From the NCBI GenBank assembly GCA_000165345.1, contig CM000434.1, positions 160,001 through 224,000 of the forward strand: a stretch of DNA of 64,000 bases, written 5' to 3'. Position numbers and translations under genes: made by a program. Below, one piece after another: positions 1 through 64,000 of the stretch; positions within the stretch are counted from its first letter, which is position 1, and every line of letters begins with the position of its first letter. The notes beneath the pieces were generated by a model. It was given only the letters and a program-made list of their open reading frames with translations, was not told the DNA's origin and did no database searches.

Positions 1-750
1 GAACATTATTGGCAAGTTGAATTAGAATCACTTTATATTGGAGATACAAAATATTGTTGTGACTATGGATCTCTTGCTTATGAATGGGAAAATCTTGAAA
101 ATGAACATTTATATAAAAAATTTGGACATTACGAAGATCCTCCAATGGATGTTTATATTTACAAAACTTTCAATAAAAGTATTGATAAAACTAATAGAAC
201 TCCTGGATATGTTATTTTTGATTCCGGTACTTCTTTTTATACATTACCCAATTTTGAATATAATCATTTTATTAAAGAATATCAACCTTTTGGTGATTGT
301 TCTCAAATTCATTTAGATTCTAAAAAGATTGATCCAAAAATCATTCAACATTTTCCTAATATTACTTATACTTTTAAAGATGGATTTCAACTTGTTATTC
401 CACCTGAGCTTTATTTAACTCCAAATGAACAAGGAAAATGTAAACCTGGTATAATGATGATTGATGTACCAGGTGAATATGGACATTCATATTTACTTGG
501 TTCATTATTTATGAGATCTTATTATACTGTTTATGCAAAAAATATCCCCAAGATTGGTTCAGCTGTTGGTATTGCCAAAGCTAAACATAATAAAGATACC
601 AGAAAATATATTTATAGTAAACTTTCTTCGATTAATGAAACATTTGTACCTCCTGATGATGATGAAGCTGAATTATATTGGACTCAAATTAATGGAAGAT
701 TGTCAGAAAATTGGAAATTTCCTCCAATTTTAGGTAATTTATTCTTTTAA
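1..750 (+). CDS. Pepsin-like (A1 family) aspartic protease, 3' portion; the 5' end lies upstream of the window
   Basis: Frame 1 is open from position 1 (EHYWQVELESLYIGDTKYCCDYGS...) into the listed ORF. It carries the second catalytic D-S/T-G motif (VIFDSGTSF) and the C-terminal YLLGSLFMRSYYTVY segment typical of A1 proteases. Stop at 748-750. Confidence 0.7.
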   Translation, partial: EHYWQVELESLYIGDTKYCCDYGSLAYEWENLENEHLYKKFGHYEDPPMDVYIYKTFNKSIDKTNRTPGYVIFDSGTSFYTLPNFEYNHFIKEYQPFGDCSQIHLDSKKIDPKIIQHFPNITYTFKDGFQLVIPPELYLTPNEQGKCKPGIMMIDVPGEYGHSYLLGSLFMRSYYTVYAKNIPKIGSAVGIAKAKHNKDTRKYIYSKLSSINETFVPPDDDEAELYWTQINGRLSENWKFPPILGNLFF

Positions 751-856
751 TTATCTTGGAATTTGATTATCCTTTTTTCTTAAAATAATAATAATAATAA
801 TAATATAAATATTTATTATTTACTTTAATTAATATAATTTATTTTGAATTTAATCA

Positions 857-3800
857 TTATTTTTTCTCTGATAATTCCTTATTCTCCTTCTTTTCTTGTT
901 GAATTGTATTAACTATATTAACATTTGAACTATTTATATTATAATCCTCCATTTCTAAACCATATTCTTCACTTTTAAGTATTAATTTATTCATTTTCTC
1001 TTTTTTATTATCTTTATAGACTTTAAATATTAATATTATGCCAAGTAATCCTATAATTGACCATATTACTGTTGTTATTAATATTAAAGTTACAATAATC
1101 CTTCCAAATGGGGAAGAATTAATAAATATATAAATTTTATCTGACATTATTCTATTCATTAATTTACTTATTGAACCTTGCCATACTTTTATTTCTCTTT
1201 CCTTGACTTTTCTCATTTCAATTTTATTAGGATTTACCATATCCCCAAAACTTGTCCCTATATAAGTTTTTCTATACCAATCTGAAGTATTGTTTTTTAA
1301 TTTTGTAATAAATTCATCTGCTTTTTTTAAATTCAAATGTAAATCTTCTATAGTATTTTCTTCATCTTTTAGTATTAGAATTCTATTTGTTGAATTATTT
1401 ATTTTCATTTCAGATTTAAAATGTGTGATTACTCTTATTACTCCTAAAGAATGATCCAAAACCATATCCACAATTTCAATTCCATTTTCATTTATTCCTA
1501 AGACTTGTATAATTGATTGTTTAAATGAATTAATAAAATTATCATAACCCATTGGCATAATTCTTTCATAAAATCCTGATAATTCGACTTTTAAAGCAAT
1601 ATCTCTTTTCTCTCCTTTTGGAATACATATATAACCATTACCATACCATCCAATAGGGCATGAACATATATATGATCCAATAGTATTAGTACATAATGAA
1701 TCTTCTCCACAATTATTTATTAACTCTCCATTATTTTTCTCATCACATTCATTAATATCAATACATCTTAAATCTTGATTTAATGATGAAATTCTATAAC
1801 CTTTTTTACATCCACAATAATGATTATAACTTTTATCATCTTCTAAATCATTTGAAATTAATGATAAAAGAGATTTTTCTTGATAATCATTAATACTTTT
1901 TCTTTTTTCATCAATAATATTTCCATAACTCTCAGAATTATTTTCTATATTAGTGTTTTGAATAATGCATTGTAATCCTTTTGGACAAAATAGACTTTTT
2001 TCTGATTGCTCTTCATCAATTCCTCTAGAAAAATCGATTTGAGTCTCTGGACCTATTACCAATTCTTGAAAAGATTTGTCAAAACAAACATTTTCCTGAA
2101 TACAACTCTTTTTTCCATCACCATAATATCCTGGTTTACAAACACAACTATAACTTCCCTCTTTATTTATACATAAAGCAAGAGGATGACATGGCCTCTT
2201 CAAACCTGAAGGAGTTACTATATGTCTTCTAATTGATGAAAACGGTGAATTTAAAATACTAGTAATCTCTCTTGTTCTTTCAATGGTTGGATATATTGCA
2301 TTATTTGTATTATAACCCATATAAATATCCCCTTGTCTTTGTTCTTTCTCCTCTATTTGAAATTGTCTATTATGTTCTTCACATTCATTAATATCCTCAC
2401 AACTATGTCTGAAAAATATATTTCCAGTTTTACTATCAATTAATCTAATAACTTGATGTTGAAATCCTTCATCACAAATACAATAATTATTTACTTTATT
2501 TATTAATTGATTTGGTTGATTATTACCATTTTCCTGACTATTATTTATATCAGAAAATATATTTCTCATAATATGTGAAGAACTATTCATATTTATAGTC
2601 ATTTTTGATTTTAAACATTTTGAATTTTTCCAACATATTCTTCCATCCATATTATCACATTCAACATGTATTGAATGACTTTCTAAAAAGTTTGGTACCA
2701 TTTTCTTTTTCTGTACTTTATTTTCATCAATCATTGTTTTATTCTTCATTCCTATATCTAATACTTTATCACAATCCTTACTATCATTAATACAAAATAT
2801 ATCACATATACCATCTTCTAACCAATCAGTATTACATTCTTTTCCAGTATAAATTTGATTAAATTCTTCATTTAAATGATAATCCTTTAATTTAGTTCCA
2901 AAATCCATATTTACACCTAATATAGATAACTCATCATATCCATTAGATGTTATTGAATATCTACCAATTAGAACTCTTTTATTTCCAATATTATCCAAGC
3001 TTTTACTAGATTGATATTTTCTTTCTCTTAATTCTATTTTATTATTCCATTCAAAAATCATTTCCTTTTGTACAAGGGTAATCAATTGAATTCTTCTAGA
3101 TTTTATTGAAATTTCATCATATTTTGGTAATATATTAATACCAATTAATGGATAACTTAAGCCATTTAAATAGCCTGAAAATTTTGAATATAAATCACAT
3201 ATTTGCTGATAAATTTCATCAAAGTATTTGTTTCTTCTTGTATCCACTTTTAAATAATATATAATAGGTACCAAATATCCTCCATCTTCTTTTTTCTTCT
3301 CTGTCATACCTTCAGATGTTGAAATTAATAATTTAGATCCATTAATAGTTTTATTAAATACTAGATATGCAATAATGGCTCCATTTTTATCATTTTCAAT
3401 TTCATATTTATTATTATAATATAAAAAATGACCAGTAAAGTGATTTTTTTCCATATCAGTTATTAAAGTTAAGTTAGAATGGATAATTTTCTCTTCTTTA
3501 TTATTATCATTATTCTTTGCTATTTGATATATTTCATATCCAATATGTTCATAAGTTGTTGTAATTATACCATTAGATTTAATTCTGGTAGGAAAAATTA
3601 ATAAAATTGGCACCATATTATTTATACTTTGATTTATTGGATACGTAATTAAAGTCTGAGATGATATTACTTGATTATCCATTCTTGAAGTGAATAAAAT
3701 TTGATTTGTAGAATTTTCTTTACAAGGAATTATATTTAGTAGAGTTGTATTCATTTTTATTATAGAATCTGAATAACTGGAATCAGAATTGAAATTAGAA

Positions 3801-5680
3801 TTAATTTCTTCAAAATGATGATTACCTTTATACTTCAACTCCAAATTACATAATTGACCTGGTTTATTAATCAATATGTCACTAATTATTTGAACCCATT
3901 TATAATTTGTTTGTTTAGTATATTTTTTTGCAAGTGATTTTGCTACTGCTTCATTTCTACATAATACTTGTTGATCAGGATCTGGATAATAGATGGATAC
4001 CCCTGTAAACCTTGATTCTAATATATTCGAATTTTTATTATAAACATTACTTAAAGCATACTTTTTATTCAAATCTCTATTATTAAATAATTCTCCTTGG
4101 CAATTACCATAAAGTTCACTATCAGGATCAGTACATTCTTGAATATTAACACTAGCAATCTGCATATTATAATATGAATCCAAAGTTAATGCCAATAATT
4201 CTTGAATAGAATTATCTAAAAAAAATTCTTGGGATAGATAACTTCTTAATAATTCAAGCATATCTCCCATATCATAACAACTGCATAAGTTCGAGATATC
4301 ACAATTTTCAATTTTCTTTGAATTTAAGATTGTTCTCTTTAATAAATCACTAATATTCTCTCCACCACATTTATATAATATTGTAAATAGATTATAAAGA
4401 TTAAATCTGAAAATTCTGTAAAACTCAGTATTTATAAGCGATAAAGTTAATGGATAACTTTGTGAATGAAGAGTATATCCATAAACAATTCTTGAAGCAT
4501 ACTCTAAAGGAGTTGCAATCCTATACTCTTGAACTTTATTAGGTCCAAAAATTTGAACTTCATCTTCAGCTGATCCTTTTTTAGTTACAGGATTTAAAGA
4601 TCTAAAATTCCAACCATGTCCTGGTTCATTATCTTCACTAGCTAATATATAATTTGCTAATGAATTCATAACTTCTAATACATCAAATTGCATCATTAAA
4701 CATGCATCAAAACCAAGTATATCAAATTTGAACTCAAATGAGAAATTTTCTCCTGTTTTTCCTCCAATTTTACTATTCATAATTCCTTCTTTAATTCCTC
4801 TATACATTTCACCTAGAAACATTCCATTTCCATCAGCATTGTCATGATCATCACCAAAACCAGACCATGCTGAACCATGATTCCAAAGAGTTAGTGCCGA
4901 ATATATTGAGGGAAATGAATCCAAACCTTTTGAAATAAAATTTGAAAGTATTTCAGGTGAATTTGAATCAACTTCTCCTAAATCTTCTAATATAATCCAT
5001 ACAAATTTCTTCCTAAATTGTACCCTTAATTCTTGAGTTAATCTCCATCTATATAGAATATAAGCTCCAGTAAAATTTTGTGAAATTTGTTCCTGTTTTA
5101 TCATAGGATTTGTTAATCCACTTTCTGGGCACGATATTATAGGAGCTGAAACATCTTTGTTTGTAAAATCTTTGCACCTGTCAATGTATACTACTAAGTG
5201 AAGATGATCTGCTGTTTGAGTTTGTAATGGACTTGTCATTTCTCCTAAGTCCACTAAAGACATTGATTCCAAGTTATTATCTGCATGAATAAATATTAAA
5301 TGCGTCCAATATCTTTTTTCATGAATTCTTTCCTTATTTATAGTTGAACAAACTTTACTATATTGAAATTCTAATTGATCATTTTTATTTTTAGGTGGTT
5401 CTTCTTCTTTTTTTATTGAACTCAAAACTACTTCTTCCTTTGAATTGTTATGAGACTTTTTTTCTGACCTAATATTATTTGTTTTATCCACATTATAATT
5501 ATCATTATGATTAACTTCCTCTATATCAGTAATAGTGCTATTCACTTTTGAGCTTTGCAAATTTTGATATTTGTCCACATTAACATAATTTTCTGGTAAA
5601 TACAGGAAACTTGAAATTGGTTGAATATCAAAAATAAACTTAATTGTAACCAAAAATACAAAAGTTATCTCTCTTTTCAT
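857..5680 (-). CDS. Large type I membrane protein: N-terminal signal peptide, clostripain-like C11 cysteine peptidase domain, multiple EGF/calcium-binding EGF repeats, single C-terminal TM helix and short cytoplasmic tail
   Basis: 1607-aa ORF with a verified ATG. The hydrophobic N-terminus is MKREITFVFLVTIKFIF. C11 hallmarks: WTHLIFIHADNNLE, HLHLVVYIDR, catalytic His context LWNHGSAWSGFG and catalytic Cys context ILGFDACLMMQFDV. EGF-like Cys patterns include CINKEGSYSCVCKPGYYGDG, DINECEEHN and DINECDEKNNGELINNCGEDSLCTNTIGSYICSCPIGWYGNGYIC. TM segment IIVTLILITTVIWSIIGLLGIILIF lies near the C-terminus. Confidence 0.65.
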   Translation of the reverse strand: MKREITFVFLVTIKFIFDIQPISSFLYLPENYVNVDKYQNLQSSKVNSTITDIEEVNHNDNYNVDKTNNIRSEKKSHNNSKEEVVLSSIKKEEEPPKNKNDQLEFQYSKVCSTINKERIHEKRYWTHLIFIHADNNLESMSLVDLGEMTSPLQTQTADHLHLVVYIDRCKDFTNKDVSAPIISCPESGLTNPMIKQEQISQNFTGAYILYRWRLTQELRVQFRKKFVWIILEDLGEVDSNSPEILSNFISKGLDSFPSIYSALTLWNHGSAWSGFGDDHDNADGNGMFLGEMYRGIKEGIMNSKIGGKTGENFSFEFKFDILGFDACLMMQFDVLEVMNSLANYILASEDNEPGHGWNFRSLNPVTKKGSAEDEVQIFGPNKVQEYRIATPLEYASRIVYGYTLHSQSYPLTLSLINTEFYRIFRFNLYNLFTILYKCGGENISDLLKRTILNSKKIENCDISNLCSCYDMGDMLELLRSYLSQEFFLDNSIQELLALTLDSYYNMQIASVNIQECTDPDSELYGNCQGELFNNRDLNKKYALSNVYNKNSNILESRFTGVSIYYPDPDQQVLCRNEAVAKSLAKKYTKQTNYKWVQIISDILINKPGQLCNLELKYKGNHHFEEINSNFNSDSSYSDSIIKMNTTLLNIIPCKENSTNQILFTSRMDNQVISSQTLITYPINQSINNMVPILLIFPTRIKSNGIITTTYEHIGYEIYQIAKNNDNNKEEKIIHSNLTLITDMEKNHFTGHFLYYNNKYEIENDKNGAIIAYLVFNKTINGSKLLISTSEGMTEKKKEDGGYLVPIIYYLKVDTRRNKYFDEIYQQICDLYSKFSGYLNGLSYPLIGINILPKYDEISIKSRRIQLITLVQKEMIFEWNNKIELRERKYQSSKSLDNIGNKRVLIGRYSITSNGYDELSILGVNMDFGTKLKDYHLNEEFNQIYTGKECNTDWLEDGICDIFCINDSKDCDKVLDIGMKNKTMIDENKVQKKKMVPNFLESHSIHVECDNMDGRICWKNSKCLKSKMTINMNSSSHIMRNIFSDINNSQENGNNQPNQLINKVNNYCICDEGFQHQVIRLIDSKTGNIFFRHSCEDINECEEHNRQFQIEEKEQRQGDIYMGYNTNNAIYPTIERTREITSILNSPFSSIRRHIVTPSGLKRPCHPLALCINKEGSYSCVCKPGYYGDGKKSCIQENVCFDKSFQELVIGPETQIDFSRGIDEEQSEKSLFCPKGLQCIIQNTNIENNSESYGNIIDEKRKSINDYQEKSLLSLISNDLEDDKSYNHYCGCKKGYRISSLNQDLRCIDINECDEKNNGELINNCGEDSLCTNTIGSYICSCPIGWYGNGYICIPKGEKRDIALKVELSGFYERIMPMGYDNFINSFKQSIIQVLGINENGIEIVDMVLDHSLGVIRVITHFKSEMKINNSTNRILILKDEENTIEDLHLNLKKADEFITKLKNNTSDWYRKTYIGTSFGDMVNPNKIEMRKVKEREIKVWQGSISKLMNRIMSDKIYIFINSSPFGRIIVTLILITTVIWSIIGLLGIILIFKVYKDNKKEKMNKLILKSEEYGLEMEDYNINSSNVNIVNTIQQEKKENKELSEKK

Positions 5681-6258
5681 TATTTCACATTATTAAGTTC
5701 AATATTTGTAGATTTAATTCAAATTTCTTTGAATATAACTTAATAGAAAATATTATTATTTATTAAAATTATACATTATATAGAATATATGTATTTAATA
5801 TTATTTATTGTACTGTTTCTATTATTTAAATTCTTCTTTTTTAAAAAAATAAGATTTACTATCAAAGAATACCAAACTTACTTATTTCAATGCACACGAC
5901 CCCCCAATTTTTTTATTACTTAAAAAATATTATTTGTTTTTCTAATTTGCATGTGGTGTCAATCATATACCGGTCTGCATGCAAAGGCGCTGAAATGCAA
6001 AAGGCGCCAAGGCCACTTACGTGGCAAGAAATAAAAATATTATACAGATTAAAAGGTGGACATGAATAATTAGTATAAAGAAAAATAATAATAATTCGCA
6101 CTTTTAGACTAAAAAAGATTTTTTTTTTTTTTTAATTAATTGAATAAAAAATATTTATGGATAAATCAGGTGATTATGTACAAATCTTAAGAATTGCTCA
6201 CTTACTCTTCGTAACTTAGGAGTTTAAGAGAAGAGAGAAAATATAGAGAAAAATAAAG
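5681..6258. promoter_or_regulatory. Bidirectional intergenic region between divergent genes, carrying a GC-rich motif island
   Basis: At 5967-6024 an otherwise >80% AT spacer contains TATACCGGTCT (ACCGGT), GCATGC, GGCGCT, AAGGCGCCAAGG and ACGTGG. Confidence 0.4.
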
Positions 6259-9200
6259 ATGGATCCTGTGGGAGCAATGAAGTCAATGATGGGAATGGTT
6301 GGATCTAACCTAGTTAGTTCAGCAAAACATGCAACTAAGCAAATGGTGAGTAAGATCCGTCAGAAAGCTGATCCCAGATCATATAGTAGCTCAAAAAAGA
6401 AAAAAAATAAAGCTGATAATGGTCAGAATATAGAAGGTACAAATATAAGTGATGACGATGATTTGAATGATTCAATGCTTCCTAATAGAAGAGATCATGG
6501 CAAAGAAGCAAGGAATAGAGATATAAATGGAGAAAATCTGGAAGTTAACAGTAATTTAACTCATGAATCATCAGATGACGAGTCAATTTTGGATTTTAGA
6601 GATCGAGTTGTAACAGAACAAGAATTCAAGAGATTAGCAGAACTTCTTGGTAGAGATATAAAAATGACAAATAGAGGTAATTCTGAAATGGAGAAACAAA
6701 TATGGTTAACTCCAAGAAGATTTAGGACTACAATACGATCAGTGCAGATTGAAAATCTAACAAAAATTGAACAGAAGAATGTATTTTTAGAATTTTCATT
6801 TGGAGGAACACTTACAGAAGTTAGACTATTGAATAGTAATACCGGCCAAGAAGTTCCAAGATTGTTGGGATATCCAGCATGCAAAGAATTTTTTACACAT
6901 ACTGTTGATATTAAACCGTTTTATATTGAAAATAATGATGAGTTACTTATTGATATTCCTGATGAAAATGGTAAAGACTATGATATGGAGCTCAAAAATA
7001 ATAATTCGATTGAAATTTCATTAGATGAAACTTTTGAATGGAGAGGTAGTTATTTACATTTAGAAAGGGAATTATTTAGAATTATTGCTTGGAGAGCTAA
7101 TTCAGCAACTGTTAATGAGTTATTAGGATATAATGAAGATATATTAAAAAATTATGCAACGGGAAGTGTTAATCAAATGATTACTTTATCAAAAAGAACA
7201 CATAATAATATATCAAATCCTATTTTTAGAATTACATTACAAATTATATTTCAAGAAATTTATGATTTTCAACTAAGCCTATCTCAATTCACTTTAAGAA
7301 ATATTAGTAATGACAATGAGAATTCCTCTCCTTCAGAACGAAAACATTCTCAAAATATTTATAATGATCATGAAATTGAATATAATCATGACAAAAAAAG
7401 TAACAAAAAGCAAACTAGTCGTGATAATACAAATATAATTAACGATCAAAATACTGTAAAAATTGATTTGAGAGATGATCAAGAATTAAATTTTAATGAA
7501 AAAGGAAGGCTTATTTCTAATAATCATTCAACATCTTGTAGATTGAATATCAAGTTCCCATCTTTTGGAATAGATAATCCTTTACCAACTAAATGTACTT
7601 CAACTTGGTCAGAATGTTATGAGAAACAAAATAAAATTATTAGATGGGATAATATTGGTATGATTCCTTTTAGAGGTACAATACATGAATTGGAAAGAAA
7701 TAATTTACATGCAAATTTAGAAATTAATTCAACTGGCAAAACTCATAATATTTTTAAATCTACAAAACAAGTCCATTGTACTTTTAATCTTAAAAATATT
7801 GTCTATTATCCCTATATTCAGACTGAAATTAAGCTTCCTGATGGAGAATCTTGTATACTTGAAGGAAAAATAGAATTTGGAAATATACCCAAATATCATC
7901 AATTGGGTAATATTTTAGAAATTGATGATGAAAATAAATTATATCTTATAATCAAAATTATTCGAATTGATAATTTAATCTTGAACATTTATGAAGTCAA
8001 CAATATTCTTCAAGATACTGAAAATGATGATTCTATGGATGTTTATGTTCAGTTAAGCTTTGATGGTAATCGAAAAGAAACGCCTGTAGTTTCTGGTACA
8101 TTACATCCACTCTTTCAAACTGAACTTACATTTATATTGGATTATATTGATCATGAAAAAAAGCCTAACGAACTTGACGCTCATTCTTTAGCCAAACTTT
8201 TAGAAAGAAAAGGTCCGATTGTTATTGATGTGTGGAGAAAAAATAAATCATCAATGGCACAACATTTAGGATGGACTGAAATTCATTGGAAAGATATTCT
8301 AATAAAAACTAATCATTCAAATTATTCTGGAAATGAATTTTCTGATTTAAAATTAAATCAACAATTCTCACCTTTAAAATTTGACCCTACTAATAATTTA
8401 ATGGACAATGCTAGTAATGCATGCTTAGGCGCCAACATGCTTAGGCGCCAAGAATACCGAAAATTTTATGATCGCAATATAGGTAAAGAAGTTGTATATG
8501 AAACAAGAGTATATCAGGATGCGAGTATATTATATAATTTAGGTCAAAGGCCCAGTTCTTTAGGGTCTTATACAAATGAAACAATCTCGCCGAAAGTATA
8601 TTTGGAAATATGGACAAAGCCTGATATAAGTTGCATGTATAATATTGGTTCAACGTCAGCATTACTAGTAAGAGGTAATAATGAAGTTGTGGGAGAAGTT
8701 TCTAAATATTTTGTTGATCGATTAAATAGAATTGTTGAGTGGTCAGGCATTGGTCCATCATTAAAGAATTCAAGAATAAGATCAAATATTTTTTATTGGG
8801 AATATGTTACTAAATCATTTGAGACTTGGGGAAGACAATATTCATATTATAGTTTGGATTCAAGAGGTGTAAGGCACTTACTTCCATCATTCTTACAACC
8901 TTTAAAACCTCTTACTGGTGTTGATAATTCCTCAAAAGTACATCATTTTATTCATTCTTTTCCATATTTACCAACTACAAATAATGAAATATGGAGAACT
9001 CCTGATTTATTCTTATTATCAAGACAAGGTACTCCATTTGATCATACATTATTGCAGGTATGTTTATTATTGGGTTTAAATAGAATAGCTTTTTTGGCAT
9101 GCGGTACTTTATTGAATAGAGATCCATATTCATGGGCAGTAACTATACATTATGAGTATATTATGAGTGAAAATGATGATTTATTTAATTTAAGTAAGGA

Positions 9201-11256
9201 TGGAAATTTATTTAAAAAAGAATCTCATGGAATTGGAGGTAGAAGTAGGAGAGTTTCTACTCTTAATTTTGGAAGAAATAAAAAACATAGTAATATGAGG
9301 TCAATATCACCAGCATTAATGAAGACAACATCTGATAGGAAGAATTATAAATCAGAAAAAAGTCATATATTAGGATCTAATCGAAGTAAAATGAGGTCAT
9401 TATCTCCAATTTCTATTAATCTTGGTCAAAGGATGCATAGGAAGTCATCTATTATTAATGATAATGAACATCGATTTAGTTTAAGTAAATCAACTGAAGC
9501 AATTCATGATCATAATCATAATACATCATCAAAAAATAGTATTAGACAAAATTCTATAAGATTTTATGCATTATTTTGGGATACTGTAAAACATGTTGTT
9601 TATAGAGTTAATGATATTGTTCAAGAATCAAAACATGATGAATTTATTCAATGGATTAAAGAAGAAGGATATGATATTAATCAGTTAAATGAATTAGCAT
9701 TAGAATCATTATTTTCTCAAAGAAATTATCATCAAGATAAATATAGAAATATACAATATAAACCAAATTTCTGTTTAAAAGTTATTAATAAGTTACCATA
9801 TAGAACTTTGGATTTATTGGTTAATAATAAAAATATATATGCAAATATACAACAAGTTAATGATCCATTAAAATTATCATATAATTTAAATGATAGTAAG
9901 CTTTGGTATTCATTCTTTCCAAAAAAAACTGATCAATTTAATCATATTAAAATGAATAATCAAAGAATTCAAGGAGAAATTGAAGGTAAAGGAATATTAA
10001 ATCAATTACCAATAACACAAAATAGTTCAAATATATCAGCATGTTTTTCATGGCCAATAATTAATCTTGTAACTGATACTACTAGTAATAAACCTGGAAA
10101 GAATAATAAAGGAAGATCAGTTACTGGTGATTATCATATTCATAATAATAATAGTAATAATGATTATTTTGATCAAGATCAATTTGGAAGATCTAATAAT
10201 AAAGATAAGAATATTAATGGTATTATTGGTAATGATCATAAGAGTAAAGGTAAAGCAAATAACGGTTTAAAATCATCTACTGGAATGAGTTTTGGATTAA
10301 ATAGGTCAAAAGATGAACATTCAAGTATAGAGAAGAAGTTTTTAGAGAATAATGTGATTATGGATGCTGAACTAGATTTATATTGTAGAAGTATTAATGA
10401 TGAGATTATGAGATATGTACAGATTCAAAGATTTCAAAAATCACGTACAATAGGTACAAGATGGAATAGAGAAAACGAGAATATGATATTTTTAAGAATG
10501 GGATTAAAGTTATTAGGTAAATGGGAGATGTCAGATCCATATACTCGTGATTATTATAAAAATAAGACTGAATTTTTGAAATGGAGAGAATCATTTTTAT
10601 CAACAGTACCAACAAAATATAGGATGAAATATGCAATATTGACTTTTCCATGTAATGTTCCAAAATGGATAGCACAACAAGTTTGGTTTAAATGTAGCTT
10701 TTTATCAAATGAGACTGATAAAAGATCAATATTTTCTTTATCAGTAGATATTAATAGTTGGCCAAATAATATTCAATCAATAAGGATATTAATATTGGTA
10801 GTACATCCTTTGAAATCTAATCAGCTTAGAAAGCTTCAATTATTACAAAAGATGAGTATATCAAATTCAGTTAGTAACAATAATATCAATAACAACAATA
10901 ATAATAACAATAATAGTAACAATATTCATCAAACAATGAAGATTAATATAAAAGGTCCTTCCAGGAATGAAAGAGAAAATATTTCTGATTCAATTAAAGA
11001 AGATAATAATAAAGGTAATGATAAAGTAACAAAGCAAGGTTTGGATAAATTAGAAATTCCAGAATTCTCAAATGAATTATTGATAAAGGAGAGTGATAAA
11101 AAGAGCGTGGATGAGGATAAGGATGAGAAAAAGAAGGAAGATAAAGAGGAAAAGAAGAAAAAGGATAACAATAGCGAAAAAGAGAGAAGAAGAGCATCTT
11201 CAATTATATTCTCAGACGAAGAAGATGAGCCTGAGCTTAAACTGTTACATCCATAA
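6259..11256 (+). CDS. Large hypothetical protein (1665 aa) with a C2-like beta-sandwich segment, an Asn-rich insert and a Lys/Glu/Asp-rich C-terminus
   Basis: Long ORF with a verified ATG. The C2-like stretch is DVYVQLSFDGNRKETPVVSGTLHPLFQTELTF. The low-complexity region is NNNINNNNNNNNNSNN and the tail is KDEKKKEDKEEKKKKD. No confident family assignment. Confidence 0.55.
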   Translation: MDPVGAMKSMMGMVGSNLVSSAKHATKQMVSKIRQKADPRSYSSSKKKKNKADNGQNIEGTNISDDDDLNDSMLPNRRDHGKEARNRDINGENLEVNSNLTHESSDDESILDFRDRVVTEQEFKRLAELLGRDIKMTNRGNSEMEKQIWLTPRRFRTTIRSVQIENLTKIEQKNVFLEFSFGGTLTEVRLLNSNTGQEVPRLLGYPACKEFFTHTVDIKPFYIENNDELLIDIPDENGKDYDMELKNNNSIEISLDETFEWRGSYLHLERELFRIIAWRANSATVNELLGYNEDILKNYATGSVNQMITLSKRTHNNISNPIFRITLQIIFQEIYDFQLSLSQFTLRNISNDNENSSPSERKHSQNIYNDHEIEYNHDKKSNKKQTSRDNTNIINDQNTVKIDLRDDQELNFNEKGRLISNNHSTSCRLNIKFPSFGIDNPLPTKCTSTWSECYEKQNKIIRWDNIGMIPFRGTIHELERNNLHANLEINSTGKTHNIFKSTKQVHCTFNLKNIVYYPYIQTEIKLPDGESCILEGKIEFGNIPKYHQLGNILEIDDENKLYLIIKIIRIDNLILNIYEVNNILQDTENDDSMDVYVQLSFDGNRKETPVVSGTLHPLFQTELTFILDYIDHEKKPNELDAHSLAKLLERKGPIVIDVWRKNKSSMAQHLGWTEIHWKDILIKTNHSNYSGNEFSDLKLNQQFSPLKFDPTNNLMDNASNACLGANMLRRQEYRKFYDRNIGKEVVYETRVYQDASILYNLGQRPSSLGSYTNETISPKVYLEIWTKPDISCMYNIGSTSALLVRGNNEVVGEVSKYFVDRLNRIVEWSGIGPSLKNSRIRSNIFYWEYVTKSFETWGRQYSYYSLDSRGVRHLLPSFLQPLKPLTGVDNSSKVHHFIHSFPYLPTTNNEIWRTPDLFLLSRQGTPFDHTLLQVCLLLGLNRIAFLACGTLLNRDPYSWAVTIHYEYIMSENDDLFNLSKDGNLFKKESHGIGGRSRRVSTLNFGRNKKHSNMRSISPALMKTTSDRKNYKSEKSHILGSNRSKMRSLSPISINLGQRMHRKSSIINDNEHRFSLSKSTEAIHDHNHNTSSKNSIRQNSIRFYALFWDTVKHVVYRVNDIVQESKHDEFIQWIKEEGYDINQLNELALESLFSQRNYHQDKYRNIQYKPNFCLKVINKLPYRTLDLLVNNKNIYANIQQVNDPLKLSYNLNDSKLWYSFFPKKTDQFNHIKMNNQRIQGEIEGKGILNQLPITQNSSNISACFSWPIINLVTDTTSNKPGKNNKGRSVTGDYHIHNNNSNNDYFDQDQFGRSNNKDKNINGIIGNDHKSKGKANNGLKSSTGMSFGLNRSKDEHSSIEKKFLENNVIMDAELDLYCRSINDEIMRYVQIQRFQKSRTIGTRWNRENENMIFLRMGLKLLGKWEMSDPYTRDYYKNKTEFLKWRESFLSTVPTKYRMKYAILTFPCNVPKWIAQQVWFKCSFLSNETDKRSIFSLSVDINSWPNNIQSIRILILVVHPLKSNQLRKLQLLQKMSISNSVSNNNINNNNNNNNNSNNIHQTMKINIKGPSRNERENISDSIKEDNNKGNDKVTKQGLDKLEIPEFSNELLIKESDKKSVDEDKDEKKKEDKEEKKKKDNNSEKERRRASSIIFSDEEDEPELKLLHP

Positions 11257-11466
11257 TGAATTATAATATATTTTAATTAATGATTAATTAATTAATAATT
11301 ATTCTAATATTGAAATTAGTTTCTAAAATAATGAATAGAATAAGCAAAACTCCTTTTCTACTCGTTTATTTGTAATATAAGTAAATTGTTGGTAGTTAAA
11401 TAAATTAGGTTTGTATCTATATGTATGTAGAATTGGGGTTCTTGTAAATTTTATAGCATAAATAAG

Positions 11467-12525
11467 TTAGAAATCTGCATTCAAATCAAACTTTTGGTCA
11501 TCTTGATTGACCATAACTCCAGCCATTTGATATTCACCAACTCTCTTTTCGAAGAAGTTAGTTTTACCTTGAAGTGAAATAAGGTCCATCCAATCAAAAG
11601 GATTAGAAACGTTGTAGATTTTTGGAATATCCAAGGCAAAAAGTAATCTATCAGCAACAAATTCAATATATTGGGCCATAAGTCTCGAATTCATACCAAT
11701 AAGATCAACAGGAAGAGAGTCACAAAGAAAGTTTCTTTCAACTTCAACAGCTTCTGATATGATTTGTTGTACTCTAGGAGCTGGTAATTTAAATTTAAGG
11801 GCTTTATATATTAAACAAGCAAAATCAGCATGGAGACCTTCATCACGACTAATAAGTTCATTAGAAAATGTGAGTCCAGGCATAAGTCCACGTTTTTTAA
11901 GCCAAAAAATTGCACAAAAGCTACCAGAAAATAGAATTCCTTCAACAGCACAGAATCCAATAATTCTTTCAGCAAAAGATCGCTCAGAATTCATCCATTT
12001 AGTTGCCCATTCTGCTTTCTTTTTTACAGCTTCAATATGAGAAATTGCTTCAAAGAGCATTTGACGTTCTTTAATTTCAGTAATATATCTATCAATAAGT
12101 AATGAATAAGTTTCACTATGTATTTGTTCAATAGACATTTGAAAAGCATAATACATTCTAGCTTCCGGTATTTGTATTTCTCTAAGGAAATTTACTGCTA
12201 AGTTTTCCATAACAATACCATCACTTGCAGCAAAGAATGCTAAAACATATTTGATAAAATGTCTTTCAGGGTCTTTAAGACTTTCCCAATCTCTAGTATC
12301 TTGACTTAGATCAATTTCTTCAGTAACCCAAAACGACGCTTCAGCTTTTTTATACATTGACCAAATATCTTTAATTAATTCTTTCAATTCATTTCTATTT
12401 TCTCGGCTGTATTTAAGCATTGGTTCATTAACTTGATTTATTTTTACTTCATTCACAAGTTTTTCAATATTTTCTTCATCTTTTGTTTCCTTTGTTAAAA
12501 TTACATTATTATTTTCCTCTGTCAT
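11467..12525 (-). CDS. RNR2: Ribonucleotide reductase small subunit R2 (class Ia, di-iron/tyrosyl radical)
   Basis: Canonical R2 motifs are present: [23 protein letters not shown] (Asp ligand), [10 protein letters not shown] (Glu/His ligands plus radical Tyr), [11 protein letters not shown] and [10 protein letters not shown]. The C-terminal R1-binding tail ends FDLNADF. ATG verified. Confidence 0.9.
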
Positions 12526-13419
12526 CTTTTTTTTCCTTTTTTTAAATTGATTTTAGTTACTCTCTATGTTTACTATTTTGATATTAATATTAATTTACGT
12601 GTGTGTTATTATTATATTATTAATATTTAAAAAATATATATATTTTTTAAAAGAAAAAAAAGAAAAACAAATATTATTACAAATAAATATTTTTATTTTA
12701 AAAAATTTATTAATTTTCTTTAATTTGTCTTTGTGCATATTGTTTTCTTTCAATTTATTGATTTACCTGAAATTTATTATTACTTTCTGTGTATTGGCGC
12801 CTAATGACCTGTTAAAAAAGGTATCGATAAATGTATTTATAAGATAATTAAATGATGGGGGGCGGTGAGTTCAAAAAATGTGGGAAAAGGCGGGCTATTT
12901 GCATGTCAATAGTAGTAGTTTTTACGATAGTTATTTAAAATTTTATTGATAATAAATGAATAAATCATTAATAGAATAAAACATTATTGTAGGAACAAGA
13001 ATAGAAATGTCGAGATATAAAGTATTTATTCTAGAGATTTAAGATTTGAAAAATACGATTTTACTTACTTTCAACTTTTTCTTTTTTCCCACTTTCTTCC
13101 ATTTTTTTTCTCCCCCAATTATTTTATATTTGTATTAATTATTTGAATAAGAGAAATAATTTATTTCATTTTTATTTTTTAAGTAAAAGAAAGAAATATA
13201 GATGGAAAAATTATAAGAAGGAAGAAAAAAATAAATAGGAAAGAAAAATTCAAAAATTCTTTTTTTTTCTCTAAATATTTTCAAGTATGAGACGGCGTAT
13301 AGGTACCCGGTATACTCACTCTCCCCTCTTTTTCATCAATTTTTTGCACACAAAAAAAAAATAAAAAACAAGAAAAATAAAAAAATTTGAATCAAATTAA
13401 TTAATTAAAGGAGAAAAAA
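12526..13419. promoter_or_regulatory. Shared divergent promoter region of R2 and the R2-like gene, with E2F-type and other GC motifs
   Basis: ATTGGCGCCTAAT at ~12793-12803; GGGGGGCGG at ~12857; AAAAGGCGGGCTATTTGCATGTC at ~12885-12908; GTACCCGGTATACTC at ~13296-13310. Confidence 0.45.
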
Positions 13420-14439
13420 ATGAATGAATCAAAGAAAGAATTATTAGAACAGCAAAAAAATGAATCAATCTTATTAGATAATCCTTTTAGATGGGTTTTA
13501 TTTCCAATAAAATATAGTAGATTATGGAGTTTGTATAAAAAATATGAGGTATCATTTTGGACAGCAGAAGTAATATCACCAATGGAAGATAAGACAAAAT
13601 TAATGAATATGGACGAAAAATTACTTGATTATATTGAAATGGCCTTTGCAAAACGTATTTATATTGATAATACATGCTTAGATACTGTATTGTTAACATG
13701 TGAATTATTAGGACAAGTACAAGTACCAGAAGCAAGAGGTTACTTTTCATTTACAATGTGTATGGAGAATATATATAAGGAATTATTTATGAATTATGTT
13801 GAAATGATACGTAAAAATAAGGAAAAGATTGAAAGGACAGATGAAGTGGAAAAGAAGGATGAGAATAATTTAAATAGTAAAATATCTAAAGAAGAATATG
13901 AATATAATTTAGAGAAGAAATTGAATGAATTAGAAGATTTTACAAAAATGAAGGAATTAGTTGGTAATTTTTACGATGAAGATACTTTATTTAGTGAAAA
14001 ACTTATCTATTATGTAATAATTAAAAAGATATTCTCATCTAGTATTCATTTACTTAGATTATCTTTTTCAATGAGAAATATATCAGAATCTGAATTACCT
14101 ACTCAACTTTGTGATGGTTTAGATAGAATACGTAGAGATGAACAATATCAAGTTGAGTTTTGTTTAAGTATTGCAAAATCTATGAAAACTAAACCAAGTA
14201 ATGATCAAGTAGTTAATTTATTAGAGCAAGCTATTATGTTAGAGAAGAACTTTATATTTTCAATTGTAGATCCACAAGTTCTTCAAATTGAAAGAGAAGA
14301 TATTGTTGCTTTTCTTTTATTTAATGCTGATGAAATACTTGTAGATTTAAAGTATCCAAGACAATTCAATGTTTCTAATCCATTCATAAATATTATGAAC
14401 GATTTTCCGTGCTCCTTCTCAAGAAGAAGCTGTTGCTAG
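13420..14439 (+). CDS. Divergent R2-like protein lacking several di-iron ligands and the radical tyrosine (catalytically inactive R2 paralogue, Rnr4/R4-like); 3' end uncertain
   Basis: Aligns with R2 throughout (NPFRWVLFPIKYSRLWSLYKKYEVSFWTAEV, QVPEARGYFSF, FNVSNPF). The ENIHSEMY equivalent is ENIYKELF (His to Tyr, radical Tyr to Phe), and the helix that carries a Glu ligand in R2 lacks it. The listed ORF ends ...FPCSFSRRSCC. The +1 frame continues to 14530 ending ...SQDF, just before an N gap. Confidence 0.65.
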   Translation: MNESKKELLEQQKNESILLDNPFRWVLFPIKYSRLWSLYKKYEVSFWTAEVISPMEDKTKLMNMDEKLLDYIEMAFAKRIYIDNTCLDTVLLTCELLGQVQVPEARGYFSFTMCMENIYKELFMNYVEMIRKNKEKIERTDEVEKKDENNLNSKISKEEYEYNLEKKLNELEDFTKMKELVGNFYDEDTLFSEKLIYYVIIKKIFSSSIHLLRLSFSMRNISESELPTQLCDGLDRIRRDEQYQVEFCLSIAKSMKTKPSNDQVVNLLEQAIMLEKNFIFSIVDPQVLQIEREDIVAFLLFNADEILVDLKYPRQFNVSNPFINIMNDFPCSFSRRSCC

Positions 14440-14539
14440 ACAAACTCTTACACAAACTCTTAAAGCTGCTCATTATAAAGCTTACCTAGAAATTTTTAGC
14501 AATCAATTGTCAACTTCTCAAGATTTCTAATTCACACTG

Positions 14540-14546
14540 NANNNNN
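14540..14546. other. Assembly gap (N run)
   Basis: Sequence reads gnannnnnag. Confidence 0.95.
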
Positions 14547-15178
14547 AGTTTTTTTTTTGATTCTTACTAATTATTATCTATAATTATTAGAAAATAATAT
14601 ATTAATGTTATTAATAATTCAAATTGTTTATATTAATTCTTAATCTTTTATTACTTAACATAATATGAAGATCCAAATCGAAATATTAAACAATTGATTT
14701 GAAATAGAAGTAAAAGATATTAAAACTATTAAAAAAAAGAAAATAGGAATAGAGAATAGAGAATAAATATATGAACTAATAATAATATATATAAACATTG
14801 AAAGTAAAATAAATAAGGAAATAGATATTTTTCTTTTGACACTAAATTTATTTATTATCCTAATAACTATATAAAGTGTCCATATATTATTGTTATTATA
14901 TTTTACATATATTTTTCCTGTAAAAATAAATTATGTTTAAAATCAACTCAACTCAATCTTTTATTTCAAAAATAACAATAATGTTTAAAACAATAAATCT
15001 TTCATATCATAACCCTTTTTTTTCAACTTTTCATTTATTTTTTCTCCACTATAAAAAAATGACGTGTCAAAGCTTCCCGCCCAATTCCATTTAATATATT
15101 ATCAAATATACATTTTTGAATGGAATTCATTCATGCAGGCATTATATACATGTTATTGGCGCCATTTGAAATTTGTAT

Positions 15179-16549
15179 TTAAGATCTTACCATTAATCTT
15201 CTAGAGTTTGGATTTTGGATTCTAGCTGATTCAGCAACCTCTGTAGTAGTGGTAGTGGTAGTAGTGGTAGTTGTAGTTGTGGTAGTTGTAGTTGTGGTAG
15301 TTGTAGTTGTAGTAGTTGTGGTAGTTGTGGTTGTAGTAGTAGTTGATGTAGAAGTTGATGATGTAGAAGTTGTTGATGTAGAAGTTGTAGGTACTGGAAT
15401 AGGTGGACCAAACTTATTTGTAAAGTTATTTAAAGCCAAAGCATCTCCCTTGTTAAAGATTCCAAAAGCTGGGAAAAATGAATTGTTATCTTTATCAATA
15501 CCAACAAGTCTATAATCAAATGAAGAAGGTAATGGTTCCAAAGGAGTGCCAGAAATAAATTCTGGTAATACATTATCATAAGTAACCACAGCAAAGAATA
15601 AAACTGTAATTAATCCTGTTGGATTAACATTTGGTTTTAATGATGGATAACTCAAACCTCTACCAAGTAAAATTAATCCACCATCTGGTTGACGGCCAAC
15701 AGCTTTTACAATAGCACAAACATTCACATGCTCAGATTTACCAAAGAATGGACCATTAGTATAAGTCTCTGCTCTACATACTTCATTCTTATCTGTCATA
15801 TAATCCAAAATAAGTGATTGAGAATTATCTTGATGTTCAGCAGTTGCTAAACTACAATGTTGTGGCAAACTATTAAGAGACATAATAGAAGGAACAACAA
15901 ATTTACCCTTAACCATATTATATCCAAATACAACTTCATCTTGAGCCCTATTACATGCACCTTTTGCAGCAAATTTACCTCCCCAAAATTTCTCAATACC
16001 TCTCATATCAATATCTCTTGTATCTGTTAATAAATCCAACATTGTACCATACATCATACCAGTTGGAATTACATCAGGTTGTAAACCAACTTCCAAAATA
16101 CACATTAAATCACGACTATTTTGTATTAAATCATCAACACTCGTTATATTGTAAATTGTACCTTTTTCACAATGACCATCTCTTGTAAAAGGAAGAGTTA
16201 AATAATTTCTATTTTCAACTCTTGGTCCTCCAAATATTGGAATACCTGGAATATTAAATGATTTAGATTCAACTCTTTGATCATTAGAATCTGATAAACT
16301 ATTTACATTTTGTGAAAATCTATCTCCTCTATTCATTAATGGATCAACAACTCTTTTTGAAAGTAATTGTGCTCTATTTCTAAATGAATCCATATTCCCA
16401 CCAGAATTTGGTTGAAATGAAGAGCCTTGTTGTGGTAATGAAGAAGAAATTCCTGTTGGAATACAACTAACTTTACCAAAATCCAAAATTAAACCCAAAA
16501 CAAAGTAAAATATAGATACCTTAAATATATTATTACTAATATTCATCAT
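15179..16549 (-). CDS. Secreted Thr-rich mucin-like glycoprotein
   Basis: ATG verified (MMNISNN...). Signal peptide IFKVSIFYFVLGLILDFGKVSC, a ~370-aa Cys-containing globular region, then TTSTSTTSTSSTSTSTTTT followed by an uninterrupted run of about 40 Thr, a classic O-glycosylated mucin stalk. No TM helix detected. Confidence 0.7.
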   Translation of the reverse strand: MMNISNNIFKVSIFYFVLGLILDFGKVSCIPTGISSSLPQQGSSFQPNSGGNMDSFRNRAQLLSKRVVDPLMNRGDRFSQNVNSLSDSNDQRVESKSFNIPGIPIFGGPRVENRNYLTLPFTRDGHCEKGTIYNITSVDDLIQNSRDLMCILEVGLQPDVIPTGMMYGTMLDLLTDTRDIDMRGIEKFWGGKFAAKGACNRAQDEVVFGYNMVKGKFVVPSIMSLNSLPQHCSLATAEHQDNSQSLILDYMTDKNEVCRAETYTNGPFFGKSEHVNVCAIVKAVGRQPDGGLILLGRGLSYPSLKPNVNPTGLITVLFFAVVTYDNVLPEFISGTPLEPLPSSFDYRLVGIDKDNNSFFPAFGIFNKGDALALNNFTNKFGPPIPVPTTSTSTTSTSSTSTSTTTTTTTTTTTTTTTTTTTTTTTTTTTTTTTTTTEVAESARIQNPNSRRLMVRS

Positions 16550-17689
16550 CTTAATATTAATAGTTTTTTAAATAATTTATTCTTAATCCTTTTTTTTTTT
16601 CTCCTTTTTACTTTACTTTCTCACTTTAAATTATTTCCCAATTTATTGTCAAATTTGACAATTTTCTAATTTATTCCAATCTTATTATCTTCTCATTTTT
16701 ATATATAACTTTTTCATCCCAATTATAATAAATTAATATCATTATTTAATATTTTCTCTATTTCGAGATTAATCCTCTAATTACACTCCTTAATTTTTTT
16801 TAAAATAAGAAATAATAATAATTTTACCTCTAATTCTATTTATTTACTATTTCCACATGTGCATGCGCATGCACCATTCCTCCCCCCCCCTTCACCTCTT
16901 CCCGCATTTCTAATATTTATATTACGTGTTCTTTAAATTCTTTTTTAAAAACAAATGCATGCATGCATTTATGTGGACAATAATTCATTTTACTATTAAT
17001 AAAGTACTAGGATTTTAGATATAATGTAATTTATTTAAAAAAATAATAATAATAAAGAAATAAAAATTAAAAAAAATTATTAATCCATAAATTAATCAAT
17101 ACAATAATGTATTATATTTTCTCTTTAGCTATTTCTTTAATCTTTCCATGTTTTTCTTTTTCAAATTTTGTTTAATTAAGTAAATAATACTTTTTATTAA
17201 AAGAAAAAAAAAAATTATGTTTGTAAACACGTGAGGGTAATGAAATAAATCAAATATTCTATAAAAAGGCGGGTCGATACCCAAATATTATTTATGATCA
17301 TAAAGAAAAAGAAAAAAAAAGGGGGTAAAAAAAAGATTATTTAATTTAATTGACCAATCATTAATAATAAAATTTTTTTTCATGAAATAATTGATAAAAC
17401 TTTTTATGAAATAAATATATTCTTCATTTATACAAATATATATAGATATATATATTTGTATATAAATATATATATTTAATCTTGAATATTAGCTATAATA
17501 AATCAATTACATTTCTTCAAATTCCGTGTAATAATAGATTTCAATAGGTGAAATTATTAAATTGGAAAGAATATTATTTATATTTAGAATTTAAAATATT
17601 ATCTTCTTTTTTTTTAAGAGAAAGATAAAAATAAAGGGGAAAAGAAAAGGAAAGAAAGAAAGAAAGTAAAGAAATCAAGTTAAAAAAAA

Positions 17690-20600
17690 ATGTCAAAATA
17701 CACATTCACTGAATATAGAAGATTGAATAATTCTATATTCAGATTGGATGTATTTCCATTCATTACTATTTATATTGTTTTAATTTCAATCTTATTAGGA
17801 GAAATCTTCAGTTTAAGTAAAACAATCACTTATAAAGATGTTTTTGATTCATTCATTTATTTAATAAATTTCATACAAAATCTTAATAATTTAAATAATA
17901 CCATAAATTCGGTACCAGTACAAAATAATGAAATATTTAATGATTTAATATCAAATAATACAAATTATTTAAATGCTTCTGAATTGGATGATTCAAATTT
18001 AAGTGAAGAATTACAACTTATTATTGATAATGTTCCAATTAAATATATTGTTGCAATTTTTATCACAATTTTAATAAATTTATTAACTTTTCTTATGACT
18101 CAATGGAATTTGAAATTTAAAAGTATTATTTGTTTTAGTAAAATAAAAAAAAAATCAAATGGAACTTGTACAAGTTTAAATAATAAAACCACTACACATA
18201 TTATGGTAAATAGTTCCAAATATCCAAGTGAACTTTGTCCTTTAAAATATTCAACATGTATTGAACATGTTGGAAAACTTAAAGATTTTTATTCTTTAAC
18301 AAAAATTAAATCATGTTCAATTATTAATATGAACAAATCTTTTATTATACAAGTTGATGCAATTGATTATTATAAATATAAATCAGAAATTGAGAAAATT
18401 CTTTTAAAAAATATTAATAAAAGTGATAATTCCAATTTATTACCAAATTCTTCAAATATTAATTGGATAAAATTGATTAATTATGAAAAGAAAACTTTTA
18501 TATATAATAAATCAAAAGAAACTTTTATTAAAGCAAATTATCCAATAAATCTTCCAATAAAATCATATTTTGATCAATTAATACATAAAGGTGGTTTAAA
18601 TATGAATGAAATTATACTTCATAATAATTTATATGGAATTAATAATTATGAAATACCAAAAGAAAAATTTCTGGATTTATTTATTGAACAAATTATATCA
18701 CCTTTTTTCTTATTTCAAATATTTTGTGTATTACTATGGATACTTGATGAATATTGGCAAATGAGTTTATTTACTTTATTTATGTTATGTACTTAAGAGG
18801 CTCAAATGGTATTTAGAAGACTTAAAGAATCTGATGAAGTTAGAAATATGAGAAGACCATCATGTTTTATTCTTGTATATAGAGAATATACTTGGAAATA
18901 TATTAATACTGATCATTTATTACCTGGTGATATTATTGCAATTTCATCCACAATTTCTTCCAATTCTTTAAAAAATAAGAATTTTGATGAAAATAATAAT
19001 AATAATAATCAAGATGAAGAAGCAGTTTCTATTGCTCCTTGTGATTTTGTATTATTATCTGGAAGTATTACTGTAAATGAAGCAATGCTTACTGGTGAAT
19101 GTACTCCAAAAATGAAAGTATCAATGAATAATGACGAAGATGAAAATGAACAAGATAATAAATTGAATGAAAAGACTTTTGATATTGATGGATTTAAAAA
19201 TCATGTAATATTTGCAGGTACCAATATTATACTTACAAGATCTTCAATTGTTACAGAAAATAAAGAGTTCCAATCTATTATTAAAAAGATTTCAAATGAA
19301 TACCATAATTGTTATAATGTTGATAATATGAACTCTATTAAGAATCCAATGAACTTTAATGAAAAGTATAATAATAATGTCACTTCTTCTTACATTAAAT
19401 ATGATAATGATAAAATGATTTGTATTGGATATGTTCTTAGAACTGGATTTAATACTTATCAAGGAAAATTAATCCGTACAATTTCATCATCAGCTGAAAA
19501 GATCTCATCTAACAGTCTTGAATCACTAATTTTCTTAATGATGTTAATTTTTTGCTCATTAATAGCATCTTCTTATGTACTTTATTATGGAATTAATGAT
19601 CCTTCCAGAAATAAATTCAAATTAATTATCTCCTGCATTCACATTATAACTTCAGTTATTCCTCCAGAATTCCCCATCACACTTTCTGTTGCTGTAACTA
19701 TGGCAGTTGTTCAATTAACCAAAAAAAAGATTTATTGTACTGAACCATTTAGAATTCCATTTGCTGGTAAACTTAGAATATGTGCTTTTGATAAAACTGG
19801 TACTTTAACTAGTGATAAAATGATACCACATGGATTATTTGGAATTAACTTGTATAATAATGATGATACTTCTTGTATTACTTTTGATGATAATGATAAG
19901 TATAGTAATAACAATGAAGATAAGGATGAGATGAACAATAAAAAGTTAGCATCAGTATCGGGATCAAGGCAAGTGTTGGGATCAGAACCAATATCCAATT
20001 CTTCTGTTGATATACCATATTTATCTGATCTTATTATGGGATGTTGTAATGGACTTTCACTTAATGGAAAGACCTTGGTTGGAGATCCTATGGAAAAATC
20101 CATCAAAAAGAAATCATCCTGGAGAATTCATCACTCATCTGAAAATAATTATCATAACATTAAAGATAATTCAACATTTTCAATAGTTAGAAGATATCCT
20201 TTTTCACCAGAAGAACAAAGAATGACCAATATTGGAATTTTGCATATTCCTTCAGAAAAACAAAATTCATCATCAAGTAAATCTCAAACTTCTTCATCTT
20301 CATCTCAATCTCTATCTCCGTCTCATTCTGTAAAATTTCATAAAAGTCTTTCAAAACCTGATCCAAAAACTTATGGTCTTGTCATTTCTAAAGGAAGTCC
20401 AGAAATGATGCTTCAATTCTTTAAAAAAGATCCAGAATTTGATCAAAATTTATACAAAAATGTTGTACATGAATGTACTAAAAAAGGGTATCGTATATTA
20501 GCACTTGGTTCAAAATATTCTTGTATTAATGAAGTTAATAATCATCATTTAAAAAGAGAATTCTTTGAAAATGATTTAATATTTTGTGGTTTTCTTGCAT

Positions 20601-22072
20601 TATATTGTCCAATTAAAAAACATTCCAAATCTGTTATTCAAGAACTTAATCAAAGTAATCATCAATGTATTATGATTACTGGTGACAATATTCTTACAGC
20701 TTTCCATGTTGCAAAAAATGTATCAATTACCAATAATTGTAAAGATATACTCATTTTATCAAAATCTGATAATGAAAACTCTAATCATATTAATTATATA
20801 TGGAAATATTCAAATGGTAATATTTTTAATAAATTTGATAATAATTTAACTCATTTAATTCATATTAATAATGAATTTAATATTGGTATTACTGGTAATG
20901 TATTCCAATCTTTTATTGAAGACTTCAAAGAAACCAAAATACTTGAACAATTTCTTTTATTTACAAAAATATATGCAAGAATGTCTCCAAAAAATAAACA
21001 AACTCTTATTAATCTTTATAATAATATGGGTAATATGACTTTAATGTGTGGAGATGGTACCAATGATGTTGGTGCTTTAAAACATTCTCATGTTGGTATT
21101 TCTCTTCTTTCAAATGAATCATCATCAGATTCTAATAATAAAGATAATAATAATTCTCCATTTAATATTAAAAAAAATCAAAAATCCAACTTTTTTGAAA
21201 TTAAAAAAGATATTGAAGCCAGAATTAGACGTGGTGAAAAGCTTACAAAAGCTCAAATTCAACAAGAAATCTTGAAAGAATTCCAAAATATGGATGAAAT
21301 ACCAAAAGTAAAACTTGGAGATGCTTCTATTGCTTCACCTTTTACATATAAAGGTGAATCTCCCAATTGTATTATTAAACTTGTTAGATATGGAAGATCA
21401 ACTTTAACCACAGTATTATTAATGTATAAATTAATGGGATTAAATAGTATTGTATCTGCATTTTCTATGAGTGTATTAGCTCATGATGGAGTTAAATTTG
21501 GTGATTTTCAAACTACTGTAGAATCCATTATTATGAGTGGCTTATTCTTTCTTGTACTTAAAAACAAGCCAGCTAAAAAGCTTGTTCCACAAAAACCACC
21601 AAATAGTATTTTCAGTCCTATGATATTTTTATCATTTATTATTCAAGCATTAATTCATTTATTTGTTATTTATTTTGGATGGAAAATTTCATATTCTTTA
21701 ATGCCATTAAACTATTCAACAAATATTGATGGACCTTTTGAACCAAATATTATTAATACAACAATGTATTATTTATATACAGCTTGTCACTTAGCTTGTT
21801 TTCTTTCAAATGCACAAGGTCATCCATTTACTACTCCATTATCTGAAAATAAATATCTTATTTACACTTCAGCTTTAGTTATTTCATTCTTAATTACTTC
21901 AATTCTAGGAATATTTCCACATTTAAATATATTATTTTCATTGGTAACTTTACAAAGTAAATATTATCAATCAATTCTAATACTTCTTGTATTATTTGAT
22001 ATTTTTGGTACTCTATTAATTAATCAATTATTTAATCAACTTCATATTTACTTTGACAAATGCAAACATTAA
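17690..22072 (+). CDS. P5A-type cation-transporting ATPase (Spf1/ATP13A1-like); one reading frame interrupted by an in-frame TAA at 18794-18796
   Basis: The two listed ORFs 17690-18796 and 18806-22072 are in the same frame, and the M2 helix region continues across the stop (...FTLFMLCT*EAQMVFRRLKESDEVRNM). P-type motifs ICAFDKTGTLT, ITGDNILTAF and GDGTNDVGALK are present, plus the P5 M4 motif SVIPPEFPITLS. The low-complexity insert NENNNNNNQDEE is in the A-domain region. Confidence 0.75.
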
Positions 22073-22196
22073 GAACAAATAATATATATGGGTCCTTTTT
22101 TTTTCCTTTTTTAATTATTATTTAAAAGAAATAAAATATCTTGGATATATCATTTTTTAAAAATAATAATAATAATTAAAAATGGAAAAAAAACTT

Positions 22197-28010
<5,814 letters not shown>

Positions 28011-29076
28011 ACTTTTTTCCTTTTAACTTTAAATTACAGAGATTCTTGTCTTACCCATCCACAAAATCTTAATATTCTAGACTTTTAATCTCTGTTACTT
28101 TAATAATTTTTGTATATTCCTGTTAAATATATTTTGCAGTGTATTTTTCAATTTTCCTTCCCCGCTTTTTTATTTTACATGTACTTTCTGTGGGGTACTC
28201 ACCTTTAAAGCTTAAATAAACCCGGCAAAATAACATGTCAATATTTACATTGAAAAAGAACACTTCATTTATAAAATATTATCCACTTTATAGAGAAATT
28301 TTTTTTACTTAGTTTGAAATTCCCTCTCAATTAAATTATTAATTAATACCATTAAACTTCTAAACCTAAAATATTTCTTTACTTATGTTTTAATACATTT
28401 ATTTTTTTAACATTAATTTTTTTCTCCCTATAATGCAATATTTTTTTTGTCCACATAAATATTAACACCGGTATCAAAAATAATGCATGTGGAAAATAAT
28501 TTTTGTTGACAGCATGCACAAAATTTATGCAGATGCATGCAATACACGTGTTTTTTATTTAATACTTTTACATTTGGAACAAAAAACAGTTAAATTTTTT
28601 TTCCTTCTTTAAAGAATAATTAAGAAATTAATATAAATATATTAATAATAATAAATAATAATAAAAGTAATAGTAATAAATAATCATTATTATACGAAGA
28701 GAAACAGTTAAAGATAGCTTGGAATAATTCAATATTAAAAAAAAAAGTAAAAAAAACAGAAAGAATTAATAATACGAATATTACTATTATTGCTGTAATT
28801 TTACAGATAAAACAAAACTATTACTAATATTATTTTTATTATTATTAAATTTTTTAAAAATTATTCAATAAATTGTGAATAAGAGAAGTATCTTATGTGT
28901 ATTCAAGCATATTGATTATCTGAGTTAAATCAGAGCTTGGATTATATTAATAAAAAAAAATTTGTTTCAGTTAAAGTTTGTGGGAATAAAGAAAAATCGG
29001 ACTTGAATGAAAGAATAAAACAATAATTAACTTATATTTTTTTAATAATTAATTAACAATACAAATAACATATATG

Positions 29077-29117
<41 letters not shown>

Positions 29118-29163
29118 TTATACATATATACATGTATAAATATATATAAATAATTAAATAAAG

Positions 29164-30507
29164 ATGAATAATCAAAACATTACTCCAAAAAAACACAAAT
29201 ATGTGAATGAAAATTCCAGTCAAATGTTGAATTATGAAAATGAATTGAATGGAAAATTAATATCTCCTCCATATACAAGCGATGAAAGTAGTCATTCAAA
29301 TCATCAAAGCAATGATCGACTTAATCATCAACATAATTTAAGACATATTAATAGTTATAGGGCTTCAATATCCACAAATAATACATTAAGCTCACCAAGA
29401 AGCAGTGAAGTCATTGGTGAAATGATATATGATTCAGGTAACAATAGTGTTGATATTGGTAAGAATATGATAGGAGTGAATAAAGAAAACTACATTCTAA
29501 TGAATCATGAAAATGAGAAAAATATTCCAAGTAATAGCAAATCATCAATTAGTCAAAATATCGATGATCTTGTCATACAAAGAATTAGTAGTAGCAAAAG
29601 AAAAAGAATGAGAAGAATTCCATCATCTTCTAGAAATATATCATCTAAAATAGAAATGGAAATCAATCATCAAAAGAGTTTAATTAATATTAACAATGAT
29701 GAACCAAACACAAGAAATTACAACCCAAGCTCATTTAAATTCACTTCCTTGATTGATACAAATTCTGAAGAATTTAATTCTATGCCTCACTCAATGCAGA
29801 AGAAAATATTACAAATGATTAGAAATAGACAATCAGCTCAAAAACATAGAGATAAACAAAAAATTGAAAGACAAAATTTAATACAAGAAAATATATCTCT
29901 AAGAGCAAAAATTGTTGAATTGACTAATGAATTACAAGAACTTAGAGCTAAACAATTTGCTATACTTGAACAAGAGGGAATGCTTTCACATATTAAAAAT
30001 GGATATAGATTTACTAATTATAATATGAATACTCAACTAAGTAATATTAATGGAAATATTATCGCAAGTAAAAGAATTGATAACATTAATAATTGTGTTA
30101 ACAATAGAAATAGTCTTGGAAATGAAGATACAGAAATCAATCATCACAATATTATTTGTAATGATAATTTACTCAATGAAAAAAGTAAGACTAAGATAGA
30201 TAATATTGGAGTTAAAAATCAAGAAATTGATTGTGGATTTGATTTTGCTCCTGTTGATGAGTATTCAAATATTGGGATATGGAATTCCATATGTGATACT
30301 GGTCATGGTAATACTACTACCAATGGTAATCATCATTTAACTGCTAATAATAGTAATATTGTAAGAAGTAACAACTTTTGCAATCAATTAACAATACATC
30401 CTAATATTGATGTATTACCTTGGATTGGTAGTGTTGGTGTTGGTGGAGTTGTTACATGGAATAAACAAAATAATTTTGTCGAAGACATGCTTATAAGCAG
30501 TAAATAA
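29164..30507 (+). CDS. bZIP-type transcription factor-like protein
   Basis: The basic region KKILQMIRNRQSAQKHRDKQK fits the N-x7-R bZIP consensus (RNRxSAxKxRxKxK). It is followed by a heptad Leu/Ile zipper IERQNLIQENISLRAKIVELTNELQELRAKQFAIL. The rest is Asn/Ser-rich low complexity. Confidence 0.5.
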   Translation: MNNQNITPKKHKYVNENSSQMLNYENELNGKLISPPYTSDESSHSNHQSNDRLNHQHNLRHINSYRASISTNNTLSSPRSSEVIGEMIYDSGNNSVDIGKNMIGVNKENYILMNHENEKNIPSNSKSSISQNIDDLVIQRISSSKRKRMRRIPSSSRNISSKIEMEINHQKSLININNDEPNTRNYNPSSFKFTSLIDTNSEEFNSMPHSMQKKILQMIRNRQSAQKHRDKQKIERQNLIQENISLRAKIVELTNELQELRAKQFAILEQEGMLSHIKNGYRFTNYNMNTQLSNINGNIIASKRIDNINNCVNNRNSLGNEDTEINHHNIICNDNLLNEKSKTKIDNIGVKNQEIDCGFDFAPVDEYSNIGIWNSICDTGHGNTTTNGNHHLTANNSNIVRSNNFCNQLTIHPNIDVLPWIGSVGVGGVVTWNKQNNFVEDMLISSK

Positions 30508-30950
30508 TTTCTGATTTATAGATTACCTGAATTTGAGTTCAATAAGGAAAGAAAAAATAACATAGGAAAATTGAGATTCGGAACCAATGCTCATTTTCCT
30601 TCTTAATATTACAAGATCAGTTGATTGAATATATTTAATGTTTAAGCTTTACAATGCTAAAATATTACTACGTAATGTGGAAAAATTAAAAAATTCAATA
30701 AGCGGTGAGAGAAAATATTAATTTTGAATTGATAAATACTAAAGAAAGAATATAATAAAGAAAATTTCCTCCTTTTTTTTAAAAAAAAAAAGCTCTAAAT
30801 GCAACTCAATTAACACTGAAAAGAAGATAAAAATAATATTAATGTAAAGAACTTAATGTTTAATTTTCAAATTTTCATTCGGTTCAGAATTCATTATTGA
30901 TCGTTTAGGACCTTACCCCCACAAGATTTACAGTTTTACCTAAGTAAAAT

Positions 30951-31973
30951 ATGAATTCTGAGAAAGAAATCAAACAAGATAATTCACAAAATGTGTCTAA
31001 AGATAGTGAAAGTGAAGAAGAACCAATAAAAAGTTTGAGAATTGGAATAGACTATCCAGTATATGATGATGATGAAGAAATTAATATACAATGTGGAAGA
31101 ATTGGTGAAATCGAAAATTTATCAAAATGCAAGGAACTAAGATCCCTGATGTTAATTTCAAATCATATAAGAAAAATCAAGAATCTGGATGAATTAATAC
31201 AATTGAAAACTTTGGAGCTTTACCAAAACAAAATTAAAAAAATTGAAAATTTAGAGAAATTGGTTAATTTGGAGGTTTTAGATTTGTCGTTTAATCGAAT
31301 AAAAAAGCTAGAGAATCTTGAAAATCAAAATAAGCTTAAAAAGCTGTTTCTAACAAATAATAAGATTAAAATCATACAAGGATTAAATAATAATAAAGAA
31401 TTAAAATTACTAGAACTTGGAAGTAATGATATCAGAATTATTGAGAATATTGATCATTTAAGTGAGCTGGAGGAACTTTGGCTTGGAAAAAATAAAATCA
31501 CTACTTTAGATGATATCCCATTATTTCAAAATATCAAAATAATAAGTTTACAGAGTAACCGTATTGTAAATTGGTCAATTAATTTCTCAAAAAATGTGAA
31601 TAATGTCCAAGAATTATATTTAAGTGATAATCAGTTAATTAGTCCAGATGAAGTCTACTTTGATTCTTTTCAGAATTTAAAAGTCTTAGATTTGGGTGGA
31701 AATAAAATTCAAAATTTGGAAGCTATATCCAAGATTGAATCTTTAGAAGAGCTTTGGATTAATGATAACGATATATGTGATATTAATCAGCTTGAACTTT
31801 TAAAAAACTTAAGAAATCTCCAAACCTTATATTTGGAAAGAAATCCTATTCAAAACCAGTTAGGGCCTGCATATAGACTAACTGTTATTAAAATTGTACC
31901 TTGGATTACTCAACTGGATGCAATACCAATTAATCGAAGTGGAGAAATTCATTTTATTCAATCTTCTTCTTAA
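30951..31973 (+). CDS. SDS22: Protein phosphatase 1 regulatory subunit 7 (SDS22), leucine-rich repeat protein
   Basis: Eleven 22-residue LRRs of the SDS22 type (L..L..L.L..N.I..IENL) with LRRcap. Strong similarity to SDS22 across LDLSFNRIKKLENLEN..LKKLFLTNNKIKIIQGL..LKLLELGSNDIRIIENIDHLSELEELWLGKNKITTL...LYLERNPIQ. Confidence 0.85.
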   Translation: MNSEKEIKQDNSQNVSKDSESEEEPIKSLRIGIDYPVYDDDEEINIQCGRIGEIENLSKCKELRSLMLISNHIRKIKNLDELIQLKTLELYQNKIKKIENLEKLVNLEVLDLSFNRIKKLENLENQNKLKKLFLTNNKIKIIQGLNNNKELKLLELGSNDIRIIENIDHLSELEELWLGKNKITTLDDIPLFQNIKIISLQSNRIVNWSINFSKNVNNVQELYLSDNQLISPDEVYFDSFQNLKVLDLGGNKIQNLEAISKIESLEELWINDNDICDINQLELLKNLRNLQTLYLERNPIQNQLGPAYRLTVIKIVPWITQLDAIPINRSGEIHFIQSSS

Positions 31974-32330
31974 AAATTATTTATACTCAATTCAATTCAA
32001 AACTAAGTGAATATTAATTAAATTTTTTCAAAATAAAAAAAACAAAAATGTTAAATTAAAAGTCTAATCATTCTAAAATTATTAATTAAAAATTATCTTA
32101 AAATAAAAATTTAAGAATCAATCATTTAATATTACTCAATCCTTATTCTTAATGCTTTATCTTCATCATTATCGTTATCATTATCATCATTATTGCTATC
32201 ATCATCATCATCATCATCATCACCACCATCATTCTATCTTATTTCTGGAATATAAGAAATAATATTTCTTAAGTAAATATAGGAAATGAAAGAAAATCTC
32301 AATAAAAATTTCCTTCTTTTCCTTTTAATC

Positions 32331-35303
32331 TCAAGAAAAATCATATCCAAATACAGTTCTCTTTGGCTGAGCTGATGATCCTTTACTTTCACACCATTTA
32401 ATAAATTCTGGATTACTACCACATGTGTATACATCATTAACATAACAGCATCCACATGATGTTGCTCCATCAGAAAAAGATATTACACCAATTGGATTTG
32501 GCCAATATAATGGAGGATAGAAAGTTCCAAGCCAACCAATAACAAAGTAAAATAAGAGTAAAATTCCTGATAAGATTCTAAAAGTCCACAATAATTTCTT
32601 TTCACGAAGACTTTTAATACGATTCTTGAAATATATTTTAATTTTGTTCTTTATTGGTATCTTTTCAGTTGGAATACGATCAATCAAAATGGTTAAATCT
32701 GTACGCCTTTTTATTCCATTTTCATCTACAATTAAACCAAGACTATCAGTAATTTCTCCTTGGATCTGTTCAATCTTCATTTGTTTAATTAAAGCATTTT
32801 TCTTTATACGTTGGTTTTTTCTCCATTGCTCAGCGATTTTGGCATTTCTTTTTTCAATCTTTCTTATTTTCTTCTCCTCAAGTTGACGATTAATCCATTC
32901 TTTATCTTGTTTCATAAAAAGTCGAAATAATGGAAGAGCTGCCATTCTATTATATCTATCTAATCTATCCTCAGGAGAACAACCTTTACAAGCTTTCATT
33001 GTAGCGAATGTATAAAGTATACCAACTACAAAACCACCAATATGCGCCCATGGATTTGTTACACCTGTAAATGATAAAATCATACCAATAATAAGCGAAA
33101 ATAAACTAAAAATGAACATAAACATTGGTGCAGGAAGATTATTCCAATTCTCAAAAGTATATGGAATTGAAGCTGCTGTAATTCCAAATAAACCACCAGA
33201 ACTTCCAACAGTTAGTGAACAAGGAGATATTACTGCTACTGCTAGATTACCACCAACACCTGATAAGAAGAATAATAAGAAGAAACGTAAAATGCCCCAA
33301 TCTGGTTCAATCATATATCCTAATTGAGCTTGAGATATTACATTAAATCCAATATGTATAAATCCAGTATGCATCCACATTGCCCAAAACATACGAATCA
33401 TTTCACCTTGTCTTAATTCATTAACAACTAAACCTCCAAGAGCACTTAAAGTTTTTGAACAAGGTCCAAGCATAGAGTTCATACTGAAAGATTCAACATA
33501 TACACCACCACAATTACCATTATCCCATTTATTAAGACGATTGTAAATGAGAGATTGGAAGAAAACACCAACTAGAGCAAATGATGTTGTTAATACAACA
33601 AATATTCTTCCATGTATTGGATTAACCCATTTTCTGAATTTGGAAGCAATTTTTGTTTGAGAAATTGGGTCTAATTCACTAACATGATATGATTTATCAA
33701 CTTTAATAGCATCTAATGGAAGTTCTTTTGCATAAGGTCCAACAGCAATATCAATTTGAGTTTCTTCTCCATAAAGCCATTTAAGATGTCCAGTAAGTCC
33801 ATGTTCATCAAGTTTAAATGTATTACCATGTTCAAGACTGGTCGAACTTTTAAGCTTTTGTTGTTGGTTTTGGATTTCACCCATCTTTACCATTTGTACA
33901 CTAGTTCTACCTACAGCTTTGCCTTCATTTGCAAGTTCTTCATCATAATTAACAACTTGAGATTCCGATACTCTATGATTTGTTGTTGGTATTGTTAATC
34001 CATCTGGTCCTAATAAATTATTATTATTACCTAAAACTATTGGTACACCTAATCCAGAAATGGCTCCTTGATTTCCATTATTTTCATCATTTTCTTCTGG
34101 TTCAATATTTACCATAGCTTCAACAATTGTTTTAAAGCCTTTCTTTTTTGAAATGGACCGTCTTAGGTTATTCATTCCACTGGATTTACTAATATTTCCA
34201 TTGGATGATAATCTTGTTTGAATAGAATTTGGAGCCGGAGCTGGAGCTGGAGCTGGAGCTGGAGTTGGAACAGGAGTTTGAGCTGAAGCTGGAACAGGAA
34301 CTGGTACCGGTACTATAACTGGAGCTGAATTTTTATTGTGTTTTGGGACAATCTTAGTATTTAAAATTGAGTTTCTCGGTCTTGTATCATTCGGATTTGG
34401 AATATCAACAACAACTTTATTCCCAGAAAAGGAATCACCTCTATTCAAGCTATTTTTATGTTGATTACTAAATTGATCATTTCCAATTTTTCTCTCTTGA
34501 ACCTCATCAGAAGGCATAATTACCTCCATTCCATTAATTACTTCGGTACCTCCTAATACAGCCCCTCCTGCTTTGCTATAAAGAGAAGTTGAAGTCCTTT
34601 TTTCTCCTGGTTTATTTGAATGCGGAAATTCACTTTCTGTTAAATCTCTACCTCTTGATTGGAATTTCTTTGGAACATTCTTTCTCTCATCAGAACTGGC
34701 TGGAGGAACACTGAATAATCTTAATTCATCATTGGTTGGATGTCTTCTTTCATTTAAATCTTCATCTTTATTGTAGTCTGGTTGTAATCTTAAAGATTTT
34801 CTTGGAGAAGGTTGAGCTGAATTAACTTCTTTATCTGTTGAAATTTTTTTCACTAAAAGTGGAGTAGGAGTAGCATTACTGGTATTATATTTATTTTCTG
34901 TTGATCCTCCTGGTGTTTGTTTTGCCTTAGTTATTATTGGAAAGGAATTCTTAGTTGAATATTTTGATCCATTTTGATTTTTTGGAGAAACTTTCATTGG
35001 TTTATTCATTCCAAATAAATTATTGGCCTTTGAATCAACACCTAAATTACTTCCACTTAATGATGAATTTCTTTTGAATGATGAAGATCTTTGTGGTGAT
35101 AAAGGAGTTATACTTGATCTTGGAGAAGAACCTGATCCACCACTAAATTTTGGCATTGGAGCACGCGATCCTCCTCCACTAGTACCAGCGCCAAATATAG
35201 GTGATCCTGGTGATGTTGGAGATCCTGATGTACCACCACCTGGGATTGTTTTTACTATGGGTCTTTTTCCTCCATCTTTGAAAACAAAATCGGACATATC
35301 CAT
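32331..35303 (-). CDS. Rhomboid-family intramembrane serine protease with a long N-terminal low-complexity extension and a C-terminal extra TM plus Cys-rich tail
   Basis: ATG verified (MDMSDFVFKDGG). The rhomboid core carries WMHTGFIHIGFNV (TM2 H..N), GSSGGLFG (GxSG catalytic Ser) and PWAHIGGFVVG (catalytic His). The N-terminal ~560 aa are Gly/Ser/Pro-rich with PVPVPVPASAQTPVPTPAPAPAPAPAP. After the core come a Lys/Arg-rich coiled segment, one more TM and SCGCCYVNDVYTCGSNPEFIKWCESKG. Confidence 0.75.
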   Translation of the reverse strand: MDMSDFVFKDGGKRPIVKTIPGGGTSGSPTSPGSPIFGAGTSGGGSRAPMPKFSGGSGSSPRSSITPLSPQRSSSFKRNSSLSGSNLGVDSKANNLFGMNKPMKVSPKNQNGSKYSTKNSFPIITKAKQTPGGSTENKYNTSNATPTPLLVKKISTDKEVNSAQPSPRKSLRLQPDYNKDEDLNERRHPTNDELRLFSVPPASSDERKNVPKKFQSRGRDLTESEFPHSNKPGEKRTSTSLYSKAGGAVLGGTEVINGMEVIMPSDEVQERKIGNDQFSNQHKNSLNRGDSFSGNKVVVDIPNPNDTRPRNSILNTKIVPKHNKNSAPVIVPVPVPVPASAQTPVPTPAPAPAPAPAPNSIQTRLSSNGNISKSSGMNNLRRSISKKKGFKTIVEAMVNIEPEENDENNGNQGAISGLGVPIVLGNNNNLLGPDGLTIPTTNHRVSESQVVNYDEELANEGKAVGRTSVQMVKMGEIQNQQQKLKSSTSLEHGNTFKLDEHGLTGHLKWLYGEETQIDIAVGPYAKELPLDAIKVDKSYHVSELDPISQTKIASKFRKWVNPIHGRIFVVLTTSFALVGVFFQSLIYNRLNKWDNGNCGGVYVESFSMNSMLGPCSKTLSALGGLVVNELRQGEMIRMFWAMWMHTGFIHIGFNVISQAQLGYMIEPDWGILRFFLLFFLSGVGGNLAVAVISPCSLTVGSSGGLFGITAASIPYTFENWNNLPAPMFMFIFSLFSLIIGMILSFTGVTNPWAHIGGFVVGILYTFATMKACKGCSPEDRLDRYNRMAALPLFRLFMKQDKEWINRQLEEKKIRKIEKRNAKIAEQWRKNQRIKKNALIKQMKIEQIQGEITDSLGLIVDENGIKRRTDLTILIDRIPTEKIPIKNKIKIYFKNRIKSLREKKLLWTFRILSGILLLFYFVIGWLGTFYPPLYWPNPIGVISFSDGATSCGCCYVNDVYTCGSNPEFIKWCESKGSSAQPKRTVFGYDFS

Positions 35304-36110
35304 TTTATCTTTTCCTAATAATTATATTTTTTTCTTCTTTATTTATATTAATTGGTAGAAAAGGGTTTATTTTTGTGAGAAGGGGATTAATATTATATTA
35401 AAAATTAATCTCAGGGAGTTTGAATAGATACAAAAACTTTTCCCCCAAGTAAATATATTTATATTTTAATATATTCTTTTCAAATTATATTAATCCTTTA
35501 ATTTCTCTTTCTTTCTCGTTATTGCTATTATTTATTATTATCCTCAAATATAAATAAATATTCTTCTTAATAACTATTCGATATTGATTTTGAATGAATT
35601 CTCCTTACAAACTTTTCTTTGTTCACTTCTAATTCGTTAATTCAGTCTGAATCTTCTGTAATATTCAAATGTTAATATTCAATTATTTTCAGTAATTAAA
35701 TCTTATAAATCATTGATTTCTAGCTAGTTATTTTATTCTGTACTCTTCAAACCCAAAAAAAAAACTACTTAACTTGGTCCTAACTTTATTAAATTAAATT
35801 TCCAAATCCTCTAGGTAGCACTATTCAAAAATATTTGTATTTAAAAAAGGAAATTTTCTGATTTACTTGTACATTACATTAAAATATGTAGTCCCCTAAT
35901 CACATATATATATACTTATATTTATCAACTTTTTTTCCTCCTCCTCTTTTTAAAATTATCTGTTTAATATTGGTTACACTTTCACAATTATAAGAAGATT
36001 AAGGAAAAAAAAACCAATAAATTACTGTAAACCCATTTATTGACTTTTTTACCCCCACCCTGCATTCCTGCTTCACTTACACACAAAAAGTCTTTAATAG
36101 ACGGATGAAT

Positions 36111-36156
36111 TTTGGCGGGAAATCCGCAATTTTTTTGCATGCTACAAAAAGGCGGG
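36111..36156. promoter_or_regulatory. E2F-like motif cluster: TTTGGCGGGAAAT, then GCATGC, then AAAGGCGGGTTG
   Basis: TTTGGCGGGAAA is the canonical E2F/DP site consensus. It lies ~800 bp upstream of the rhomboid start (minus strand) in a 2 kb region with few ORFs. Confidence 0.4.
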
Positions 36157-36439
36157 TTGTGGGGGAGGAATAATGAAAATTTAAAAAAAATAAAGAAAAA
36201 AAAATTGGAAGATCGATAAGTAACTTCTTATTTGCATTGATATATTTATGATATGACTGTTATTAAAAAAGATATTTAGTAAATATAAAGAGTAGGAAAA
36301 ACTAATATTCTAATCTTTCTTATCATAATTAATCAAATAATTTACTTTGTGACTTTCACCCAGAAATTTTTTGAGATTATAAAGAATTTCCCGCCAAAAA
36401 TGGGAATACAGTTATAATAGAAAAATAATAGTGGAATAG

Positions 36440-36655
36440 TTAATTATGAACATTATTATTTGATGAGATACTATTAGATTGTTGAGAAGTTAAGATTCTG
36501 GAGTTATTTTCTTGGGAGCTTATATTGAGATTAGTTTGGATGGAATTTAAATCTTCGTTTTCTTGTAGTTGTTTTGCTTTGTTTTTAATTCTCTCTTTTA
36601 AATCATTAATATCTTGAATTTTTAGTTCAATCAGAGTTCCTGGTCGAGTAAGCAT
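36440..36655 (-). CDS. Small hypothetical ORF (71 aa), possibly coiled-coil; weak
   Basis: It begins LIELKIQDINDLKERIKNKAKQLQENEDL. It lies in an otherwise ORF-free 2 kb region. No family assignment and it could be spurious. Confidence 0.2.
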   Translation of the reverse strand: MLTRPGTLIELKIQDINDLKERIKNKAKQLQENEDLNSIQTNLNISSQENNSRILTSQQSNSISSNNNVHN

Positions 36656-37261
36656 ATTTAGATTTTTTGAAATTGGTTACTTTGTTTCTTTTCTTTTTTT
36701 TAATTTGCGTTATTTGTGATGTACGATCTACCCCTTTTTTAGCTTAGTTAATAATATCAATAAGATTTTTTTTAGATTAGAAAGCTTACTCAAAGTGGTT
36801 TATATTGATTTAATTTAATCCAATTATACTTTATTAAATAGATTTTGATTGAATAGTGATTTTAATGGAATCTACTCGAAGAAATTAATACTTGGAGTTT
36901 AAAGCTAAAAATAACCAGAAACCTGCTTACTTAATTACTTATTTTTCTAATAATTCTTTATAAATTGTTTTCAAAATCTTTATTCTATGCAATTCAATTC
37001 CTTTTTTAAAAGAAAATATAATATTCTAACTAAAATTGGCGCCAAATTTTATTAACCCCAAGTTAATTTTTTTCTCTTTCATGGGAATGATTATTTTTAA
37101 ATGCTAATTGAATGAAGTGGCGCCTACCCCACGTATTAAAAACGCCAATTAGAATTTGCCTGAATTAAATAGAAAAAAAAATTATTTCAGTAGAATAATT
37201 AAAATTCTAGAGAAAAATGCTATTGGATATGAATATTAGAACGAAATGCTAAATCTAATGT

Positions 37262-38038
37262 TTAATGTCTATCACCTAAAGCATTTCTAATCCTATTTCT
37301 GCTCTCTTCGTTTGAGTTTGTTGTAGTAGGTATGTTAGAAACAGGAGCTGGATGATTATTAACTCCGAGTGTAATAACGCCTTTAGAGTCAATAGAAATA
37401 GAGAGACTCTCTGGTGTTTGGCCTGACAAAGCGATATTAATCATTTCAGGGTTGATTGAGGTGTTCTTAAGATTCAATAATTCGGATTGAGTTGTAATTT
37501 GTTGTCCTTGGTTTTGTATTGAATTCAAATTTGTGGATACTAACACATTTCCTGGGGTTGAATTGTTTGGTATTGTATTATCTAATCCATTACCAACTAC
37601 GTTTCCATTCATGGTACCATTATTAGAATTTGTAATTTCTGTAATCTGTGCTTGTTGAGGAGTTACAGGATTTGAATGTTGAGTATTAAAATAGTTTGTT
37701 CCACATTGACATGACGGAAATTGTTGTTGCATTGGACATGTACAGCAAGAACAAAACATATTACCTTGATTCATCATTCCTGTTCCTGTTCTTCTTGAGA
37801 AATCGCAAATACAACAATGTTGAAGTCTTTGGCAGAACAAACATCCTGAAATGTTTGACTGGTTATCAAAGTAGTAATTCTGATTATTATTTAATGATGA
37901 TGGTGTCATACAACCGCATCCTTGCTGTTGTATCATCCTCATCATTCTACTATTTGAACTTTGAGGTAATACTGGCAATAATCTATCTTGTTTTCCGCAT
38001 TGGCATGTAATTTGATTTGCATTATTTGAATATGACAT
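37262..38038 (-). CDS. Cys/Gln/Asn-rich hypothetical protein (258 aa)
   Basis: ATG verified. Multiple CxC/CC clusters (CQCGKQD, CGCMTP, CLFCQRLQHCCICDF, FCSCCTCPMQQQFPSCQCG) are followed by an Asn/Thr/Gln-rich tail. The family is unclear. Confidence 0.4.
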   Translation of the reverse strand: MSYSNNANQITCQCGKQDRLLPVLPQSSNSRMMRMIQQQGCGCMTPSSLNNNQNYYFDNQSNISGCLFCQRLQHCCICDFSRRTGTGMMNQGNMFCSCCTCPMQQQFPSCQCGTNYFNTQHSNPVTPQQAQITEITNSNNGTMNGNVVGNGLDNTIPNNSTPGNVLVSTNLNSIQNQGQQITTQSELLNLKNTSINPEMINIALSGQTPESLSISIDSKGVITLGVNNHPAPVSNIPTTTNSNEESRNRIRNALGDRH

Positions 38039-38785
38039 TTTGCTTTTATTTAAAACAAATATTATACTTGAAGTTATAATTTGGCTCTAATGTTTTTTTT
38101 CTTTTTGAACTTTATTATTTTTATCACCTTAGCTCTATTAACTTTGTCCAAATCCTTTTTTTTTACTTATTTTCGAGCACGAGCTTTGCAAATTTCTTTA
38201 TAAGATTTTCATATTTCCCCTCTTTTCCCACTAAATTGTTTACTTAAAAATATACGAATATATATATGTATATATTTACGCCATCTCTTTATTTATTAAG
38301 AGTTCAAACTTAACTTAATCGGCCTCAACTATTTCATAACAATTCTAATCTTTCAAAATCCGACTTAAAACCATTCTTTTACCTTTTGTAAATCTTCGCC
38401 ATTTATTTCTGACTAGTCCTCTTTTACTTAATTATAATTAACTCAATTTTCCCGCCCAAACATGCCTACTTTATTTCGAGTAAATGGTTTGTTACATGCA
38501 ATCTATTTAATCTTTTTTCTTTCTTTTTTTTGCTAATTAAGAAAATCAATCACTTGTAAATATTTCCCGCCAATTATTCCCACAACAATCCAACAAAGTA
38601 TAAATGAATCAGAGATGTCATCATATGACATTTTGATCAGTTAGAATTGAAATAAAATGACTAGAAAAACTGCAATTACTTTAATTACAGTAATTTATAA
38701 CAATTCAGTTTAAAATCTTAAAAGAAGTCCATATATAGAAACAATAAATCCTAATTTCAAGTATATAATTAATATAATAGTATTT

Positions 38786-39670
38786 TCAATTACGTGATCT
38801 ACCTAACAACAATATAAATAGTATTACTAGTAATCCAACAGCCAGTCCAGAAGATGTACCTAAAATGATATTAAACTTGTTATCAGATGAAATTGTACAG
38901 TTTCTACCATAAAATCCTTCTGCACATTTACAATAATATCCATCGTTGCCTATATTAAAACATTCACCACTATTCTGGCATATTGGTTCTAACTGAGTAT
39001 CACAAATTCCCTCGCATCCTGAACATTCCACAACCTGTCTTAACTGATTAGATGACGGACATGCAGTACCTCCATTCATTGCCTCCCTCACAACTACTCT
39101 ATATCTTGATTTGGTTCCCTCGCATAAAAACTTTGAGCAACCAGTCCAAGGAGACCAAAAAGAGAGAACACAATCGACTGGGCATGGAGAAGAATTACAT
39201 GAAGATGTTTCTTTAAGCAAAGAATCACAACCAGGAGCAGAGTGGGTCAATTCTCTTGTCCTGATTGTAAGCCCTCCGTCACAAGAAGCTGAGCAAGGAG
39301 ACCAACTTCCCCAATCAGTGAATCCACATGGCAAACACTCCACATCCGAATTACAAGCAGAAATCTGGGAAGTTATAGTACATTCTAATCCTCCTGCCAT
39401 AACCTCATTTAATGGATATCTCCATCTATAAGTTGTTCCACCATTGCAAGTACTTGTACAAGGAAGCCAAGATGACCATTGAGAATACTCACAATCCAAT
39501 GTAGATATTGCAAATCTTGTAGTTGAATACACTCCTGCTTCATTTGGATAAATTAATCCTACTGATTCTGGTTTATATGAGTGCACTCCACAATGAAATA
39601 TGGTTCCCAATGACCATAATGACTCTCTTACAAAAACGTCAACTCCGAACTTTTTGTTAATCAATATCGA
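38786..39670 (-). CDS. TSP1-EGF adhesin gene A, exon 2: 3 thrombospondin type 1 repeats, 1 EGF domain, a TM helix and a short tail
   Basis: TSP1 motifs: YSQWSSWLPCTSTCNGGTTYRWR, FTDWGSWSPCSASCDGGLTIRTR and SFWSPWTGCSKFLCEGTKSRYR. EGF: CDTQLEPICQNSGECFNIGNDGYYCKCAEGFYGRNC. TM: LAVGLLVILFILLLG. The listed ORF starts on a TTG codon with no upstream ATG before a stop, consistent with being a downstream exon. Confidence 0.6.
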   Translation of the reverse strand, partial: SILINKKFGVDVFVRESLWSLGTIFHCGVHSYKPESVGLIYPNEAGVYSTTRFAISTLDCEYSQWSSWLPCTSTCNGGTTYRWRYPLNEVMAGGLECTITSQISACNSDVECLPCGFTDWGSWSPCSASCDGGLTIRTRELTHSAPGCDSLLKETSSCNSSPCPVDCVLSFWSPWTGCSKFLCEGTKSRYRVVVREAMNGGTACPSSNQLRQVVECSGCEGICDTQLEPICQNSGECFNIGNDGYYCKCAEGFYGRNCTISSDNKFNIILGTSSGLAVGLLVILFILLLGRSRN

Positions 39671-39896
<226 letters not shown>

Positions 39897-40889
39897 ATTG
39901 AAAGGTTGACCTGGATTATCAAAATCAAAAGGATAATCTCCACTAACTGTATAACTTGTACCACTTAATAATACACCCGAACTTAAACAATATGAATTAC
40001 TTGACAAAGTTGCAAAAAATCCATTCATTCTATAATAAAACTGACTCTGATCGCTTGTAAATACTGCTACTGTACCTCCCCATCCGTATCTTTTATCATT
40101 AACTGGATACATACTTGCTGAATGTAGATGTATTTCTAGTTCTTCTGGCCAAGATTTATAATTTTTTGGAATTCTATCACCATTTGGTACTCCAGATTTC
40201 TCATCAATTCCGGTACTATTTACATAATACAAATTTTTATCATCAAAATAGTATCTTTGTTGAAATTCATCCCAGAAATAAGTCCTTCTATAAGGATCTG
40301 CCAAAGGAACATTTCTTGTAATTTTATATTTACTAAAGTTATTTTGTCCATTACCAAAAGTTAATTTATTCACATTTGAATACACTATGCTATGACAAGG
40401 ATAATATGGTCCACTTCCTGAAATATAAAAGTAAAACCCTCCTGGCCATCTTAATTTCTCAACTACCAAGTCAAGATCCATCAATTTTGGCTTATACGGA
40501 AATGGAAAGTAAGCATAAGATCTAGCCCATCTCTCTTCTGAAGTATATCCTGTAGATTCCACATCTACTGTTTGTGCTGCAAAATTTATCATCAACTTAC
40601 AGTGGTATAAATCACCATTCTGAATTGTTACCAAAGTTTCTTTATCATTTTCTGCGTTAAATTTACCCACAATCCTAAAAGATACTCCAGAATACCAAGG
40701 TAGCTTATTTGAACTAAATGTATATACTAACCCTTCACTGGTAATATCTTTCCATGCTTTTGTCCAACTGAAACTTGGTGGTAAAGAATTTATTTCTAAA
40801 ATATTAAATATAAGAATATGTATTAATATAAAATATAAAATTCTTCTTATTTTCATAAACTTTAAATCATATTGTCTAAATTCTAACAT
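39897..40889 (-). CDS. TSP1-EGF adhesin gene A, exon 1: signal peptide plus a ~330-aa N-terminal extracellular domain
   Basis: The ORF-track start at 40901 is a TTG; the first ATGs in frame are at 40889 and 40856. The signal peptide is MKIRRILYFILIHILIFNILEINS. The exon ends ...DNPGQPFN immediately before GTAAGT, a consensus 5' splice donor. Coordinates +/-2. Confidence 0.55.
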
Positions 40890-41479
40890 TTTTCTTTTCA
40901 ACTTTGTTTTGATTACATTGAATTAAAACCTTTTATTGGTGTTTTGAAACTAATTAAAATTAATTCTTCTTTCCATTCATGAATTATTCAATCCTTATTT
41001 ATAGCCAATACTTTTACTTAATTTAAAAGAATACACCAAATGTGATATTATTCAGCAACCTTTAAAAAATATAATTTTATTAATAATATAATTTTAAATT
41101 TAATACTTTTCTCTGTGTGTGTAATTTATCCTATTATCAACTCCTTTTCCCATGTTCAATTTAGATTAATATTTATTTCAATATTAAACAGCAGGTAATA
41201 GGTACCATTTCAGCCCGCCAAAACATGCCCCACTTATTTCCAATATTATTATCAATGCTGTATAAGTAATATAAATAATATAATAAGAATAAATATAAAT
41301 ATGATCCATGTAATAATATATTAGATAAATTAAAATTTATCTATAATTTACCATTATTTTAGTTAAATTAATAATTTATTAGAATTTGTGAAGGATAATA
41401 AATATTAATCCATCGAAATAAGCTTTATGTTTTAATTACAATTATCCAGAATTAAGGTTTAATAAAGAATTCATGCTCA

Positions 41480-41610
41480 ATGTTGTCTTGCCATATTATT
41501 AATGGCATAATATTAATTGGTTTATTATTTTTTTTAAGATTTGATAATATAAGTTCACAAATTGCAGATTTTCGTCTGCCTGAAACTCGCTTATGCACCA
41601 ATCCATATAC
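41480..41610 (+). CDS. TSP1-EGF adhesin gene B, exon 1 (signal peptide)
   Basis: ATG at 41480 encodes MLSCHIINGIILIGLLFFLRFDNISSQIADFRLPETRLCTNPY. The exon ends 2 nt into a codon, immediately before GTAAGT at 41611. An in-frame stop lies upstream at ~41453. Confidence 0.6.
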
Positions 41611-41687
41611 GTAAGTTTGACGTAATTTTCTTTAAAAAAAATAACTTTATTTGATTATTTGTTTATATTTTAAAAATGAATTTCTAG
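41611..41687 (+). other. Predicted 77-nt intron of TSP1-EGF adhesin gene B
   Basis: GTAAGTTTGAC ... AT-rich ... AATTTCTAG. The splice restores the frame exactly into the listed ORF, whose annotated start at 41803 is a TTG (Leu), not ATG. Confidence 0.55.
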
Positions 41688-42930
41688 TTTTGGATTTGCA
41701 ATAGAACAAGATACTGATATTCAATTAATAGATGATGATATTTGGCCTTTAAATCAAGTCTTCTCTGCCGGTGGTAGTATTTCTGACAATGGATTCCAAA
41801 TATTGTTTGCAACCGCAAAAAAAAATTCTTATGAATTGATCATTTCAGTTTATCCATTGCTCACTACAGTAGTAAGAGAATGTACTTATGAAGGAAAAGT
41901 TGTAAGAAGGCTTAAATCCGTAGTAGAACATTCCCCAAGATTTGAAAAATGGCCATTCTTTGATAAGTGGGTTATTAGCTTTCAAAGACAAGAATATGGA
42001 ATTTCAATTTCTTTTAACCAAGGTTATACTGAATCTTTATTTTGGAAAAGATGTCTAAATGAACCAATAGTCAGCGTTAAGGTAGAATCAAAAGATGCCT
42101 ATCTTTCAGCTGACCAAGTTGATTGTATCGTATCAGAATGGAGTTCTTGGTCCCAATGTAGTTCAAGTTGTCAGATAGGTACTAGATCAAGAACTAGATT
42201 AATATTAAGACCAGCTTCTTTTGAAGGTACCACATGTCCAAACTTGATAGAAAATGAAGGATGTAACACTAGCATATCTTGTGAAGATTGTGCCTATTCT
42301 TCTTGGTCTCCTTGGAGTGAGTGTAGTGTTACTTGCCAAGGTGGATTTCGTTCTCGAACTAGAAAGCTGATTTGGAAATCTGACATTAAAGGGAGATGTG
42401 AAGATAATGAATCAGATATAGAATCTTGTAATGAACAAAGTTGTCCAGTAAATTGTAGACTCTCAAGCTGGACTTCATGGAGTATATGCTCTTCTACTTG
42501 TGGTCCAGGTAATAAGATGAGATATAGAATTATTTTAGCTCAATCAGATCTTGGTGGAGTACAGTGTCCGACAGAAAAGGAAATTACTGAGCGTGCTTCA
42601 TGTCAACTTCAAGAATGCGAAAAATCTTGTTCAACTGGAGAAATTTGCAAAAATGGTGGGACTTGTATTGATATCCCTAATAGCGGTTTTTCTTGTGAAT
42701 GTGCTGAAGATTATTTTGGTAAATTTTGTGAACACAAGAAATATAGCTGGTGGGTTTATTTTGTTTTTTGCATTGCTACACAAATTATTATTGGAGCAAT
42801 TGTAAAGAGTACATTCCTTTCAAGACCTGCACCAATTACTGAAACGCCAGTTACTTACAACCAAGAATATGCTTTCAATGATTATCCGACAGCATTTGAT
42901 CAAAATACTGACATTTCTGGTGTTTTTTAA
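41688..42930 (+). CDS. TSP1-EGF adhesin gene B, exon 2: N-terminal domain, 3 TSP1 repeats, 1 EGF, a TM helix and an aromatic-rich cytoplasmic tail
   Basis: TSP1 motifs: SEWSSWSQCSSSCQIGTRSRTR, SSWSPWSECSVTCQGGFRSRTR and SSWTSWSICSSTCGPGNKMRYR. EGF: CSTGEICKNGGTCIDIPNSGFSCECAEDYFGKFC. TM: WWVYFVFCIATQIIIGAIV. The tail is ...YNQEYAFNDYPTAFDQNTDISGVF. Confidence 0.7.
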
Positions 42931-43291
42931 TATATACAATGATCAAACTCTTCCAACCCTAATTTTTTAACAATTAATAAATCAATTTATATATACATAT
43001 ATATACAATATAAATATAAGTAATCAATTTTAATTTTTTTTTTGTAAATGTTTTTCTTTGCATGACTTTTTGTGTGCAATTTCCATAATATTAATTTTTA
43101 TGTGGTCAGGCGCCACTGAATGCCGGTATAGGACAAATAACTAATAAATATAATGAAATTATTAAAGTGAAAATAATAAAAAATTTGATTTATAAAAACC
43201 CCAAAAAAATCCCACAAATTAGCAAATAAAAGTTTAATAATACAATATAAATATTAATTTAAAAAAATCAAGTTTGGAACACAAACCTAAT

Positions 43292-44551
43292 ATGTATATT
43301 AGAAGTGAATCAGAAGAAGAATTAAAGCATGGGGAAGAAATTGATGAAGTTGGTTGTTTATTAATATTTGATGAAACATATAAATCAGTTATTGATTCCT
43401 TTCCATTGAATGAAGGAAAGAATTATGTATGTGGATCAACAAGATCAGTTTTTGAACCAATTAATGAAAAATCTAAAAAGAGAGCAAAGAATACAAAATT
43501 CAAGGGTAATAGTAAAATTAATAATGAAGATTATCATGCAATAATATATGTTGAACATGGTGAATTTTTTGTTGAAGATAATAACACTGATATTGGTACA
43601 TTCCGAAAAAATTTGAAATATAAAATTCAACCAAATTGTAAATATGAATTAATTCCAGGGGAGGATTTATATTTTGGTAATTTAAAAACTAAATTAATAA
43701 GGTATGATTCTATGGATTCAATTGAGACACCAAGATGGAAAAGGCATAGTATTGAAAATAATGATAATAATCATCATCAAATACAGTTAGAGAATATTGA
43801 AGAAAGTCCAAAAACTAATCATATAGAAGATATTGATTTAAATAAAAGTAAAAAGAAATCTTTAGGAAATGAGTCAACATCAACATTAAATGATGATATT
43901 GAAAATGATTCTTTACTTTCAAATAGGCCAAAAAGGAAATCTCCTAAATGTATTAAAGATGAAAAGATGAATAACTTACCATTGTTAAAAAGTAACAATA
44001 CAGATAAAGTAATATTATTATGGACTGGATGTACCCCAACAAGTAAAGATATGGAGTTAATTAAGAGAGCAAATATAACTTCAATAGATTCTGAAGATCT
44101 TGAATTTATGTCTGATCAAGTTACACACGTAGTATCATCTTCAATAAAGAGAACATTGAAATTTTTATGGGCAATATCAAAAGGTCTTCCCATAATATCT
44201 CCATCTACATTAAGAAATATATTAAATTCGAATAGAAATAAAGATTTAAGCTATAATGAATTTAATGATTTATGTATGAATCAATTACTTTCTGATTTGG
44301 AAGGTGAAAAGAAGTTTGGTTTTTCTCTTAAGAACTCTATTTGTAAAGCACAAAATAATATTCCAATATTCAATAATTATAAGTTTGTTATTTCCCCAAA
44401 TATAAAAGTTCCTTCCATTAGTGAAATCTCATGGTTATTAAAGTCAAGTAATGCTGAAATTATTCAATTTGAAAAAGCTAATAAAATTCAAGACAAATCT
44501 AATTTAATATTTATCGGTACTGTATTGGATTCTAATAAATTATTTAAGTAA
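43292..44551 (+). CDS. FHA domain plus C-terminal BRCT-domain protein; possible DNA-damage-response adaptor (Nbs1/Xrs2-like architecture)
   Basis: The listed ORF starts at a TTG at 43274 and the first ATG is 43292 (MYIRSESEEE). The FHA-like core is YVCGSTRSVFEP...HAIIYVEHGEFFVEDNNTDIGTFRKN...YELIPGEDLYFGN. The BRCT-like C-terminus is VILLWTGCTPTSKDMELIKRANITSIDSEDLEFMSDQVTHVVSSSIKRTLKFLWAISKGLPIISPSTL, with a second BRCT-like stretch YKFVISPN...IIQFEKANKIQDKSNLIFIGT. Confidence 0.45.
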   Translation: MYIRSESEEELKHGEEIDEVGCLLIFDETYKSVIDSFPLNEGKNYVCGSTRSVFEPINEKSKKRAKNTKFKGNSKINNEDYHAIIYVEHGEFFVEDNNTDIGTFRKNLKYKIQPNCKYELIPGEDLYFGNLKTKLIRYDSMDSIETPRWKRHSIENNDNNHHQIQLENIEESPKTNHIEDIDLNKSKKKSLGNESTSTLNDDIENDSLLSNRPKRKSPKCIKDEKMNNLPLLKSNNTDKVILLWTGCTPTSKDMELIKRANITSIDSEDLEFMSDQVTHVVSSSIKRTLKFLWAISKGLPIISPSTLRNILNSNRNKDLSYNEFNDLCMNQLLSDLEGEKKFGFSLKNSICKAQNNIPIFNNYKFVISPNIKVPSISEISWLLKSSNAEIIQFEKANKIQDKSNLIFIGTVLDSNKLFK

Positions 44552-45064
44552 GTTTAATTTAATAAATAAATTTATATTTTATTTTAATTTTAAATTTTAG
44601 GAACCAAAAAATTTATTCAATTGATTTTATTTTTGACTCCATAATTAAACAAGAAATTGACATTAGTAAAAATATTATCAAAATATAATAAAAACTATAC
44701 CTTTATTATTTTGTTGACTATTTATAATATTTACCACTTAAATTCAAATGAATTGTCATATTTTTCTTCTTACATGCATACATGCCTACATACCTACATG
44801 TATTTTGTCATTTTTCTACTTTTTTTCAAGAAATTTTCCATTTACATATTACCTCTTTTCCCGCCACCCCCATACCGGTATACACATAATTATTAATTTG
44901 TTTTTAATGTGGATGAAATTAATATGCATGCATGCATGTAAAATGTTGAAAATGACGTGTATATATACATACAATAAAAATGTGTAGATAAATATTTTTT
45001 CTTCTAAAGCATTGAATAACTATAATAATAATATTTGAATATATAAATATATATATTTAAATAT

Positions 45065-45096
<32 letters not shown>

Positions 45097-45334
45097 ATAT
45101 ATATTTATTTACTTATATTAATATATAAAAAGTCAACAATAATTAATTTGAAAATAGGATTATATTGAAAGAAAAAACAAAGATAATAATAATAAGAAAG
45201 TAAAAAGAGAAATTTAATCAGTATTTGCTCTTGTTAATATTAAATTTAGTACAATTTTAAAAAAAAAGGTATATATTTTTAAAAAAATACATTTATATTG
45301 ATTAAAAGTACAATTTTCAAATAACAAAAAGAAA

Positions 45335-46249
45335 ATGAATAAAAAAATAATCATTTCAATAATTATTGGATTATTATCCATAACTTTTGTTCAAGCATCT
45401 ACAGTTCAGAGTCAATTCTTTAATCCATTATCAATATTTTCAGGAATTGGAAATTTATTTAATGGTATTACTAAAGGAATTCAAAATATATTTGAAACAT
45501 TTATTAAAGAAATTATTCCACCTCCACAATTAATAGATCCTAAATATGATATTAGGTCAATTACATCAGTACAACAAGATATATTAAAAAATATGCCAAT
45601 TTTGGAAAATGATTTAAATTCTGTTGGAGAAGTTGTTAATGAAATGGCTGTTGGTGCAAGTATAAATGCAGCAAAAGGATTACAAATCACACAATCAGTT
45701 TTGAAACCTGATATGACTGGAGCAAGTGAAGCATTAAGAAATTTAAAGTCTGTTGATTCTGTTGATAAAAAGAAAAGTTTAAAATCTGCAGCAAAAGCAA
45801 AATCTCGTGAATTTCTTGAATCGCTTTCAAAACCATCAGAAATTGTTTCTGATTATACTGCACCAATTATTGTAATACAAGCACCAGAATCTGATCCTAC
45901 GCAATTGATGACAATTAATGAGATTATTAAATGTAGAGGTGGTAAGAATTGGATAACTGCTCAAGAACATATGATTAAAATGAAAGAATATAGAAAACTT
46001 AAAGGAAAAAAGAAGAAGCTTTTGGATGAAGAAATTGAACAAATTAATCAATTACTTGATGAAAAGGATACAATTATGACTGATTTAAGAAATAAACTTA
46101 GAGCAAATGAGGTCAAGATGGTTGAAAGTCCATCAGATGTTACTACACTTGAAAATAAATTACTTAATCAACAAATGGGTTATTTGGCTGAGGAAATTGT
46201 TGTTTTAGATAAACAGTTGGAAAAATTACATAGAAAGAAAAAGGATTAA
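45335..46249 (+). CDS. Secreted hypothetical protein with a C-terminal coiled-coil
   Basis: ATG verified. Signal peptide MNKKIIISIIIGLLSITFVQAS. The C-terminal half is heptad-rich and charged (KKKKLLDEEIEQINQLLDEKDTIMTDLRNKLRANE...LDKQLEKLHRKKKD). Confidence 0.5.
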   Translation: MNKKIIISIIIGLLSITFVQASTVQSQFFNPLSIFSGIGNLFNGITKGIQNIFETFIKEIIPPPQLIDPKYDIRSITSVQQDILKNMPILENDLNSVGEVVNEMAVGASINAAKGLQITQSVLKPDMTGASEALRNLKSVDSVDKKKSLKSAAKAKSREFLESLSKPSEIVSDYTAPIIVIQAPESDPTQLMTINEIIKCRGGKNWITAQEHMIKMKEYRKLKGKKKKLLDEEIEQINQLLDEKDTIMTDLRNKLRANEVKMVESPSDVTTLENKLLNQQMGYLAEEIVVLDKQLEKLHRKKKD

Positions 46250-46577
46250 ATTCCCAATAATATTAAAATCATAGTTGAGATTAATATTGAATAATATAAT
46301 ATAATATAGAGAAGGAAAAAAAAAAAGGAAATTAGATTTTAATATTTGAGAATTTTTCTATTATTACTATAACTGTTAACATTTATTATATAGTTTTATC
46401 TTTCTGAAATTAAATTATTTGAAAACCTTTTTCATCATTTTAAAAGAAAAATAAAAAAAGCAATAATTCTCAAATATAAATATAATAAATTTATTAATCA
46501 CTATTTAAAGTAATAACAATGATAACACACTATTTGGAAAATCTCTTGTATATTTCTTCTCCCAATCCCAATTAAAT

Positions 46578-55643
<9,066 letters not shown>

Positions 55644-56959
55644 ATATTTCTATAAAACTATATTTATTTATGTTTAATATTTCTCCAAATTAAAACCTTT
55701 ATATACCTAAGCTTTAATAAATAGTCAAGATCCCTTCCTCCTAGACTATTTTAAATTCTTTAAAGTGCTTGTGAAAAAAAAAAAACAACTATTCTTTATT
55801 GTTTTTGAGTTTGAAATTTGTATATATTTGAAATATATACTAAAATATATAAGATATCCTGTTTCTATCTTGTTTAATAGTAACACTTAATTCTATAAAT
55901 ACTTTACCTTGATTCAATATTCTTGATTAATGTAGTCATATATCTTAATATCCATGAAAGACTTGTATGTGCATATGTATTAAAACCAATTTACATGAAT
56001 ACACCCGAAATTATATTAATATTTCAAAGAAGAAACTTCTTCTAAAATAATAATGTGAAAATTAACTCAATTACTTCAATTAGAAGTGTTCTTCTGCATT
56101 TTAACTTCGCTTAATTTCCGTATATAATCAATAAATAACTTGATTTTCTACTTTGACTGTTGATTTTTACCACAATCACAAGTTTTATTAATTTTTAATT
56201 TTGCACAAACTTAGATATTTTACTAATTTACATACGTATATGCATATACATAAGTATTTTATTTACAAATATATATACATATATGTATTTTAATCTTTCC
56301 TTGCTATAACAAATTGGAATATTACTCTCGAATTATTACCCTTGATTAATATCGGGGGAAAAAATAGTATTTCGTTCCTTTCCCTTGATCCTGAAATAAT
56401 TACAAAATATTCTTCCAAAAGACCAAGCCTATATACGAAAAAAAAAATCCTTAATTTGAAATTTATTTGGGTATTACTTTTCGAGGATTAGTATATATTA
56501 ATTTTCTTTCTCAAGAATATTAATTTCTTTTTTTTTTTCGCTTCCTCCCCAGCCTTTCAATATTTCTTGTTAAAAAAAATTTAATTTTGTATTTCGGGGT
56601 TAATAATTTCTTTTTTAATTTACTATTATTTAATATATTACTTATTATTTTGGCAATATCGGTGCTTTTTAGGCGGCAACATGGGCGGCATGTGGTTTAT
56701 GTGGGGGGAATATTTAAATTTGAATATTTTGGTATCTGCAAAAGAAATAATTAATCAATGATAATAAAAAAAAAAAAAGAAGTGGCCCCCTTCTAAAAAT
56801 TAAAATAATATTAAGAAAATAAGGAAAAAGACTGATTCTTTTTTCTTTTTTTTGAAGAGGAACTTTAGCCTTATTTCTTGTAACACTCTTCTAATTAATC
56901 CATTAAGGAACTGAATTGAGTCACACAAATACACATTGTAAACATAAAACGAGTTAATA

Positions 56960-58186
56960 ATGGGTCAAGCCTGTTGTAATAAGAGTTTAATGGCATATTG
57001 CCTGAGCTACTTAGTTTTAGCTCTTGCAATTCTTATCACAAACTTTAAGCCTCTTCCAATTATAGTTCAGATGTTAATGTACACGTCATCAATTATTTAT
57101 ATTGGATCTTATTTATCTCTTTCTCAAACAATTATTGATCCTAAAACGGGAGAGAAGGATCGAAGCACAGAGTCGCTTTCCAGGAAAGATGCAATGATGT
57201 TCCCAGTCATTGGTTCTGTTGCCTTGTTTTCACTATATTTGGCATATAAATTTCTCCCTGTTTACTGGGTAAATTTGCTCTTGACTTCATACTTATTCAT
57301 AATTGGTGCAGTTGCACTAATGGAGACCATTTTACAGTTCATATCAATTGTAATTTATAAATGTGATGATATTTGTAAAGATACTAAATTGATAATTGTT
57401 GACACTCATTTTAACTTCTTTGGATACTTTGAGAATCCAGATGATCCAAGAGGCCACGAAATTAAGATAACTATTCATCATTTGTGGTCACTTGCACTTA
57501 GTTTGGCCCTTGGAATCATTTGGATAATAACAGATTCGTGGATTATTCACAATCTCTTTGCAATTGCTTTCTGTATCCAAGCAATCTCTCTCATTTCCAT
57601 TGGAAGTTTCAAAATTGGAGCTATTTTATTGTGTGGATTATTTGTTTATGATATATTTTGGGTATTTGGAACAGACGTTATGGTAACAGTTGCAAAATCT
57701 TTCCAAGGACCAGCTAAACTCATCTTTCCTGTTTCATTTGATCCATGGAAACAAAGTATATTGGGTCTCGGAGATATTGTAATTCCTGGACTTTTCATAT
57801 CTCTATGTTTGAGATTTGATCTCAAAGATTACACAAAGAAACATAATCAGAGTCTTTACCATTTGATTTCCAGCTCCCTACAAACCCCCACATTTTGCAC
57901 AGTTTTAGTCTCATATCTACTTGGACTCATTACAACCGCCTGTGTTATGTTATACTTTAAAGCAGCTCAACCTGCATTACTTTACTTGGTTCCATTCTGT
58001 CTTATTAGTATGGTCTTGTCTGTAGTGTATAGAAACAAGTCTTCTGATGCTTGGAATTATTCTGAGGAAGCTGACTCTGATGAAAGAATTAACGACTCCA
58101 AAGAGAGCTCCGAGGAGGATAAGTCACAGAGTAAAACTTCAACTAGAAAAAAATCAGATGTATTAAAACAAAAAAAGGATGATTGA
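56960..58186 (+). CDS. SPP: Signal peptide peptidase (SPP, presenilin-like aspartic intramembrane protease, family A22)
   Basis: All three signature motifs are present in TM helices: LFVYDIFWVFGTDVMVTVAK (YD), GLGDIVIPGLF (GxGD) and QPALLYLVPFCL (PAL). About 9 TM segments and a Lys-rich C-terminus. The N-terminus is MGQACC. Confidence 0.85.
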   Translation: MGQACCNKSLMAYCLSYLVLALAILITNFKPLPIIVQMLMYTSSIIYIGSYLSLSQTIIDPKTGEKDRSTESLSRKDAMMFPVIGSVALFSLYLAYKFLPVYWVNLLLTSYLFIIGAVALMETILQFISIVIYKCDDICKDTKLIIVDTHFNFFGYFENPDDPRGHEIKITIHHLWSLALSLALGIIWIITDSWIIHNLFAIAFCIQAISLISIGSFKIGAILLCGLFVYDIFWVFGTDVMVTVAKSFQGPAKLIFPVSFDPWKQSILGLGDIVIPGLFISLCLRFDLKDYTKKHNQSLYHLISSSLQTPTFCTVLVSYLLGLITTACVMLYFKAAQPALLYLVPFCLISMVLSVVYRNKSSDAWNYSEEADSDERINDSKESSEEDKSQSKTSTRKKSDVLKQKKDD

Positions 58187-58331
58187 TTCTAACTTCATTT
58201 TTTTTTTTTCCTCCCTAATTTCAAGAAATATCCACAAATTCAATCTAATAATTAGACTAGGGAAGAGGAGGAAATGAAAGATTATATACTCTTATACTTA
58301 TTAATAGTTATTATTTGATCCTTATCCAATN

Positions 58332-58363
<32 letters not shown>

Positions 58364-58623
58364 ATGTGGATGCATTTTTCTTATTTAAAAAAAAATTACG
58401 TGTTATACCGGTATATAAAAAATTTTGTTAAGGGGGAAAAAGTCGAGTAGAAAAAAAAAAATTTATGAATTAAAAAACAAATTGTTAGAGAAGAGAAAGT
58501 AGTTGAAAGTGTTTTGTCAAAGTTAAGTTTCAAAAAATAAGGACAATTCTGTTTGAAATAATTAAATTGATTTAAGAAAAGGTTTTGTAAATTAAAAATA
58601 AACCTTAAAAAGAAAAAAGAATA

Positions 58624-60183
58624 ATGAAGCTTTACTCTGTATTGGCATCATTAAGTTTATTATTGCTTAATTTCACAATTCAAGCTGAAAGCCAAGACTA
58701 CCCAAAAAATGAAAATCTTATCAACTTGAAAGAATATGAATTCAAAGAAAAAGTATTAGACGATACGACAGATCAAATATGGTTTGTTAAATTCTATGCC
58801 CCTTGGTGTGGGCATTGTAGGCATTTATATCCAGAAATATTAAAAGTTTCTGAACATTATAAAGGGAACGAAAAAGTAAAAATAGCTAAAGTTGATTGTA
58901 GTGTGGAAACAAAACTATGTAAAGAACAAAACGTTGTTAGTTATCCGACAATGAGAATTTTTTCAAAAGGAAATTTAATCAAACAATATAAACGTCCAAA
59001 AAGAACTCACACAGATATTATTAAATTCATTGAGAAAGGAATTCAGCCTGACATAATCAAGATTCAATCATATGATCAAATTAATGAACTTAGCTCAGAC
59101 TTATCAGCATATCCAATTCTACTGATAATGTTTAATTCAGAGACTGAAATTAACCAAAATTTAGAATTTCTTGAAGAAATTGTTAAAAAGAATGATTTTG
59201 AAGTAACAATAGCAGTAACTTATGCAAAAAGTGTTAAAAGCCGTGTTCTAGAAAATACAAAAGATCACAAATTTAGTAACACTGACTTGTGCTTAACATC
59301 CCCATGTATTACTATGATTGGAAAAGATAACTTCTCACCATCAATACTATTAGTTAAAGAAACTGAATTTACTCTCAACTTTATGCAACAATACAGATTT
59401 CCATTCTTAAATGCACCATCTAGAATGGAATTCATTGAATACCTTAATAGTGGAAATCTTGTAGTTATTATGGGAATCAAAGAAAATGTTCAAATTAATC
59501 ATGAAATTAGTGGTGATTTTATTACTGATTTCGGTAAAGTTGCTGAAAAGGTTAGAAGAGAAATGTTCCTACCTATAAAGTTTTCAGAATCAGAAACTCC
59601 TAGAGGAATTTTGTTTGCAATCGTTGATTTTGTATCTTACTCATCACTTTTTAGAGAATTTGGAATCACTAACTTCAACTTTATACAAGGATATGAAATT
59701 GTGGTTTCTGATGGACTGAAGTATTATTACAACCGTCCAGATATGATGAAAATCCCTGTTTTATTTGAAACTATAAAATTAATTTCCAATCAAGATTCAA
59801 AAGTTCCTAAGCTAAAAGCATACTCTATATTTAATCTAAATACTATTAGGAGGTTTTTTTATGACCTTAATGTAATTATCAGCGATATCTTTTATAAATC
59901 ATGGATTCATGCAATTGCTGTCACAGTCATTGCATTCCTGATTGTGGCTGGGCTCACAGTATTCTGTTGCCTTATTTTCTTTGGTGACCTCGCAGATTCA
60001 TATTTATTACATGATGATATGGCTACTATTGAAATGCAAAATATGGCGCCAAGTTCAGAAAAAAAAGTAATTAATAATAAAGACGAAAAATCAGATAATG
60101 AACTGGAGAATAGTTCTTTAAGTGATACAGTACGTTTTTCTGACGAAGAGCCTGAATTGGAGGAACCTAGAAAGGAAAGGTAG
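58624..60183 (+). CDS. Thioredoxin-domain (PDI-like) single-pass membrane protein (TMX-like)
   Basis: Signal peptide MKLYSVLASLSLLLLNFTIQA. Thioredoxin active site FYAPWCGHCRHLYPE with the downstream VSYPTMRIF. C-terminal TM IAVTVIAFLIVAGLTVFCCLIFF and an acidic cytoplasmic tail. Confidence 0.7.
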   Translation: MKLYSVLASLSLLLLNFTIQAESQDYPKNENLINLKEYEFKEKVLDDTTDQIWFVKFYAPWCGHCRHLYPEILKVSEHYKGNEKVKIAKVDCSVETKLCKEQNVVSYPTMRIFSKGNLIKQYKRPKRTHTDIIKFIEKGIQPDIIKIQSYDQINELSSDLSAYPILLIMFNSETEINQNLEFLEEIVKKNDFEVTIAVTYAKSVKSRVLENTKDHKFSNTDLCLTSPCITMIGKDNFSPSILLVKETEFTLNFMQQYRFPFLNAPSRMEFIEYLNSGNLVVIMGIKENVQINHEISGDFITDFGKVAEKVRREMFLPIKFSESETPRGILFAIVDFVSYSSLFREFGITNFNFIQGYEIVVSDGLKYYYNRPDMMKIPVLFETIKLISNQDSKVPKLKAYSIFNLNTIRRFFYDLNVIISDIFYKSWIHAIAVTVIAFLIVAGLTVFCCLIFFGDLADSYLLHDDMATIEMQNMAPSSEKKVINNKDEKSDNELENSSLSDTVRFSDEEPELEEPRKER

Positions 60184-60377
60184 GTAGAGCAAAGCTTTTC
60201 AAGTTCATTTTCTTTAATGGTAAAATAAAATATATATTTTCATAAATGGTTGTAAAATACACGTAATTTTCTCTAAAAAGTGTTTAATACCTTTATTTAC
60301 TTAATTTCGCAAGAATTTACCGAAAATTAAGTACTTTTAAAAGTATAATTACTGTATTTCATAATAAATCATTTAAA

Positions 60378-61157
60378 ATGGGCAAAAGAAGACAGAAACA
60401 ATCATTAAATGACTTAGATATAGCCCAAAAGTTGGCTTTACCTGTGGATGAAGTTACTGAAGACCCTGAATACCAAGAAGCCATGAATTACTTAAAAAGT
60501 GTACGGGAGGAAGCAAAGTTAATAACAGCATGTAAGGTCTATACAAATGAATTAGAGAGTGATAAAGAAGAAACTTTGACTACAAAAGTCAAAGATACAA
60601 AGAATAATATTACAGACAATCAGAATCCTCAGTGCAACTGTAATTATGGTGACTTTGAATATTTAACAAACTACCATATTTCAGAGAATCTATCAATAAT
60701 CAGAAAAGACCCTGCTTATGATAAATGTAAATCTGAAATCATTGAATATATACTTTCACAAAAAGAAAAAGTCTCAACATTGACGGAAGCTTTACAAACT
60801 GAAGAGATTATTTCTGTTTCAAACTGGGAAGAAATCATTCAGTCGGCCCAAATTCCATGTATTACTATAGGTAAATGGAATTCATACAATTGGTCCAACT
60901 TATTAGAATATTTTGCTAATCAATTTGATGAAAGTACACTGGACTCCTTCTTATTGGATACTAATAAAATTCAATGGGTTATTCTTGCTCTCATTTCTGT
61001 TCATACTATTGACTCATATAATCCGCATGTTTCATTTTGCATGCAAAGAATTAAAAGGTATTTGGAATCGAATGATTTCTCGCACTTAAGTAAGGACGAC
61101 CATTTTCGTATTGAAACCATTATTATTATTATTAAATACATCTATAATCAATTTTAA
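60378..61157 (+). CDS. Gemin2 (SMN-interacting protein 1)-like protein, tentative
   Basis: The N-terminal LALPVDEVTEDPEYQEAMNYLKSVREEAKLITAC parallels the Gemin2 segment LPVE...PQEYLRRVQIEAAQCP. Later blocks (LLEYFANQFDESTLDSFL, WVILALISV) parallel Gemin2 LEYLSNWFGERDFT / WLYALLACL. Recall-based alignment only. Confidence 0.4.
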   Translation: MGKRRQKQSLNDLDIAQKLALPVDEVTEDPEYQEAMNYLKSVREEAKLITACKVYTNELESDKEETLTTKVKDTKNNITDNQNPQCNCNYGDFEYLTNYHISENLSIIRKDPAYDKCKSEIIEYILSQKEKVSTLTEALQTEEIISVSNWEEIIQSAQIPCITIGKWNSYNWSNLLEYFANQFDESTLDSFLLDTNKIQWVILALISVHTIDSYNPHVSFCMQRIKRYLESNDFSHLSKDDHFRIETIIIIIKYIYNQF

Positions 61158-61797
61158 TAGCCTTATTTATATACTAATTATTTACTTTTCGTTTATTTGA
61201 AACTTTCTCCATGTGTTATAAAGAATTGAGATTAATACTAAATATAAAAATCATAGTGTAAGTAAAAAGTAATACATGAATTCAAATTAGTTAATGAAAT
61301 CAACTAAAATACAACAAACTTTAATTAGAGTGTTTTTTTTTCTTAAAATATATATATAAATGTGATCATAATATATTAGTTAACCATTTGAATTAAATCA
61401 TTTAATACTTAATTTATCATAAATTTGTTATAGGTATTTGATAATTTGATTCCTAAATTAATACGAGTACAAAATTGGAGGAGTAAAAAATTAGAAAATA
61501 TCTACAAATAATATTATGCTCTTTTTAAATTGTTTACTCATTTGGATTTTTCTTTTTTATTATTAAATTACAAATTATATTTTATTTATATATTTATAAA
61601 ACAACATTTGGCGCCACTTCACAATTGAAAATTAACTTTACGAGAAATTACTTTTGTATTAATTTGAAGAAGATAAGTAAGTCAAATCGAAATAAAAATT
61701 ATTGGGATTGTTTACAATAGCTACCAATTCCCTTAGAAGTAAAACTAGCACTAAATCTAGGGAAATTACTTGAAAGAATTGGAATTATTAATAAGCA

Positions 61798-62691
61798 ATG
61801 GATAAAATTTGGAATGTGGTCAAATCACGTCTAGAAAAAGGGGATTCCTATGATGCTTATCAACTACTGATTAGCAGATTATCTCGATTTAACCCAAAAG
61901 ATTCTGTGGAGTTTGGGTTAGAAAAAGCAAAATATTTTGATGAGTATGGGTTTAATGAAATAGCTTGCCATGTATGTAGCAGTATGATCAAGAAAGCTAG
62001 AGAAGAAAAACTAAAGATTACAAATAGCCAATTTAACTCTGTAATGTATATATTAAGCTCAGGTAGATTTTGTAATGAGAAGGGGAAATTGCTTAATGAT
62101 ACTCTTCTATGGTGTAAAGATCATGAAAATGAAAATACTGATTATATATATAAATTACATGTATGGGCTTCCAATTATTATTTTGTTCATCAAAATTTTT
62201 CCAAAGCTCAACTTTATGTGATTTTAACTGAAAATCCTGAACTTTTTGCCAACATTCTTATTGAATGGAGCAAGAAAGGTTATAAATCAGAAAAAGATAT
62301 ATTTCTACTTAGAGCTGTGCTTGTATTACTTTCCTTAAATAAAACACAATTTGCCCATGATCTACTTGATAAATACTGTCAATTATTAAATGAAAGCAAT
62401 GATACTTCTTTATCTCTCTCCTCATCCTGTAATTCTAATATTGACTCTAACATACCGTCTGCTCCAATACAAATGGCATTCTTCATCATTTCAGCTTGCG
62501 AGCTTTCAGATAAAAAAACCGCCATGCATTTTTTTGACATAATAAAAAATAAGTATGCCCTTTTAATTAGGCGGGATTCCAGTTTTTCAAGAATTATTGA
62601 CAAAATTGACCAAATATATTTTAATAGGCAAAAAAATGCTTCATTTAACATGTTATCAAACCTTCTTTCAATGTTCAATACTAATGAATAA
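61798..62691 (+). CDS. GET4: GET4/TRC35 (Golgi-to-ER traffic protein 4) homologue
   Basis: [25 protein letters not shown] parallels GET4 [66 protein letters not shown] parallels LLVEWAGKGYPSEADLFLARAVLQFLCLRNLRDANRLVRAF. Alpha-helical TPR-like repeats run throughout. Confidence 0.7.
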   Translation: [297 protein letters not shown]

Positions 62692-64000
62692 TAGTTTGTG
62701 AAAACTGGTTATTTTGCTTACTGATTTTCCAATCAAAATTTATTTATATCTTTATCACTAGAATACATATTATCTTTAGACGAGGCAAGTTTTTGTATTA
62801 TAAATTTTTATTTATTATTAATTATCACTTCCCCACACATATGTAATTTGGTATATAATAGTCACAATTTTCATGTTCTTTATTCTATTGCAATACTTGC
62901 AATTAGAGTAGAAATAAGGAAAAGGAAGGGAAAAAAAAAAAAAGAAATTATTTATCTACCTTATAATCTTTAGTTAAGCAAATAGCCAAAAACGTTCTAT
63001 TGAATTAAAAGATAAATTCAGAAAAGAAAGACCATTTCTAATCACAACCAAGGAAAAGGGTATCATAAGCAGAACTGGCTTATTAGGTCTTGTTTTCATC
63101 ATAATAAATCCTCAATTCAGTTTATAACTATAAAAATAACATCTAATAATACTTTTATTTTTAAATTATATAGTAAAATAGATCATTTGAAACTTTATGT
63201 TATCAAATATTACTGGAGAAAAAAAGATACGTAATAATGGCTCCAGTTTTAATTAAGTAGACTTTGTGGCTTAATTTGCATTACAATCCCCTTAAAATGT
63301 ATATATATATCATTACCATTAAGCATTAAAAACTATAATCTTTATAAAAAACTATGTTTGATTAAATAAAGGTAATAGATGGTGGGACATAAAAATGAAA
63401 AGATCATTGTTCAGTAATAAAGAAATATCATCATCTTATTGGTAAGAGCCCAATGCTTGAAATTCAAGCAACATCATCACAAAAAATCTATTGTCATTCC
63501 AAATCCTACATTTTATTACCTTTATTTATTCCTCCATTACATCTACTAATGATTTTCTTCTAAATCAACCACCACTATTGATAATTCATTCATTAAGCCT
63601 ATTGCTCATTACACATTATTTTAATGGCATTAGCTCGTCTCAGGATTATTAATCAACTGACTTCTCTGTCAAATCCTGTTTCTGAAAATAAACTCATATA
63701 TCTCCAATATAATTATATATATATTTCAAAAAAAAAAGTCGACTATTTGTTTCTCTTATAAATTCTAAAAAATTCTTCATTACCTTTATTCAACTGCAAA
63801 TATATATATTACTTCTCTAGATGCTCAACATTCTCAAACTAGTATTTCTATTGTTCCTCATCTTTCTCTAATCAAACAACAAATAATAAATATCCAATAT
63901 TCAAATAATATCGCCAAATCTGCTCTTTTCTACATCTTCAAAAAAACATTTAAAAAAATGACAAATAATTTATTAAATGTCAGCCAAGGAAACTGCATTA

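Follow-up and report, generated by a model that had tools for sequence, protein, structure and literature searches.

Genomic context and public identity of cgd6_670

The window analyzed here, a 64,000-nucleotide stretch of Cryptosporidium parvum DNA, is AT-rich (GC 22–33% across its length) and densely filled by long open reading frames without introns. One of these, on the reverse strand, encodes 1607 amino acids (Table 1), and both the list of open reading frames and inspection of the sequence place its start at an ATG with in-frame stop codons upstream. An exact-sequence look-up reveals that its translation is an exact match to the C. parvum protein EAK89763.1 and is identical to the further C. 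parvum records QOY40944.1, WKS78174.1 and WRK32663.1. The gene is the single-copy cgd6_670 on chromosome 6 (UniProt Q5CXK9; MEROPS MER037012), and in the search made it is the sole C11 match in each Cryptosporidium species. Its neighbors are cgd6_660, a pepsin-like aspartyl protease, and cgd6_680, a C2-domain protein. Neither was found in the available part of the PMC11078545 supplementary tables, which thus lend no support to co-regulation with cgd6_670.

[quoted passage not shown] The architecture is borne out by the profile match, the aligned catalytic dyad, the fold matches and the conserved domain order described below, and all of the motifs quoted for it are present: HADNNLE at residue 132, VVYIDR at 163, LWNHGSAWSGF at 265, GFDACLM at 323 and DINEC at 1096 and 1308. 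The novelty does not hold. [quoted passage not shown] As the result of a genome scan, cgd6_670 is thus a rediscovery that adds little, while still a reasonable experimental target. Our small additions are a count of four six-cysteine EGF-like modules where the record has two EGF domains, a SEA-like domain, a conserved Cryptosporidium-specific insert in the second EGF module, a lineage-restricted middle region and a non-conserved tail.

Table 1. Features of cgd6_670, with residue numbers on the protein and positions in the window
Feature	Residues	Position	Strand	Basis
Complete CDS of cgd6_670	1607 aa	857..5680	-	stop at 857-859; exact sequence in protein collection
Probable signal peptide (MKREITFVFLVTIKFIFDIQPISS)	1-24	5609..5680	-	basic n-region, then 13-aa hydrophobic core
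Weakly conserved N-terminal region	25-119	5324..5608	-	mean identity 0.34 for aa 1-119 (7 orthologues)
Peptidase C11 catalytic core	120-420	4421..5323	-	
Predicted catalytic histidine (LWNHGSAW)	His268	4877..4879	-	alignment to solved C11 enzymes
Predicted S1 aspartate and catalytic cysteine (GFDACLM)	Asp325-Ala326-Cys327	4700..4708	-	alignment to solved C11 enzymes
Mostly helical, Cys-containing part after the C11 core	421-620	3821..4420	-	conserved Cys438/460/466/468/574/611; AF2 confidence low
Beta-rich region without family assignment	621-945	2846..3820	-	AF2 model mainly beta strands
Degenerate LNR (Notch-type) module	946-975	2756..2845	-	C-x9-C-x3-C-x6-C with conserved Asp
EGF-like module 1	1006-1095	2396..2665	-	Cys 1008, 1016, 1022, 1067, 1069, 1094; low-complexity insert
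cbEGF module 2	1096-1194	2099..2395	-	DINEC; Asx-hydroxylation consensus CINKEGSYSCVC; Pfam EGF_CA/EGF_3 best at 1162-1193
63-aa insert between Cys1 and Cys2 of cbEGF2	1101-1163	2192..2380	-	
EGF-like module 3	1195-1307	1760..2098	-	Cys 1199, 1232, 1238, 1289, 1291, 1306; variable inserts
Canonical cbEGF module 4	1308-1353	1622..1759	-	DINEC; CTNTIGSYICSC; PDB sequence matches
Predicted juxtamembrane beta-alpha-beta-beta-alpha-beta (ferredoxin-like, SEA-like) domain	1359-1494	1199..1606	-	
Single transmembrane helix	1528-1550	1031..1099	-	Kyte-Doolittle
Cytoplasmic tail, 57 aa, Lys/Glu/Asn-rich	1551-1607	860..1030	-	sequence

Integrity of the reading frame

A protein of this composition could in principle arise from an assembly or annotation artifact that joins a protease gene to a gene for an EGF protein. 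The reading frame is uninterrupted, however, and several C. parvum and C. hominis assemblies, independent of one another, carry the identical full-length protein on contigs of more than 1 Mb. A further nine Cryptosporidium species or genotypes have orthologues of 1466–1680 residues, with 88–100% query coverage, and the architecture is conserved in at least 10 Cryptosporidium species. The order C11, LNR, EGF is also kept in three coccidian homologues (P0014 of Eimeria flavescens, and P0011 and P0012). Because the architecture is conserved in Cryptosporidium and the domain order recurs in coccidia, we reject a chimeric origin, the chance of which we consider practically nil.

The hydrophobic N-terminal stretch ITFVFLVTIKFIF, as read from the sequence, is compatible with a signal peptide, in agreement with both the first-pass annotation and the depositors' record, and a hydrophobic N-terminus is common to all orthologues. 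The weakly conserved region that follows is possibly a propeptide or a linker.

The C11 domain retains the features of an active protease

The Pfam family Peptidase_C11 (PF03415; MEROPS family C11, clan CD) matches residues 130–416 with 89.2 bits (E = 5e-25), well above its gathering score of 25.8 bits, and a match to the family is also found in all orthologues. The match spans profile positions 2–219 of 359 only; since it ends at position 219, the helical part that follows the core (residues 421–620) probably completes the C11 unit. Comparison with PDB sequences using phmmer aligned the LWNHGSAW motif to LWSHGTAW of PmC11, FWSHGDGW of the Bacteroides thetaiotaomicron enzyme 6n9j and NHGG of clostripain, and aligned GFDACLM to FDACYM of PmC11 and 6n9j and FDACLM of clostripain. 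His268 and Cys327 likewise align with the histidine and cysteine of 6mzo. The His/Cys dyad predicted by the first-pass annotation therefore coincides, by alignment, with that of the solved C11 enzymes. In PMC4850289, the Asp-x-Cys arrangement is described as a potential S1 site, with an equivalent aspartate in PNT1, PmC11 and clostripain. We therefore find, at the level of alignment, an intact His268/Cys327 dyad together with the S1 residue Asp325.

The caspase-like alpha/beta fold anticipated for this domain is likewise supported by modeling: C11 structures rank top among the fold matches of the model. The AF2 models have a low overall confidence, with mean pLDDT values of 52 and 57.

Conservation is concentrated in the same region. 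His268, Asp325 and Cys327 are invariant in 18 homologues from Cryptosporidium, Eimeria, Cyclospora and Cystoisospora, and the same sequences show little or no variation in the segments LWNHGSAWxGFGDD, LGFDACLM and ASE[DE]NEPGHGWN. When the C. parvum protein is compared with 7 orthologues, the C11 core is the most conserved part within the genus, with a mean identity of 0.81 versus 0.34 for the N-terminus, 0.50 for the middle and 0.20 for the tail. These identities indicate that purifying selection is strongest on the protease core. Together, the alignment of the dyad and S1 residue, the conservation of the motifs and the constraint on the core favor an Arg/Lys-directed enzyme that is competent for catalysis.

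The same data bear on the opposite reading, in which the C11 domain is a non-catalytic pseudo-protease and the protein plays only a structural or adhesive part on the oocyst or gamete surface. Many extracellular multidomain proteins of apicomplexans are purely adhesive, and the partial coverage of the Pfam profile could be taken in the same direction. Pseudoenzymes, however, usually lose catalytic residues of this kind. Here the histidine, the cysteine and the S1 aspartate are invariant across Cryptosporidium and coccidia, the surrounding motifs are near-identical over that distance, and the core is the region of the protein that has changed least. Because the catalytic residues are conserved, we consider a pseudo-protease very unlikely. 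The literature searched yielded no biochemical data on cgd6_670.

In PmC11 and clostripain, a cut in the linker between the catalytic histidine and cysteine activates the enzyme. Like other C11 enzymes, cgd6_670 is probably a zymogen, and by analogy with these two enzymes we infer that its activating cut would fall in the same linker. The basic residues R294, K297, K304 and K308 lie there and are candidate activation sites; an S-K motif in the linker is aligned in most homologues. The bacterial linkers differ from that of cgd6_670 in both length and sequence and, therefore, the activation site cannot be transferred from the bacterial enzymes.

A lineage-restricted middle region and a degenerate LNR module

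The first-pass annotation had left about 600 residues between the C11 and EGF parts without assignment. Such a region does exist, but it is smaller, comprising about 525 residues (421–945), of which the first 200 or so probably belong to the C11 unit. The remainder, residues 621–945, has no match in Pfam or among PDB sequences and no significant PDB fold match, and a phmmer search of 1.84 billion representative sequences returned two Cryptosporidium orthologue clusters only. These searches suggest that it is a region restricted to the Cryptosporidium lineage. Its AF2 model is beta-rich at moderate confidence; block-mean pLDDT is mostly 55–85 over residues ~660–810 and lower elsewhere.

Directly after this region lies a short cysteine-containing module with the consensus CxxxWLEDGICDIFCxNDxxDC, of the LNR (Notch) type. 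Its invariant residues are Cys949, Cys959, Cys963 and Cys970, W953, and the aspartates 956, 960, 966 and 969. The cgd6_670 protein itself has no match to PF00066 (Notch/LNR) at E ≤ 1, while the coccidian segments that align to it pass the family threshold (25.5 and 23.2 versus 21.2 bits). On this basis the module is homologous to LNR by descent, in a degenerate form. It has four cysteines and not the six of a standard LNR, as do the coccidian versions, and in Cryptosporidium it is 5 residues shorter than in coccidia, with the conserved aspartates kept. The family profile also matches the LNR region of GlcNAc-1-phosphotransferase. As PF00066 is unmatched, a true LNR by profile was rejected and the module is kept as LNR-like.

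Four EGF-like modules, one with a constrained insert

Pfam matches to EGF_3 (45.1 bits; cutoff 28.5), EGF_CA (35.5 bits; cutoff 27) and EGF (25.5 bits, above cutoff) confirm the presence of EGF-like modules. Exactly 24 cysteines lie between residues 1008 and 1352, corresponding to four six-cysteine modules, three of which carry long inserts. The first-pass annotation was therefore correct on the presence of EGF modules and on two copies of DINEC, whereas its count of five or more is ruled out by the number of cysteines. We searched for the two cbEGF motifs, [DN]-x-[DN]-[EQ]-C and the Asx-hydroxylation consensus C-x-[DN]-x4-[FY]-x-C-x-C; both occur together in modules 2 (residues 1096 and 1170) and 4 (1308 and 1330) only, and modules 1 and 3 are thus predicted to be EGF-like but non-calcium-binding. 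The PDB sequences matched by module 4 are the cbEGFs of ADGRE5, uromodulin and NELL.

The inserts differ in their conservation. That of module 1 varies in length between species, while the 63-residue insert of cbEGF2 is present in all 10 Cryptosporidium sequences and absent from coccidian P0011, P0012 and P0014. In fact, its mean identity is 0.76 (C. parvum to C. andersoni), versus 0.35–0.43 for EGF modules 1 and 3, a pattern that points to a genus-specific loop under constraint.

Juxtamembrane domain, transmembrane helix and tail

Between the last EGF module and the membrane lies a predicted ferredoxin-like domain that we describe as SEA-like. The SEA family is absent from the Pfam output for cgd6_670, and the fold match of the domain to SEA is no better than to unrelated ferredoxin-like folds, Cas6 and RRM among them. 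The G-S-V-V-V autoproteolysis motif was not found; the turn between beta2 and beta3 reads LGVIRV and is variable among species. A true SEA domain by profile was therefore rejected, and the designation is kept as SEA-like.

The top 15 Kyte-Doolittle windows of 19 residues all lie within residues 1524–1556, and Table 2 of PMC13095730 gives the same transmembrane span as ours. The first-pass annotation was right about this one strong hydrophobic segment and overestimated the cytoplasmic tail, at about 70 residues. The tail has a mean identity of 0.20, and the sequences deposited for C. canis, C. felis, C. bovis and C. ryanae have only a short one or none.

Expression and localization point to female gametes and oocysts

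Published data associate cgd6_670 with the female gamete and the oocyst, and not with the organelles of invasion. In the Tandel dataset, as tabulated in PMC11078545 (S3 table), the transcript has a log2 fold change of +3.97 in female versus asexual stages and carries the label “Female specific”. The same source reports that it is strongly lowered when macrogamont differentiation is blocked, with decreases of log2 -1.8 to -4.9 for 8 of the 10 compounds tabulated. At the protein level, cgd6_670 was quantified by TMT-MS in excysted oocyst material and detected by MS in the insoluble excysted fraction (PMC13095730), and the hyperLOPIT data of Guerin 2023 reportedly place it in the “Oocyst wall” cluster, as quoted in PMC13095730. 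The check for stage-specific expression that the first-pass annotation suggested thus gives a transcript specific to the female gamete and a protein found in oocysts.

The phyletic pattern is in line with this. Among the lineages examined, the family is confined to oocyst-forming apicomplexans, namely Cryptosporidium and coccidia, and PMC4850289 reports C11 in neither Plasmodium nor Babesia. These two, without the family, make no environmentally resistant oocysts. An oocyst-linked role therefore fits the distribution.

We do not favor the suggestion that cgd6_670 acts in invasive stages as a processing protease of the surface or of a secretory organelle. In the fullest form of this reading, the protein would sit in micronemes or on the surface of sporozoites and merozoites; its EGF stalk would act as an adhesin, its C11 domain would process surface proteins of the parasite or the host during attachment, and a rhomboid cutting the transmembrane helix would shed the ectodomain. 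A type I single-pass topology with EGF modules of the adhesive type is what such a protein would have; cgd6_670 also figures among candidate microneme proteins selected in silico, PMC13095730 names it as a putative rhomboid substrate, and an affinity-purified antibody to the peptide 266–278 stains sporozoites. This staining, however, was scored as “cytosol with granulated signals; non-microneme”, and the tail, unconserved and absent in four species, lacks an acidic stretch with a subterminal tryptophan. This combination is typical of the tails of motor-coupled adhesins of the TRAP family. The rhomboid-substrate status is itself an in-silico proposal (PMC13095730), the transcript is female specific and drops strongly when macrogamont differentiation is blocked, and the grouping by hyperLOPIT, as reported in PMC13095730, is with oocyst-wall proteins and not with micronemes. 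We consider the invasion-stage reading quite unlikely, and a role in host-cell invasion less likely than one in the female gamete or oocyst.

A separate set of observations speaks against an oocyst-wall role. The supplement to the C. parvum oocyst-wall proteome of 2022 contains neither cgd6_670 nor Q5CXK9, bulk mRNA of the gene is reported to be low (PMC13095730), and the antibody signal in sporozoites is granular and “cytosolic”.

Proposed role

We propose, with a probability of roughly 0.8, that cgd6_670 is a female-gamete and oocyst protease built as a type I membrane glycoprotein with a C11 domain, a beta-rich region, an LNR-like module, four EGF-like modules and a SEA-like domain. It would be a working Arg/Lys-specific endopeptidase carried on a rigid, Ca2+-stabilized EGF stalk, made by macrogamonts in the secretory pathway, tethered to the membrane and carried into the oocyst. 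Its substrates may be secretory cargo of the macrogamont or zygote, for example oocyst-wall precursors, or surface proteins of the oocyst or sporozoite at excystation. Limited proteolysis of one or the other is a tentative assignment, to which we give somewhat less than even odds. A more specific version is doubtful, namely that cgd6_670 and its coccidian orthologues are membrane-tethered, Arg/Lys-specific maturases of oocyst-wall or zygote-surface precursors, with activity or shedding gated by the LNR/cbEGF/SEA-like toolkit and the 63-residue cbEGF2 loop.

Should cgd6_670 prove to be an active protease on which oocyst formation or excystation depends, drugs against it could plausibly block transmission, since Arg-directed inhibitors and probes are already well developed for C11 enzymes; the maturase version, if true, would likewise offer a protease target in a transmission stage. 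The domain details reported here (the four EGF modules, the SEA-like domain, the cbEGF2 insert and the non-conserved tail) define concrete constructs and mutants.

Comparison with other C11 proteases and juxtamembrane systems

The closest relatives outside the genus are coccidian. Toxoplasma gondii CBDP3 (TGME49_269930) is the best ToxoDB match of cgd6_670 (E = 2e-62; PMC13095730), and the two are orthologues. Its role was called “elusive” after a deletion study (Wang 2023, as quoted in PMC13095730). TGME49_269930 has no record in the Toxoplasma hyperLOPIT supplement, and the E. tenella gametocyte transcriptome paper does not mention C11 or clostripain. The coccidian homologues (CBDP3 and those of Eimeria, Cyclospora and Cystoisospora) have active-site motifs near-identical to those of cgd6_670 but are larger: 650–1100 residues precede their C11 domain, and HADNNLE is followed by an insert. 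Their LNR is of full length and their cbEGF2 is canonical, lacking the 63-residue insert, and their middle region is too diverged from that of cgd6_670 for detection by phmmer.

In contrast, the bacterial C11 structures compared (PmC11 3uws/4yec, B. thetaiotaomicron 6n9j and iotapain 6nag, the P. distasonis zymogen 6mzo, and clostripain 9cip) share only 10–18% identity with cgd6_670. These are soluble secreted proteins of 350–530 residues, without EGF, LNR, SEA-like or transmembrane parts. In PMC4850289, a clade of apicomplexan (coccidian), chromerid and chlorophyte C11 proteins groups with bacterial and archaeal C11. Trypanosoma brucei PNT1, as described there, shares with cgd6_670 the C11 domain, the His/Cys dyad and an aspartate two residues before the cysteine; unlike cgd6_670, it is small, localizes to the kinetoplast and belongs to a divergent kinetoplastid clade, and PMC4850289 describes no secretory or membrane architecture for it.

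On the membrane side, the modeled juxtamembrane domain may resemble the metazoan SEA and SEA-like domains of mucins, TMPRSS, EpCAM/Trop2 and dystroglycan, in which a beta-alpha-beta-beta-alpha-beta domain likewise directly precedes a single transmembrane helix. It differs from these in having no sequence-level SEA match and in carrying LGVIRV instead of the G/S-V-V-V motif. With the Notch toolkit, cgd6_670 appears to share EGF modules ahead of a juxtamembrane domain and a Ca2+-binding module of the LNR type. The order of the parts is nevertheless different, running LNR-EGF-SEA-like in cgd6_670 and EGF-LNR-HD in Notch.

A genus-conserved insert in a calcium-binding EGF module of cgd6_670

The membrane-anchored C11 protease cgd6_670 carries a 63-residue insert between Cys1 and Cys2 of its second EGF-like module (cbEGF2), which is of the calcium-binding type. 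This insert is missing in coccidian homologues and is 76% conserved within the genus Cryptosporidium, a level of conservation that exceeds that of the flanking EGF modules 1 and 3.

Genomic surroundings of cgd6_670

The 5' end of the neighbouring gene cgd6_660 lies beyond the window edge. cgd6_660 and cgd6_670 are convergent with 106 bp between their stop codons, and thus two predicted secreted proteases are arranged tail to tail. On the other side, the C2/CEP76 peptidase-like gene is divergent from cgd6_670, across an intergenic region of 578 bp. The searched part of the PMC11078545 supplementary files has no entry for cgd6_660 or for the C2-domain neighbour cgd6_680. A rhomboid-domain gene is found ~27 kb away from cgd6_670, itself a putative rhomboid substrate in silico (PMC13095730); this nearness is probably a coincidence.

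Features in the window

Feature	Position	Strand	Details
cgd6_660, 3' part	145-750	+	pepsin-like aspartyl protease; PF00026 positions 200-313
cbEGF2 insert	2192-2380	-	aa 1101-1163 of cgd6_670
C2-domain and CEP76 peptidase-like protein	6259-11256	+	1665 aa; PF24656, PF00168
Ribonucleotide reductase small subunit	11467-12525	-	
Ribonucleotide reductase small subunit	13420-14439	+	
P5-type cation ATPase frame	17690-22072	+	interrupted by one in-frame TAA
ORF	17690..18796	+	P5A-ATPase TM hairpin, Cation_ATPase_N
In-frame TAA	18794-18796	+	
ORF	18806..22072	+	E1-E2_ATPase, Hydrolase
Rhomboid-domain protein	32331-35303	-	990 aa; PF01694, 89.6 bits
TSP1-repeat and EGF protein ORF	38786-39664	-	thrombospondin-related adhesin type
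TSP1-repeat and EGF protein ORF	41803-42930	+	thrombospondin-related adhesin type
Very long ORF	46578-55643	-	3021 aa; PH domain close to N terminus

Other genes in the window

The two ribonucleotide reductase small-subunit genes are divergently oriented, ~900 bp apart. Against PF00268, the canonical copy scores 340.7 bits, whereas the other is far more diverged (131.8 bits), and this much greater sequence divergence suggests a specialised or degenerate paralogue. Both ORFs of the P5-type ATPase share one frame, and their junction reads ...LFMLCT*EAQMVFRRLKE...; the break could stem from a very short intron, from a sequencing error or from a nonsense mutation in this allele.

Since both TSP1/EGF ORFs are listed with a TTG start, their true N termini are probably located elsewhere. 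A 381-aa ORF with no family assignment is situated between them. In the 3021-aa ORF, the PH domain is the only domain recognised.

Follow-up and report, generated by a model that had tools for sequence, protein, structure and literature searches.

Short GC-rich words recur in a window of 64,000 nucleotides, i.e., the whole stretch of DNA that was analyzed and to which all positions refer, and they raise the question whether they are regulatory sites of the E2F/DP type. The window belongs to chromosome 6 of Cryptosporidium parvum: four of its proteins match C. parvum Iowa II entries in every residue, and its DNA is 99.93% identical to the 1.31-Mb chromosome record CP029785.1. Thus, the genus Cryptosporidium, which a sequence-only reading had proposed, was borne out and could be narrowed to the species. 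The GC content was 26.8%, lower than the roughly 30% given before. Pfam scans revealed no E2F or DP genes within the window. The following genes are referred to below:

857-5680, minus strand: clostripain/EGF gene
6259-11256, plus strand: CEP76-like gene
11467-12525, minus strand, and 13420 to about 14529, plus strand: adjacent pair of ribonucleotide reductase (RNR-R2) small-subunit genes
15179-16549, minus strand: 456-aa mucin-like gene
17690-22072, plus strand: P-type ATPase gene
22197-28010: condensin-subunit gene
ATG at 35303: rhomboid gene
36440-36655, minus strand, ATG at 36655: CDC26-like small ORF
37262-38038, minus strand: 258-aa gene
ATGs at 40889 (minus strand) and about 41480 (plus strand): divergent pair of TSP1/EGF adhesin genes
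43292-44551, plus strand: BRCT-domain gene
45335-46249, plus strand: 304-aa gene
46578-55643, minus strand: giant gene
ATG at 60378: SIP1/gemin2-like gene, with the end of a thioredoxin/PDI-like CDS upstream
61798-62691, plus strand: GET4 gene

Frequency and form of the core words

GGCGCC was found 12 times (6003, 8428, 8444, 12796, 15158, 37038, 37119, 43109, 46711, 48762, 60045 and 61610), versus 0.13 on average and never more than 2 in dinucleotide shuffles of the window, in agreement with the earlier estimate of about a dozen copies and less than one by chance. GGCGGG/CCCGCC was also found 12 times (12889, 15076, 17268, 36114, 36151, 36390, 38451, 38566, 41214, 44860, 52868 and 62570), versus 0.49 expected from the shuffles. 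The observed counts were reached in none of 100 shuffles. The coordinates given before were accurate to within 0-3 nt, apart from 36400 (correctly 36390) and 38572 (38566), and the earlier list contained all sites except the in-CDS copies 52868 and 62570.

The enrichment was specific for these words. Twelve of the 16 GCGC tetramers of the window fall inside GGCGCC, and the control hexamers GCCGGC, CGCGCG, GCGCGC and GGGCCC do not occur in the window. In a de novo ranking of non-coding 6-mers, the highest places were taken by CCCGCC, GGCGCC, TGGCGC and the known ApiAP2 motif TGCATG. The 60-nt flanks of different sites were at most 47% identical (mean 31%), and, therefore, the sites are not a repeat family.

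SSCGCC is common to all 24 sites. T precedes it at positions -2 and -1 in 15-16 cases, and A follows it at +1 and +2 equally often (binomial p against a background of 0.39: 0.006 for 16/24 and 0.017 for 15/24). Sites matching the E2F/DP consensus, i.e., TTTSSCGC or the palindrome TTTSGCGCSAAA, were present; the 8-mer TTTSSCGC occurs eight times, versus 0.46 expected, and is exact in seven of the 24 core sites. Judged by sequence, GGCGCC and GGCGGG/CCCGCC represent two versions of a single E2F-type element, in which SSCGCC is flanked by T-rich sequence on the 5' side and by A-rich sequence on the 3' side. Core, flanks and 8-mer count support the E2F/DP consensus reading made before, and the site that had been called perfect, TTTGGCGGGAAA, was found at 36111-36122. 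One wording was too strong: the pattern [AT]TGGCGCC[AT]A, said to be present almost always, is complete in four of the 12 GGCGCC sites, but all 12 have TGGCGCC on one of the two strands. The forms TTTCCCGCC/GGCGGGAAA, said to be frequent, fit five of the 12 GGCGGG-type sites.

Location and conservation of the intergenic sites

Seventeen of the 24 sites are non-coding, although sequence outside long ORFs makes up only 24.9% of the window (binomial p = 3e-6); the other seven are in CDS. Twelve of the 17 intergenic sites are 183-719 bp upstream of an ATG, three are 811-1087 bp upstream of the rhomboid gene, and two (15076 and 15158) are in a convergent 3'-3' spacer, where no start codon follows. 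The earlier statement that nearly all sites lie 100-800 bp upstream of start codons was thus too strong as well; it held true for the 12, but not for the distal three or the convergent two. By our own tally of sites and gene boundaries, at least one core site is present in 10 of 15 promoter-containing spacers and in one of six convergent spacers.

The genes with sites include both RNR-R2 genes and the CDC26-like, BRCT and CEP76-like genes, which have roles in DNA synthesis or the cell cycle, as well as genes unrelated to the cell cycle (adhesins, rhomboid protease, P-type ATPase, GET4). Condensin subunits are classical E2F-type targets elsewhere; upstream of the condensin-subunit gene of the window no core site was found.

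The intergenic sites and their conservation in up to six further species of the genus, as seen in alignments, are:

6003-6008: GGCGCC in the clostripain/EGF–CEP76-like divergent promoter, 323 and 256 bp from the respective ATGs; GGCGCC in C. canis and C. serpentis, AGCGCC in C. andersoni; conserved block ACGTAAGTGG..GGCGCC
12796-12801: GGCGCC in the divergent promoter of the RNR small-subunit pair; TCATTAGGCGCCAA identical in C. canis, degenerate AGCGCC/GGCGCT in the same spacer of gastric species
12889-12894, minus strand: GGCGGG (CCCGCC on the minus strand) in the RNR divergent promoter; conservation in C. canis not found
15076-15081, plus strand: CTTCCCGCCCAA in the 3'-3' spacer between RNR paralog and 456-aa gene; GGCGGT and a conserved GACACGT flank in C. 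canis; no annotated start codon downstream
15158-15163: GGCGCC 16 bp past the stop codon of the 456-aa gene; GGCGCC in C. canis at matching distance from its stop codon
17268-17273, minus strand: GGCGGG in a divergent promoter, 422 bp from the P-type ATPase gene and 719 bp from the 456-aa gene; CCCGCC aligned in C. canis
36114-36119, minus strand: TTTTGGCGGGAAA, a site of full length with the rhomboid ATG 811 bp downstream; TTGGCGGGAA retained by chipmunk genotype I, C. canis and SRR31860986, nearly so by C. felis
36151-36156, minus strand: GGCGGG, followed by G-box-like TTGTGGGGG; kept in chipmunk genotype I; 53rd percentile of conservation
36390-36395, plus strand: TTTCCCGCCAAA, full-length site directly 3' of the CDC26-like ORF; retained by chipmunk genotype I and C. 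ubiquitum, TTTTGGCGCCAAAA at the equivalent position of C. canis
37038-37043: ATTGGCGCCAAA, 383 bp upstream of the CDC26-like ATG; retained by chipmunk genotype I, C. canis and C. ryanae, GGCGCT in C. ubiquitum; 97.5th percentile of spacer conservation
37119-37124: GGCGCCTACCCCAC, an E2F core combined with a G-box-like sequence, located 464 bp upstream of the CDC26-like ORF; retained by chipmunk genotype I, C. ubiquitum, C. canis and SRR31860986; 94th percentile
38451-38456, plus strand: TTTCCCGCCCAA, located 413 bp upstream of the 258-aa gene; retained by chipmunk genotype I, C. canis and SRR31860986; 95th percentile
38566-38571, plus strand: TTTCCCGCCAAT, located 528 bp upstream of the 258-aa gene; C. 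ubiquitum alone shares it; 48th percentile
41214-41219, plus strand: CCCGCCAAAAC in the divergent promoter of the two adhesin genes; identical in 7/7 species, including C. felis and C. ryanae; 99.7th percentile
43109-43114: GGCGCC within the conserved block ATGTGG.CAGGCGCC...CCGGTATA, with the BRCT-domain gene beginning 183 bp downstream; kept in 6/7 species; 99.1th percentile
44860-44865, plus strand: TTTCCCGCCACCCCC, with the 304-aa gene beginning 475 bp downstream; conservation in the aligned species not found; 11th percentile
61610-61615: TTTGGCGCCAC, with the GET4 gene beginning 188 bp downstream; kept in C. ubiquitum, unaligned in C. felis

The sites are among the best-conserved blocks of the spacers, and the hexamers are kept at orthologous positions while the surrounding spacer has diverged, as under purifying selection. 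Motif hexamers had a mean conservation of 0.67, whereas the mean over all hexamers of the spacers was 0.46 (permutation p = 1.5e-4). Five of the 10 ranked spacer sites were at or above the 94th percentile, two of them (41214 and 43109) above the 99th. Conservation extends to C. ryanae for these two and to C. serpentis for 6003; 38566, 44860, 48762 and 52868 are conserved in no more than one other species. Together with the 10 of 15 promoter spacers, this conservation is consistent with the earlier suggestion that much of the locus may be under E2F-type control.

Copies in coding sequence and at gene 3' ends

The seven copies in coding sequence are:

8428-8433: GGCGCC in the CEP76-like CDS, first copy of the 16-bp tandem CATGCTTAGGCGCCAA, with TGCATGC just before; C. 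canis keeps GGC GCC, gastric species are without the site
8444-8449: GGCGCC in the second tandem copy, frame AGG CGC CAA; rare Arg codon CGC kept in C. canis, AGA AGA in gastric species
46711-46716: GGCGCCAACCCCAC in the giant gene, 133 bp before the stop codon and adjoining a convergent spacer; frame AAG GCG CCA, rare Ala codon GCG kept in 5/7 species
48762-48767: GGCGCC in a low-complexity part of the giant-gene CDS; ACCGCC in chipmunk genotype I, no alignable orthologous sequence in other species
52868-52873, plus strand: CTTCCCGCCAAA in the giant-gene CDS, coding strand TGG CGG GAA; protein conserved, but four species use AGA/AGG for the Arg, and chipmunk genotype I alone shares CGG
60045-60050: ATGGCGCCAA at the 3' end of the thioredoxin/PDI-like CDS, whose stop codon follows 138 bp later; the SIP1/gemin2-like ATG is 333 bp downstream; GAAATGCAAAA.ATGGCGCCAA identical in C. 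ubiquitum and C. felis, rare GCG codon used
62570-62575, minus strand: TTAGGCGGGAT in the GET4 CDS, 121 bp before the stop codon; ATTAGGCGGGAT identical in C. ubiquitum and C. felis, rare Arg codon CGG used

GGCGCC occurs five times in CDS, versus 0.13 expected from synonymous-codon shuffling. The codons involved are rare (CGC is used for four of 585 Arg codons, GCG for nine of 449 Ala codons), and five of the seven copies are kept at the DNA level via rare codons. This suggests that the kept copies may act as internal, antisense or downstream-gene promoters. The copy at 48762 is probably without function, and that at 52868 probably arose by chance or recently. The E2F/DP1 motif has been found at most 100 bp upstream of lncRNAs, including antisense lncRNAs (Li 2021, PMC7840661). 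The sites 15158, 46711, 62570 and 8428/8444 are located where antisense promoters would be expected, so that a connection can be proposed, and 15158 is a candidate promoter of an antisense transcript.

The known E2F-like motif and its possible reader

By their sequence, the words are the E2F-like promoter motif that has already been described for C. parvum, first on chromosome 6, and the observation is thus correct yet ordinary. TGGCGCCA and GGCGGG are the most over-represented upstream motifs of C. parvum (Oberstaller 2013, PMC3734150), belonging to the families motif 3, [C/G]GCGC[G/C] / TGGCGCCA, and motif 4, GGCGGG; the first notice, as over-representation in non-coding DNA of chromosome 6, is credited to Bankier 2003 (PMC3734150). 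The cores of these families were both over-represented in the window, and organism, chromosome, upstream and non-coding bias and the co-occurrence with TGCATGCA and G-box motifs are alike. There is no substantive difference from Oberstaller 2013; the modest additions to the knowledge of the field are the deep conservation of single sites, followed over 64 kb, and the rare-codon copies in CDS. The motif was found upstream of 161 of 200 co-expression clusters, and AP2 domains bind other motifs (PMC4117751), and E2F is the top motif in ATAC-seq peaks (Xiao 2025, bioRxiv 10.1101/2025.01.17.633476). The motif appears to mark most promoters of the pathogen, and the window is a textbook illustration.

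Canonical eukaryotic E2F/DP sites (TTTSSCGC, the palindrome named above, and the plant sites TTTCCCGCC and TTTGGCGGG) share with the window sites the core, the T/A flanks, the palindromic and one-sided versions and the presence at promoters of ribonucleotide reductase small subunits. In contrast to canonical systems, Cryptosporidium is without a known Rb-family partner (PMC3734150), and the window motif appears far more pervasive, at most promoters and beyond G1/S genes.

In our view it is quite probable that the words are the known E2F-like cis-regulatory elements of C. parvum and that E2F/DP binding is the likeliest mechanism. The element, (T)TT[GG/CC]CGCC(A)AA, palindromic as TTGGCGCCAA or one-sided as TTTCCCGCC, would reside mainly in the short promoter-holding spacers of a compact genome and be kept by purifying selection. 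Winged-helix heterodimers of E2F (cgd1_1560, cgd6_1430) and DP (cgd7_3650, cgd8_1850; PMC12246861, bioRxiv 10.1101/2025.01.17.633476) would bind the CGC-containing core, with TTTGGCGCCAAA and TTTCCCGCC as putative targets. Binding would mark or open promoters, many of them bidirectional, at the RNR-R2 pair, the CDC26-like, BRCT and CEP76-like genes and many unrelated genes; the subset in coding sequence and 3'-3' spacers would probably act as promoters themselves, for the gene that follows or for antisense lncRNAs.

It is unlikely that the motif is functional but read by another protein (ApiAP2, zinc-finger or Myb), so that its E2F resemblance would be coincidental. Very few putative regulatory components have been confirmed experimentally (2025 review, PMC12246861), and clusters with peaks at any of the time points have the motif upstream (PMC3734150), as do many non-cell-cycle genes, in the window as well. 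However, the sites fit the E2F consensus in core and flanks, and factor family and motif abundance coincide in one apicomplexan genus: E2F/DP is a canonical transcription factor family that only Cryptosporidium has kept and other apicomplexans have lost (PMC3734150, PMC4117751, PMC12246861).

We consider it improbable that the sites are mainly chromatin, boundary or transcript-end elements, e.g., determinants of nucleosome-free regions or gene 3'-end elements, rather than promoter sites that activate specific genes. The long convergent spacer has the same site density (2 sites / 650 bp) as promoter spacers, the conserved sites 15158, 46711, 60045 and 62570 lie between 138 bp before and 16 bp after stop codons, and open chromatin is generally marked by the E2F motif (bioRxiv 10.1101/2025.01.17.633476). 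Against this stand the unequal shares of promoter-containing and convergent spacers with a core site and the lncRNA data (PMC7840661), which explain 3'-end sites as antisense promoters; moreover, such a role is compatible with E2F/DP binding and no true alternative to it. A chance or compositional artefact, i.e., GC-rich islands in AT-rich DNA or remnants of dispersed repeats, as the small number of sites (24) and the four poorly conserved ones might suggest, was refuted by the shuffles, the control words, the dissimilar flanks and the cross-species footprints, and is extremely improbable.

Because they are conserved across deep splits in the genus, the sites 41214, 43109 and 6003 are good targets for a functional test of E2F binding. 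A more tentative idea is that 8428/8444, 46711, 60045, 62570 and 15158 operate within coding sequence or near gene 3' ends under dual constraint, the rare codons GCG, CGC and CGG being fixed across intestinal species to preserve the motif, and that motif load is lineage-specific. In the syntenic 21-kb RNR locus, eight core sites were found in C. parvum and nine in C. canis, versus none in C. andersoni and two in C. serpentis; either the E2F regulon may have grown in the intestinal clade, or it may have decayed in the gastric one.

Origin, counts and form of the core words

Four proteins encoded in the window were residue-for-residue identical to entries of Cryptosporidium parvum Iowa II (EAK89769, EAK89770, EAK89774, EAK89775 and CAD986xx entries), and the DNA was 99.93% identical to part of CP029785.1. 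Therefore, the window is part of C. parvum chromosome 6, roughly from cgd6_660 to cgd6_880, and the sequence-only reading had named the right genus. The locus tag of the SIP1-like gene is CPHLJ_6g860. For the BRCT protein, the best named match among 90%-identity cluster representatives, which hid the names parvum and hominis, was chipmunk genotype I (85%). The window contains 19 ambiguous bases (N) in short runs at 14540-14546, 24127-24154 and 58331, some of them within the condensin-subunit ORF; these runs suggest that the assembly is an older or consensus one rather than CP029785.1 itself.

The GC content of the window is 26.8%. GGCGCC was found 12 times, versus a mean of 0.13 and a maximum of 2 in dinucleotide-preserving shuffles of the window, and GGCGGG/CCCGCC was also found 12 times, versus 0.49 expected. 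The earlier count of about a dozen GGCGCC copies and the expectation of less than one were thus correct, but the assumed GC content of about 30% was too high. The earlier coordinates were accurate within a few bases, except for 36400 and 38572, which should read 36390 and 38566. The enrichment is sequence-specific: 12 of the 16 GCGC tetramers in the 64 kb were inside GGCGCC, and the control GC-rich hexamers GCCGGC, CGCGCG, GCGCGC and GGGCCC had no occurrence in the window. An unbiased ranking of all 6-mers of the non-coding DNA, with an order-2 Markov expectation as reference, was led by TGCATG, CCCGCC, GCATGC, GGCGCC and TGGCGC once low-complexity words were set aside. The shuffles, the Markov expectation, the control hexamers and a synonymous-codon shuffling all spoke against a compositional artefact, and chance or composition is excluded as the origin of the sites. 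The sites are also not a dispersed repeat, because the 60-nt flanks of different sites are unrelated (identity at most 47%, mean 31%). A search for tRNA and structured-RNA genes in the spacers found none.

After orientation, all 24 sites could be written as (T)TT[GG/CC]CGCC(A)AA, i.e., one motif in two forms; TTTGGCGCCAAA and TTTCCCGCCAAA are such candidate E2F/DP targets. At each of the two positions 5' of the core, T was present in 15-16 of the 24 sites, and the same count was obtained for A at each of the two 3' positions (binomial p = 0.006 for 16/24 and 0.017 for 15/24, versus a background of 0.39). The canonical E2F 8-mer TTTSSCGC occurred 8 times in the window, versus 0.46 expected. GGCGCC had been described as almost always embedded in [AT]TGGCGCC[AT]A; the full pattern was present in only 4 of 12 copies, whereas TGGCGCC on either strand was present in all 12.

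Placement relative to genes and inside coding sequence

The gene map was refined with Pfam and with gene calls from orthologous loci. Long ORFs make up 75% of the window; the other 25% contained 17 of the 24 core sites (binomial p = 3e-6), although this part is more AT-rich (22.7% GC). Nearly all sites had been placed 100-800 bp upstream of start codons. This was true for 12 intergenic sites at 183-719 bp, many of them in divergent promoters, but not for five others; three sites preceded the rhomboid gene by 811-1087 bp, and sites 15076 and 15158 were in a convergent 3'-3' spacer. Upstream sites were found at the divergent pair of genes for the small subunit of ribonucleotide reductase (RNR), a CDC26-like ORF, a BRCT-domain gene, a CEP76-like gene, two TSP1/EGF adhesins, the rhomboid protease, a P-type ATPase and GET4. 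No core site was present upstream of the condensin-subunit gene.

Small genes and gene pairs with upstream core sites
11467-12525 (-), RNR small subunit, canonical (Pfam E = 8.5e-102)
13420-~14529 (+), RNR small subunit, diverged paralog (Pfam E = 4e-38; annotated 'duplicated adjacent gene')
36440-36655 (-), CDC26-like ORF, 71 aa

Synteny of the divergently transcribed RNR pair extends to C. andersoni and C. serpentis. For the paralog, the ORF in the window terminates at 14439, whereas the gene as called (369 aa) continues to ~14529, shortly ahead of the Ns at 14540-14546. The CDC26-like ORF sits between the rhomboid gene and a 258-aa gene and is preceded by two E2F-type sites, both conserved, at 383 and 464 bp. 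Its counterpart, called as a gene of 72 aa in both chipmunk genotype I and C. ubiquitum, has a weak ANAPC_CDC26 Pfam match in the latter.

Within coding sequence, GGCGCC occurred 5 times versus 0.13 after synonymous-codon shuffling (0 of 1000 shuffles reached 5), and GGCGGG/CCCGCC occurred twice versus 0.34 (P = 0.058). Two of these copies, 52868 and 62570, had been overlooked in the sequence-only reading. Five of the seven sites were kept as DNA through otherwise rare codons.

Core sites inside coding sequence
8428/8444, 16-bp tandem pair GGC GCC ... AGG CGC CAA: kept in C. canis; AGA AGA in the gastric species
46711, AAG GCG CCA (GCG is 9 of 449 Ala codons): kept in 5/7 species
48762: not conserved
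52868: not conserved; Arg kept but AGA/AGG in other species
60045, ATG GCG CCA: kept in C. ubiquitum and C. felis
62570, AGG CGG GAT: kept in C. ubiquitum and C. felis

The pair 8428/8444 belongs to a perfect 16-bp tandem duplication at 8419-8450 within the CEP76-like CDS, two copies of CATGCTTAGGCGCCAA that are read in two frames (ACLGAN / MLRRQ); C. canis has both GGCGCC copies without an exact duplication. Site 60045 is 333 bp upstream of the ATG of the next gene and the intervening spacer has only 195 bp, and, therefore, the site is simply part of the promoter of that gene. Sites 46711 and 62570 are 121-133 bp before stop codons and site 15158 is 16 bp past one, positions that are expected for antisense-transcript promoters.

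Conservation between species

The syntenic loci of chipmunk genotype I, C. ubiquitum, C. canis, the Logan assembly SRR31860986, C. felis, C. ryanae, C. andersoni and C. serpentis were compared. In five spacer alignments of seven species, the motif hexamers had a mean conservation of 0.67, whereas the 4,435 spacer hexamers as a whole averaged 0.46 (permutation p = 1.5e-4), and individual sites are under purifying selection. At site 41214, CCCGCCAAAAC was identical in 7/7 species, at 43109 GGCGCC was kept in 6/7, and sites 37038, 37119 and 38451 were at or above the 94th percentile, while 38566 and 44860 were not conserved in these alignments. Sites 12796, 15158 and 17268 were kept in C. canis and 61610 in C. 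ubiquitum; site 6003 was retained in C. serpentis as well as in C. canis, and C. andersoni had AGCGCC instead. Other conserved spacer blocks contained the known TGCATG and G-box-like motifs, CCGGTA(TA), ATGTGG and TGACGTGT.

At the syntenic 21-kb RNR locus, C. parvum had 8 exact core sites (window 1467-22526) and C. canis 9, versus 0 in C. andersoni and 2 in C. serpentis, with similar base composition; the spacers of these two gastric species were mostly unalignable (MAFFT), and 'not conserved' there says only that the spacer lacks an exact core, which falls short of a confident loss of the orthologous site. Only the degenerate AGCGCC/GGCGCT was left in them, at the RNR and CEP76/clostripain promoters. 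The difference of 0-2 versus 8-9 sites, at this one locus, may reflect a lineage-specific motif load, and this hint that gastric species have far fewer exact sites is mildly new. Also mildly new are the deep conservation at the level of single sites and the rare-codon preservation of the copies in coding sequence.

Probable reader and neighboring motifs

The feature itself is already known, in C. parvum and on chromosome 6. E2F-like motifs (TGGCGCCA; core [C/G]GCGC[G/C]; GGCGGG) are the most over-represented upstream motifs of C. parvum (Oberstaller et al. 2013, PMC3734150); according to that paper, Bankier et al. (2003) had earlier found the motif to be over-represented in chromosome 6 non-coding DNA. 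Of 200 co-expression clusters, 161 have the E2F-like motif upstream (Oberstaller et al. 2014, PMC4117751). E2F stands out most among the motifs in ATAC-seq peaks of sporozoites, and bidirectional promoters account for over half of these peaks (Xiao et al. 2025, bioRxiv 10.1101/2025.01.17.633476). The E2F/DP1 motif also precedes lncRNAs, at distances of up to 100 bp (Li et al. 2021, PMC7840661). In an earlier study, CGCCAA and GGCG cores had been found ahead of genes for DNA replication and glycolysis, without being named E2F (Mullapudi et al. 2007, PMC1779779). The sites almost certainly belong to this known functional class.

Cryptosporidium is the sole apicomplexan genus retaining E2F/DP, and C. 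parvum has two E2F genes (cgd1_1560, cgd6_1430) and two DP genes (cgd7_3650, cgd8_1850), according to a 2025 review, which also stresses that experimental validation is largely lacking (PMC12246861). The consensus match and this gene inventory support the E2F-type interpretation of the sequence-only reading, and E2F/DP is the probable reader of the sites. The heterodimers would bind them and activate or mark promoters, of which many are bidirectional, and this would extend to promoters embedded in upstream coding sequence and antisense promoters. That a different trans-factor reads the sites is unlikely. The AP2 domains of C. parvum bind TGCAT, CACACA and G-box, the E2F-like motif being assigned to a non-AP2 factor (PMC4117751). 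A mainly chromatin or boundary role is slightly less likely still; by our own tally, 10 of 15 promoter-containing spacers had at least one core site, versus 1 of 6 convergent spacers.

Further motifs recur in the window. The ApiAP2 motif 'AP2_1', TGCATGCA, occurred 7 times versus 0.40 expected (5976, 16956/16960, 28534, 44925/44929, 61038), and TGCATG, the most enriched 6-mer of the spacers that is not of low complexity (25 versus 2.5), was found throughout the non-coding DNA. Both are known (PMC3734150) and are often near E2F-type sites, e.g., 5976 beside 6003 and TGCATGC immediately before 8428.

CCGGTA/TACCGG occurred 14 times in the window versus 1.98 expected (5968, 13307, 28468, 34305-34312, 43123, 44873-44880, 58406-58413 and others), and three copies form the palindrome TACCGGTA. 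CCGGTA(TA), typically 110-220 bp upstream of start codons, was fully conserved in seven species 14 bp 3' of site 43109 and in the 44552-45334 spacer. It is absent from the table of named C. parvum motifs in the review (PMC12246861) and may be one of the published 'unknown' motifs.

ACACGT/ACGTGT, an ACGT-core, bZIP-like element present in conserved blocks, occurred 9 times in the spacers versus 1.05 (C. canis: 6 versus 0.65), e.g., as GACACGT beside 15076, CCCCACGT at 37119 and TGACGTGTAT in the 44552-45334 spacer. The window ORF 29164-30507 had a weak bZIP_2 match.

The E2F-type core was repeatedly followed within 0-12 nt by G-box-like CCCCAC/GTGGGG, at the positions listed here, with the sequences GGCGCCTACCCCAC, GGCGCCAACCCCAC, CCCGCCACCCCC, CCCGCCAAAACATGCCCCAC and GGCGGGTTGTGGGGG.

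Composites of core and G-box-like motif
37119-37132
46711-46724
44860-44871
41214-41238
36151-36168

This composite was conserved in other species.

Follow-up and report, generated by a model that had tools for sequence, protein, structure and literature searches.

Results

A divergent pair of R2-type genes

The window analysed in this study is a stretch of 64 kb from chromosome 6 of Cryptosporidium parvum Iowa II, and the two R2-type genes within it are cgd6_690 and cgd6_700. The gene cgd6_690 (11467–12525, minus strand) encodes a canonical class Ia R2 (R2_e1 type) of 352 aa with the C-terminus FDLNADF, as seen from its open reading frame, its match to Pfam PF00268 (341 bits) and its match to PDB 2p1i. 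The gene cgd6_700 (13420–14530, plus strand) encodes an R2-fold paralogue of 369 aa with a degenerate metal site (R2_e2/PfR4 type), ending in FSTSQDF and matching PF00268 with 132 bits. Both start codons face a divergent intergenic spacer (12526–13419), and the length of 894 bp given for it in the initial annotation was confirmed. According to genome comparison, the head-to-head layout is kept in nine species, from C. parvum to C. muris, with spacers of 501–904 bp in the eight other Cryptosporidium species that have the same order. An Rfam scan of 11000–16000 detected no RNA gene in the spacer. The open reading frames, the PF00268 scores and the ligand scoring given below bear out the earlier proposal of a canonical R2 arranged head-to-head with an R2-fold paralogue that is catalytically dead.

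The metal ligands were scored in a 93-sequence MAFFT alignment, in which 12 Cryptosporidium paralogues were set against 81 ordinary R2 proteins. In this alignment, cgd6_690 carries the ligands D, E, H, E, E and H together with the radical Tyr, the same as 81/81 ordinary R2 sequences, and its motifs include RDEGLH. Its best solved relative is the Plasmodium R2 2p1i (E 4e-134), and its C-terminal region contains GEYQ, with the radical-transfer Tyr, followed by FDLNADF, which aligns with FTLDEDF and FSFDEDF. A complete R2 with six ligands, the radical Tyr and this tail had been claimed for 11467–12525, and all of these were confirmed by the alignment. The motif ENIHSETY, quoted as canonical, has to be corrected to EQIHSETY in this gene, and the ENIYKELF quoted for the paralogue is present. 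Judged by its ligands, radical Tyr, R1-binding heptapeptide and radical-transfer Tyr, cgd6_690 is a class Ia eukaryotic R2 (R2_e1).

Metal site, fold and tail of cgd6_700

The paralogue keeps D84, E115 and E238 (E. coli numbering), and its other three ligands are replaced in 12/12 Cryptosporidium orthologues: H118 is Tyr, E204 is Lys and H241 is Gln. Phe stands at the radical position Y122 in cgd6_700. In its own numbering these residues are Y119, K202, Q244 and F123, and the segments MENIYKELF, IIKKIF and RRDEQYQ stand where R2 has ENIHSETY, VEGIF and SRDEGLH. Lys occupies the Glu-ligand column in all 12 paralogues, and the residue after it (K203) is Lys in 10 of them, with Arg in the other 2. 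An alignment of the second copy had been suggested in the initial annotation as a check on its claim that the paralogue has the helical core and lacks the His ligand, the radical Tyr and at least one Glu ligand; the alignment was run, and three of the six ligands and the Tyr were found to be replaced, not retained. HMMER alignments to solved R2 structures and Rnr4 differ from MAFFT at only one of the seven scored positions, the Asp ligand, where HMMER pairs D82 or leaves the column unaligned and MAFFT with 93 sequences pairs D88. D82 was considered as the first Asp ligand and rejected, being ambiguous in an 11-sequence MAFFT alignment and in pairwise HMMER alignments and not conserved across the genus; D88 is invariant.

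No C-terminal radical-transfer Tyr is present in cgd6_700, where Thr aligns with the Tyr of GEYQ. Once an extra G at 14409 is removed, its tail reads QFSTSQDF, of the pattern F-x4-DF, and FSTSQDF lines up with both FDLNADF and FTLDEDF. Conservation within the protein is highest over its C-terminal ~40 residues, which are nearly invariant across the genus. An AlphaFold model of cgd6_700 reached a pLDDT of 84 and a pTM of 0.83, from an input alignment of mostly canonical R2 that biases the fold, and gave target-normalised TM values of 0.79–0.90 against the P. vivax, human, mouse and yeast R2 structures; a model from the 12 paralogues only was poor (pLDDT 60.7) and unusable. The dN/dS of cgd6_700 is 0.05–0.13, compared with 0.04–0.09 for the canonical gene. 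On the basis of these data, cgd6_700 is taken as a conserved R2-fold protein under purifying selection. The residues for the di-iron/tyrosyl cofactor are lost, as expected of an Rnr4-like β′ subunit, and the protein is predicted to be incapable of building this cofactor.

A frameshift in the reference record

As read in the window, the open reading frame from 13420 stops at 14439 (339 aa), and the +1 frame runs on to 14530. The apparent stop and frameshift arise from the extra G at 14409 (plus strand), a base that three other C. parvum assemblies (L001–L003) lack. Near it lie an N-run at 14540–14546 and four mismatches (14480, 14487, 14496 and 14509), which alter residues that are identical or nearly so in 12 orthologues (T354, Q356 and F363 are invariant, and the fourth is Ser in 11 of 12). 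The extra G is evidently a base-calling error in the 2004 Iowa II record. The true cgd6_700 has 1110 nt and 369 aa and ends at 14530, not 14546, and intact reading frames of about 355–378 codons occur in 12 Cryptosporidium lineages. The 339-aa form is deposited as EAZ51498.1/XP_001388304.1 and the 369-aa form as QOY40947.1 and others; the reference Iowa II protein is thus truncated by a sequencing error, and its conserved R1-docking-type tail is missing.

Relatives of cgd6_700

In an exhaustive profile search, the 335-aa second small subunit of Plasmodium (PfR4 type) scored 161.6 bits, and all other proteins outside Cryptosporidium scored at most 128.7 bits. Word-indexed searches, whether started from one sequence or from a profile, had returned only ordinary R2 after Cryptosporidium and suggested that there was no link to PfR4; this was overturned by the exhaustive search. 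Munro et al. (2013; PMC3824934) describe the R2_e2 clade as monophyletic at 99% bootstrap, with Phe at the radical position, a conserved C-terminus, a Lys in the helix of the third ligand ("H_16 Lys") and no radical-transfer Tyr (H_30). The R2_e2/PfR4 features found in cgd6_700 are the fold, the closest relatives, the clade Lys and the C-terminal heptapeptide without the radical-transfer Tyr, and on these features it belongs with the Plasmodium PfR4-type subunits in the R2_e2 clade. The same Lys stands at the E204 column in proteins of Plasmodium, Chromera, Vitrella and the gregarine Blabericola, and therefore the PfR4-type lineage is not confined to parasitic apicomplexans. The Plasmodium protein has this Lys in common with cgd6_700 but keeps the radical Tyr and both His; among these proteins, Cryptosporidium alone lost H118 (Tyr) and H241 (Gln).

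Yeast Rnr4 is the non-catalytic β′ subunit of the Rnr2–Rnr4 heterodimer and a positive component of the holoenzyme, and the Rnr2 and Rnr4 genes are not known to be neighbours. By sequence, Rnr4 is the best solved-structure match of cgd6_700 (PDB 1jk0 and 1sms; E 3.6e-27 with the single sequence and 5.8e-34 with the profile), sharing the R2 fold, the replacement of three of six ligands, the identical His to Tyr change in ENIY and the loss of the second His. However, the lost Glu differs, being E238 (Arg) in Rnr4 and E204 (Lys) in cgd6_700, and Rnr4 keeps Tyr at the radical position (ENIYSEVY), where cgd6_700 has Phe. The analogy with yeast Rnr4 and Plasmodium R4 drawn in the initial annotation was upheld, since Rnr4 is the best solved relative and the PfR4 type the best match outside Cryptosporidium. 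Rnr4 and cgd6_700 are of independent origin: according to Munro et al. (PMC3824934), the ordinary eukaryotic R2 clade includes Rnr4 but not R2_e2.

Conserved islands in the spacer

A five-species footprint delimited Island A (12736–12835), which lies 211–310 bp from the cgd6_690 ATG and 585–684 bp from the cgd6_700 ATG, and in which identity rises to 0.87 in the 30-bp window 12796–12825 against a background of 0–0.2. The best-conserved spacer block contains TTGGCGCC (12794–12801), a predicted E2F/DP-type site at the core of ATTGGCGCCTAAT (12793–12805), which fits the published Cryptosporidium E2F/DP motif [A/T][C/G]GCGC[G/C][A/T] (TGGCGCCA; Oberstaller et al., 2013, PMC3734150; Xiao et al., 2025, bioRxiv). 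The site is conserved 171–269 bp from the R2 ATG in six of nine species (C. parvum, C. meleagridis, chipmunk genotype I, C. ubiquitum, C. canis and C. felis). The spacers of C. muris, C. bovis and C. ryanae had no exact match to TTGGCGCC or GGCGCC, and those of C. bovis and C. ryanae have TCGGCGGCAA instead, the reverse complement of which is TTGCCGCC. In this record, TTGGCGCC is followed by TGACCTGT (12805–12812, plus strand), where other C. parvum assemblies and the other four species of the C. parvum group (C. meleagridis, chipmunk genotype I, C. ubiquitum and C. canis) have TGACGTGT, an ACGT-core element, position 12809 being C in this record and G elsewhere; ATGACGTGT occurs exactly three times in the window against 0.06 expected. 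TTGGCGCC is probably a working promoter element, and Island A is a probable promoter module of cgd6_690 that may serve cgd6_700 too.

Island B (13256–13325, plus strand; TTTTCAAGTATGAGACGGCGTATAGGTACCCGGTATAC) lies 95–164 bp upstream of the cgd6_700 ATG, contains CCCGGTATAC (13306–13315) and has a footprint peak of 0.70. The pattern GAGAC[GA]NCG[TC] (GAGACAACGT in C. meleagridis) was found in the same orientation, 97–283 bp from the paralogue ATG, in seven of nine species including C. muris, and only once in the window. We regard Island B as a probable cgd6_700-proximal promoter element. The footprint thus consists of two separate islands, one nearer each gene, and a single central element was not seen in it.

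A G-rich stretch (12857–12905) contains GGGGGGCGG (12857–12865), GGCGGGC and TTTGCATG, with AAAGGCGGGCTATTTGCATG at 12886–12905, and represents G-box, GGCGGG and GCATG-type motifs, classes known in C. parvum (PMC3734150). This stretch is not positionally conserved (0.07–0.10 identical), and G-runs recur nearby in the spacers of C. meleagridis, C. ubiquitum and C. canis. All four spacer strings quoted in the initial annotation (ATTGGCGCCTAAT, GGGGGGCGG, AAAGGCGGGCTATTTGCATG and CCCGGTATAC) are therefore present, but the G-rich and GCATG strings do not hold their position between species. In AAAGGCGGGC, the run of A stands on the side opposite to that required by the E2F consensus TTTSSCGC.

The E2F-type motif and expression of the pair

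E2F control of RNR genes occurs in animals and plants. In the window, GGCGCC occurs 12 times against 0.13 expected; its occurrence is therefore non-random, and it is not special to this spacer. About two thirds of the promoter-bearing intergenic regions in the window carry GGCGCC or GGCGGG. No other promoter motif is as abundant in C. parvum as the E2F motif, which also dominates the open-chromatin peaks (PMC3734150; bioRxiv 10.1101/2025.01.17.633476). In Cryptosporidium a large part of all promoters, of open-chromatin peaks and of lncRNA starts carries it; it is not a signature specific to the cell cycle, and because it is the commonest motif genome-wide, the presence of an E2F site says little about S phase.

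In published qPCR data, for which the two genes were run on different plates, both start at about zero at 2 h and reach their maximum at 6 h; at 12 h they have fallen 17.5-fold and 18.3-fold, and a renewed rise follows at 24–48 h. Over the seven time points, the correlation between cgd6_690 and cgd6_700 is r = 0.74 (p = 0.09) when the 2 h zero is left out. R1 does not have the 12 h dip of both R2 genes. In a published fuzzy clustering, cgd6_690 and cgd6_700 fall into different expression clusters, and in oocysts cgd6_690 is scored off and cgd6_700 lowly expressed. The co-expression check proposed with the initial annotation, run here on published data, thus gave similar qPCR time courses but separate clusters and differing oocyst levels.

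Discussion

The cgd6_690/cgd6_700 pair is already described, and the observation is correct and not new. The study of Munro, Jacob and Silva took in three species of Cryptosporidium, the searched text making no mention of C. parvum by name; it gives the adjacency of both R2 genes for Cryptosporidium only and uses the term "tandem", in contrast to the head-to-head arrangement found here (Munro et al., 2013; PMC3824934). Full-text literature searches on cgd6_690 and cgd6_700 found no papers. The additions made here, namely the frameshift artefact, the promoter footprints and the PfR4-like proteins in chromerids and a gregarine, are minor, and none of them alters current understanding in a major way.

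Considering the results as a whole, we think it likely that this is the known pair with cgd6_700 as a non-catalytic partner, two promoter islands and a general E2F-type signal. In such a model, cgd6_690 would be the radical-generating β subunit, and cgd6_700 would be the non-catalytic β′ partner that forms a β/β′ heterodimer with it and docks on R1 (cgd6_1950), by analogy with yeast Rnr2–Rnr4 and P. falciparum PfR2–PfR4. PfR4 is reported to bind PfR2 and R1 (Bracchi-Ricard, 2005, as cited in PMC3824934). The two genes would be divergently transcribed from the spacer, with Island A (TTGGCGCC, then TGACGTGT) nearer cgd6_690 and Island B (GAGACGSCGT) nearer cgd6_700, and both would be turned on with similar kinetics once invasion has taken place, the E2F-type site acting in this genus as a general promoter signal and not as an S-phase marker.

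The initial annotation favoured a co-regulated, E2F-driven S-phase gene pair, and a single shared bidirectional promoter under E2F/DP control, driving both genes specifically in S phase, is possible but doubtful. The conserved TTGGCGCC within the spacer and the similar qPCR profiles speak for it, as does the retention of E2F and DP genes in Cryptosporidium, where more than half of the ATAC-seq regulatory peaks are annotated as bidirectional promoters with E2F as the top motif. However, one conserved island lies nearer each gene, and the ATG of cgd6_690 is 211–380 bp away from the E2F-type cluster, that of cgd6_700 more than 510 bp. Genes for ribosomal proteins and for glycolysis, as well as lncRNAs, likewise have the motif upstream, and 12 GGCGCC sites lie in this window alone. 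The two genes also belong to different expression clusters and differ in oocysts, and R1 behaves differently at 12 h. The proposal is therefore supported only in part.

An unlikely alternative is that cgd6_700 is a negative regulator or decoy, whose R1-docking tail would compete with active R2 and limit dNTP synthesis. The retention of the F-x4-DF tail, within the most conserved 40 residues of the protein, alongside the loss of the radical machinery and the radical-transfer Tyr would suit such a role, but the analogous Rnr4 and PfR4 are positive holoenzyme components, and cgd6_700 is co-induced with R2 and not in an opposite pattern. It is very improbable that cgd6_700 uses another cofactor and chemistry, whether as an R2 of the Mn/Fe class Ic kind or as an oxidase of the R2lox type. 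Like class Ic R2 (Chlamydia trachomatis NrdB) and R2lox, it has the ferritin-like fold of R2 and carries Phe where the radical Tyr would be, a hallmark of both groups, and Chlamydia R2c structures are among the fold matches. In contrast to cgd6_700, these two groups bind Mn/Fe and keep the full set of six ligands, with Glu for Asp, and these readings were rejected on the ligand columns, where cgd6_700 has Asp as the first ligand and Tyr, Lys and Gln at three others; its sequence and fold match eukaryotic R2 and Rnr4 best, and Munro et al. report no close relationship to R2c or R2lox (PMC3824934). A decaying duplicate or pseudogene, suggested by the frame break at 14409 and the deposited protein cut to 339 aa, is scarcely credible and was rejected because of the dN/dS of 0.05–0.13, the extra G being absent from the three other assemblies, with reading frames of 355–378 codons intact across 12 lineages and transcription detected by qPCR.

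Returning to the non-catalytic partner, a more far-reaching version of this reading is tentative, and we would not expect it to hold in full: the E204 to Lys change would mark an ancient β′-type R2 lineage, which would predate parasitism because the Lys is found in the free-living chromerids Chromera and Vitrella as well as in a gregarine, Plasmodium and Cryptosporidium. Cryptosporidium would be the extreme of this lineage, a fully metal-free scaffold with both His lost, and expression of cgd6_700 would be set by Island B (GAGACGSCGT), as an element particular to this gene and kept in much of the genus, and not by the general E2F site.

For this genus, an E2F-type site near these genes should not be taken as evidence of S-phase control. 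R1 is essential for Cryptosporidium DNA synthesis, and R1 (cgd6_1950) was the one covered by the CRISPR screen among the RNR genes considered here (PMC12368253). A lineage-specific non-catalytic small subunit as a possible selective drug target was already argued by Munro et al. (2013; PMC3824934). If the tentative reading of an ancient, metal-free β′ lineage is true and cgd6_700 is also essential, the protein would offer a parasite-specific way to target RNR.

The canonical R2 gene and its divergent neighbour

The gene cgd6_690, at 11467-12525 on the minus strand, is a complete R2. Its 352-aa product matches EAK89769.1 of Cryptosporidium parvum Iowa II exactly, scores 341 bits against PF00268 and has Plasmodium R2 as its best solved relative (E 4e-134). 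Alignment with R2 proteins bore out the full ligand set, radical Tyr and FDLNADF tail described in the initial annotation, although the motif there should read EQIHSETY, not ENIHSETY. Both ORFs, the 894-bp spacer (12526-13419) and the four strings quoted from it were also located. The window is AT-rich (GC 22-33%), with long, intron-free ORFs, and the gene IDs cgd6_690, cgd6_700 (the neighbour), cgd6_680 and cgd6_1950 (R1, the large subunit) were taken from the supplements of published papers. On the side away from cgd6_700, cgd6_690 is flanked by cgd6_680, a 1665-aa C2-domain gene. The coding sequence of cgd6_680 contains a 16-bp direct tandem duplication at 8420-8452 (two copies of CATGCTTAGGCGCCAA), each copy fusing a GCATGC (AP2-type) motif with GGCGCCAA (E2F-type).

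The second ORF, cgd6_700, starts at 13420 on the plus strand and ends at 14439 in the window, giving 339 aa, exactly the deposited EAZ51498.1/XP_001388304.1; its +1 frame runs on to 14530 and ends in STSQDF. An extra G at 14409 is absent from three other C. parvum assemblies, which encode 369 aa and from which the window also differs at 14480, 14487, 14496 and 14509, with Ns at 14540-14546. Among the 12 orthologues compared, three of the residues altered by these four mismatches are invariant and the fourth is Ser in 11. Mismatches at such residues, the run of Ns and the extra G together indicate that the 2004 record is of low quality over 14409-14546, which is why the deposited protein is cut to 339 aa. 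Judged by these comparisons, the frame break is a sequencing artefact and the true product has 369 aa. Elsewhere, at 17690-22072, nothing but a stop codon (18797-18799) divides two same-strand ORFs of 368 and 1088 aa, the second with its first ATG at 18806. Other species have one P-type ATPase gene here, encoding roughly 1290-1400 aa; a small intron or a further sequencing error accounts for the split.

The head-to-head pair and the same flanking genes are found in C. meleagridis, ubiquitum, canis, chipmunk genotype I, felis, bovis, ryanae and muris, with spacers of 501-904 bp. Since the flanking synteny is kept equally, conservation of the pair alone is no proof of selection for co-regulation. 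The paralogue is 23% identical to its neighbour compared with 25-29% to fungal or animal R2, and nothing in this comparison points to a recent duplication or to gene conversion between the two.

Metal ligands, fold and lineage of cgd6_700

Ligands were scored in E. coli numbering in an alignment of 12 Cryptosporidium paralogues and 81 ordinary R2 proteins, the Asp ligand being placed ambiguously in smaller alignments. The ligands D84, E115, H118, E204, E238 and H241 and the radical Y122 were present in 81/81 ordinary R2 proteins. All 12 paralogues keep D84 (D88), E115 (E116) and E238 (E241), and all 12 have Y119 for H118, K202 for E204 and Q244 for H241; the radical position is F123 in 11/12 and Leu in C. 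bovis. Three of the six ligands are thus replaced together with the radical Tyr, in agreement with the earlier description of a lost His, a lost Tyr and at least one lost Glu. The C-terminal radical-transfer Tyr (GEYQ) pairs with Thr in the paralogues, and the last residues of cgd6_700, QFSTSQDF, align with FDLNADF and FTLDEDF. After the ENIY helix, some 30 residues with abundant Lys and acidic side chains are inserted.

Retention of the R2 helical core was likewise upheld. The second ORF scores 132 bits against PF00268, and among solved structures its sequence matches best the yeast Rnr4 chain 1jk0_B (E 3.6e-27 with the single sequence, 5.8e-34 with the family profile). An AlphaFold model, built on a deep alignment of mostly canonical R2 that favours the R2 fold, reached pLDDT 84 and pTM 0.83, with target-normalised TM of 0.79-0.90 to P. 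vivax, human, mouse and yeast R2 and Rnr4. Against three species, dN/dS was 0.05-0.13 for cgd6_700 and equally low (0.04-0.09) for the canonical gene. The cgd6_700 protein is functional yet, from its sequence, incapable of making the di-iron/tyrosyl cofactor.

Orthologues of cgd6_700, at 59-97% identity, were found in Cryptosporidium only, and beyond them word-indexed searches returned ordinary R2 proteins only. When 1.84 billion representatives were searched exhaustively with a HMMER profile, one protein stood well clear (P0186, 161.6 bits compared with at most 128.7 for the rest): a second "ribonucleotide reductase small subunit, putative", 335 aa long, from Plasmodium species, which we infer to be of the PfR4 type. 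The likeness to yeast Rnr4 and Plasmodium R4 named in the initial annotation holds. Next-ranking matches include divergent R2-like proteins lacking the radical Tyr from Chromera velia (P0188, Cvel_10991), Vitrella brassicaformis (P0189, CEM01728.1) and the gregarine Blabericola migrator (P0213). The Plasmodium, chromerid and gregarine proteins share a Lys at the E204 column, and their radical position is variously Tyr, Trp, Gln or Phe. Both His ligands are intact in them; Cryptosporidium alone has lost both. Munro, Jacob & Silva 2013 (PMC3824934) defined an R2_e2 clade including three Cryptosporidium species, for which they reported a clade-specific Lys and a radical site occupied by Phe; they cite PfR2 and R1 as interaction partners of PfR4 (Bracchi-Ricard 2005). 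The Lys-sharing Plasmodium protein as best match outside Cryptosporidium agrees with that clade.

Conserved islands in the spacer

A footprint of the spacer over five species showed two peaks above a background of 0-0.2 identical positions. Island A (12736-12835; peak 0.87 at 12796-12825) lies 211-310 bp from the cgd6_690 ATG and contains TGTGTATTGGCGCCTAATGAC[G]TGTTAAAAAAGGTAYCG. Its E2F/DP-type site TTGGCGCC (12794-12801) occurs at a similar distance in six species; the exact site is missing from the C. muris, bovis and ryanae spacers. This record alone has C at 12809; three other C. parvum assemblies and four related species aligned have G, and G gives back the conserved ACGT-core element TGACGTGT adjoining the E2F-type site. 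Island B (13256-13325; peak 0.70), 95-164 bp from the cgd6_700 ATG, reads TTTTCAAGTATGAGACGGCGTATAGGTACCCGGTATAC. Its core GAGAC[GA]NCG[TC] (GAGACAACGT in C. meleagridis) has the same orientation in 7/9 species, C. muris included, and occurs once in the 64-kb window. G-rich strings and GCATG at 12857-12905 lack positional conservation, and G-runs recur nearby.

GGCGCC and GGCGGG each occur 12 times in the window (0.13 and 0.49 expected), 7/12 GGCGCC sites being intergenic; coding-sequence GGCGCC sites lie also at 46711, 48762 and 60045. The E2F/DP-type motif is the most abundant C. parvum promoter motif (PMC3734150; bioRxiv 10.1101/2025.01.17.633476). According to the C. parvum literature, it is enriched in front of genes for DNA replication, but equally in front of those for glycolysis and ribosomal proteins; it dominates ATAC-seq peaks, over half of them bidirectional promoters, and often lies upstream of lncRNAs. 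The spacer site is probably functional, but this abundance makes it uninformative on S phase in particular.

In the convergent (3'-3') region between cgd6_700 and cgd6_710, a promoter-like module, ATGACGTGTCAAAGCTTCCCGCC (15059-15083), combines an ACGT core with the E2F-like TTCCCGCC; four species conserve it, and C. canis has a diverged copy, TTACGTGTCCGACTTTGCCGCC. A second TTGGCGCC lies there (15156-15163), about 20 bp from the cgd6_710 stop codon. An antisense or unannotated transcript may begin here. Three exact copies of ATGACGTGT (15059, 44952, 57081; 0.06 expected from shuffles) were found, and it also occurs at 12804 in other assemblies; two copies and the corrected 12804 one are intergenic, near E2F-like GC boxes, and it was not among the published C. 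parvum motifs in the list compared. The 456-aa product of cgd6_710 (15179-16549, minus strand) begins like a signal peptide and carries a run of some 50 Thr/Ser residues close to its C-terminus; no Pfam match was found in related loci, and it looks like a mucin-type surface or secreted protein. A stretch of 1.9 kb at 35304-37261 without an ORF of at least 120 aa carries GGCGCC at 37038 and 37119 and GGCGGG at 36114, 36151 and 36390, and may harbour a large regulatory region or else a gene, either unannotated or with introns.

Discussion

The canonical R2/dead R2 head-to-head pair is real, was rightly recognised in the main in the initial annotation, and was already annotated and published. The paralogue is a conserved R2-fold protein of the PfR4 lineage, without half of the metal ligands and the radical Tyr and with an R1-docking-type tail. 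By analogy with Rnr4 and PfR4, it would partner cgd6_690 as a non-catalytic beta-prime subunit of the RNR holoenzyme. R1 is essential for DNA synthesis (PMC12368253); for cgd6_700, we found no functional test in the literature.

As to transcription, the favoured reading is that two gene-proximal promoter modules in one spacer give similar, not identical, expression, and that the E2F-type site would be a general activating element. In the RT-qPCR data of Mauzy et al. 2012 (four replicates, a different plate for each gene), transcript levels of both are close to zero at 2 h, highest at 6 h, up again at 24-48 h and low at 72 h, with a 12 h drop of 17.5-fold for cgd6_690 and 18.3-fold for cgd6_700; log medians correlate at r = 0.97 over seven points (r = 0.74, p = 0.09 minus the 2 h point). 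Co-expression is suggested by the time courses, but the R1 profile lacks the 12 h dip, published fuzzy clustering places cgd6_690 in cluster 108 and cgd6_700 outside it, and in oocysts cgd6_690 was scored unexpressed (0.50) and cgd6_700 lowly expressed (3.1). Both cgd6_690 and R1 rise strongly in intracellular stages. A single shared S-phase E2F promoter for both genes, close to what was first proposed, is a possible but less favoured reading: the conserved TTGGCGCC speaks for E2F control, while the motif is general in the genome and gives no particular pointer to S phase. That cgd6_700 is a decoy or inhibitor appears unlikely. We consider an alternative-cofactor protein very improbable. A real frameshift is ruled out by the other assemblies and the conserved residues hit by the mismatches, and a pseudogene is the least credible reading of all.

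New here are the frameshift artefact in the cgd6_700 reference record, the two-island promoter footprint and the exact, genus-wide ligand substitutions, with loss of both His ligands confined to Cryptosporidium. New also are the PfR4-like proteins in chromerids and one gregarine: on the strength of their shared Lys and missing radical Tyr, the PfR4/R2_e2-type lineage seems to extend to free-living chromerids and gregarines.

Follow-up and report, generated by a model that had tools for sequence, protein, structure and literature searches.

Spf1 of yeast and ATP13A1 of man, P5A ATPases with solved structures, are transmembrane-helix dislocases of the endoplasmic reticulum (ER), and the M4 segment of enzymes of this group usually carries the motif PPELPxE, one version of the general form PP(E/D)xPx(E/D). 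We describe here a gene of Cryptosporidium parvum whose product is, judged by its sequence, an unexceptional type V ATPase, nearest to these two enzymes, and whose reading frame is split in one assembly by an in-frame TAA. The gene lies in a stretch of 64,000 nucleotides (assembly GCA_000165345.1, contig CM000434.1, forward-strand positions 160,001 to 224,000), the whole of which is hereafter called the window; coordinates are counted from its first base. The window most likely belongs to the 2004 Sanger shotgun assembly of C. parvum Iowa II, as suggested by its Ns, by a base that marks the IOWA lineage and by its correspondence to an Iowa II protein model. That reference is known to contain ambiguous bases, indels and early stops that split or truncate gene models, and better assemblies repair them (PMC8744675, PMC12179316). 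The evidence assembled below indicates that the TAA is very probably a single wrong base in an old draft consensus, rather than a feature of the organism, and that the true gene is continuous over 1460 codons.

The ATPase gene and its in-frame stop

Two open reading frames on the plus strand, 17690-18796 (368 aa) and 18806-22072 (1088 aa), share one frame; the TAA at 18794-18796 forms the boundary between them, and past it they are separated by three sense codons. The sequence around the stop is TTA TGT ACT TAA GAG GCT CAA ATG GTA. Translation read through the TAA, which is codon 369, gives 1460 residues, among them long, Asn/Ser-rich insertions of low complexity. An earlier, sequence-only reading of the window had noted that the TAA splits a single ATPase reading frame, and this observation is confirmed: both ORFs together encode a full-length ATPase in which each of the motifs named in that reading (PPEFP, DKTGT, TGDN and GDGTND) was found. 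The features of the locus are as follows.

17690..22072, plus strand: P5A-type ATPase gene, 1460 codons and terminal TAA (translation, TIGR01657 and structure matches); numbered 6g720 in other Cryptosporidium annotations
17690..18796, plus strand: N-terminal ORF of 368 codons, covering two additional putative helices and the N-terminal domain, then M1 and the larger part of M2 (Pfam, hydropathy); left out of the 1088-aa Iowa II protein model
18794..18796, plus strand: in-frame TAA, its middle base (A at 18795) private to the window assembly; T (TTA, Leu) elsewhere (alignment)
18806..22072, plus strand: truncated gene model of 1088 aa, starting at the first ATG past the TAA (exact product match to EAZ51499.1 / XP_001388305.1 / QOY40949.1)
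18839, plus strand: G, giving GTT (Val) at residue 384 where other sequences have CTT (Leu) (alignment)
19661..19675, plus strand: PPEFP, the M4 motif (motif scan of the translation)
19790..19804, plus strand: DKTGT phosphorylation motif, residues 701-705 (motif scan of the translation)
20678..20689, plus strand: TGDN motif, residues 997-1000 (motif scan of the translation)
21050..21067, plus strand: GDGTND motif, residues 1121-1126 (motif scan of the translation)

Family assignment

The profile of type V ATPases (TIGR01657, P-ATPase-V) was compared with P0082, an intact orthologue that has Leu in place of the stop and Leu in place of Val 384 and is otherwise identical to the window's conceptual product. 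The match scored 774.4 bits, where the cut-off is 618.25, and ran in a single stretch over profile positions 13-1054 of 1055. The P-domain elements by which the P-type ATPase superfamily is recognized (DKTGT, TGDN, GDGxND) are all present in the window's enzyme. In a search of solved structures with a region of 174 residues around the stop, the best matches were yeast Spf1 (6xmp, E about 2.5e-33) and human ATP13A1 (9jbx and others, E about 5e-31), P5B enzymes being found by the same query at far weaker values (about 1e-16 to 1e-13). In a gap-free alignment, the residue facing the stop is Met in Spf1 (6xmp) and Phe in human ATP13A1 and the Chaetomium P5A enzyme alike; the stop lies inside the hydrophobic segment that follows M1 and is directly followed by a conserved Glu. 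The assignment to P5A and the placement of the stop within M2, both proposed from the letters alone, are supported.

Domain matches on the two sides of the stop agree with this picture. For the C-terminal ORF, Pfam gives E1-E2_ATPase and Hydrolase. The N-terminal ORF shows a weak match to PF00690 (Cation_ATPase_N) and, at residues 120-152, one to PF23143 (2TM_P5A-ATPase) of 25.2 bits, slightly below the cut-off of 27; the hydropathy profile places hydrophobic segments at residues 14-47 and 110-141, upstream of M1. The M4 motif reads PPEFPIT, with an acidic third residue as in P5A enzymes and with Thr, not Glu or Asp, in the last position. A role as an ER transmembrane-helix dislocase is predicted for the Cryptosporidium enzyme by its kinship to Spf1 and ATP13A1. 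A paper on modelling of the malaria P5-ATPase contains nothing on essentiality or on Cryptosporidium.

The alignment also bears on the proposal that the TAA lies within a very short spliceosomal intron, or else is read as a sense codon. The sequence-only reading had stated that no GT..AG intron fits, which is incorrect as worded, since the codon is enclosed by 19 in-frame GT..AG pairs (18789-18797, of 9 nt, and 18784-18816, of 33 nt, among them); its conclusion nevertheless stands, because splicing at any of them would take away residues that have gap-free counterparts in M1 and M2 of Spf1 and ATP13A1. Against both versions of the proposal, the same DNA, bar one base, runs as one open frame in every other strain except CpBGF, which has a deletion of its own at 18406. 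A reassigned genetic code, which the earlier reading had also argued against, is further opposed by the window's numerous ORFs of 1000 to 3000 codons, in which no internal TAA occurs. We regard splicing or recoding at this codon as extremely improbable.

Codon 369 in other strains and species

The DNA of nine other loci (L001-L009) was retrieved and the codon aligned with that of the window. Position 18795 is A in the window only, and T, giving TTA (Leu), in all nine of the other sequences: C. parvum IOWA-ATCC (CP044417.1), CpBGF (CP141123.1), 43IA8 (CP029785.1) and GCA_048859185.1 (CM109966.1), two contigs from Logan read sets, C. tyzzeri, C. hominis UKH1 and C. meleagridis. The expectation that orthologues would carry a hydrophobic residue one substitution away from the stop is therefore realized by the same codon throughout, in related species as well as in other C. 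parvum, and the comparison with related genomes that had been proposed as a check gives a uniform answer. The region equivalent to 17690-22072 is an unbroken ORF of 1460 codons in IOWA-ATCC, 43IA8, GCA_048859185.1 and the Logan contigs, and an intact gene is retained in four Cryptosporidium species.

A second position, 44 bases downstream of 18795, places the window among these sequences. G at 18839 occurs, among the ten aligned sequences, only in the window, IOWA-ATCC and CpBGF; 43IA8, GCA_048859185.1, the Logan contigs and the other species lack it. Since this base is common to them alone, the three are taken to form one lineage, and the A at 18795 must then have arisen after, or outside, their common IOWA ancestry. 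The G itself is a non-synonymous polymorphism specific to the IOWA lineage, changing Leu to Val in the linker between M2 and the A domain.

The closest match in a large protein search, and the sole close relative returned, was the C. meleagridis protein, with 93% identity and Leu at the position of the stop. Under the name 6g720, full-length proteins of other C. parvum strains and of C. hominis, 1460-1463 aa long, fall in the 90% identity cluster of the 1088-aa product, and all of these full-length members read LCTLEAQ at that position. P0082, the full-length protein with Leu, occurs in 31 indexed blocks of the public collection (24 contigs were read), and exact-sequence look-up found the 1088-aa product in two contigs only, both of them from NCBI-annotated assemblies. 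The full-length IOWA-type protein (Leu 369, Val 384) is absent from the protein collection. A look-up with the upstream neighbour gene returned Logan contigs, all of the non-IOWA type, together with the assemblies already compared, and a scan of JGI metagenome contigs for either allele found none.

These comparisons bear directly on the idea that the TAA is real and is bypassed, either by readthrough or by reinitiation at the ATG three codons on, so that a full-length or a two-piece pump is made. The frame is kept, both halves appear undecayed, and the ATG at 18806 does follow the TAA, all of which favor such a bypass. It requires, however, a real TAA, which the sequence comparisons oppose, and programmed readthrough in particular is countered by the lack of conservation of the stop, TTA standing in every other DNA sequence aligned. 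UAA is the least leaky of the stop codons; UAA-GAG-GCU fits neither the UGA-CUAG nor the UAG-CARYYA readthrough context, and UAA-G is a poor one. Reinitiation after an ORF of 368 codons is very inefficient in eukaryotes. We consider that there is hardly any chance of a bypass of either kind.

A more serious contender is a genuine nonsense allele, fixed or minority, in the uncloned oocyst population of 2004; with it, that stock would be naturally null or hypomorphic for the P5A ATPase. Such an allele would be in keeping with the drift of IOWA lines during calf passage (PMC8744675, PMC12179316). It is opposed by TTA in both later IOWA assemblies, one of them made from the same DNA source as the 2004 project (PMC8744675), by the intact state of the gene in the four species, and by exact-sequence look-up, in which the 368-aa product that ends at the TAA has no record in a collection of 15 billion proteins. 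The related notion of a pseudogene was rejected: the ORF has no further disabling changes, the 4.4-kb frame of the window being the same as the intact IOWA-ATCC ORF except for one base. Taken together with the accuracy of the assemblies, considered in the following section, these observations leave a nonsense allele unlikely, and we favor a wrong base in the draft.

Accuracy of the draft and of CpBGF

The 2004 Iowa II assembly contains 18,558 ambiguous bases and is 99.93% identical to IOWA-ATCC, the DNA for the two having come from the same source, that of the 2004 project 14 years earlier (PMC8744675). IOWA-ATCC and CpBGF, for their part, differ by 143 variants genome-wide, 108 of them indels (PMC8744675). 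Modern IOWA lines thus differ by about 143 variants per 9 Mb, or about one per 64 kb, mostly indels, as against 0.07% for the 2004 draft. Because this gap of 0.07% to IOWA-ATCC far exceeds the drift between IOWA lines, most of the differences private to the 2004 sequence are errors, which argues against a nonsense allele at 18795.

The window itself illustrates the point. It holds 19 Ns, and over the 15.3 kb shared with IOWA-ATCC it shows isolated base differences at 12809 and 18795 only, in addition to two patches, 14409-14546 (errors and Ns) and 24127-24154 (Ns alone). Over the whole 64 kb, comparison with CpBGF and 43IA8 finds as private to the window three low-quality, N-containing patches (14409-14546, 24127-24154 and 58331-58383), the length of one CT microsatellite, and the substitutions at 12809 and 18795. 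In the first patch there are four substitutions, six Ns and one inserted G (14409). This insertion shifts the frame of the ribonucleotide reductase small-subunit gene at 13420-14439 (plus strand), leaving 339 aa where IOWA-ATCC, CpBGF, 43IA8 and the Logan contigs have 369 aa, so that consensus errors capable of breaking an ORF do occur within 5 kb of the TAA. None of the N-containing low-quality patches includes the A at 18795, which stands as an isolated difference; this counts against an error, and in favor of a nonsense allele.

Several further observations were made in the course of these comparisons. The gene at 13420-14439 is one of two paralogous ribonucleotide reductase small-subunit genes, adjacent and divergent (the other at 11467-12525, minus strand), just upstream of the ATPase locus. 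The patch at 24127-24154 falls inside the ORF 22197-28010 (minus strand) and introduces seven X residues into a condensin-like (Cnd1/NCAPD3) protein of 1937 aa; that at 58331-58383 is intergenic, with Ns and clustered private differences. The CT repeat at 39778-39795, which in the window is 6 bp longer than in 43IA8 and 18 bp longer than in CpBGF, is at the edge of the ORF 39756-40901, near a thrombospondin-repeat gene.

The remaining evidence for a nonsense allele comes from CpBGF (CP141123.1), a telomere-to-telomere assembly in which a one-base deletion in an A6 run at window position 18406 frameshifts the same N-terminal part of the ATPase. At face value this disruption could hint at relaxed constraint in laboratory lines, and so weighs against an error in the window. 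CpBGF has, in all, about a dozen private differences in the 64 kb, mostly deletions in homopolymers and repeats (29037, 29079-80, 39784-95 and 44606), with five clustered substitutions at 45097-45321. This is well above the approximately one per 64 kb predicted from the published variants between IOWA-ATCC and CpBGF, and the private differences may be residual errors of long-read assembly. Because they exceed this read-based expectation, the deletion at 18406 is probably an assembly error too. Were both the TAA of the 2004 stock and the deletion in CpBGF real, two laboratory lines would have lost the N-terminal part of the P5A enzyme independently, and the ER helix dislocase would be dispensable in C. 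parvum passed serially through calves, or even selected against; we think this very unlikely.

The probable error at 18795 is a T recorded as A, which turned TTA (Leu) into TAA in the IOWA draft consensus, and the writing of TTTA as TTAA would be a miscall of the kind made at the boundary of a run. We infer that the A arose in base calling, consensus or cloning rather than as a true allele of the 2004 DNA; it may have come from a base-call error, from a mutation in a clone at low coverage, or from a minority allele caught in the consensus. A base-call error in the draft was the first of the options offered by the sequence-only reading, which did not choose among them, and it is favored by the nine DNA comparisons over the two others, a nonsense allele and readthrough.

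Truncated gene models

The false stop would have led the original annotation to place the start of the gene at the ATG three codons further on, and so to record a "hypothetical protein" of 1088 aa; this truncated model then appears to have passed by homology into Cryptosporidium annotations whose DNA has no stop. The 1088-aa product is in fact exactly that of EAZ51499.1 / XP_001388305.1 (C. parvum Iowa II, "hypothetical protein") and of QOY40949.1 (CPATCC_002570, IOWA-ATCC), and truncated models starting MVFRRL are present in the 90% cluster from C. hominis UKH1, C. tyzzeri and CpBGF. The reading frames and the models compare as follows.

IOWA-ATCC (L002): open ORF of 1460 codons; model of 1088 aa
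C. hominis UKH1 (L009): open ORF of 1463 codons; model of 1091 aa
C. meleagridis (L001): open ORF of 1438 codons; model of 1064 aa, partial
C. tyzzeri (L008): N-terminus reaches an assembly gap, frame open well upstream of the model start; model of 1087 aa
CpBGF (L007): ORF broken by the one-base deletion in the A-run at window 18406; model of 1071 aa, partial

In three of these five (IOWA-ATCC, UKH1 and C. tyzzeri) the model starts, on open DNA, at the Met three codons past the false stop. The CpBGF model has the same Met start, but its own upstream frameshift makes it weaker evidence for copying; that of C. meleagridis starts about 60 residues upstream of this Met and is without some 305 N-terminal residues. 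The simplest explanation of the shared start is that it was copied from the Iowa II reference. A published list of variants in CpIOWA II genes, covering non-synonymous changes, frameshifts and stops, does not name the gene, likely since the variant is outside the annotated CDS, and a full-text literature search for cgd6_720 returned no paper.

The stop codon itself carries little biological weight, and the practical value of the present analysis lies in the correction of gene models. Several genomes that encode the full protein have models without about 370 N-terminal residues; what is lost is the pair of putative P5A-specific helices together with M1 and the greater part of M2. Work that relies on such models for tags, knock-outs, antibodies, proteomics databases or orthology tables would be misled. 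The case also illustrates how one wrong reference base can spread by way of homology-based annotation.

Comparison with known systems

As a protein, the ATPase resembles Spf1 and ATP13A1 in the features common to the three: the type V profile over the whole length, the DKTGT, TGDN and GDGTND motifs and an M4 motif of the PPE type. The likeness may extend to its two extra hydrophobic segments at the N-terminus. It is unlike them in its long Asn/Ser-rich insertions, in the sequence PPEFPIT, and in the Pfam score of its N-terminal hairpin, which falls under the cut-off. As an annotation problem, the false stop is the same kind of event as the errors already described for the 2004 Iowa II reference (Baptista et al. 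2022, PMC8744675; the CpBGF paper of 2025, PMC12179316). Unlike the Iowa II models that have since been repaired, however, the truncated ATPase is still present in the annotations of both IOWA-ATCC and CpBGF.

Follow-up and report, generated by a model that had tools for sequence, protein, structure and literature searches.

CpRom1, a predicted ROM4/ROM5-clade rhomboid protease of Cryptosporidium parvum, and two neighbouring candidate substrates: an adjacency best explained by historical accident

Introduction

Rhomboid proteases of the ROM4/ROM5 clade are the main adhesin sheddases of Toxoplasma and Plasmodium. In Cryptosporidium parvum, the sole demonstrated cleavage by a rhomboid is that of GP900 by cgd3_980. 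When the ROM4-type C. parvum rhomboids were put into a heterologous assay, one failed to express and its counterpart cut neither GP900 nor TRAP-C1; the accession numbers given in that paper are ambiguous. According to published work, CpRom1 (cgd6_760, named CpROM3 in Gao 2021) localises to the pellicle and to the posterior pole, as does TgROM5. Vanni et al. 2026 (PMC13095730, Table 2) count CpTSP8 and CpTSP9, both assigned there to micronemes, among the candidate substrates of C. parvum rhomboids. John et al. 2023 (PMC10034466) describe the N-terminal domain of CpTSP8 as galectin-like and see the analogues of MIC2/TRAP in CpTSP1 and CpTSP6 rather than in TSP8 or TSP9.

Here we analyze the cgd6_760 to cgd6_800 interval of C. 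parvum chromosome 6, within a window of 64,000 nucleotides (GenBank assembly GCA_000165345.1, contig CM000434.1, positions 160,001 to 224,000, forward strand), in whose coordinates all features are given. CpRom1, CpTSP8/CpMIC1 and CpTSP9 are already described, and the literature already proposes both adhesins as candidate substrates of a rhomboid. The original prediction, which viewed the locus as a protease encoded beside its substrates, is partly supported: we consider it likely that CpRom1 is a competent enzyme of the ROM4/5 clade, with reasonable but unproven substrates that lie next to it by accident.

Results

CpRom1 is encoded on the minus strand by a mono-exonic ORF of 990 aa (32331–35303), whose identity and length agree with the account of CpRom1 in PMC13095730. 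The best local alignment of the ORF to a C. parvum protein gave 100% identity, and global comparison with the same protein revealed V331L, K391T and one PA unit (2 aa) fewer. The Pfam Rhomboid domain PF01694 was matched at aa 633–769 (E = 2.9e-25). An AF2 model of the six-TM catalytic core (aa ~565–771; 32991–33611, minus strand), built on an 80-sequence alignment, reached a pLDDT of 90.6 and a pTM of 0.84; searched with Foldseek, it matched GlpG with a TM-score of 0.70–0.79 (on target) and iRhom1/2 with E = 3e-7. The active-site motifs are VG-S701-S702-GG in TM4, WA-H754-IGG in TM6 and H645-x4-H650-x3-N654 in TM2. Ser702 (codon at 33198–33200, minus strand), which aligns with the GPAG position of iRhom, is invariant across the 80 homologues together with H645, H650 and R637; N654 and His754 (codon at 33042–33044, minus strand), the latter aligning with the AHISG motif of iRhom, are conserved in at least 90% of them. 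The claim of an intact rhomboid core with the GSSGG serine and the TM6 histidine is thus borne out by motifs, Pfam, conservation and the GlpG-like model, and the predicted fold and residues point to a catalytically competent “6+1” rhomboid.

In an exhaustive HMMER search, gregarine rhomboids were closest to CpRom1, followed by proteins named ROM4 and ROM5, and two published trees agree with this placement. Sequence comparison therefore supports the assignment of CpRom1 to the adhesin-shedding ROM4/ROM5 clade and not to the PARL type, which the original prediction had named as the placement that would speak against adhesin processing.

The ~560 residues ahead of TM1 (33624–35303, minus strand) are of low complexity, rich in S, P, G, K and N, and poorly conserved in the genus alignment apart from short islands such as SDFxFKDGGKRP, PTNDELRLFSVPP and GHLKWLYGEET. 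A Pfam search of this extension returned no match, and the full-length AF2 model, poor overall, had pLDDT below 50 across it. From the canonical rhomboid topology the extension is predicted to be cytoplasmic. Bertuccini 2024 and Vanni 2026 place the N-terminal region of CpRom1 outside the cell, which contradicts the N-in topology assumed here; the extension has been reported as surface-exposed and released on extracellular vesicles. Within it, TRF detected a (PV)n/(PA)n tract of period 6 (aa ~328–358; 34230–34304, minus strand), which is C. parvum-specific, absent from the orthologues in the genus alignment, and variable in length between C. parvum isolates (one protein is without one PA unit). 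The N-terminus had been called atypical; its length and tract are as described, but a long extension is unusual rather than unique, as ROM5 of Besnoitia and Cystoisospora is also long.

A Lys/Arg-rich linker with a net charge of +17 and a long helix connects TM6 and TM7 (aa 775–903; 32595–32981, minus strand). It is highly conserved within Cryptosporidium in the genus alignment, its helix 801–845 kept a pLDDT of ~77 although the full-length model is poor, and the linker is predicted to be cytoplasmic. By hydropathy, the protein ends with TM7 (aa 904–926) and a 64-aa Cys-rich tail (together 32334–32594, minus strand), predicted to be exoplasmic from the canonical topology and the positive-inside rule. 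All five Cys of the tail are kept in seven aligned Cryptosporidium orthologues. This C-terminus had likewise been considered atypical, which it is not: TM7 occurs in 70 of 79 close homologues and a tail with at least four Cys in 47 of 79, so both are typical of the clade.

Our gene models of 990, 625 and 457 aa match the lengths of cgd6_760, cgd6_780 and cgd6_800. CpTSP8 (cgd6_780; 38786–40889, minus strand) has two exons. Exon 1 (39897–40889) encodes a signal peptide and the N-terminal domain, including the published N-glycopeptide YYFDDKNLYYVNSTGIDEK (aa 212–231); exon 2 (38786–39670) encodes, according to Pfam and the gene model, the end of that domain, three TSP1 repeats, an EGF domain, a TM helix (38804–38872) and a 5-aa basic tail, GRSRN, and contains the published glycopeptide ELTHSAPGCDSLLK. 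Splicing at the 226-nt intron between them (39671–39896; GTAAGT...TATAG) yields the published 625 aa. A perfect (GA)34.5 microsatellite lies inside this intron (39778–39846). CpTSP9 (cgd6_800; 41480–42930, plus strand) likewise has two exons, and splicing at its 77-nt intron (41611–41687; GTAAGT...TCTAG) yields the published 457 aa. A signal peptide is encoded by exon 1 (41480–41610); by Pfam, exon 2 (41688–42930) encodes the N-domain, three TSP1 repeats, an EGF domain, a TM helix (WWVYFVFCIATQIIIGAIV, 42748–42810) and an acidic tail of ~39 aa. Four species share this TM helix and tail in conserved form. Both adhesins are type I proteins, and with 36% identity (E = 9e-35) they are old head-to-head paralogues with a shared layout of galectin-like domain, three TSRs, EGF and TM helix, separated by a common divergent intergenic region of 590 bp (40890–41479).

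Both adhesins are plausible as candidate rhomboid substrates, and CpTSP8 is the better of the two because the outer half of its TM helix is rich in Gly, Ser and Ala, with a conserved NII[LV]G-x-S...A[VI]G pattern. In CpTSP9 the outer half is bulky and aromatic (WWVYFVF). The original prediction of rhomboid-favoured residues in both helices stands for CpTSP8 but not for CpTSP9, whose IIIGAIV lies at the cytoplasmic end and not where rhomboids cut.

The composition of the CpTSP9 helix also fits the alternative that CpTSP8 and CpTSP9 are not substrates of CpRom1, being shed by another protease (microneme/pellicle CpRom3, cgd3_980; apical CpRom2, cgd7_3020; or a sheddase outside the rhomboid family) or undergoing no intramembrane cleavage at all; CpRom1 would then have other targets, for instance TRAP-C1, adhesins of the TSP6 type or further surface proteins. 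The microneme-assigned TSP group co-localises with CpRom3 rather than CpRom1 (PMC13095730), and it is CpRom3 that has the demonstrated activity on GP900. The 3–5-aa tail of CpTSP8 speaks against a role like that of TRAP, coupled to the motor and then capped and shed, and T. gondii MIC14 and MIC15 are TSR-TM microneme proteins that have no rhomboid motifs and are not shed. The adhesin-shedding record of ROM4/5-clade enzymes, the conserved small-residue-rich outer half of the CpTSP8 helix, and the reported presence of CpRom1 where capped adhesins are removed, at the posterior pole and pellicle, all speak against this alternative, which we regard as unlikely.

Measured from the rhomboid ATG, the CpTSP8 stop lies at 3.48 kb, the CpTSP9 ATG at 6.18 kb and the CpTSP9 end at 7.63 kb. 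Two single-TM TSP1-EGF adhesins had been expected 3.5–7 kb away; domains and distances agree, but the ORFs on which this was based are 3′ fragments downstream of the introns. CpRom1 and CpTSP8 have separate promoters, and two minus-strand genes stand between them: one encodes a CDC26-like APC subunit of 71 aa, unrelated to adhesion (36440–36655; Pfam PF10471, E = 6.6e-6), whose C. ubiquitum orthologue occupies the corresponding position, and the other a Cys-, Gln- and Asn-rich protein of 258 aa without a Pfam match (37262–38038), with positional orthologues of 253, 295 and 158 aa.

Could selection nevertheless maintain this linkage, with CpRom1 as a dedicated sheddase of galectin-TSR-EGF adhesins, for instance in a chromatin domain whose co-regulation is driven by shared E2F-like elements? 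The arrangement is as old as the Cryptosporidium ancestor, and orthologue synteny is kept in C. ubiquitum, C. bovis and C. muris, but only as part of a genus-wide collinearity of the whole 20-kb block; because every flanking gene is equally syntenic, this conservation is uninformative. Outside the genus the linkage is absent in three other apicomplexan lineages: around the ROM4/5-type genes examined, we found no TSP1 gene within 10 kb in Porospora and Besnoitia, nor in the 12.8 kb surveyed in Cardiosporidium. Rhomboid–TSP proximity has a chance p of about 0.02–0.06, a marginal signal. Three of ten published candidate substrates (cgd6_670, cgd6_780 and cgd6_800) lie less than 35 kb from CpRom1, cgd6_670 at 27 kb, and simulation gave p of about 0.005 for at least two candidate loci within 35 kb, a threshold chosen post hoc; this clustering leaves some room for non-random linkage.

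The window contains four copies of the E2F-like TTTGGCGGG motif where 0.02 would be expected; three of them are located upstream of the rhomboid or in the intergenic region of CpTSP8 and CpTSP9, which holds one at 41214–41222. However, unrelated genes, RNR and P5-ATPase among them, also carry the motif upstream, and GGCGGG is a generic promoter element in the window. At the level of coarse transcript patterns, the pattern “low in oocyst, high intracellular” is common to CpRom1 and CpTSP9, whereas that of CpTSP8 runs opposite. Given also that eukaryotic gene order seldom encodes function and that the two intervening genes are of housekeeping type, a functional neighbourhood appears improbable to us.

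Discussion

The notion of a protease–substrate neighbourhood survives insofar as both adhesins are published candidates; the adjacency itself, with two genes in between, separate promoters and a marginal p, finds its best explanation in a historical accident, which persists because Cryptosporidium genomes are very highly collinear. Gene closeness is weak evidence and adds almost nothing to the case for CpRom1 cutting CpTSP8 or CpTSP9.

By analogy with TgROM4/5 and PfROM4, CpRom1 is most likely a protein of the zoite plasma membrane or pellicle whose active site (Ser702/His754) opens to the outer leaflet. There it may cleave type I proteins, brought to the surface by micronemes, within their TM helices, and such cleavage would release ectodomains during gliding and invasion. 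The N-terminal extension and the Lys-rich linker would face the cytoplasm and could serve regulation or trafficking, while TM7, on the canonical topology and the positive-inside rule, would put the Cys-rich tail outside. CpTSP8/MIC1 and CpTSP9 are reasonable, if unproven, members of the substrate pool.

Compared with E. coli GlpG, CpRom1 has the same six-helix fold, Ser/His dyad, TM2 HxxxxHxxxN and conserved Arg in L1 at an identity of about 18–20%. The Trp of the GlpG WR motif is Ile in CpRom1, which additionally has TM7, a 560-aa N-terminal and a 220-aa C-terminal region.

CpTSP8 and CpTSP9 share with TRAP/MIC2 a signal peptide, TSRs, a single C-terminal TM helix and micronemal assignment. 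Their description as TRAP-family adhesins was nonetheless overstated: by Pfam they are without a vWA/I domain, carrying an EGF and a galectin-like N-terminal domain instead, and their tails differ, that of CpTSP8 being 5 aa and basic and that of CpTSP9 acidic and without a subterminal Trp. CpTSP7 (cgd5_4470) and the gregarine PgTSP_EGF proteins resemble them in layout, with TSR repeats, EGF and TM helix; the galectin-like domain is common to CpTSP7–9. In contrast to CpTSP8/9, CpTSP7 is on chromosome 5 and, by gene ID, not near any rhomboid, and therefore the TSR-EGF-TM layout is not generally linked to rhomboid genes.

In contrast to T. gondii ROM4/ROM5 and P. falciparum ROM4, CpRom1 has no demonstrated substrate or activity, carries a species-specific PV/PA tract in its N-terminal extension, and has that extension reported on the surface and on extracellular vesicles, against the canonical topology. 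Its TM6–TM7 linker of ~150 aa is strongly basic, compared with roughly 60–110 aa in most relatives. Long extensions recur in Besnoitia and Cystoisospora ROM5, with 550 and 804 residues, respectively, before the catalytic Ser. ROM4 and ROM5 are the best named matches of CpRom1, and they share with it GSSG in TM4, AHxGG in TM6, the “6+1 TM” architecture with an exoplasmic Cys-rich tail (predicted in CpRom1) and, for TgROM5, the reported posterior-pole localisation.

CpRom1 is predicted to be a catalytically competent rhomboid of the ROM4/ROM5 type

With a G+C content of 22-33%, the window contains long, mostly uninterrupted ORFs. The ORF at 32331-35303 on the minus strand encodes a 990-aa protein that matches a protein recorded under C. 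parvum (P0001, 988 aa), from which it differs in a global comparison only by V331L, K391T and one PA unit. Orthologues with 56-77% identity were found in C. ubiquitum, C. canis, C. bovis and C. ryanae. In the literature, the 990-aa mono-exonic rhomboid of chromosome 6 is cgd6_760, which has been named CpRom1 (Vanni et al. 2026, PMC13095730; Bertuccini et al. 2024), CpROM3 (Gao et al. 2021) and ID2/CpRom (Trasarti 2007).

Residues 633-769 of CpRom1 match the Pfam Rhomboid family (PF01694, E 2.9e-25; 89.6 bits, cut-off 22.6), and sequence matches in the PDB comprised iRhom1/2 and GlpG. The catalytic motifs VG-S701-S702-GG in TM4 (G700-S-S702-G, corresponding to GxSG) and WA-H754-IGG in TM6 are present, as is the HxxxxHxxxN motif of TM2 (H645-x4-H650-x3-N654). 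A word-indexed search with the rhomboid core recovered only two fragments, and an exhaustive HMMER search, which provided 79 homologues, was used instead. In the resulting 80-sequence alignment R637, H645, H650 and S702 never vary, and at least 90% of the sequences share N654 and H754. Half of the L1-loop WR motif is kept, with Ile636 replacing the Trp next to the invariant R637. An AlphaFold2 model of residues 540-801 built from this alignment reached a pLDDT of 90.6 and a pTM of 0.84. Foldseek searches with the model retrieved rhomboid-superfamily structures only, including GlpG (probability 1.00, TM-score 0.70-0.79 normalised on GlpG), with iRhom1/2 best by E-value. In contrast to iRhoms, which carry GPAG at the position aligned to the catalytic serine, CpRom1 has GSSG. 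The motifs, the residue conservation, the confident model and the GlpG-like fold therefore show that the catalytic core, with its GSSGG serine and TM6 histidine, is intact, as originally noted. Judged from sequence and model, CpRom1 is a member of the rhomboid protease family (MEROPS S54) with predicted activity. No proteolytic activity of cgd6_760 has been reported in the literature, where the recombinant protein was found in inclusion bodies and one ROM4-type C. parvum paralogue failed to express.

In the HMMER ranking the C. muris orthologue came first, followed by rhomboids of the gregarines Polyplicarium, Porospora, Ancora and Selenidium, and then by ROM4 of Hepatocystis and Cystoisospora and ROM5 of Cardiosporidium, Cystoisospora and Besnoitia. 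We based clade placement on these ranked hits with source names (top clusters), which constitute best-hit evidence and not a tree, and on two published trees (ML and NJ) that group cgd6_760 with TgROM4/5 and PfROM4. PARL-type identity is ruled out by the extra helix, which follows the core in CpRom1 (6+1) and precedes it in PARL, by the ROM4/5 best hits and by the reported lack of a PARL gene in C. parvum; the placement outside the PARL-type clade on which the original prediction depended was thus borne out, the nearest named relatives being ROM4 and ROM5. Together, the ranking, the trees and the 6+1 layout assign CpRom1, on sequence grounds, to the apicomplexan ROM4/ROM5 adhesin-sheddase clade and not to PARL/ROM6 or ROM1-3. 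Apicomplexan rhomboid sheddases are regarded as drug targets. A close gregarine-like relative of CpRom1 (P0013/P0161) is labelled "rhomboid-like protease 4 [Hylaeus volcanicus]" and comes from a bee assembly, where it lies on a contig of 883 kb; this record may represent an apicomplexan (gregarine) sequence inside an insect genome record.

Terminal extensions and membrane topology of CpRom1

Both termini of CpRom1 had been described as atypical, which proved only partly correct. TM7, a hydrophobic helix at residues 904-926, and the 5-Cys tail that follows it are highly conserved in the genus and typical of the clade: TM7 is found in 70 of the 79 close homologues and a tail with at least four Cys after it in 47 of 79, with the recurring pattern FSG...C.CC...WC...C. 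The N-terminal region of ~560 aa, on the other hand, is indeed long, placing 701 residues before the catalytic Ser against a median of 251 in close homologues, but it is not unique, as ROM5 of Cystoisospora has even more (804) and that of Besnoitia comes near (550). This region is rich in S, P, G, K and N, contains no domain detectable in a Pfam search and, short islands excepted, is poorly conserved across the genus. The feature that does stand out is the length and strongly basic charge of the TM6-TM7 linker (~130 aa, +17). None of the other Cryptosporidium orthologues examined has the PV/PA tract (34230-34304; residues ~328-358), and P0001 differs in it by one PA unit; located within a reported antigenic region, the tract is a potential typing marker.

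Since a full-length AlphaFold2 model from seven Cryptosporidium orthologues was unusable (pLDDT 34.9), we make no structural claims on the extension or the tail. The N-terminal ~500 aa of CpRom1 have been stated to be extracellular (Bertuccini et al. 2024; PMC13095730). By analogy with the canonical rhomboid topology, and given the +17 linker before TM7, we instead predict a cytoplasmic N-terminus. With an extracellular N-terminus, a canonical core would have its active site on the wrong membrane face; if the active site opens to the outer leaflet, the published and the predicted orientation are incompatible.

TSP8 and TSP9 are paralogous two-exon adhesin genes

Two single-pass TSP1-EGF genes lie 3.5-7.6 kb from the rhomboid, which bears out the distances first given, but the ORFs cited were 3' fragments of two-exon genes. 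TSP8 (CpTSP8/CpMIC1, cgd6_780; minus strand) consists of exons 40889..39897 and 39670..38786 and encodes 625 aa, its 226-nt intron reading GTAAGT...TATAG in the spliced model. TSP9 (CpTSP9, cgd6_800; plus strand) consists of exons 41480..41610 and 41688..42930, separated by a 77-nt intron, and encodes 457 aa. Both lengths equal those published for cgd6_780 and cgd6_800, and published CpTSP8 glycopeptides are found in both exons of the TSP8 model. A perfect (GA/CT)34.5 microsatellite occupies 39778-39846 within the TSP8 intron; because this intron was read through, the mechanical ORF 39756-40901 carries a spurious "RERERE" tail. The "frame shift" difference in TSP8 between C. parvum and C. hominis described by John et al. 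2023 (PMC10034466) may relate to annotation around this GA-repeat intron.

The two genes are arranged head to head with a 590-bp spacer, and their products are paralogues (36% identity over the TSR-EGF module, E 9e-35). Each consists of a leader, an N-terminal domain, three TSP1 repeats (TSRs, matched by Pfam TSP_1 and TSP1_spondin), one EGF domain and one C-terminal TM helix. The N-terminal domain had no match in the Pfam search and is described as galectin-like by John et al. An in vivo CRISPR screen reportedly identified CpTSP8/MIC1 as fitness-conferring, and the protein is regarded as a vaccine candidate. The published study examined gave no support for TSP8 or TSP9 being orthologues of MIC15/MIC14, the TSR proteins of Toxoplasma rhoptry discharge.

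TSP8 and TSP9 have several traits of TRAP/MIC2, namely an N-terminal hydrophobic leader, TSRs and a single type I TM helix. The "TRAP-family" label initially given to them nevertheless goes too far. A Pfam search detected no vWA/integrin-like A domain in either protein, and such domains are reported to be absent from Cryptosporidium genomes. The cytoplasmic tail of TSP8 comprises 3-5 residues (GRSRN, TRSRQ, NRS and NRT in four species), and this protein therefore cannot be a motor-coupled TRAP analogue. The tail of TSP9 is acidic, ~39 aa long and ends in F, Y or I; in the orthologues compared it lacks the subterminal Trp and indeed any Trp. John et al. identified CpTSP1 and CpTSP6 as the MIC2/TRAP analogues.

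Gene proximity gives little support to a protease-substrate neighbourhood

Two unrelated genes separate CpRom1 from TSP8: one for a 71-aa CDC26-like APC subunit (36440-36655; Pfam E 6.6e-6) and one for a 258-aa Cys/Gln/Asn-rich protein (37262-38038, minus strand). The rhomboid and the adhesins consequently share no promoter. In the 258-aa protein, which has no Pfam match, CxC, CC and CxxC motifs cluster densely within the first ~115 residues, the remainder being rich in Gln, Asn and Thr; its positional orthologues measure 253 aa in C. ubiquitum, 295 aa in C. bovis and 158 aa in C. muris.

The 10-mer CCCGCCAAAA is common to the CpRom1 upstream region and the TSP8/TSP9 intergenic region, and the E2F-like TTTGGCGGG occurs four times in the window against 0.02 expected (36111-36119, 36390-36398, 41214-41222 and 52868-52876), with two copies upstream of CpRom1 and one between TSP8 and TSP9. 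We rejected both as evidence for a specific shared promoter motif, since most of the window's intergenic regions contain the core GGCGGG or the related GGCGCC, which thus precede such unrelated genes as RNR, P5-ATPase, CDC26, BRCT and others. Intergenic DNA, which makes up ~22% of the window, holds 10 of 12 GGCGGG sites and more than half of the GGCGCC and TGGCGC sites (palindromic elements). This distribution means that TTTGGCGGG is not specific evidence for a CpRom1-TSP unit, and the E2F-like element, the sole upstream motif common to CpRom1 and TSP8/TSP9, is a generic promoter element. Coarse literature data indicate that CpRom1 transcripts are scarce in oocysts and sporozoites and abundant in intracellular stages. 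TSP9 behaves alike, while TSP8 shows the opposite profile, 79% of its signal falling at 2 h.

The proposed synteny check brought out no linkage beyond background collinearity. The order BRCT, TSP9, TSP8, small genes, rhomboid, LRR, next gene, condensin subunit recurs in C. bovis, C. ubiquitum and C. muris, the last a deep-branching species, but every flanking gene of the block is kept in these species too, so that synteny says nothing specific on the rhomboid and the adhesins; Cryptosporidium is known as a highly collinear genus. No TSP1 gene was called within 10 kb of ROM4/5-type genes in Porospora and Besnoitia, and none was seen on the one side examined of the Cardiosporidium gene, whose locus is cut off by the end of its contig.

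We also simulated chance proximity by randomly placing 10 independent TSP loci and three rhomboids in a 9.16-Mb genome. For a hypothesis formed after seeing the data, the probabilities of a TSP-rhomboid pair within 3.5, 7.6 and 10 kb were marginal (p = 0.022, 0.049 and 0.064, respectively). A more generous and equally post hoc statistic, namely that at least two of the eight independent loci encoding the candidate substrates of Vanni et al. lie within 35 kb of a rhomboid, had a chance expectation of 0.5% and is the only hint of non-randomness. One of the loci counted, cgd6_670 (857-5680, minus strand), lies ~27 kb from CpRom1 and encodes a protein of 1607 aa that combines a clostripain-like C11 peptidase domain with EGF domains; Vanni et al. 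(PMC13095730) assign it a C-terminal TM helix and list it as a third candidate rhomboid substrate.

With two intervening genes, no specific shared motif, block-wide synteny and no comparable arrangement near the Porospora and Besnoitia genes, the protease-substrate neighbourhood first proposed is not upheld, and gene proximity gives no real support to the substrate idea. The proximity of CpRom1, TSP8 and TSP9 is most likely historical. The alternative would be a real, co-regulated "invasion island" in which CpRom1 acts as a dedicated sheddase of galectin-TSR-EGF adhesins, including TSP8/MIC1. Linkage of the three genes since the Cryptosporidium ancestor and the presence of the third candidate, cgd6_670, 27 kb away speak in its favour; we consider it improbable. 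The adjacency, which PMC13095730 passes over, can be read off the gene numbers (760, 780, 800). The genes, their domain layouts, the rhomboid clade and the candidate-substrate idea have all been published before.

Other genes in the window

A P5A-type ATPase is represented by two same-frame ORFs of 368 aa and 1088 aa (17690-22072, plus strand) split by an in-frame TAA at 18794-18796, the junction reading …LFMLCT*EAQMVFRRL…. The orthologues of C. ubiquitum (1414 aa) and C. muris (1294 aa) are called as single genes, and the TAA could stem from a sequencing error or lie in a short intron that escaped recognition; a pseudogene or read-through would also account for it. Two ribonucleotide reductase small-subunit paralogues are divergently transcribed (11467-12525, minus strand; 13420-14439, plus strand), one canonical (Pfam E 8.5e-102) and the other much more divergent (E 4e-38).

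TSP8 is the more plausible candidate substrate of CpRom1

The small TM residues favoured by rhomboids, to which the original prediction pointed in both adhesins, lie in the outer to middle part of the helix in only one of them. The TSP8 helix contains N-I-[IV]-[LV]-G followed by Ser/Gly/Ala, an arrangement kept in four species. C. parvum TSP8 has GTSSGLAVG in the outer to middle part of the helix, and C. muris TSP8 reads SIAGV, which resembles the IA|GG site mapped in TgMIC2 and TgMIC6. In TSP9 an invariant, bulky WWVYF forms the outer half of the helix, and the small residues proposed earlier (IIIGAIV) lie at its cytoplasmic end, far from the reach of a rhomboid active site; matches to the cleavage pattern fall mainly at this end, and in C. 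parvum only there. We dropped the Strisovsky-type P4/P1/P2' scan (hydrophobic, x, x, small, x, hydrophobic) as substrate evidence, since the pattern is so permissive that nearly every TM helix fits it; no consistent motif emerged in the work of Vanni et al. either. KY-x-WWVYF, which spans the juxtamembrane stretch and the TSP9 helix (42748-42810), is unchanged between C. parvum and C. muris, and a polar mid-helix Gln or Glu is kept. Such conservation exceeds the need of a simple membrane anchor and suggests that the helix takes part in a TM-mediated interaction.

From what is known of the family, the N-terminus and the basic linker of CpRom1 would reside in the cytoplasm, the active site would open to the outer leaflet with the Cys-rich tail outside, and micronemal type I proteins would be shed from the zoite surface. 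By analogy, TSP8 is a plausible CpRom1 substrate and TSP9 a less likely one; both already appear as hypothetical substrates in Table 2 of PMC13095730. The literature reports no cleavage of TSP8 or TSP9, and the only rhomboid cleavage shown in C. parvum is that of GP900 by cgd3_980. Published assignments place TSP8 and TSP9, as type I proteins, in micronemes and CpRom1 in the pellicle/IMC or plasma membrane, where it was seen at the posterior pole. This arrangement corresponds to the geometry in which TgROM4/5 act on secreted MICs.

Follow-up and report, generated by a model that had tools for sequence, protein, structure and literature searches.

Downstream of position 41,480 the window, a stretch of 64,000 nucleotides, holds an open reading frame that was listed with a TTG start codon and that encodes an adhesin-like protein lacking a signal peptide. 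The locus raises the question of whether this frame is a complete gene or the larger part of a spliced one, and of how that gene relates to the adhesin gene diverging from it on the opposite strand. The AT-rich window (26.8% GC) almost certainly comes from chromosome 6 of Cryptosporidium parvum, and with the same near certainty the feature can be identified as the known gene CpTSP9 (cgd6_800), composed of two exons separated by a 77-nt intron. The two-exon model of the preliminary description is sound, but the gene had already been annotated and was known.

Identity and splice structure of CpTSP9

The spliced 457-aa product matches residue for residue the GenBank entries of C. parvum CpTSP9, EAK90180.1 and QOY40957.1 (further identifiers of the gene: CPATCC_002582, UniProt Q5CXK0), and over 13.4 kb the window shares 99.8-99.9% identity with both public C. 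parvum loci. The gene range is 1451 nt for 457 aa in each of two assemblies of C. parvum chromosome 6; therefore the 77-nt intron is implied in both. We compared the locus among C. parvum, Cryptosporidium chipmunk genotype I, C. canis, C. felis, C. xiaoi and C. serpentis, the last being a distant gastric species. CpTSP9 is 46-90% identical over its full length to the orthologues of the five other species, and in all six species (C. parvum represented by two assemblies) it is divergent from and adjoins CpTSP8, and it is followed by a gene encoding a BRCT-domain protein. By identity, TSP1 domains and synteny the gene belongs to the CpTSP9 orthologue group, and it shows all the marks of the CpTSP family because the sequence of the window is the reference sequence itself. 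CpTSP9 is reportedly named in the description of the CpTSP family by Deng et al. 2002. It was re-examined more recently (PMC10034466).

The ATG at 41480, which is the first in-frame ATG downstream of an upstream stop, opens MLSCHIINGIILIGLLFFLRF... (the frame encodes MLSCHIINGIILIGLLFFLRFDNISSQIADF...). A GTAAGT donor at 41611-41616 and a TTTCTAG acceptor at 41681-41687 restore the reading frame, and the joined exons form a 1374-nt coding sequence of 457 codons plus stop. Without splicing, the exon 1 frame ends at once after the donor (ACG TAA). The exon 2 frame is closed on its upstream side by a TGA at 41677 and contains its first ATG only at residue 320, so the TTG start at 41803 is spurious, a product of the bacterial rule for calling ORFs. 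The start codon, donor, acceptor and intron length had all been given correctly to the base in the preliminary description, which had also recognised the listed frame as incomplete, and the predicted product agrees with the public annotation to the residue. Among the GT..AG pairs of the region, 16 preserve the frame and a single one, the 41611/41687 pair, has the GTAAGT donor.

The intron lies at the same codon in six of six species, in phase 2 and between NPY[T/S] and FG, with GT-AG ends throughout. Its length varies (77, 78, 52, 68, 63 and 112 nt, which modulo 3 gives 2, 0, 1, 2, 0 and 1), and its sequence diverges between species outside GTAAGTTT, the introns of the other species being 30-70% identical to that of C. 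parvum and those of the more distant species 30-47%. Read-through meets an immediate stop in five of the six species. In the 18 codons of exon 1 that follow the signal peptide, divergence is found mainly at third positions, as in exon 2. The interval is thus a GT-AG intron by its donor and frame as well as by its conserved position and variable length. For the other species, annotations may reflect transfer by homology; the conserved reading frame, the GT-AG termini and the variation in intron length, however, can be read directly from the DNA.

RNA-level support for the junction comes from the literature. The cgd6_800 primers published in a genome-wide RT-qPCR study fall within exon 1 (41585-41604) and within exon 2 (41759-41780), and this pair, which spans the intron, gave a reproducible developmental signal (PMC3305300). 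Both exons are therefore on the same RNA; since the product size is unreported in PMC3305300, the amplicon by itself is no proof of splicing. The IOWA-ATCC annotation, which contains exactly the same protein, is described as having introns with 100% RNA-seq support (PMC8744675).

Two other gene models were weighed against the two-exon model with the 77-nt intron. The 2003 annotation of chromosome 6 used a 137-nt intron from the GT at 41574 to the AG at 41710, yielding a 437-aa product that is deposited in GenBank (CAD98628.1), and this intron is likewise one of the 16 frame-preserving pairs. Its sites are weak (donor GTCTGC, acceptor AACAAG), and its use would cost the protein 20 residues (RLPETRLCTNPYTFGFAIEQD), among them the NPY-FG residues invariant in six species, from a stretch with coding-type conservation into which the forward qPCR primer falls. 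All annotations later than CAD98628.1 use the 77-nt intron, the comparative data favour it as well, and we regard the 437-aa model as highly improbable. As a rule, TTG start codons are not used by eukaryotic ribosomes. This bears on a model with no upstream exon, in which transcription would begin downstream of 41688 and a protein without a signal peptide would be made from within the listed frame. The mechanical ORF call is the sole point in favour of such a model; against it stand the listed frame, devoid of ATG before residue 320, the maintenance of exon 1 as coding sequence across species and the signal obtained with a qPCR primer located within exon 1, which together leave it a vanishingly small probability.

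Features of the CpTSP8-CpTSP9 locus, with positions counted from the first nucleotide of the window
Feature	Position	Strand	Description or basis
CpTSP8 exon 2	38786-39670	-	three TSP1, EGF, TM, 3-5-aa basic tail
CpTSP8 intron	39671-39896	-	226 nt, phase 0
(GA)34 microsatellite (ML2 typing marker)	39778-39845		in CpTSP8 intron
CpTSP8 exon 1	39897-40889 (alternative start 40856)	-	signal peptide and large N-terminal region
Divergent spacer	40890-41479	.	CpTSP8 ATG 40889 to CpTSP9 ATG 41480; 21% GC
Best-conserved spacer block	41199-41233	-	AGGTA-N7-CCCGCCAAAA-N-CCCCAC
CpTSP9 exon 1	41480-41610	+	131 nt; ATG, predicted signal peptide (~aa 1-26), first 18 residues of the likely mature protein
CpTSP9 exon 1, mature part	within 41480-41610	+	QIADF...NPYT, split codon, phase 2
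CpTSP9 intron	41611-41687	+	77 nt GT-AG, GTAAGTTT...TTTCTAG, 16% GC
CpTSP9 exon 2 including stop codon	41688-42930	+	1243 nt
Galectin-like domain (predicted)	~41689-42117	+	AF2 model and Foldseek
Three TSP1 repeats	42118-42621	+	Pfam
EGF	42622-42729	+	Pfam
TM	~42745-42804	+	hydrophobic segment WWVYFVFCIATQIIIGAIV
Acidic tail, 39-41 aa	to 42927	+	tail analysis

Domain composition and comparison with gliding adhesins

CpTSP9, of 457 aa, is predicted to be a type I membrane protein that comprises, from its N-terminus onwards, a signal peptide, a galectin-like β-sandwich, three TSP1 repeats, an EGF domain, a TM segment and an acidic tail. Hydropathy and conservation point to an N-terminal signal peptide: a hydrophobic core at aa 5-20 reaches a Kyte-Doolittle value of 3.05 and is followed by a conserved SQIADF, at which the mature protein probably begins. 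Pfam found the TSP1 and EGF domains in CpTSP9 above the curated cut-offs (PF19028 with 133.8 bits and PF00090 with 89.6 bits, each over three stretches, and EGF PF00008 with 34.9 bits), and its count of three TSP1 repeats and one EGF domain in both CpTSP8 and CpTSP9 agrees with the preliminary description. The TM segment was placed at residues 397-416 in PMC13095730, which lists the protein as micronemal on hyperLOPIT data and as a putative substrate of rhomboid proteases. Sporozoites contained peptides of CpTSP9 in low amounts, and the gene was non-polymorphic across 32 isolates (PMC10034466).

The N-terminal domain was modelled with AF2. For residues 26-188 the model reached a pLDDT of 62.6 and a pTM of 0.63, a moderate confidence, and in a Foldseek search against the PDB all 50 of the 50 best matches were galectins (TM 0.43-0.58, E ~1e-5 to 3e-4). 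The modelled domain would thus have the galectin β-sandwich fold, in agreement with the galectin-like domains described in CpTSP7-9 by John et al. 2023 (PMC10034466). A full-length AF2 model, built from an 8-sequence alignment, had a mean pLDDT of 45 and was dropped from the fold search. The galectins whose fold resembles that of the model include the Agrocybe lectin AAL, human galectin-7 and galectin-10, and their sequence identity to the CpTSP9 domain is 8-20%. By sequence profile the domain was not recognised as a galectin, Pfam Gal-bind_lectin giving no match in CpTSP9 at E <= 0.1. An exhaustive profile search with the N-terminal domain over 1.84 billion representatives returned no relatives beyond the TSP9 orthologues, its sole other match being one spurious tandem-repeat protein.

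TSP1-EGF-TM proteins had been placed by the preliminary description in the TRAP/CpTSP adhesin class and assigned to gliding and invasion. The class assignment holds in part. With the TRAP/MIC2 family (Plasmodium TRAP, Toxoplasma MIC2, Cryptosporidium TRAP-C1) CpTSP9 shares a type I topology, a signal peptide, TSP1 repeats, a single TM segment and a short acidic tail, as well as its reported location in the micronemes. Unlike the TRAP/MIC2 proteins, it carries both a galectin-like and an EGF domain, and no Pfam match to a vWA/I domain was found in it at E <= 0.1, the galectin-like domain standing in that place. The subterminal Trp is the link of TRAP-type tails to the motor. In the eight orthologues analysed the TSP9 tail is 39-40 aa long, counts 3-6 acidic but 0-1 basic residues and has the conserved C-terminus D-x-S-G-[IV]-[FYL]; Trp is absent from the tail in eight of eight, so that it has no subterminal Trp of the TRAP/MIC2 kind. 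CpTSP9 is accordingly TRAP-like at most. The use in gliding and invasion does not follow from these data: it was drawn from analogy, the tail of CpTSP9 lacks the subterminal Trp, and we found no functional experiments on CpTSP9 (motility, invasion) in the literature, which leaves a role in gliding an unproven analogy.

Judging from its domains and from what has been published on the family, CpTSP9 would enter the secretory pathway, be stored in the micronemes and then be exposed on the surface of the zoite. There its lectin-like and TSP1 domains might bind host glycoconjugates, and the domain set is consistent with adhesion to host glycans.

The divergent neighbour CpTSP8

The neighbouring gene on the minus strand is CpTSP8, also named CpMIC1 or sporozoite cysteine-rich protein (cgd6_780), and it consists of two exons. 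Translation from the ATG at 40889 yields 625 aa and from the ATG at 40856 yields 614 aa, which match exactly EAK90179.1 and QOY40956.1, respectively. CpTSP8 and CpTSP9 align collinearly over the module of three TSP1 repeats and EGF with 36% identity (206 aa, E=4e-42), and as judged from this alignment they are paralogues across the C-terminal 3xTSP1-EGF-TM module. Both have the order of three TSP1, EGF and TM and one intron each with a GTAAGTTT donor, and both are reported to be micronemal (PMC13095730).

Outside this module the two proteins differ. Their N-terminal regions (~350 aa in CpTSP8, ~160 aa in CpTSP9) showed no similarity in an hhalign comparison (probability 0.1%), which was run with shallow profiles (Neff ~1.7) and is insensitive, so that remote homology remains compatible with the result; PMC10034466 describes a galectin-like N-terminal domain in both. 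The intron of CpTSP8 follows aa 320 in phase 0, whereas that of CpTSP9 is at aa 44 in phase 2, and the tail of CpTSP8 consists of 3-5 basic residues in comparison with the 39-41 residues of the acidic CpTSP9 tail. The claim of a head-to-head paralogue is therefore correct for the C-terminal module and fails for the N-terminal domains and the tails. In the same way, the architecture that the two genes were said to share is limited to the C-terminal three TSP1, EGF and TM, because CpTSP8 is a two-exon gene with an N-terminal region of ~350 aa.

At the level of single TSP1 repeats the relation is less distinct. In a repeat-by-repeat score matrix the diagonal (108/115/107) was weakly favoured over the off-diagonal values (68-113), and scores within one protein were about the same as those between CpTSP8 and CpTSP9; repeat-level orthology is for these reasons not demonstrable. 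A shared ancestral intron was considered in view of the likeness between NPYS before the intron of TSP8 in C. xiaoi and NPYT before that of TSP9, and was rejected, since the phases are 0 and 2; the stretch between intron and first TSP1 repeat differs in length as well (58 and 145 aa). Because the head-to-head pair is found in six of six species including C. serpentis, any TSP8/TSP9 duplication would be older than the radiation of the genus.

A further member, CpTSP7 (cgd5_4470), is placed by the literature in the same subgroup as CpTSP9, with a galectin-like domain, TSP1 repeats, EGF and TM. Unlike CpTSP9 it is encoded on chromosome 5, is 656 aa long and is listed with two TSP1 repeats. CpTSP7 was not returned by homologue searches seeded with the CpTSP7 peptide from the literature, in the first of which matches were at most ~1.75 times the query length, a pattern that points to a length limit. 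In a CRISPR screen CpTSP8 was classed as high-fitness-conferring; CpTSP9 was outside the screened set.

Conserved spacer block and transcript timing

The two genes diverge from a spacer of 590 nt, when counted from the CpTSP8 ATG at 40889, or of 623 nt from the ATG at 40856; the interval of about 580 bp given previously, 40902-41479, had a wrong start. The spacer is poorly conserved as a whole: aligned across five intestinal species, it has 7.6% invariant columns. The best-conserved block holds the most invariant 20-column window of that alignment, and on the minus strand it contains an E2F-like TTTTGGCGGG (41213-41222) adjoining a G-box-like GTGGGG. It lies ~266 nt from the CpTSP9 ATG and ~325-358 nt from the CpTSP8 ATG, and the CCCGCCA core is present in the spacers of all five intestinal species. 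The sequence TTTGGCGGG, which in the spacer occupies 41214-41222 (minus strand), has four sites in the window where 0.02 would be expected. It forms the core of the E2F-like motif 4 of C. parvum, TTTGGCGGGAAV, defined in PMC3734150, whose 3' AAV flank reads CTG here. In the supplements of PMC3734150, neither cgd6_780 nor cgd6_800 is assigned to a cluster. From its motif and its conservation, the predicted E2F-like element is real and conserved, but generic.

Co-regulation of the two adhesins from their common spacer had been proposed and is not supported by published expression data. In an RT-qPCR time course, CpTSP8 transcripts peaked at 2 h, with values of 1.6e-5 to 4e-4, before falling more than 100-fold, while those of CpTSP9 were ~0 at 2 h and climbed steadily to 48-72 h, the levels of the two being similar only late, at 36-72 h (PMC3305300). 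A table from 2026 also gives opposite levels for the two genes in oocysts/sporozoites and in intracellular stages (PMC13095730).

The spacer could still act as one shared bidirectional promoter, with the E2F-like block co-regulating CpTSP8 and CpTSP9. The presence of a single strongly conserved block close to the middle of the spacer fits such a promoter, as does the similarity of the two transcripts at 36-72 h; moreover, E2F motifs dominate the open-chromatin peaks of C. parvum sporozoites, and more than half of the C. parvum peaks are annotated as bidirectional promoters (PMC11761812). The sharp difference at 2 h and the opposite stage levels argue against it, and so does the spacer of C. 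serpentis (314 nt), which is devoid of the E2F-like motif although the gene pair is kept there. In addition, E2F-like motifs are found upstream of ~2,379 genes and are not tied to any one pattern of expression (PMC3734150), so that little about timing can be read from the motif. On balance we hold co-regulation through a shared promoter to be rather doubtful. A variant, which we consider unlikely and advance with still more reserve, is that the E2F-like/G-box-like block forms the core of one bidirectional promoter and that the different timing of CpTSP8 and CpTSP9 is set after initiation. Were this so, timing might be achieved, for example, through storage or stability of CpTSP8 mRNA in sporozoites rather than through separate promoters.

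Nothing reported here goes beyond existing databases and literature. A two-exon eukaryotic gene model was rebuilt from raw sequence to the base, including the choice among competing splice sites, at a gene for which one early public annotation (CAD98628.1) appears to have chosen the wrong ones. The CpTSP family comprises 12 adhesin members and is under consideration for vaccines against cryptosporidiosis. Within it, the divergent tails and timing of CpTSP8 and CpTSP9 and the conserved E2F-like block between the two genes are modest points of interest.

The CpTSP8 intron and start codon

The published primers of the ML2 typing marker (AF344880, chromosome VI, AG repeat; primers in Table 1 of PMC4746124) were mapped onto the window, where they delimit a 233 bp product and therefore amplify the entire CpTSP8 intron together with 4+3 exon bases. 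Whereas the markers of that study are described there as located in coding regions, ML2 is intronic, and because of this position length steps of 2 nt are tolerated. The number of repeats is 34 in the window, 31 and 25 in the matching loci of two other C. parvum chromosome 6 assemblies (L001 and L002, respectively).

Two public start codons exist for CpTSP8 on the minus strand, ATG 40889 (625 aa) and ATG 40856 (614 aa). Sequence comparison favours the upstream ATG, since the second Met is replaced by Ile in chipmunk genotype I and the motif MLxFRQ[YF]DLKF, positioned upstream of the second Met, is conserved.

Features of the CpTSP8/CpTSP9 region and its surroundings (window coordinates unless stated otherwise)
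Feature	Position	Remark
(CT)34/(GA)34 microsatellite	39778-39845	inside CpTSP8 intron
ML2 primers	39877-39900(-), 39668-39688(+)	
ML2 amplicon	39668-39900	
Upstream ATG and 9-codon putative uORF (MLNVVLPYY)	41473-41502	overlaps main CpTSP9 ATG
CpTSP9 tail	42805-42927	residues 417-457; conserved, acidic, 39-40 aa
CpTSP8 C-terminus	about 38789-38803	tail of merely 3-5 basic residues (RSRN)
Further exact E2F-like sites	36111-36119(+), 36390-36398(-), 52868-52876(-)	
E2F-like sites of the form TTTGGCGC	35188, 37039, 61607	
BRCT-domain gene	43274-44551	L001 7813-9209; L002 7813-9072

Gene models of CpTSP9 and of TSP8 in other species

Out of frame and 7 nt 5' of the CpTSP9 start, the upstream ATG is kept in C. 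parvum, chipmunk genotype I and C. canis, and is not conserved in C. felis, C. xiaoi and C. serpentis. The public model CAD98628.1 (437 aa), spliced from GT 41574 to AG 41710, loses 20 conserved residues and appears to be a superseded mis-annotation. Moreover, TSP8 of C. canis is annotated at locus L004 (1166-3242) as a protein of 655 aa with 28 additional residues (DDRLDLFFLSYLCDKLLKLQSV...) that fall precisely on the conserved intron acceptor, and a second C. canis TSP8 on record (P0098) has 616 aa; the acceptor is likely wrongly placed in one of the two annotations. As no single GT-AG intron accounts for the 287 nt of intron sequence in the C. serpentis TSP8 gene, this gene may contain two introns.

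Neighbouring sites and the downstream gene

The E2F-like pattern TTTSGCGS was matched 7 times in the window (0.39 expected), and the additional sites presumably belong to the promoters of other genes. Downstream lies the BRCT-domain gene, for which the differing lengths annotated in two C. parvum assemblies (447 vs 419 aa) suggest an unsettled 3' exon or intron.

Cytoplasmic tails of the two paralogues

The cytoplasmic tails of CpTSP9 and CpTSP8 are strongly unlike. That of CpTSP9 carries a conserved P-V-T-Y-N-Q and terminates in D-x-S-G-[IV]-[FYL]. Of the pair, TSP9 alone could plausibly engage cytoplasmic partners.
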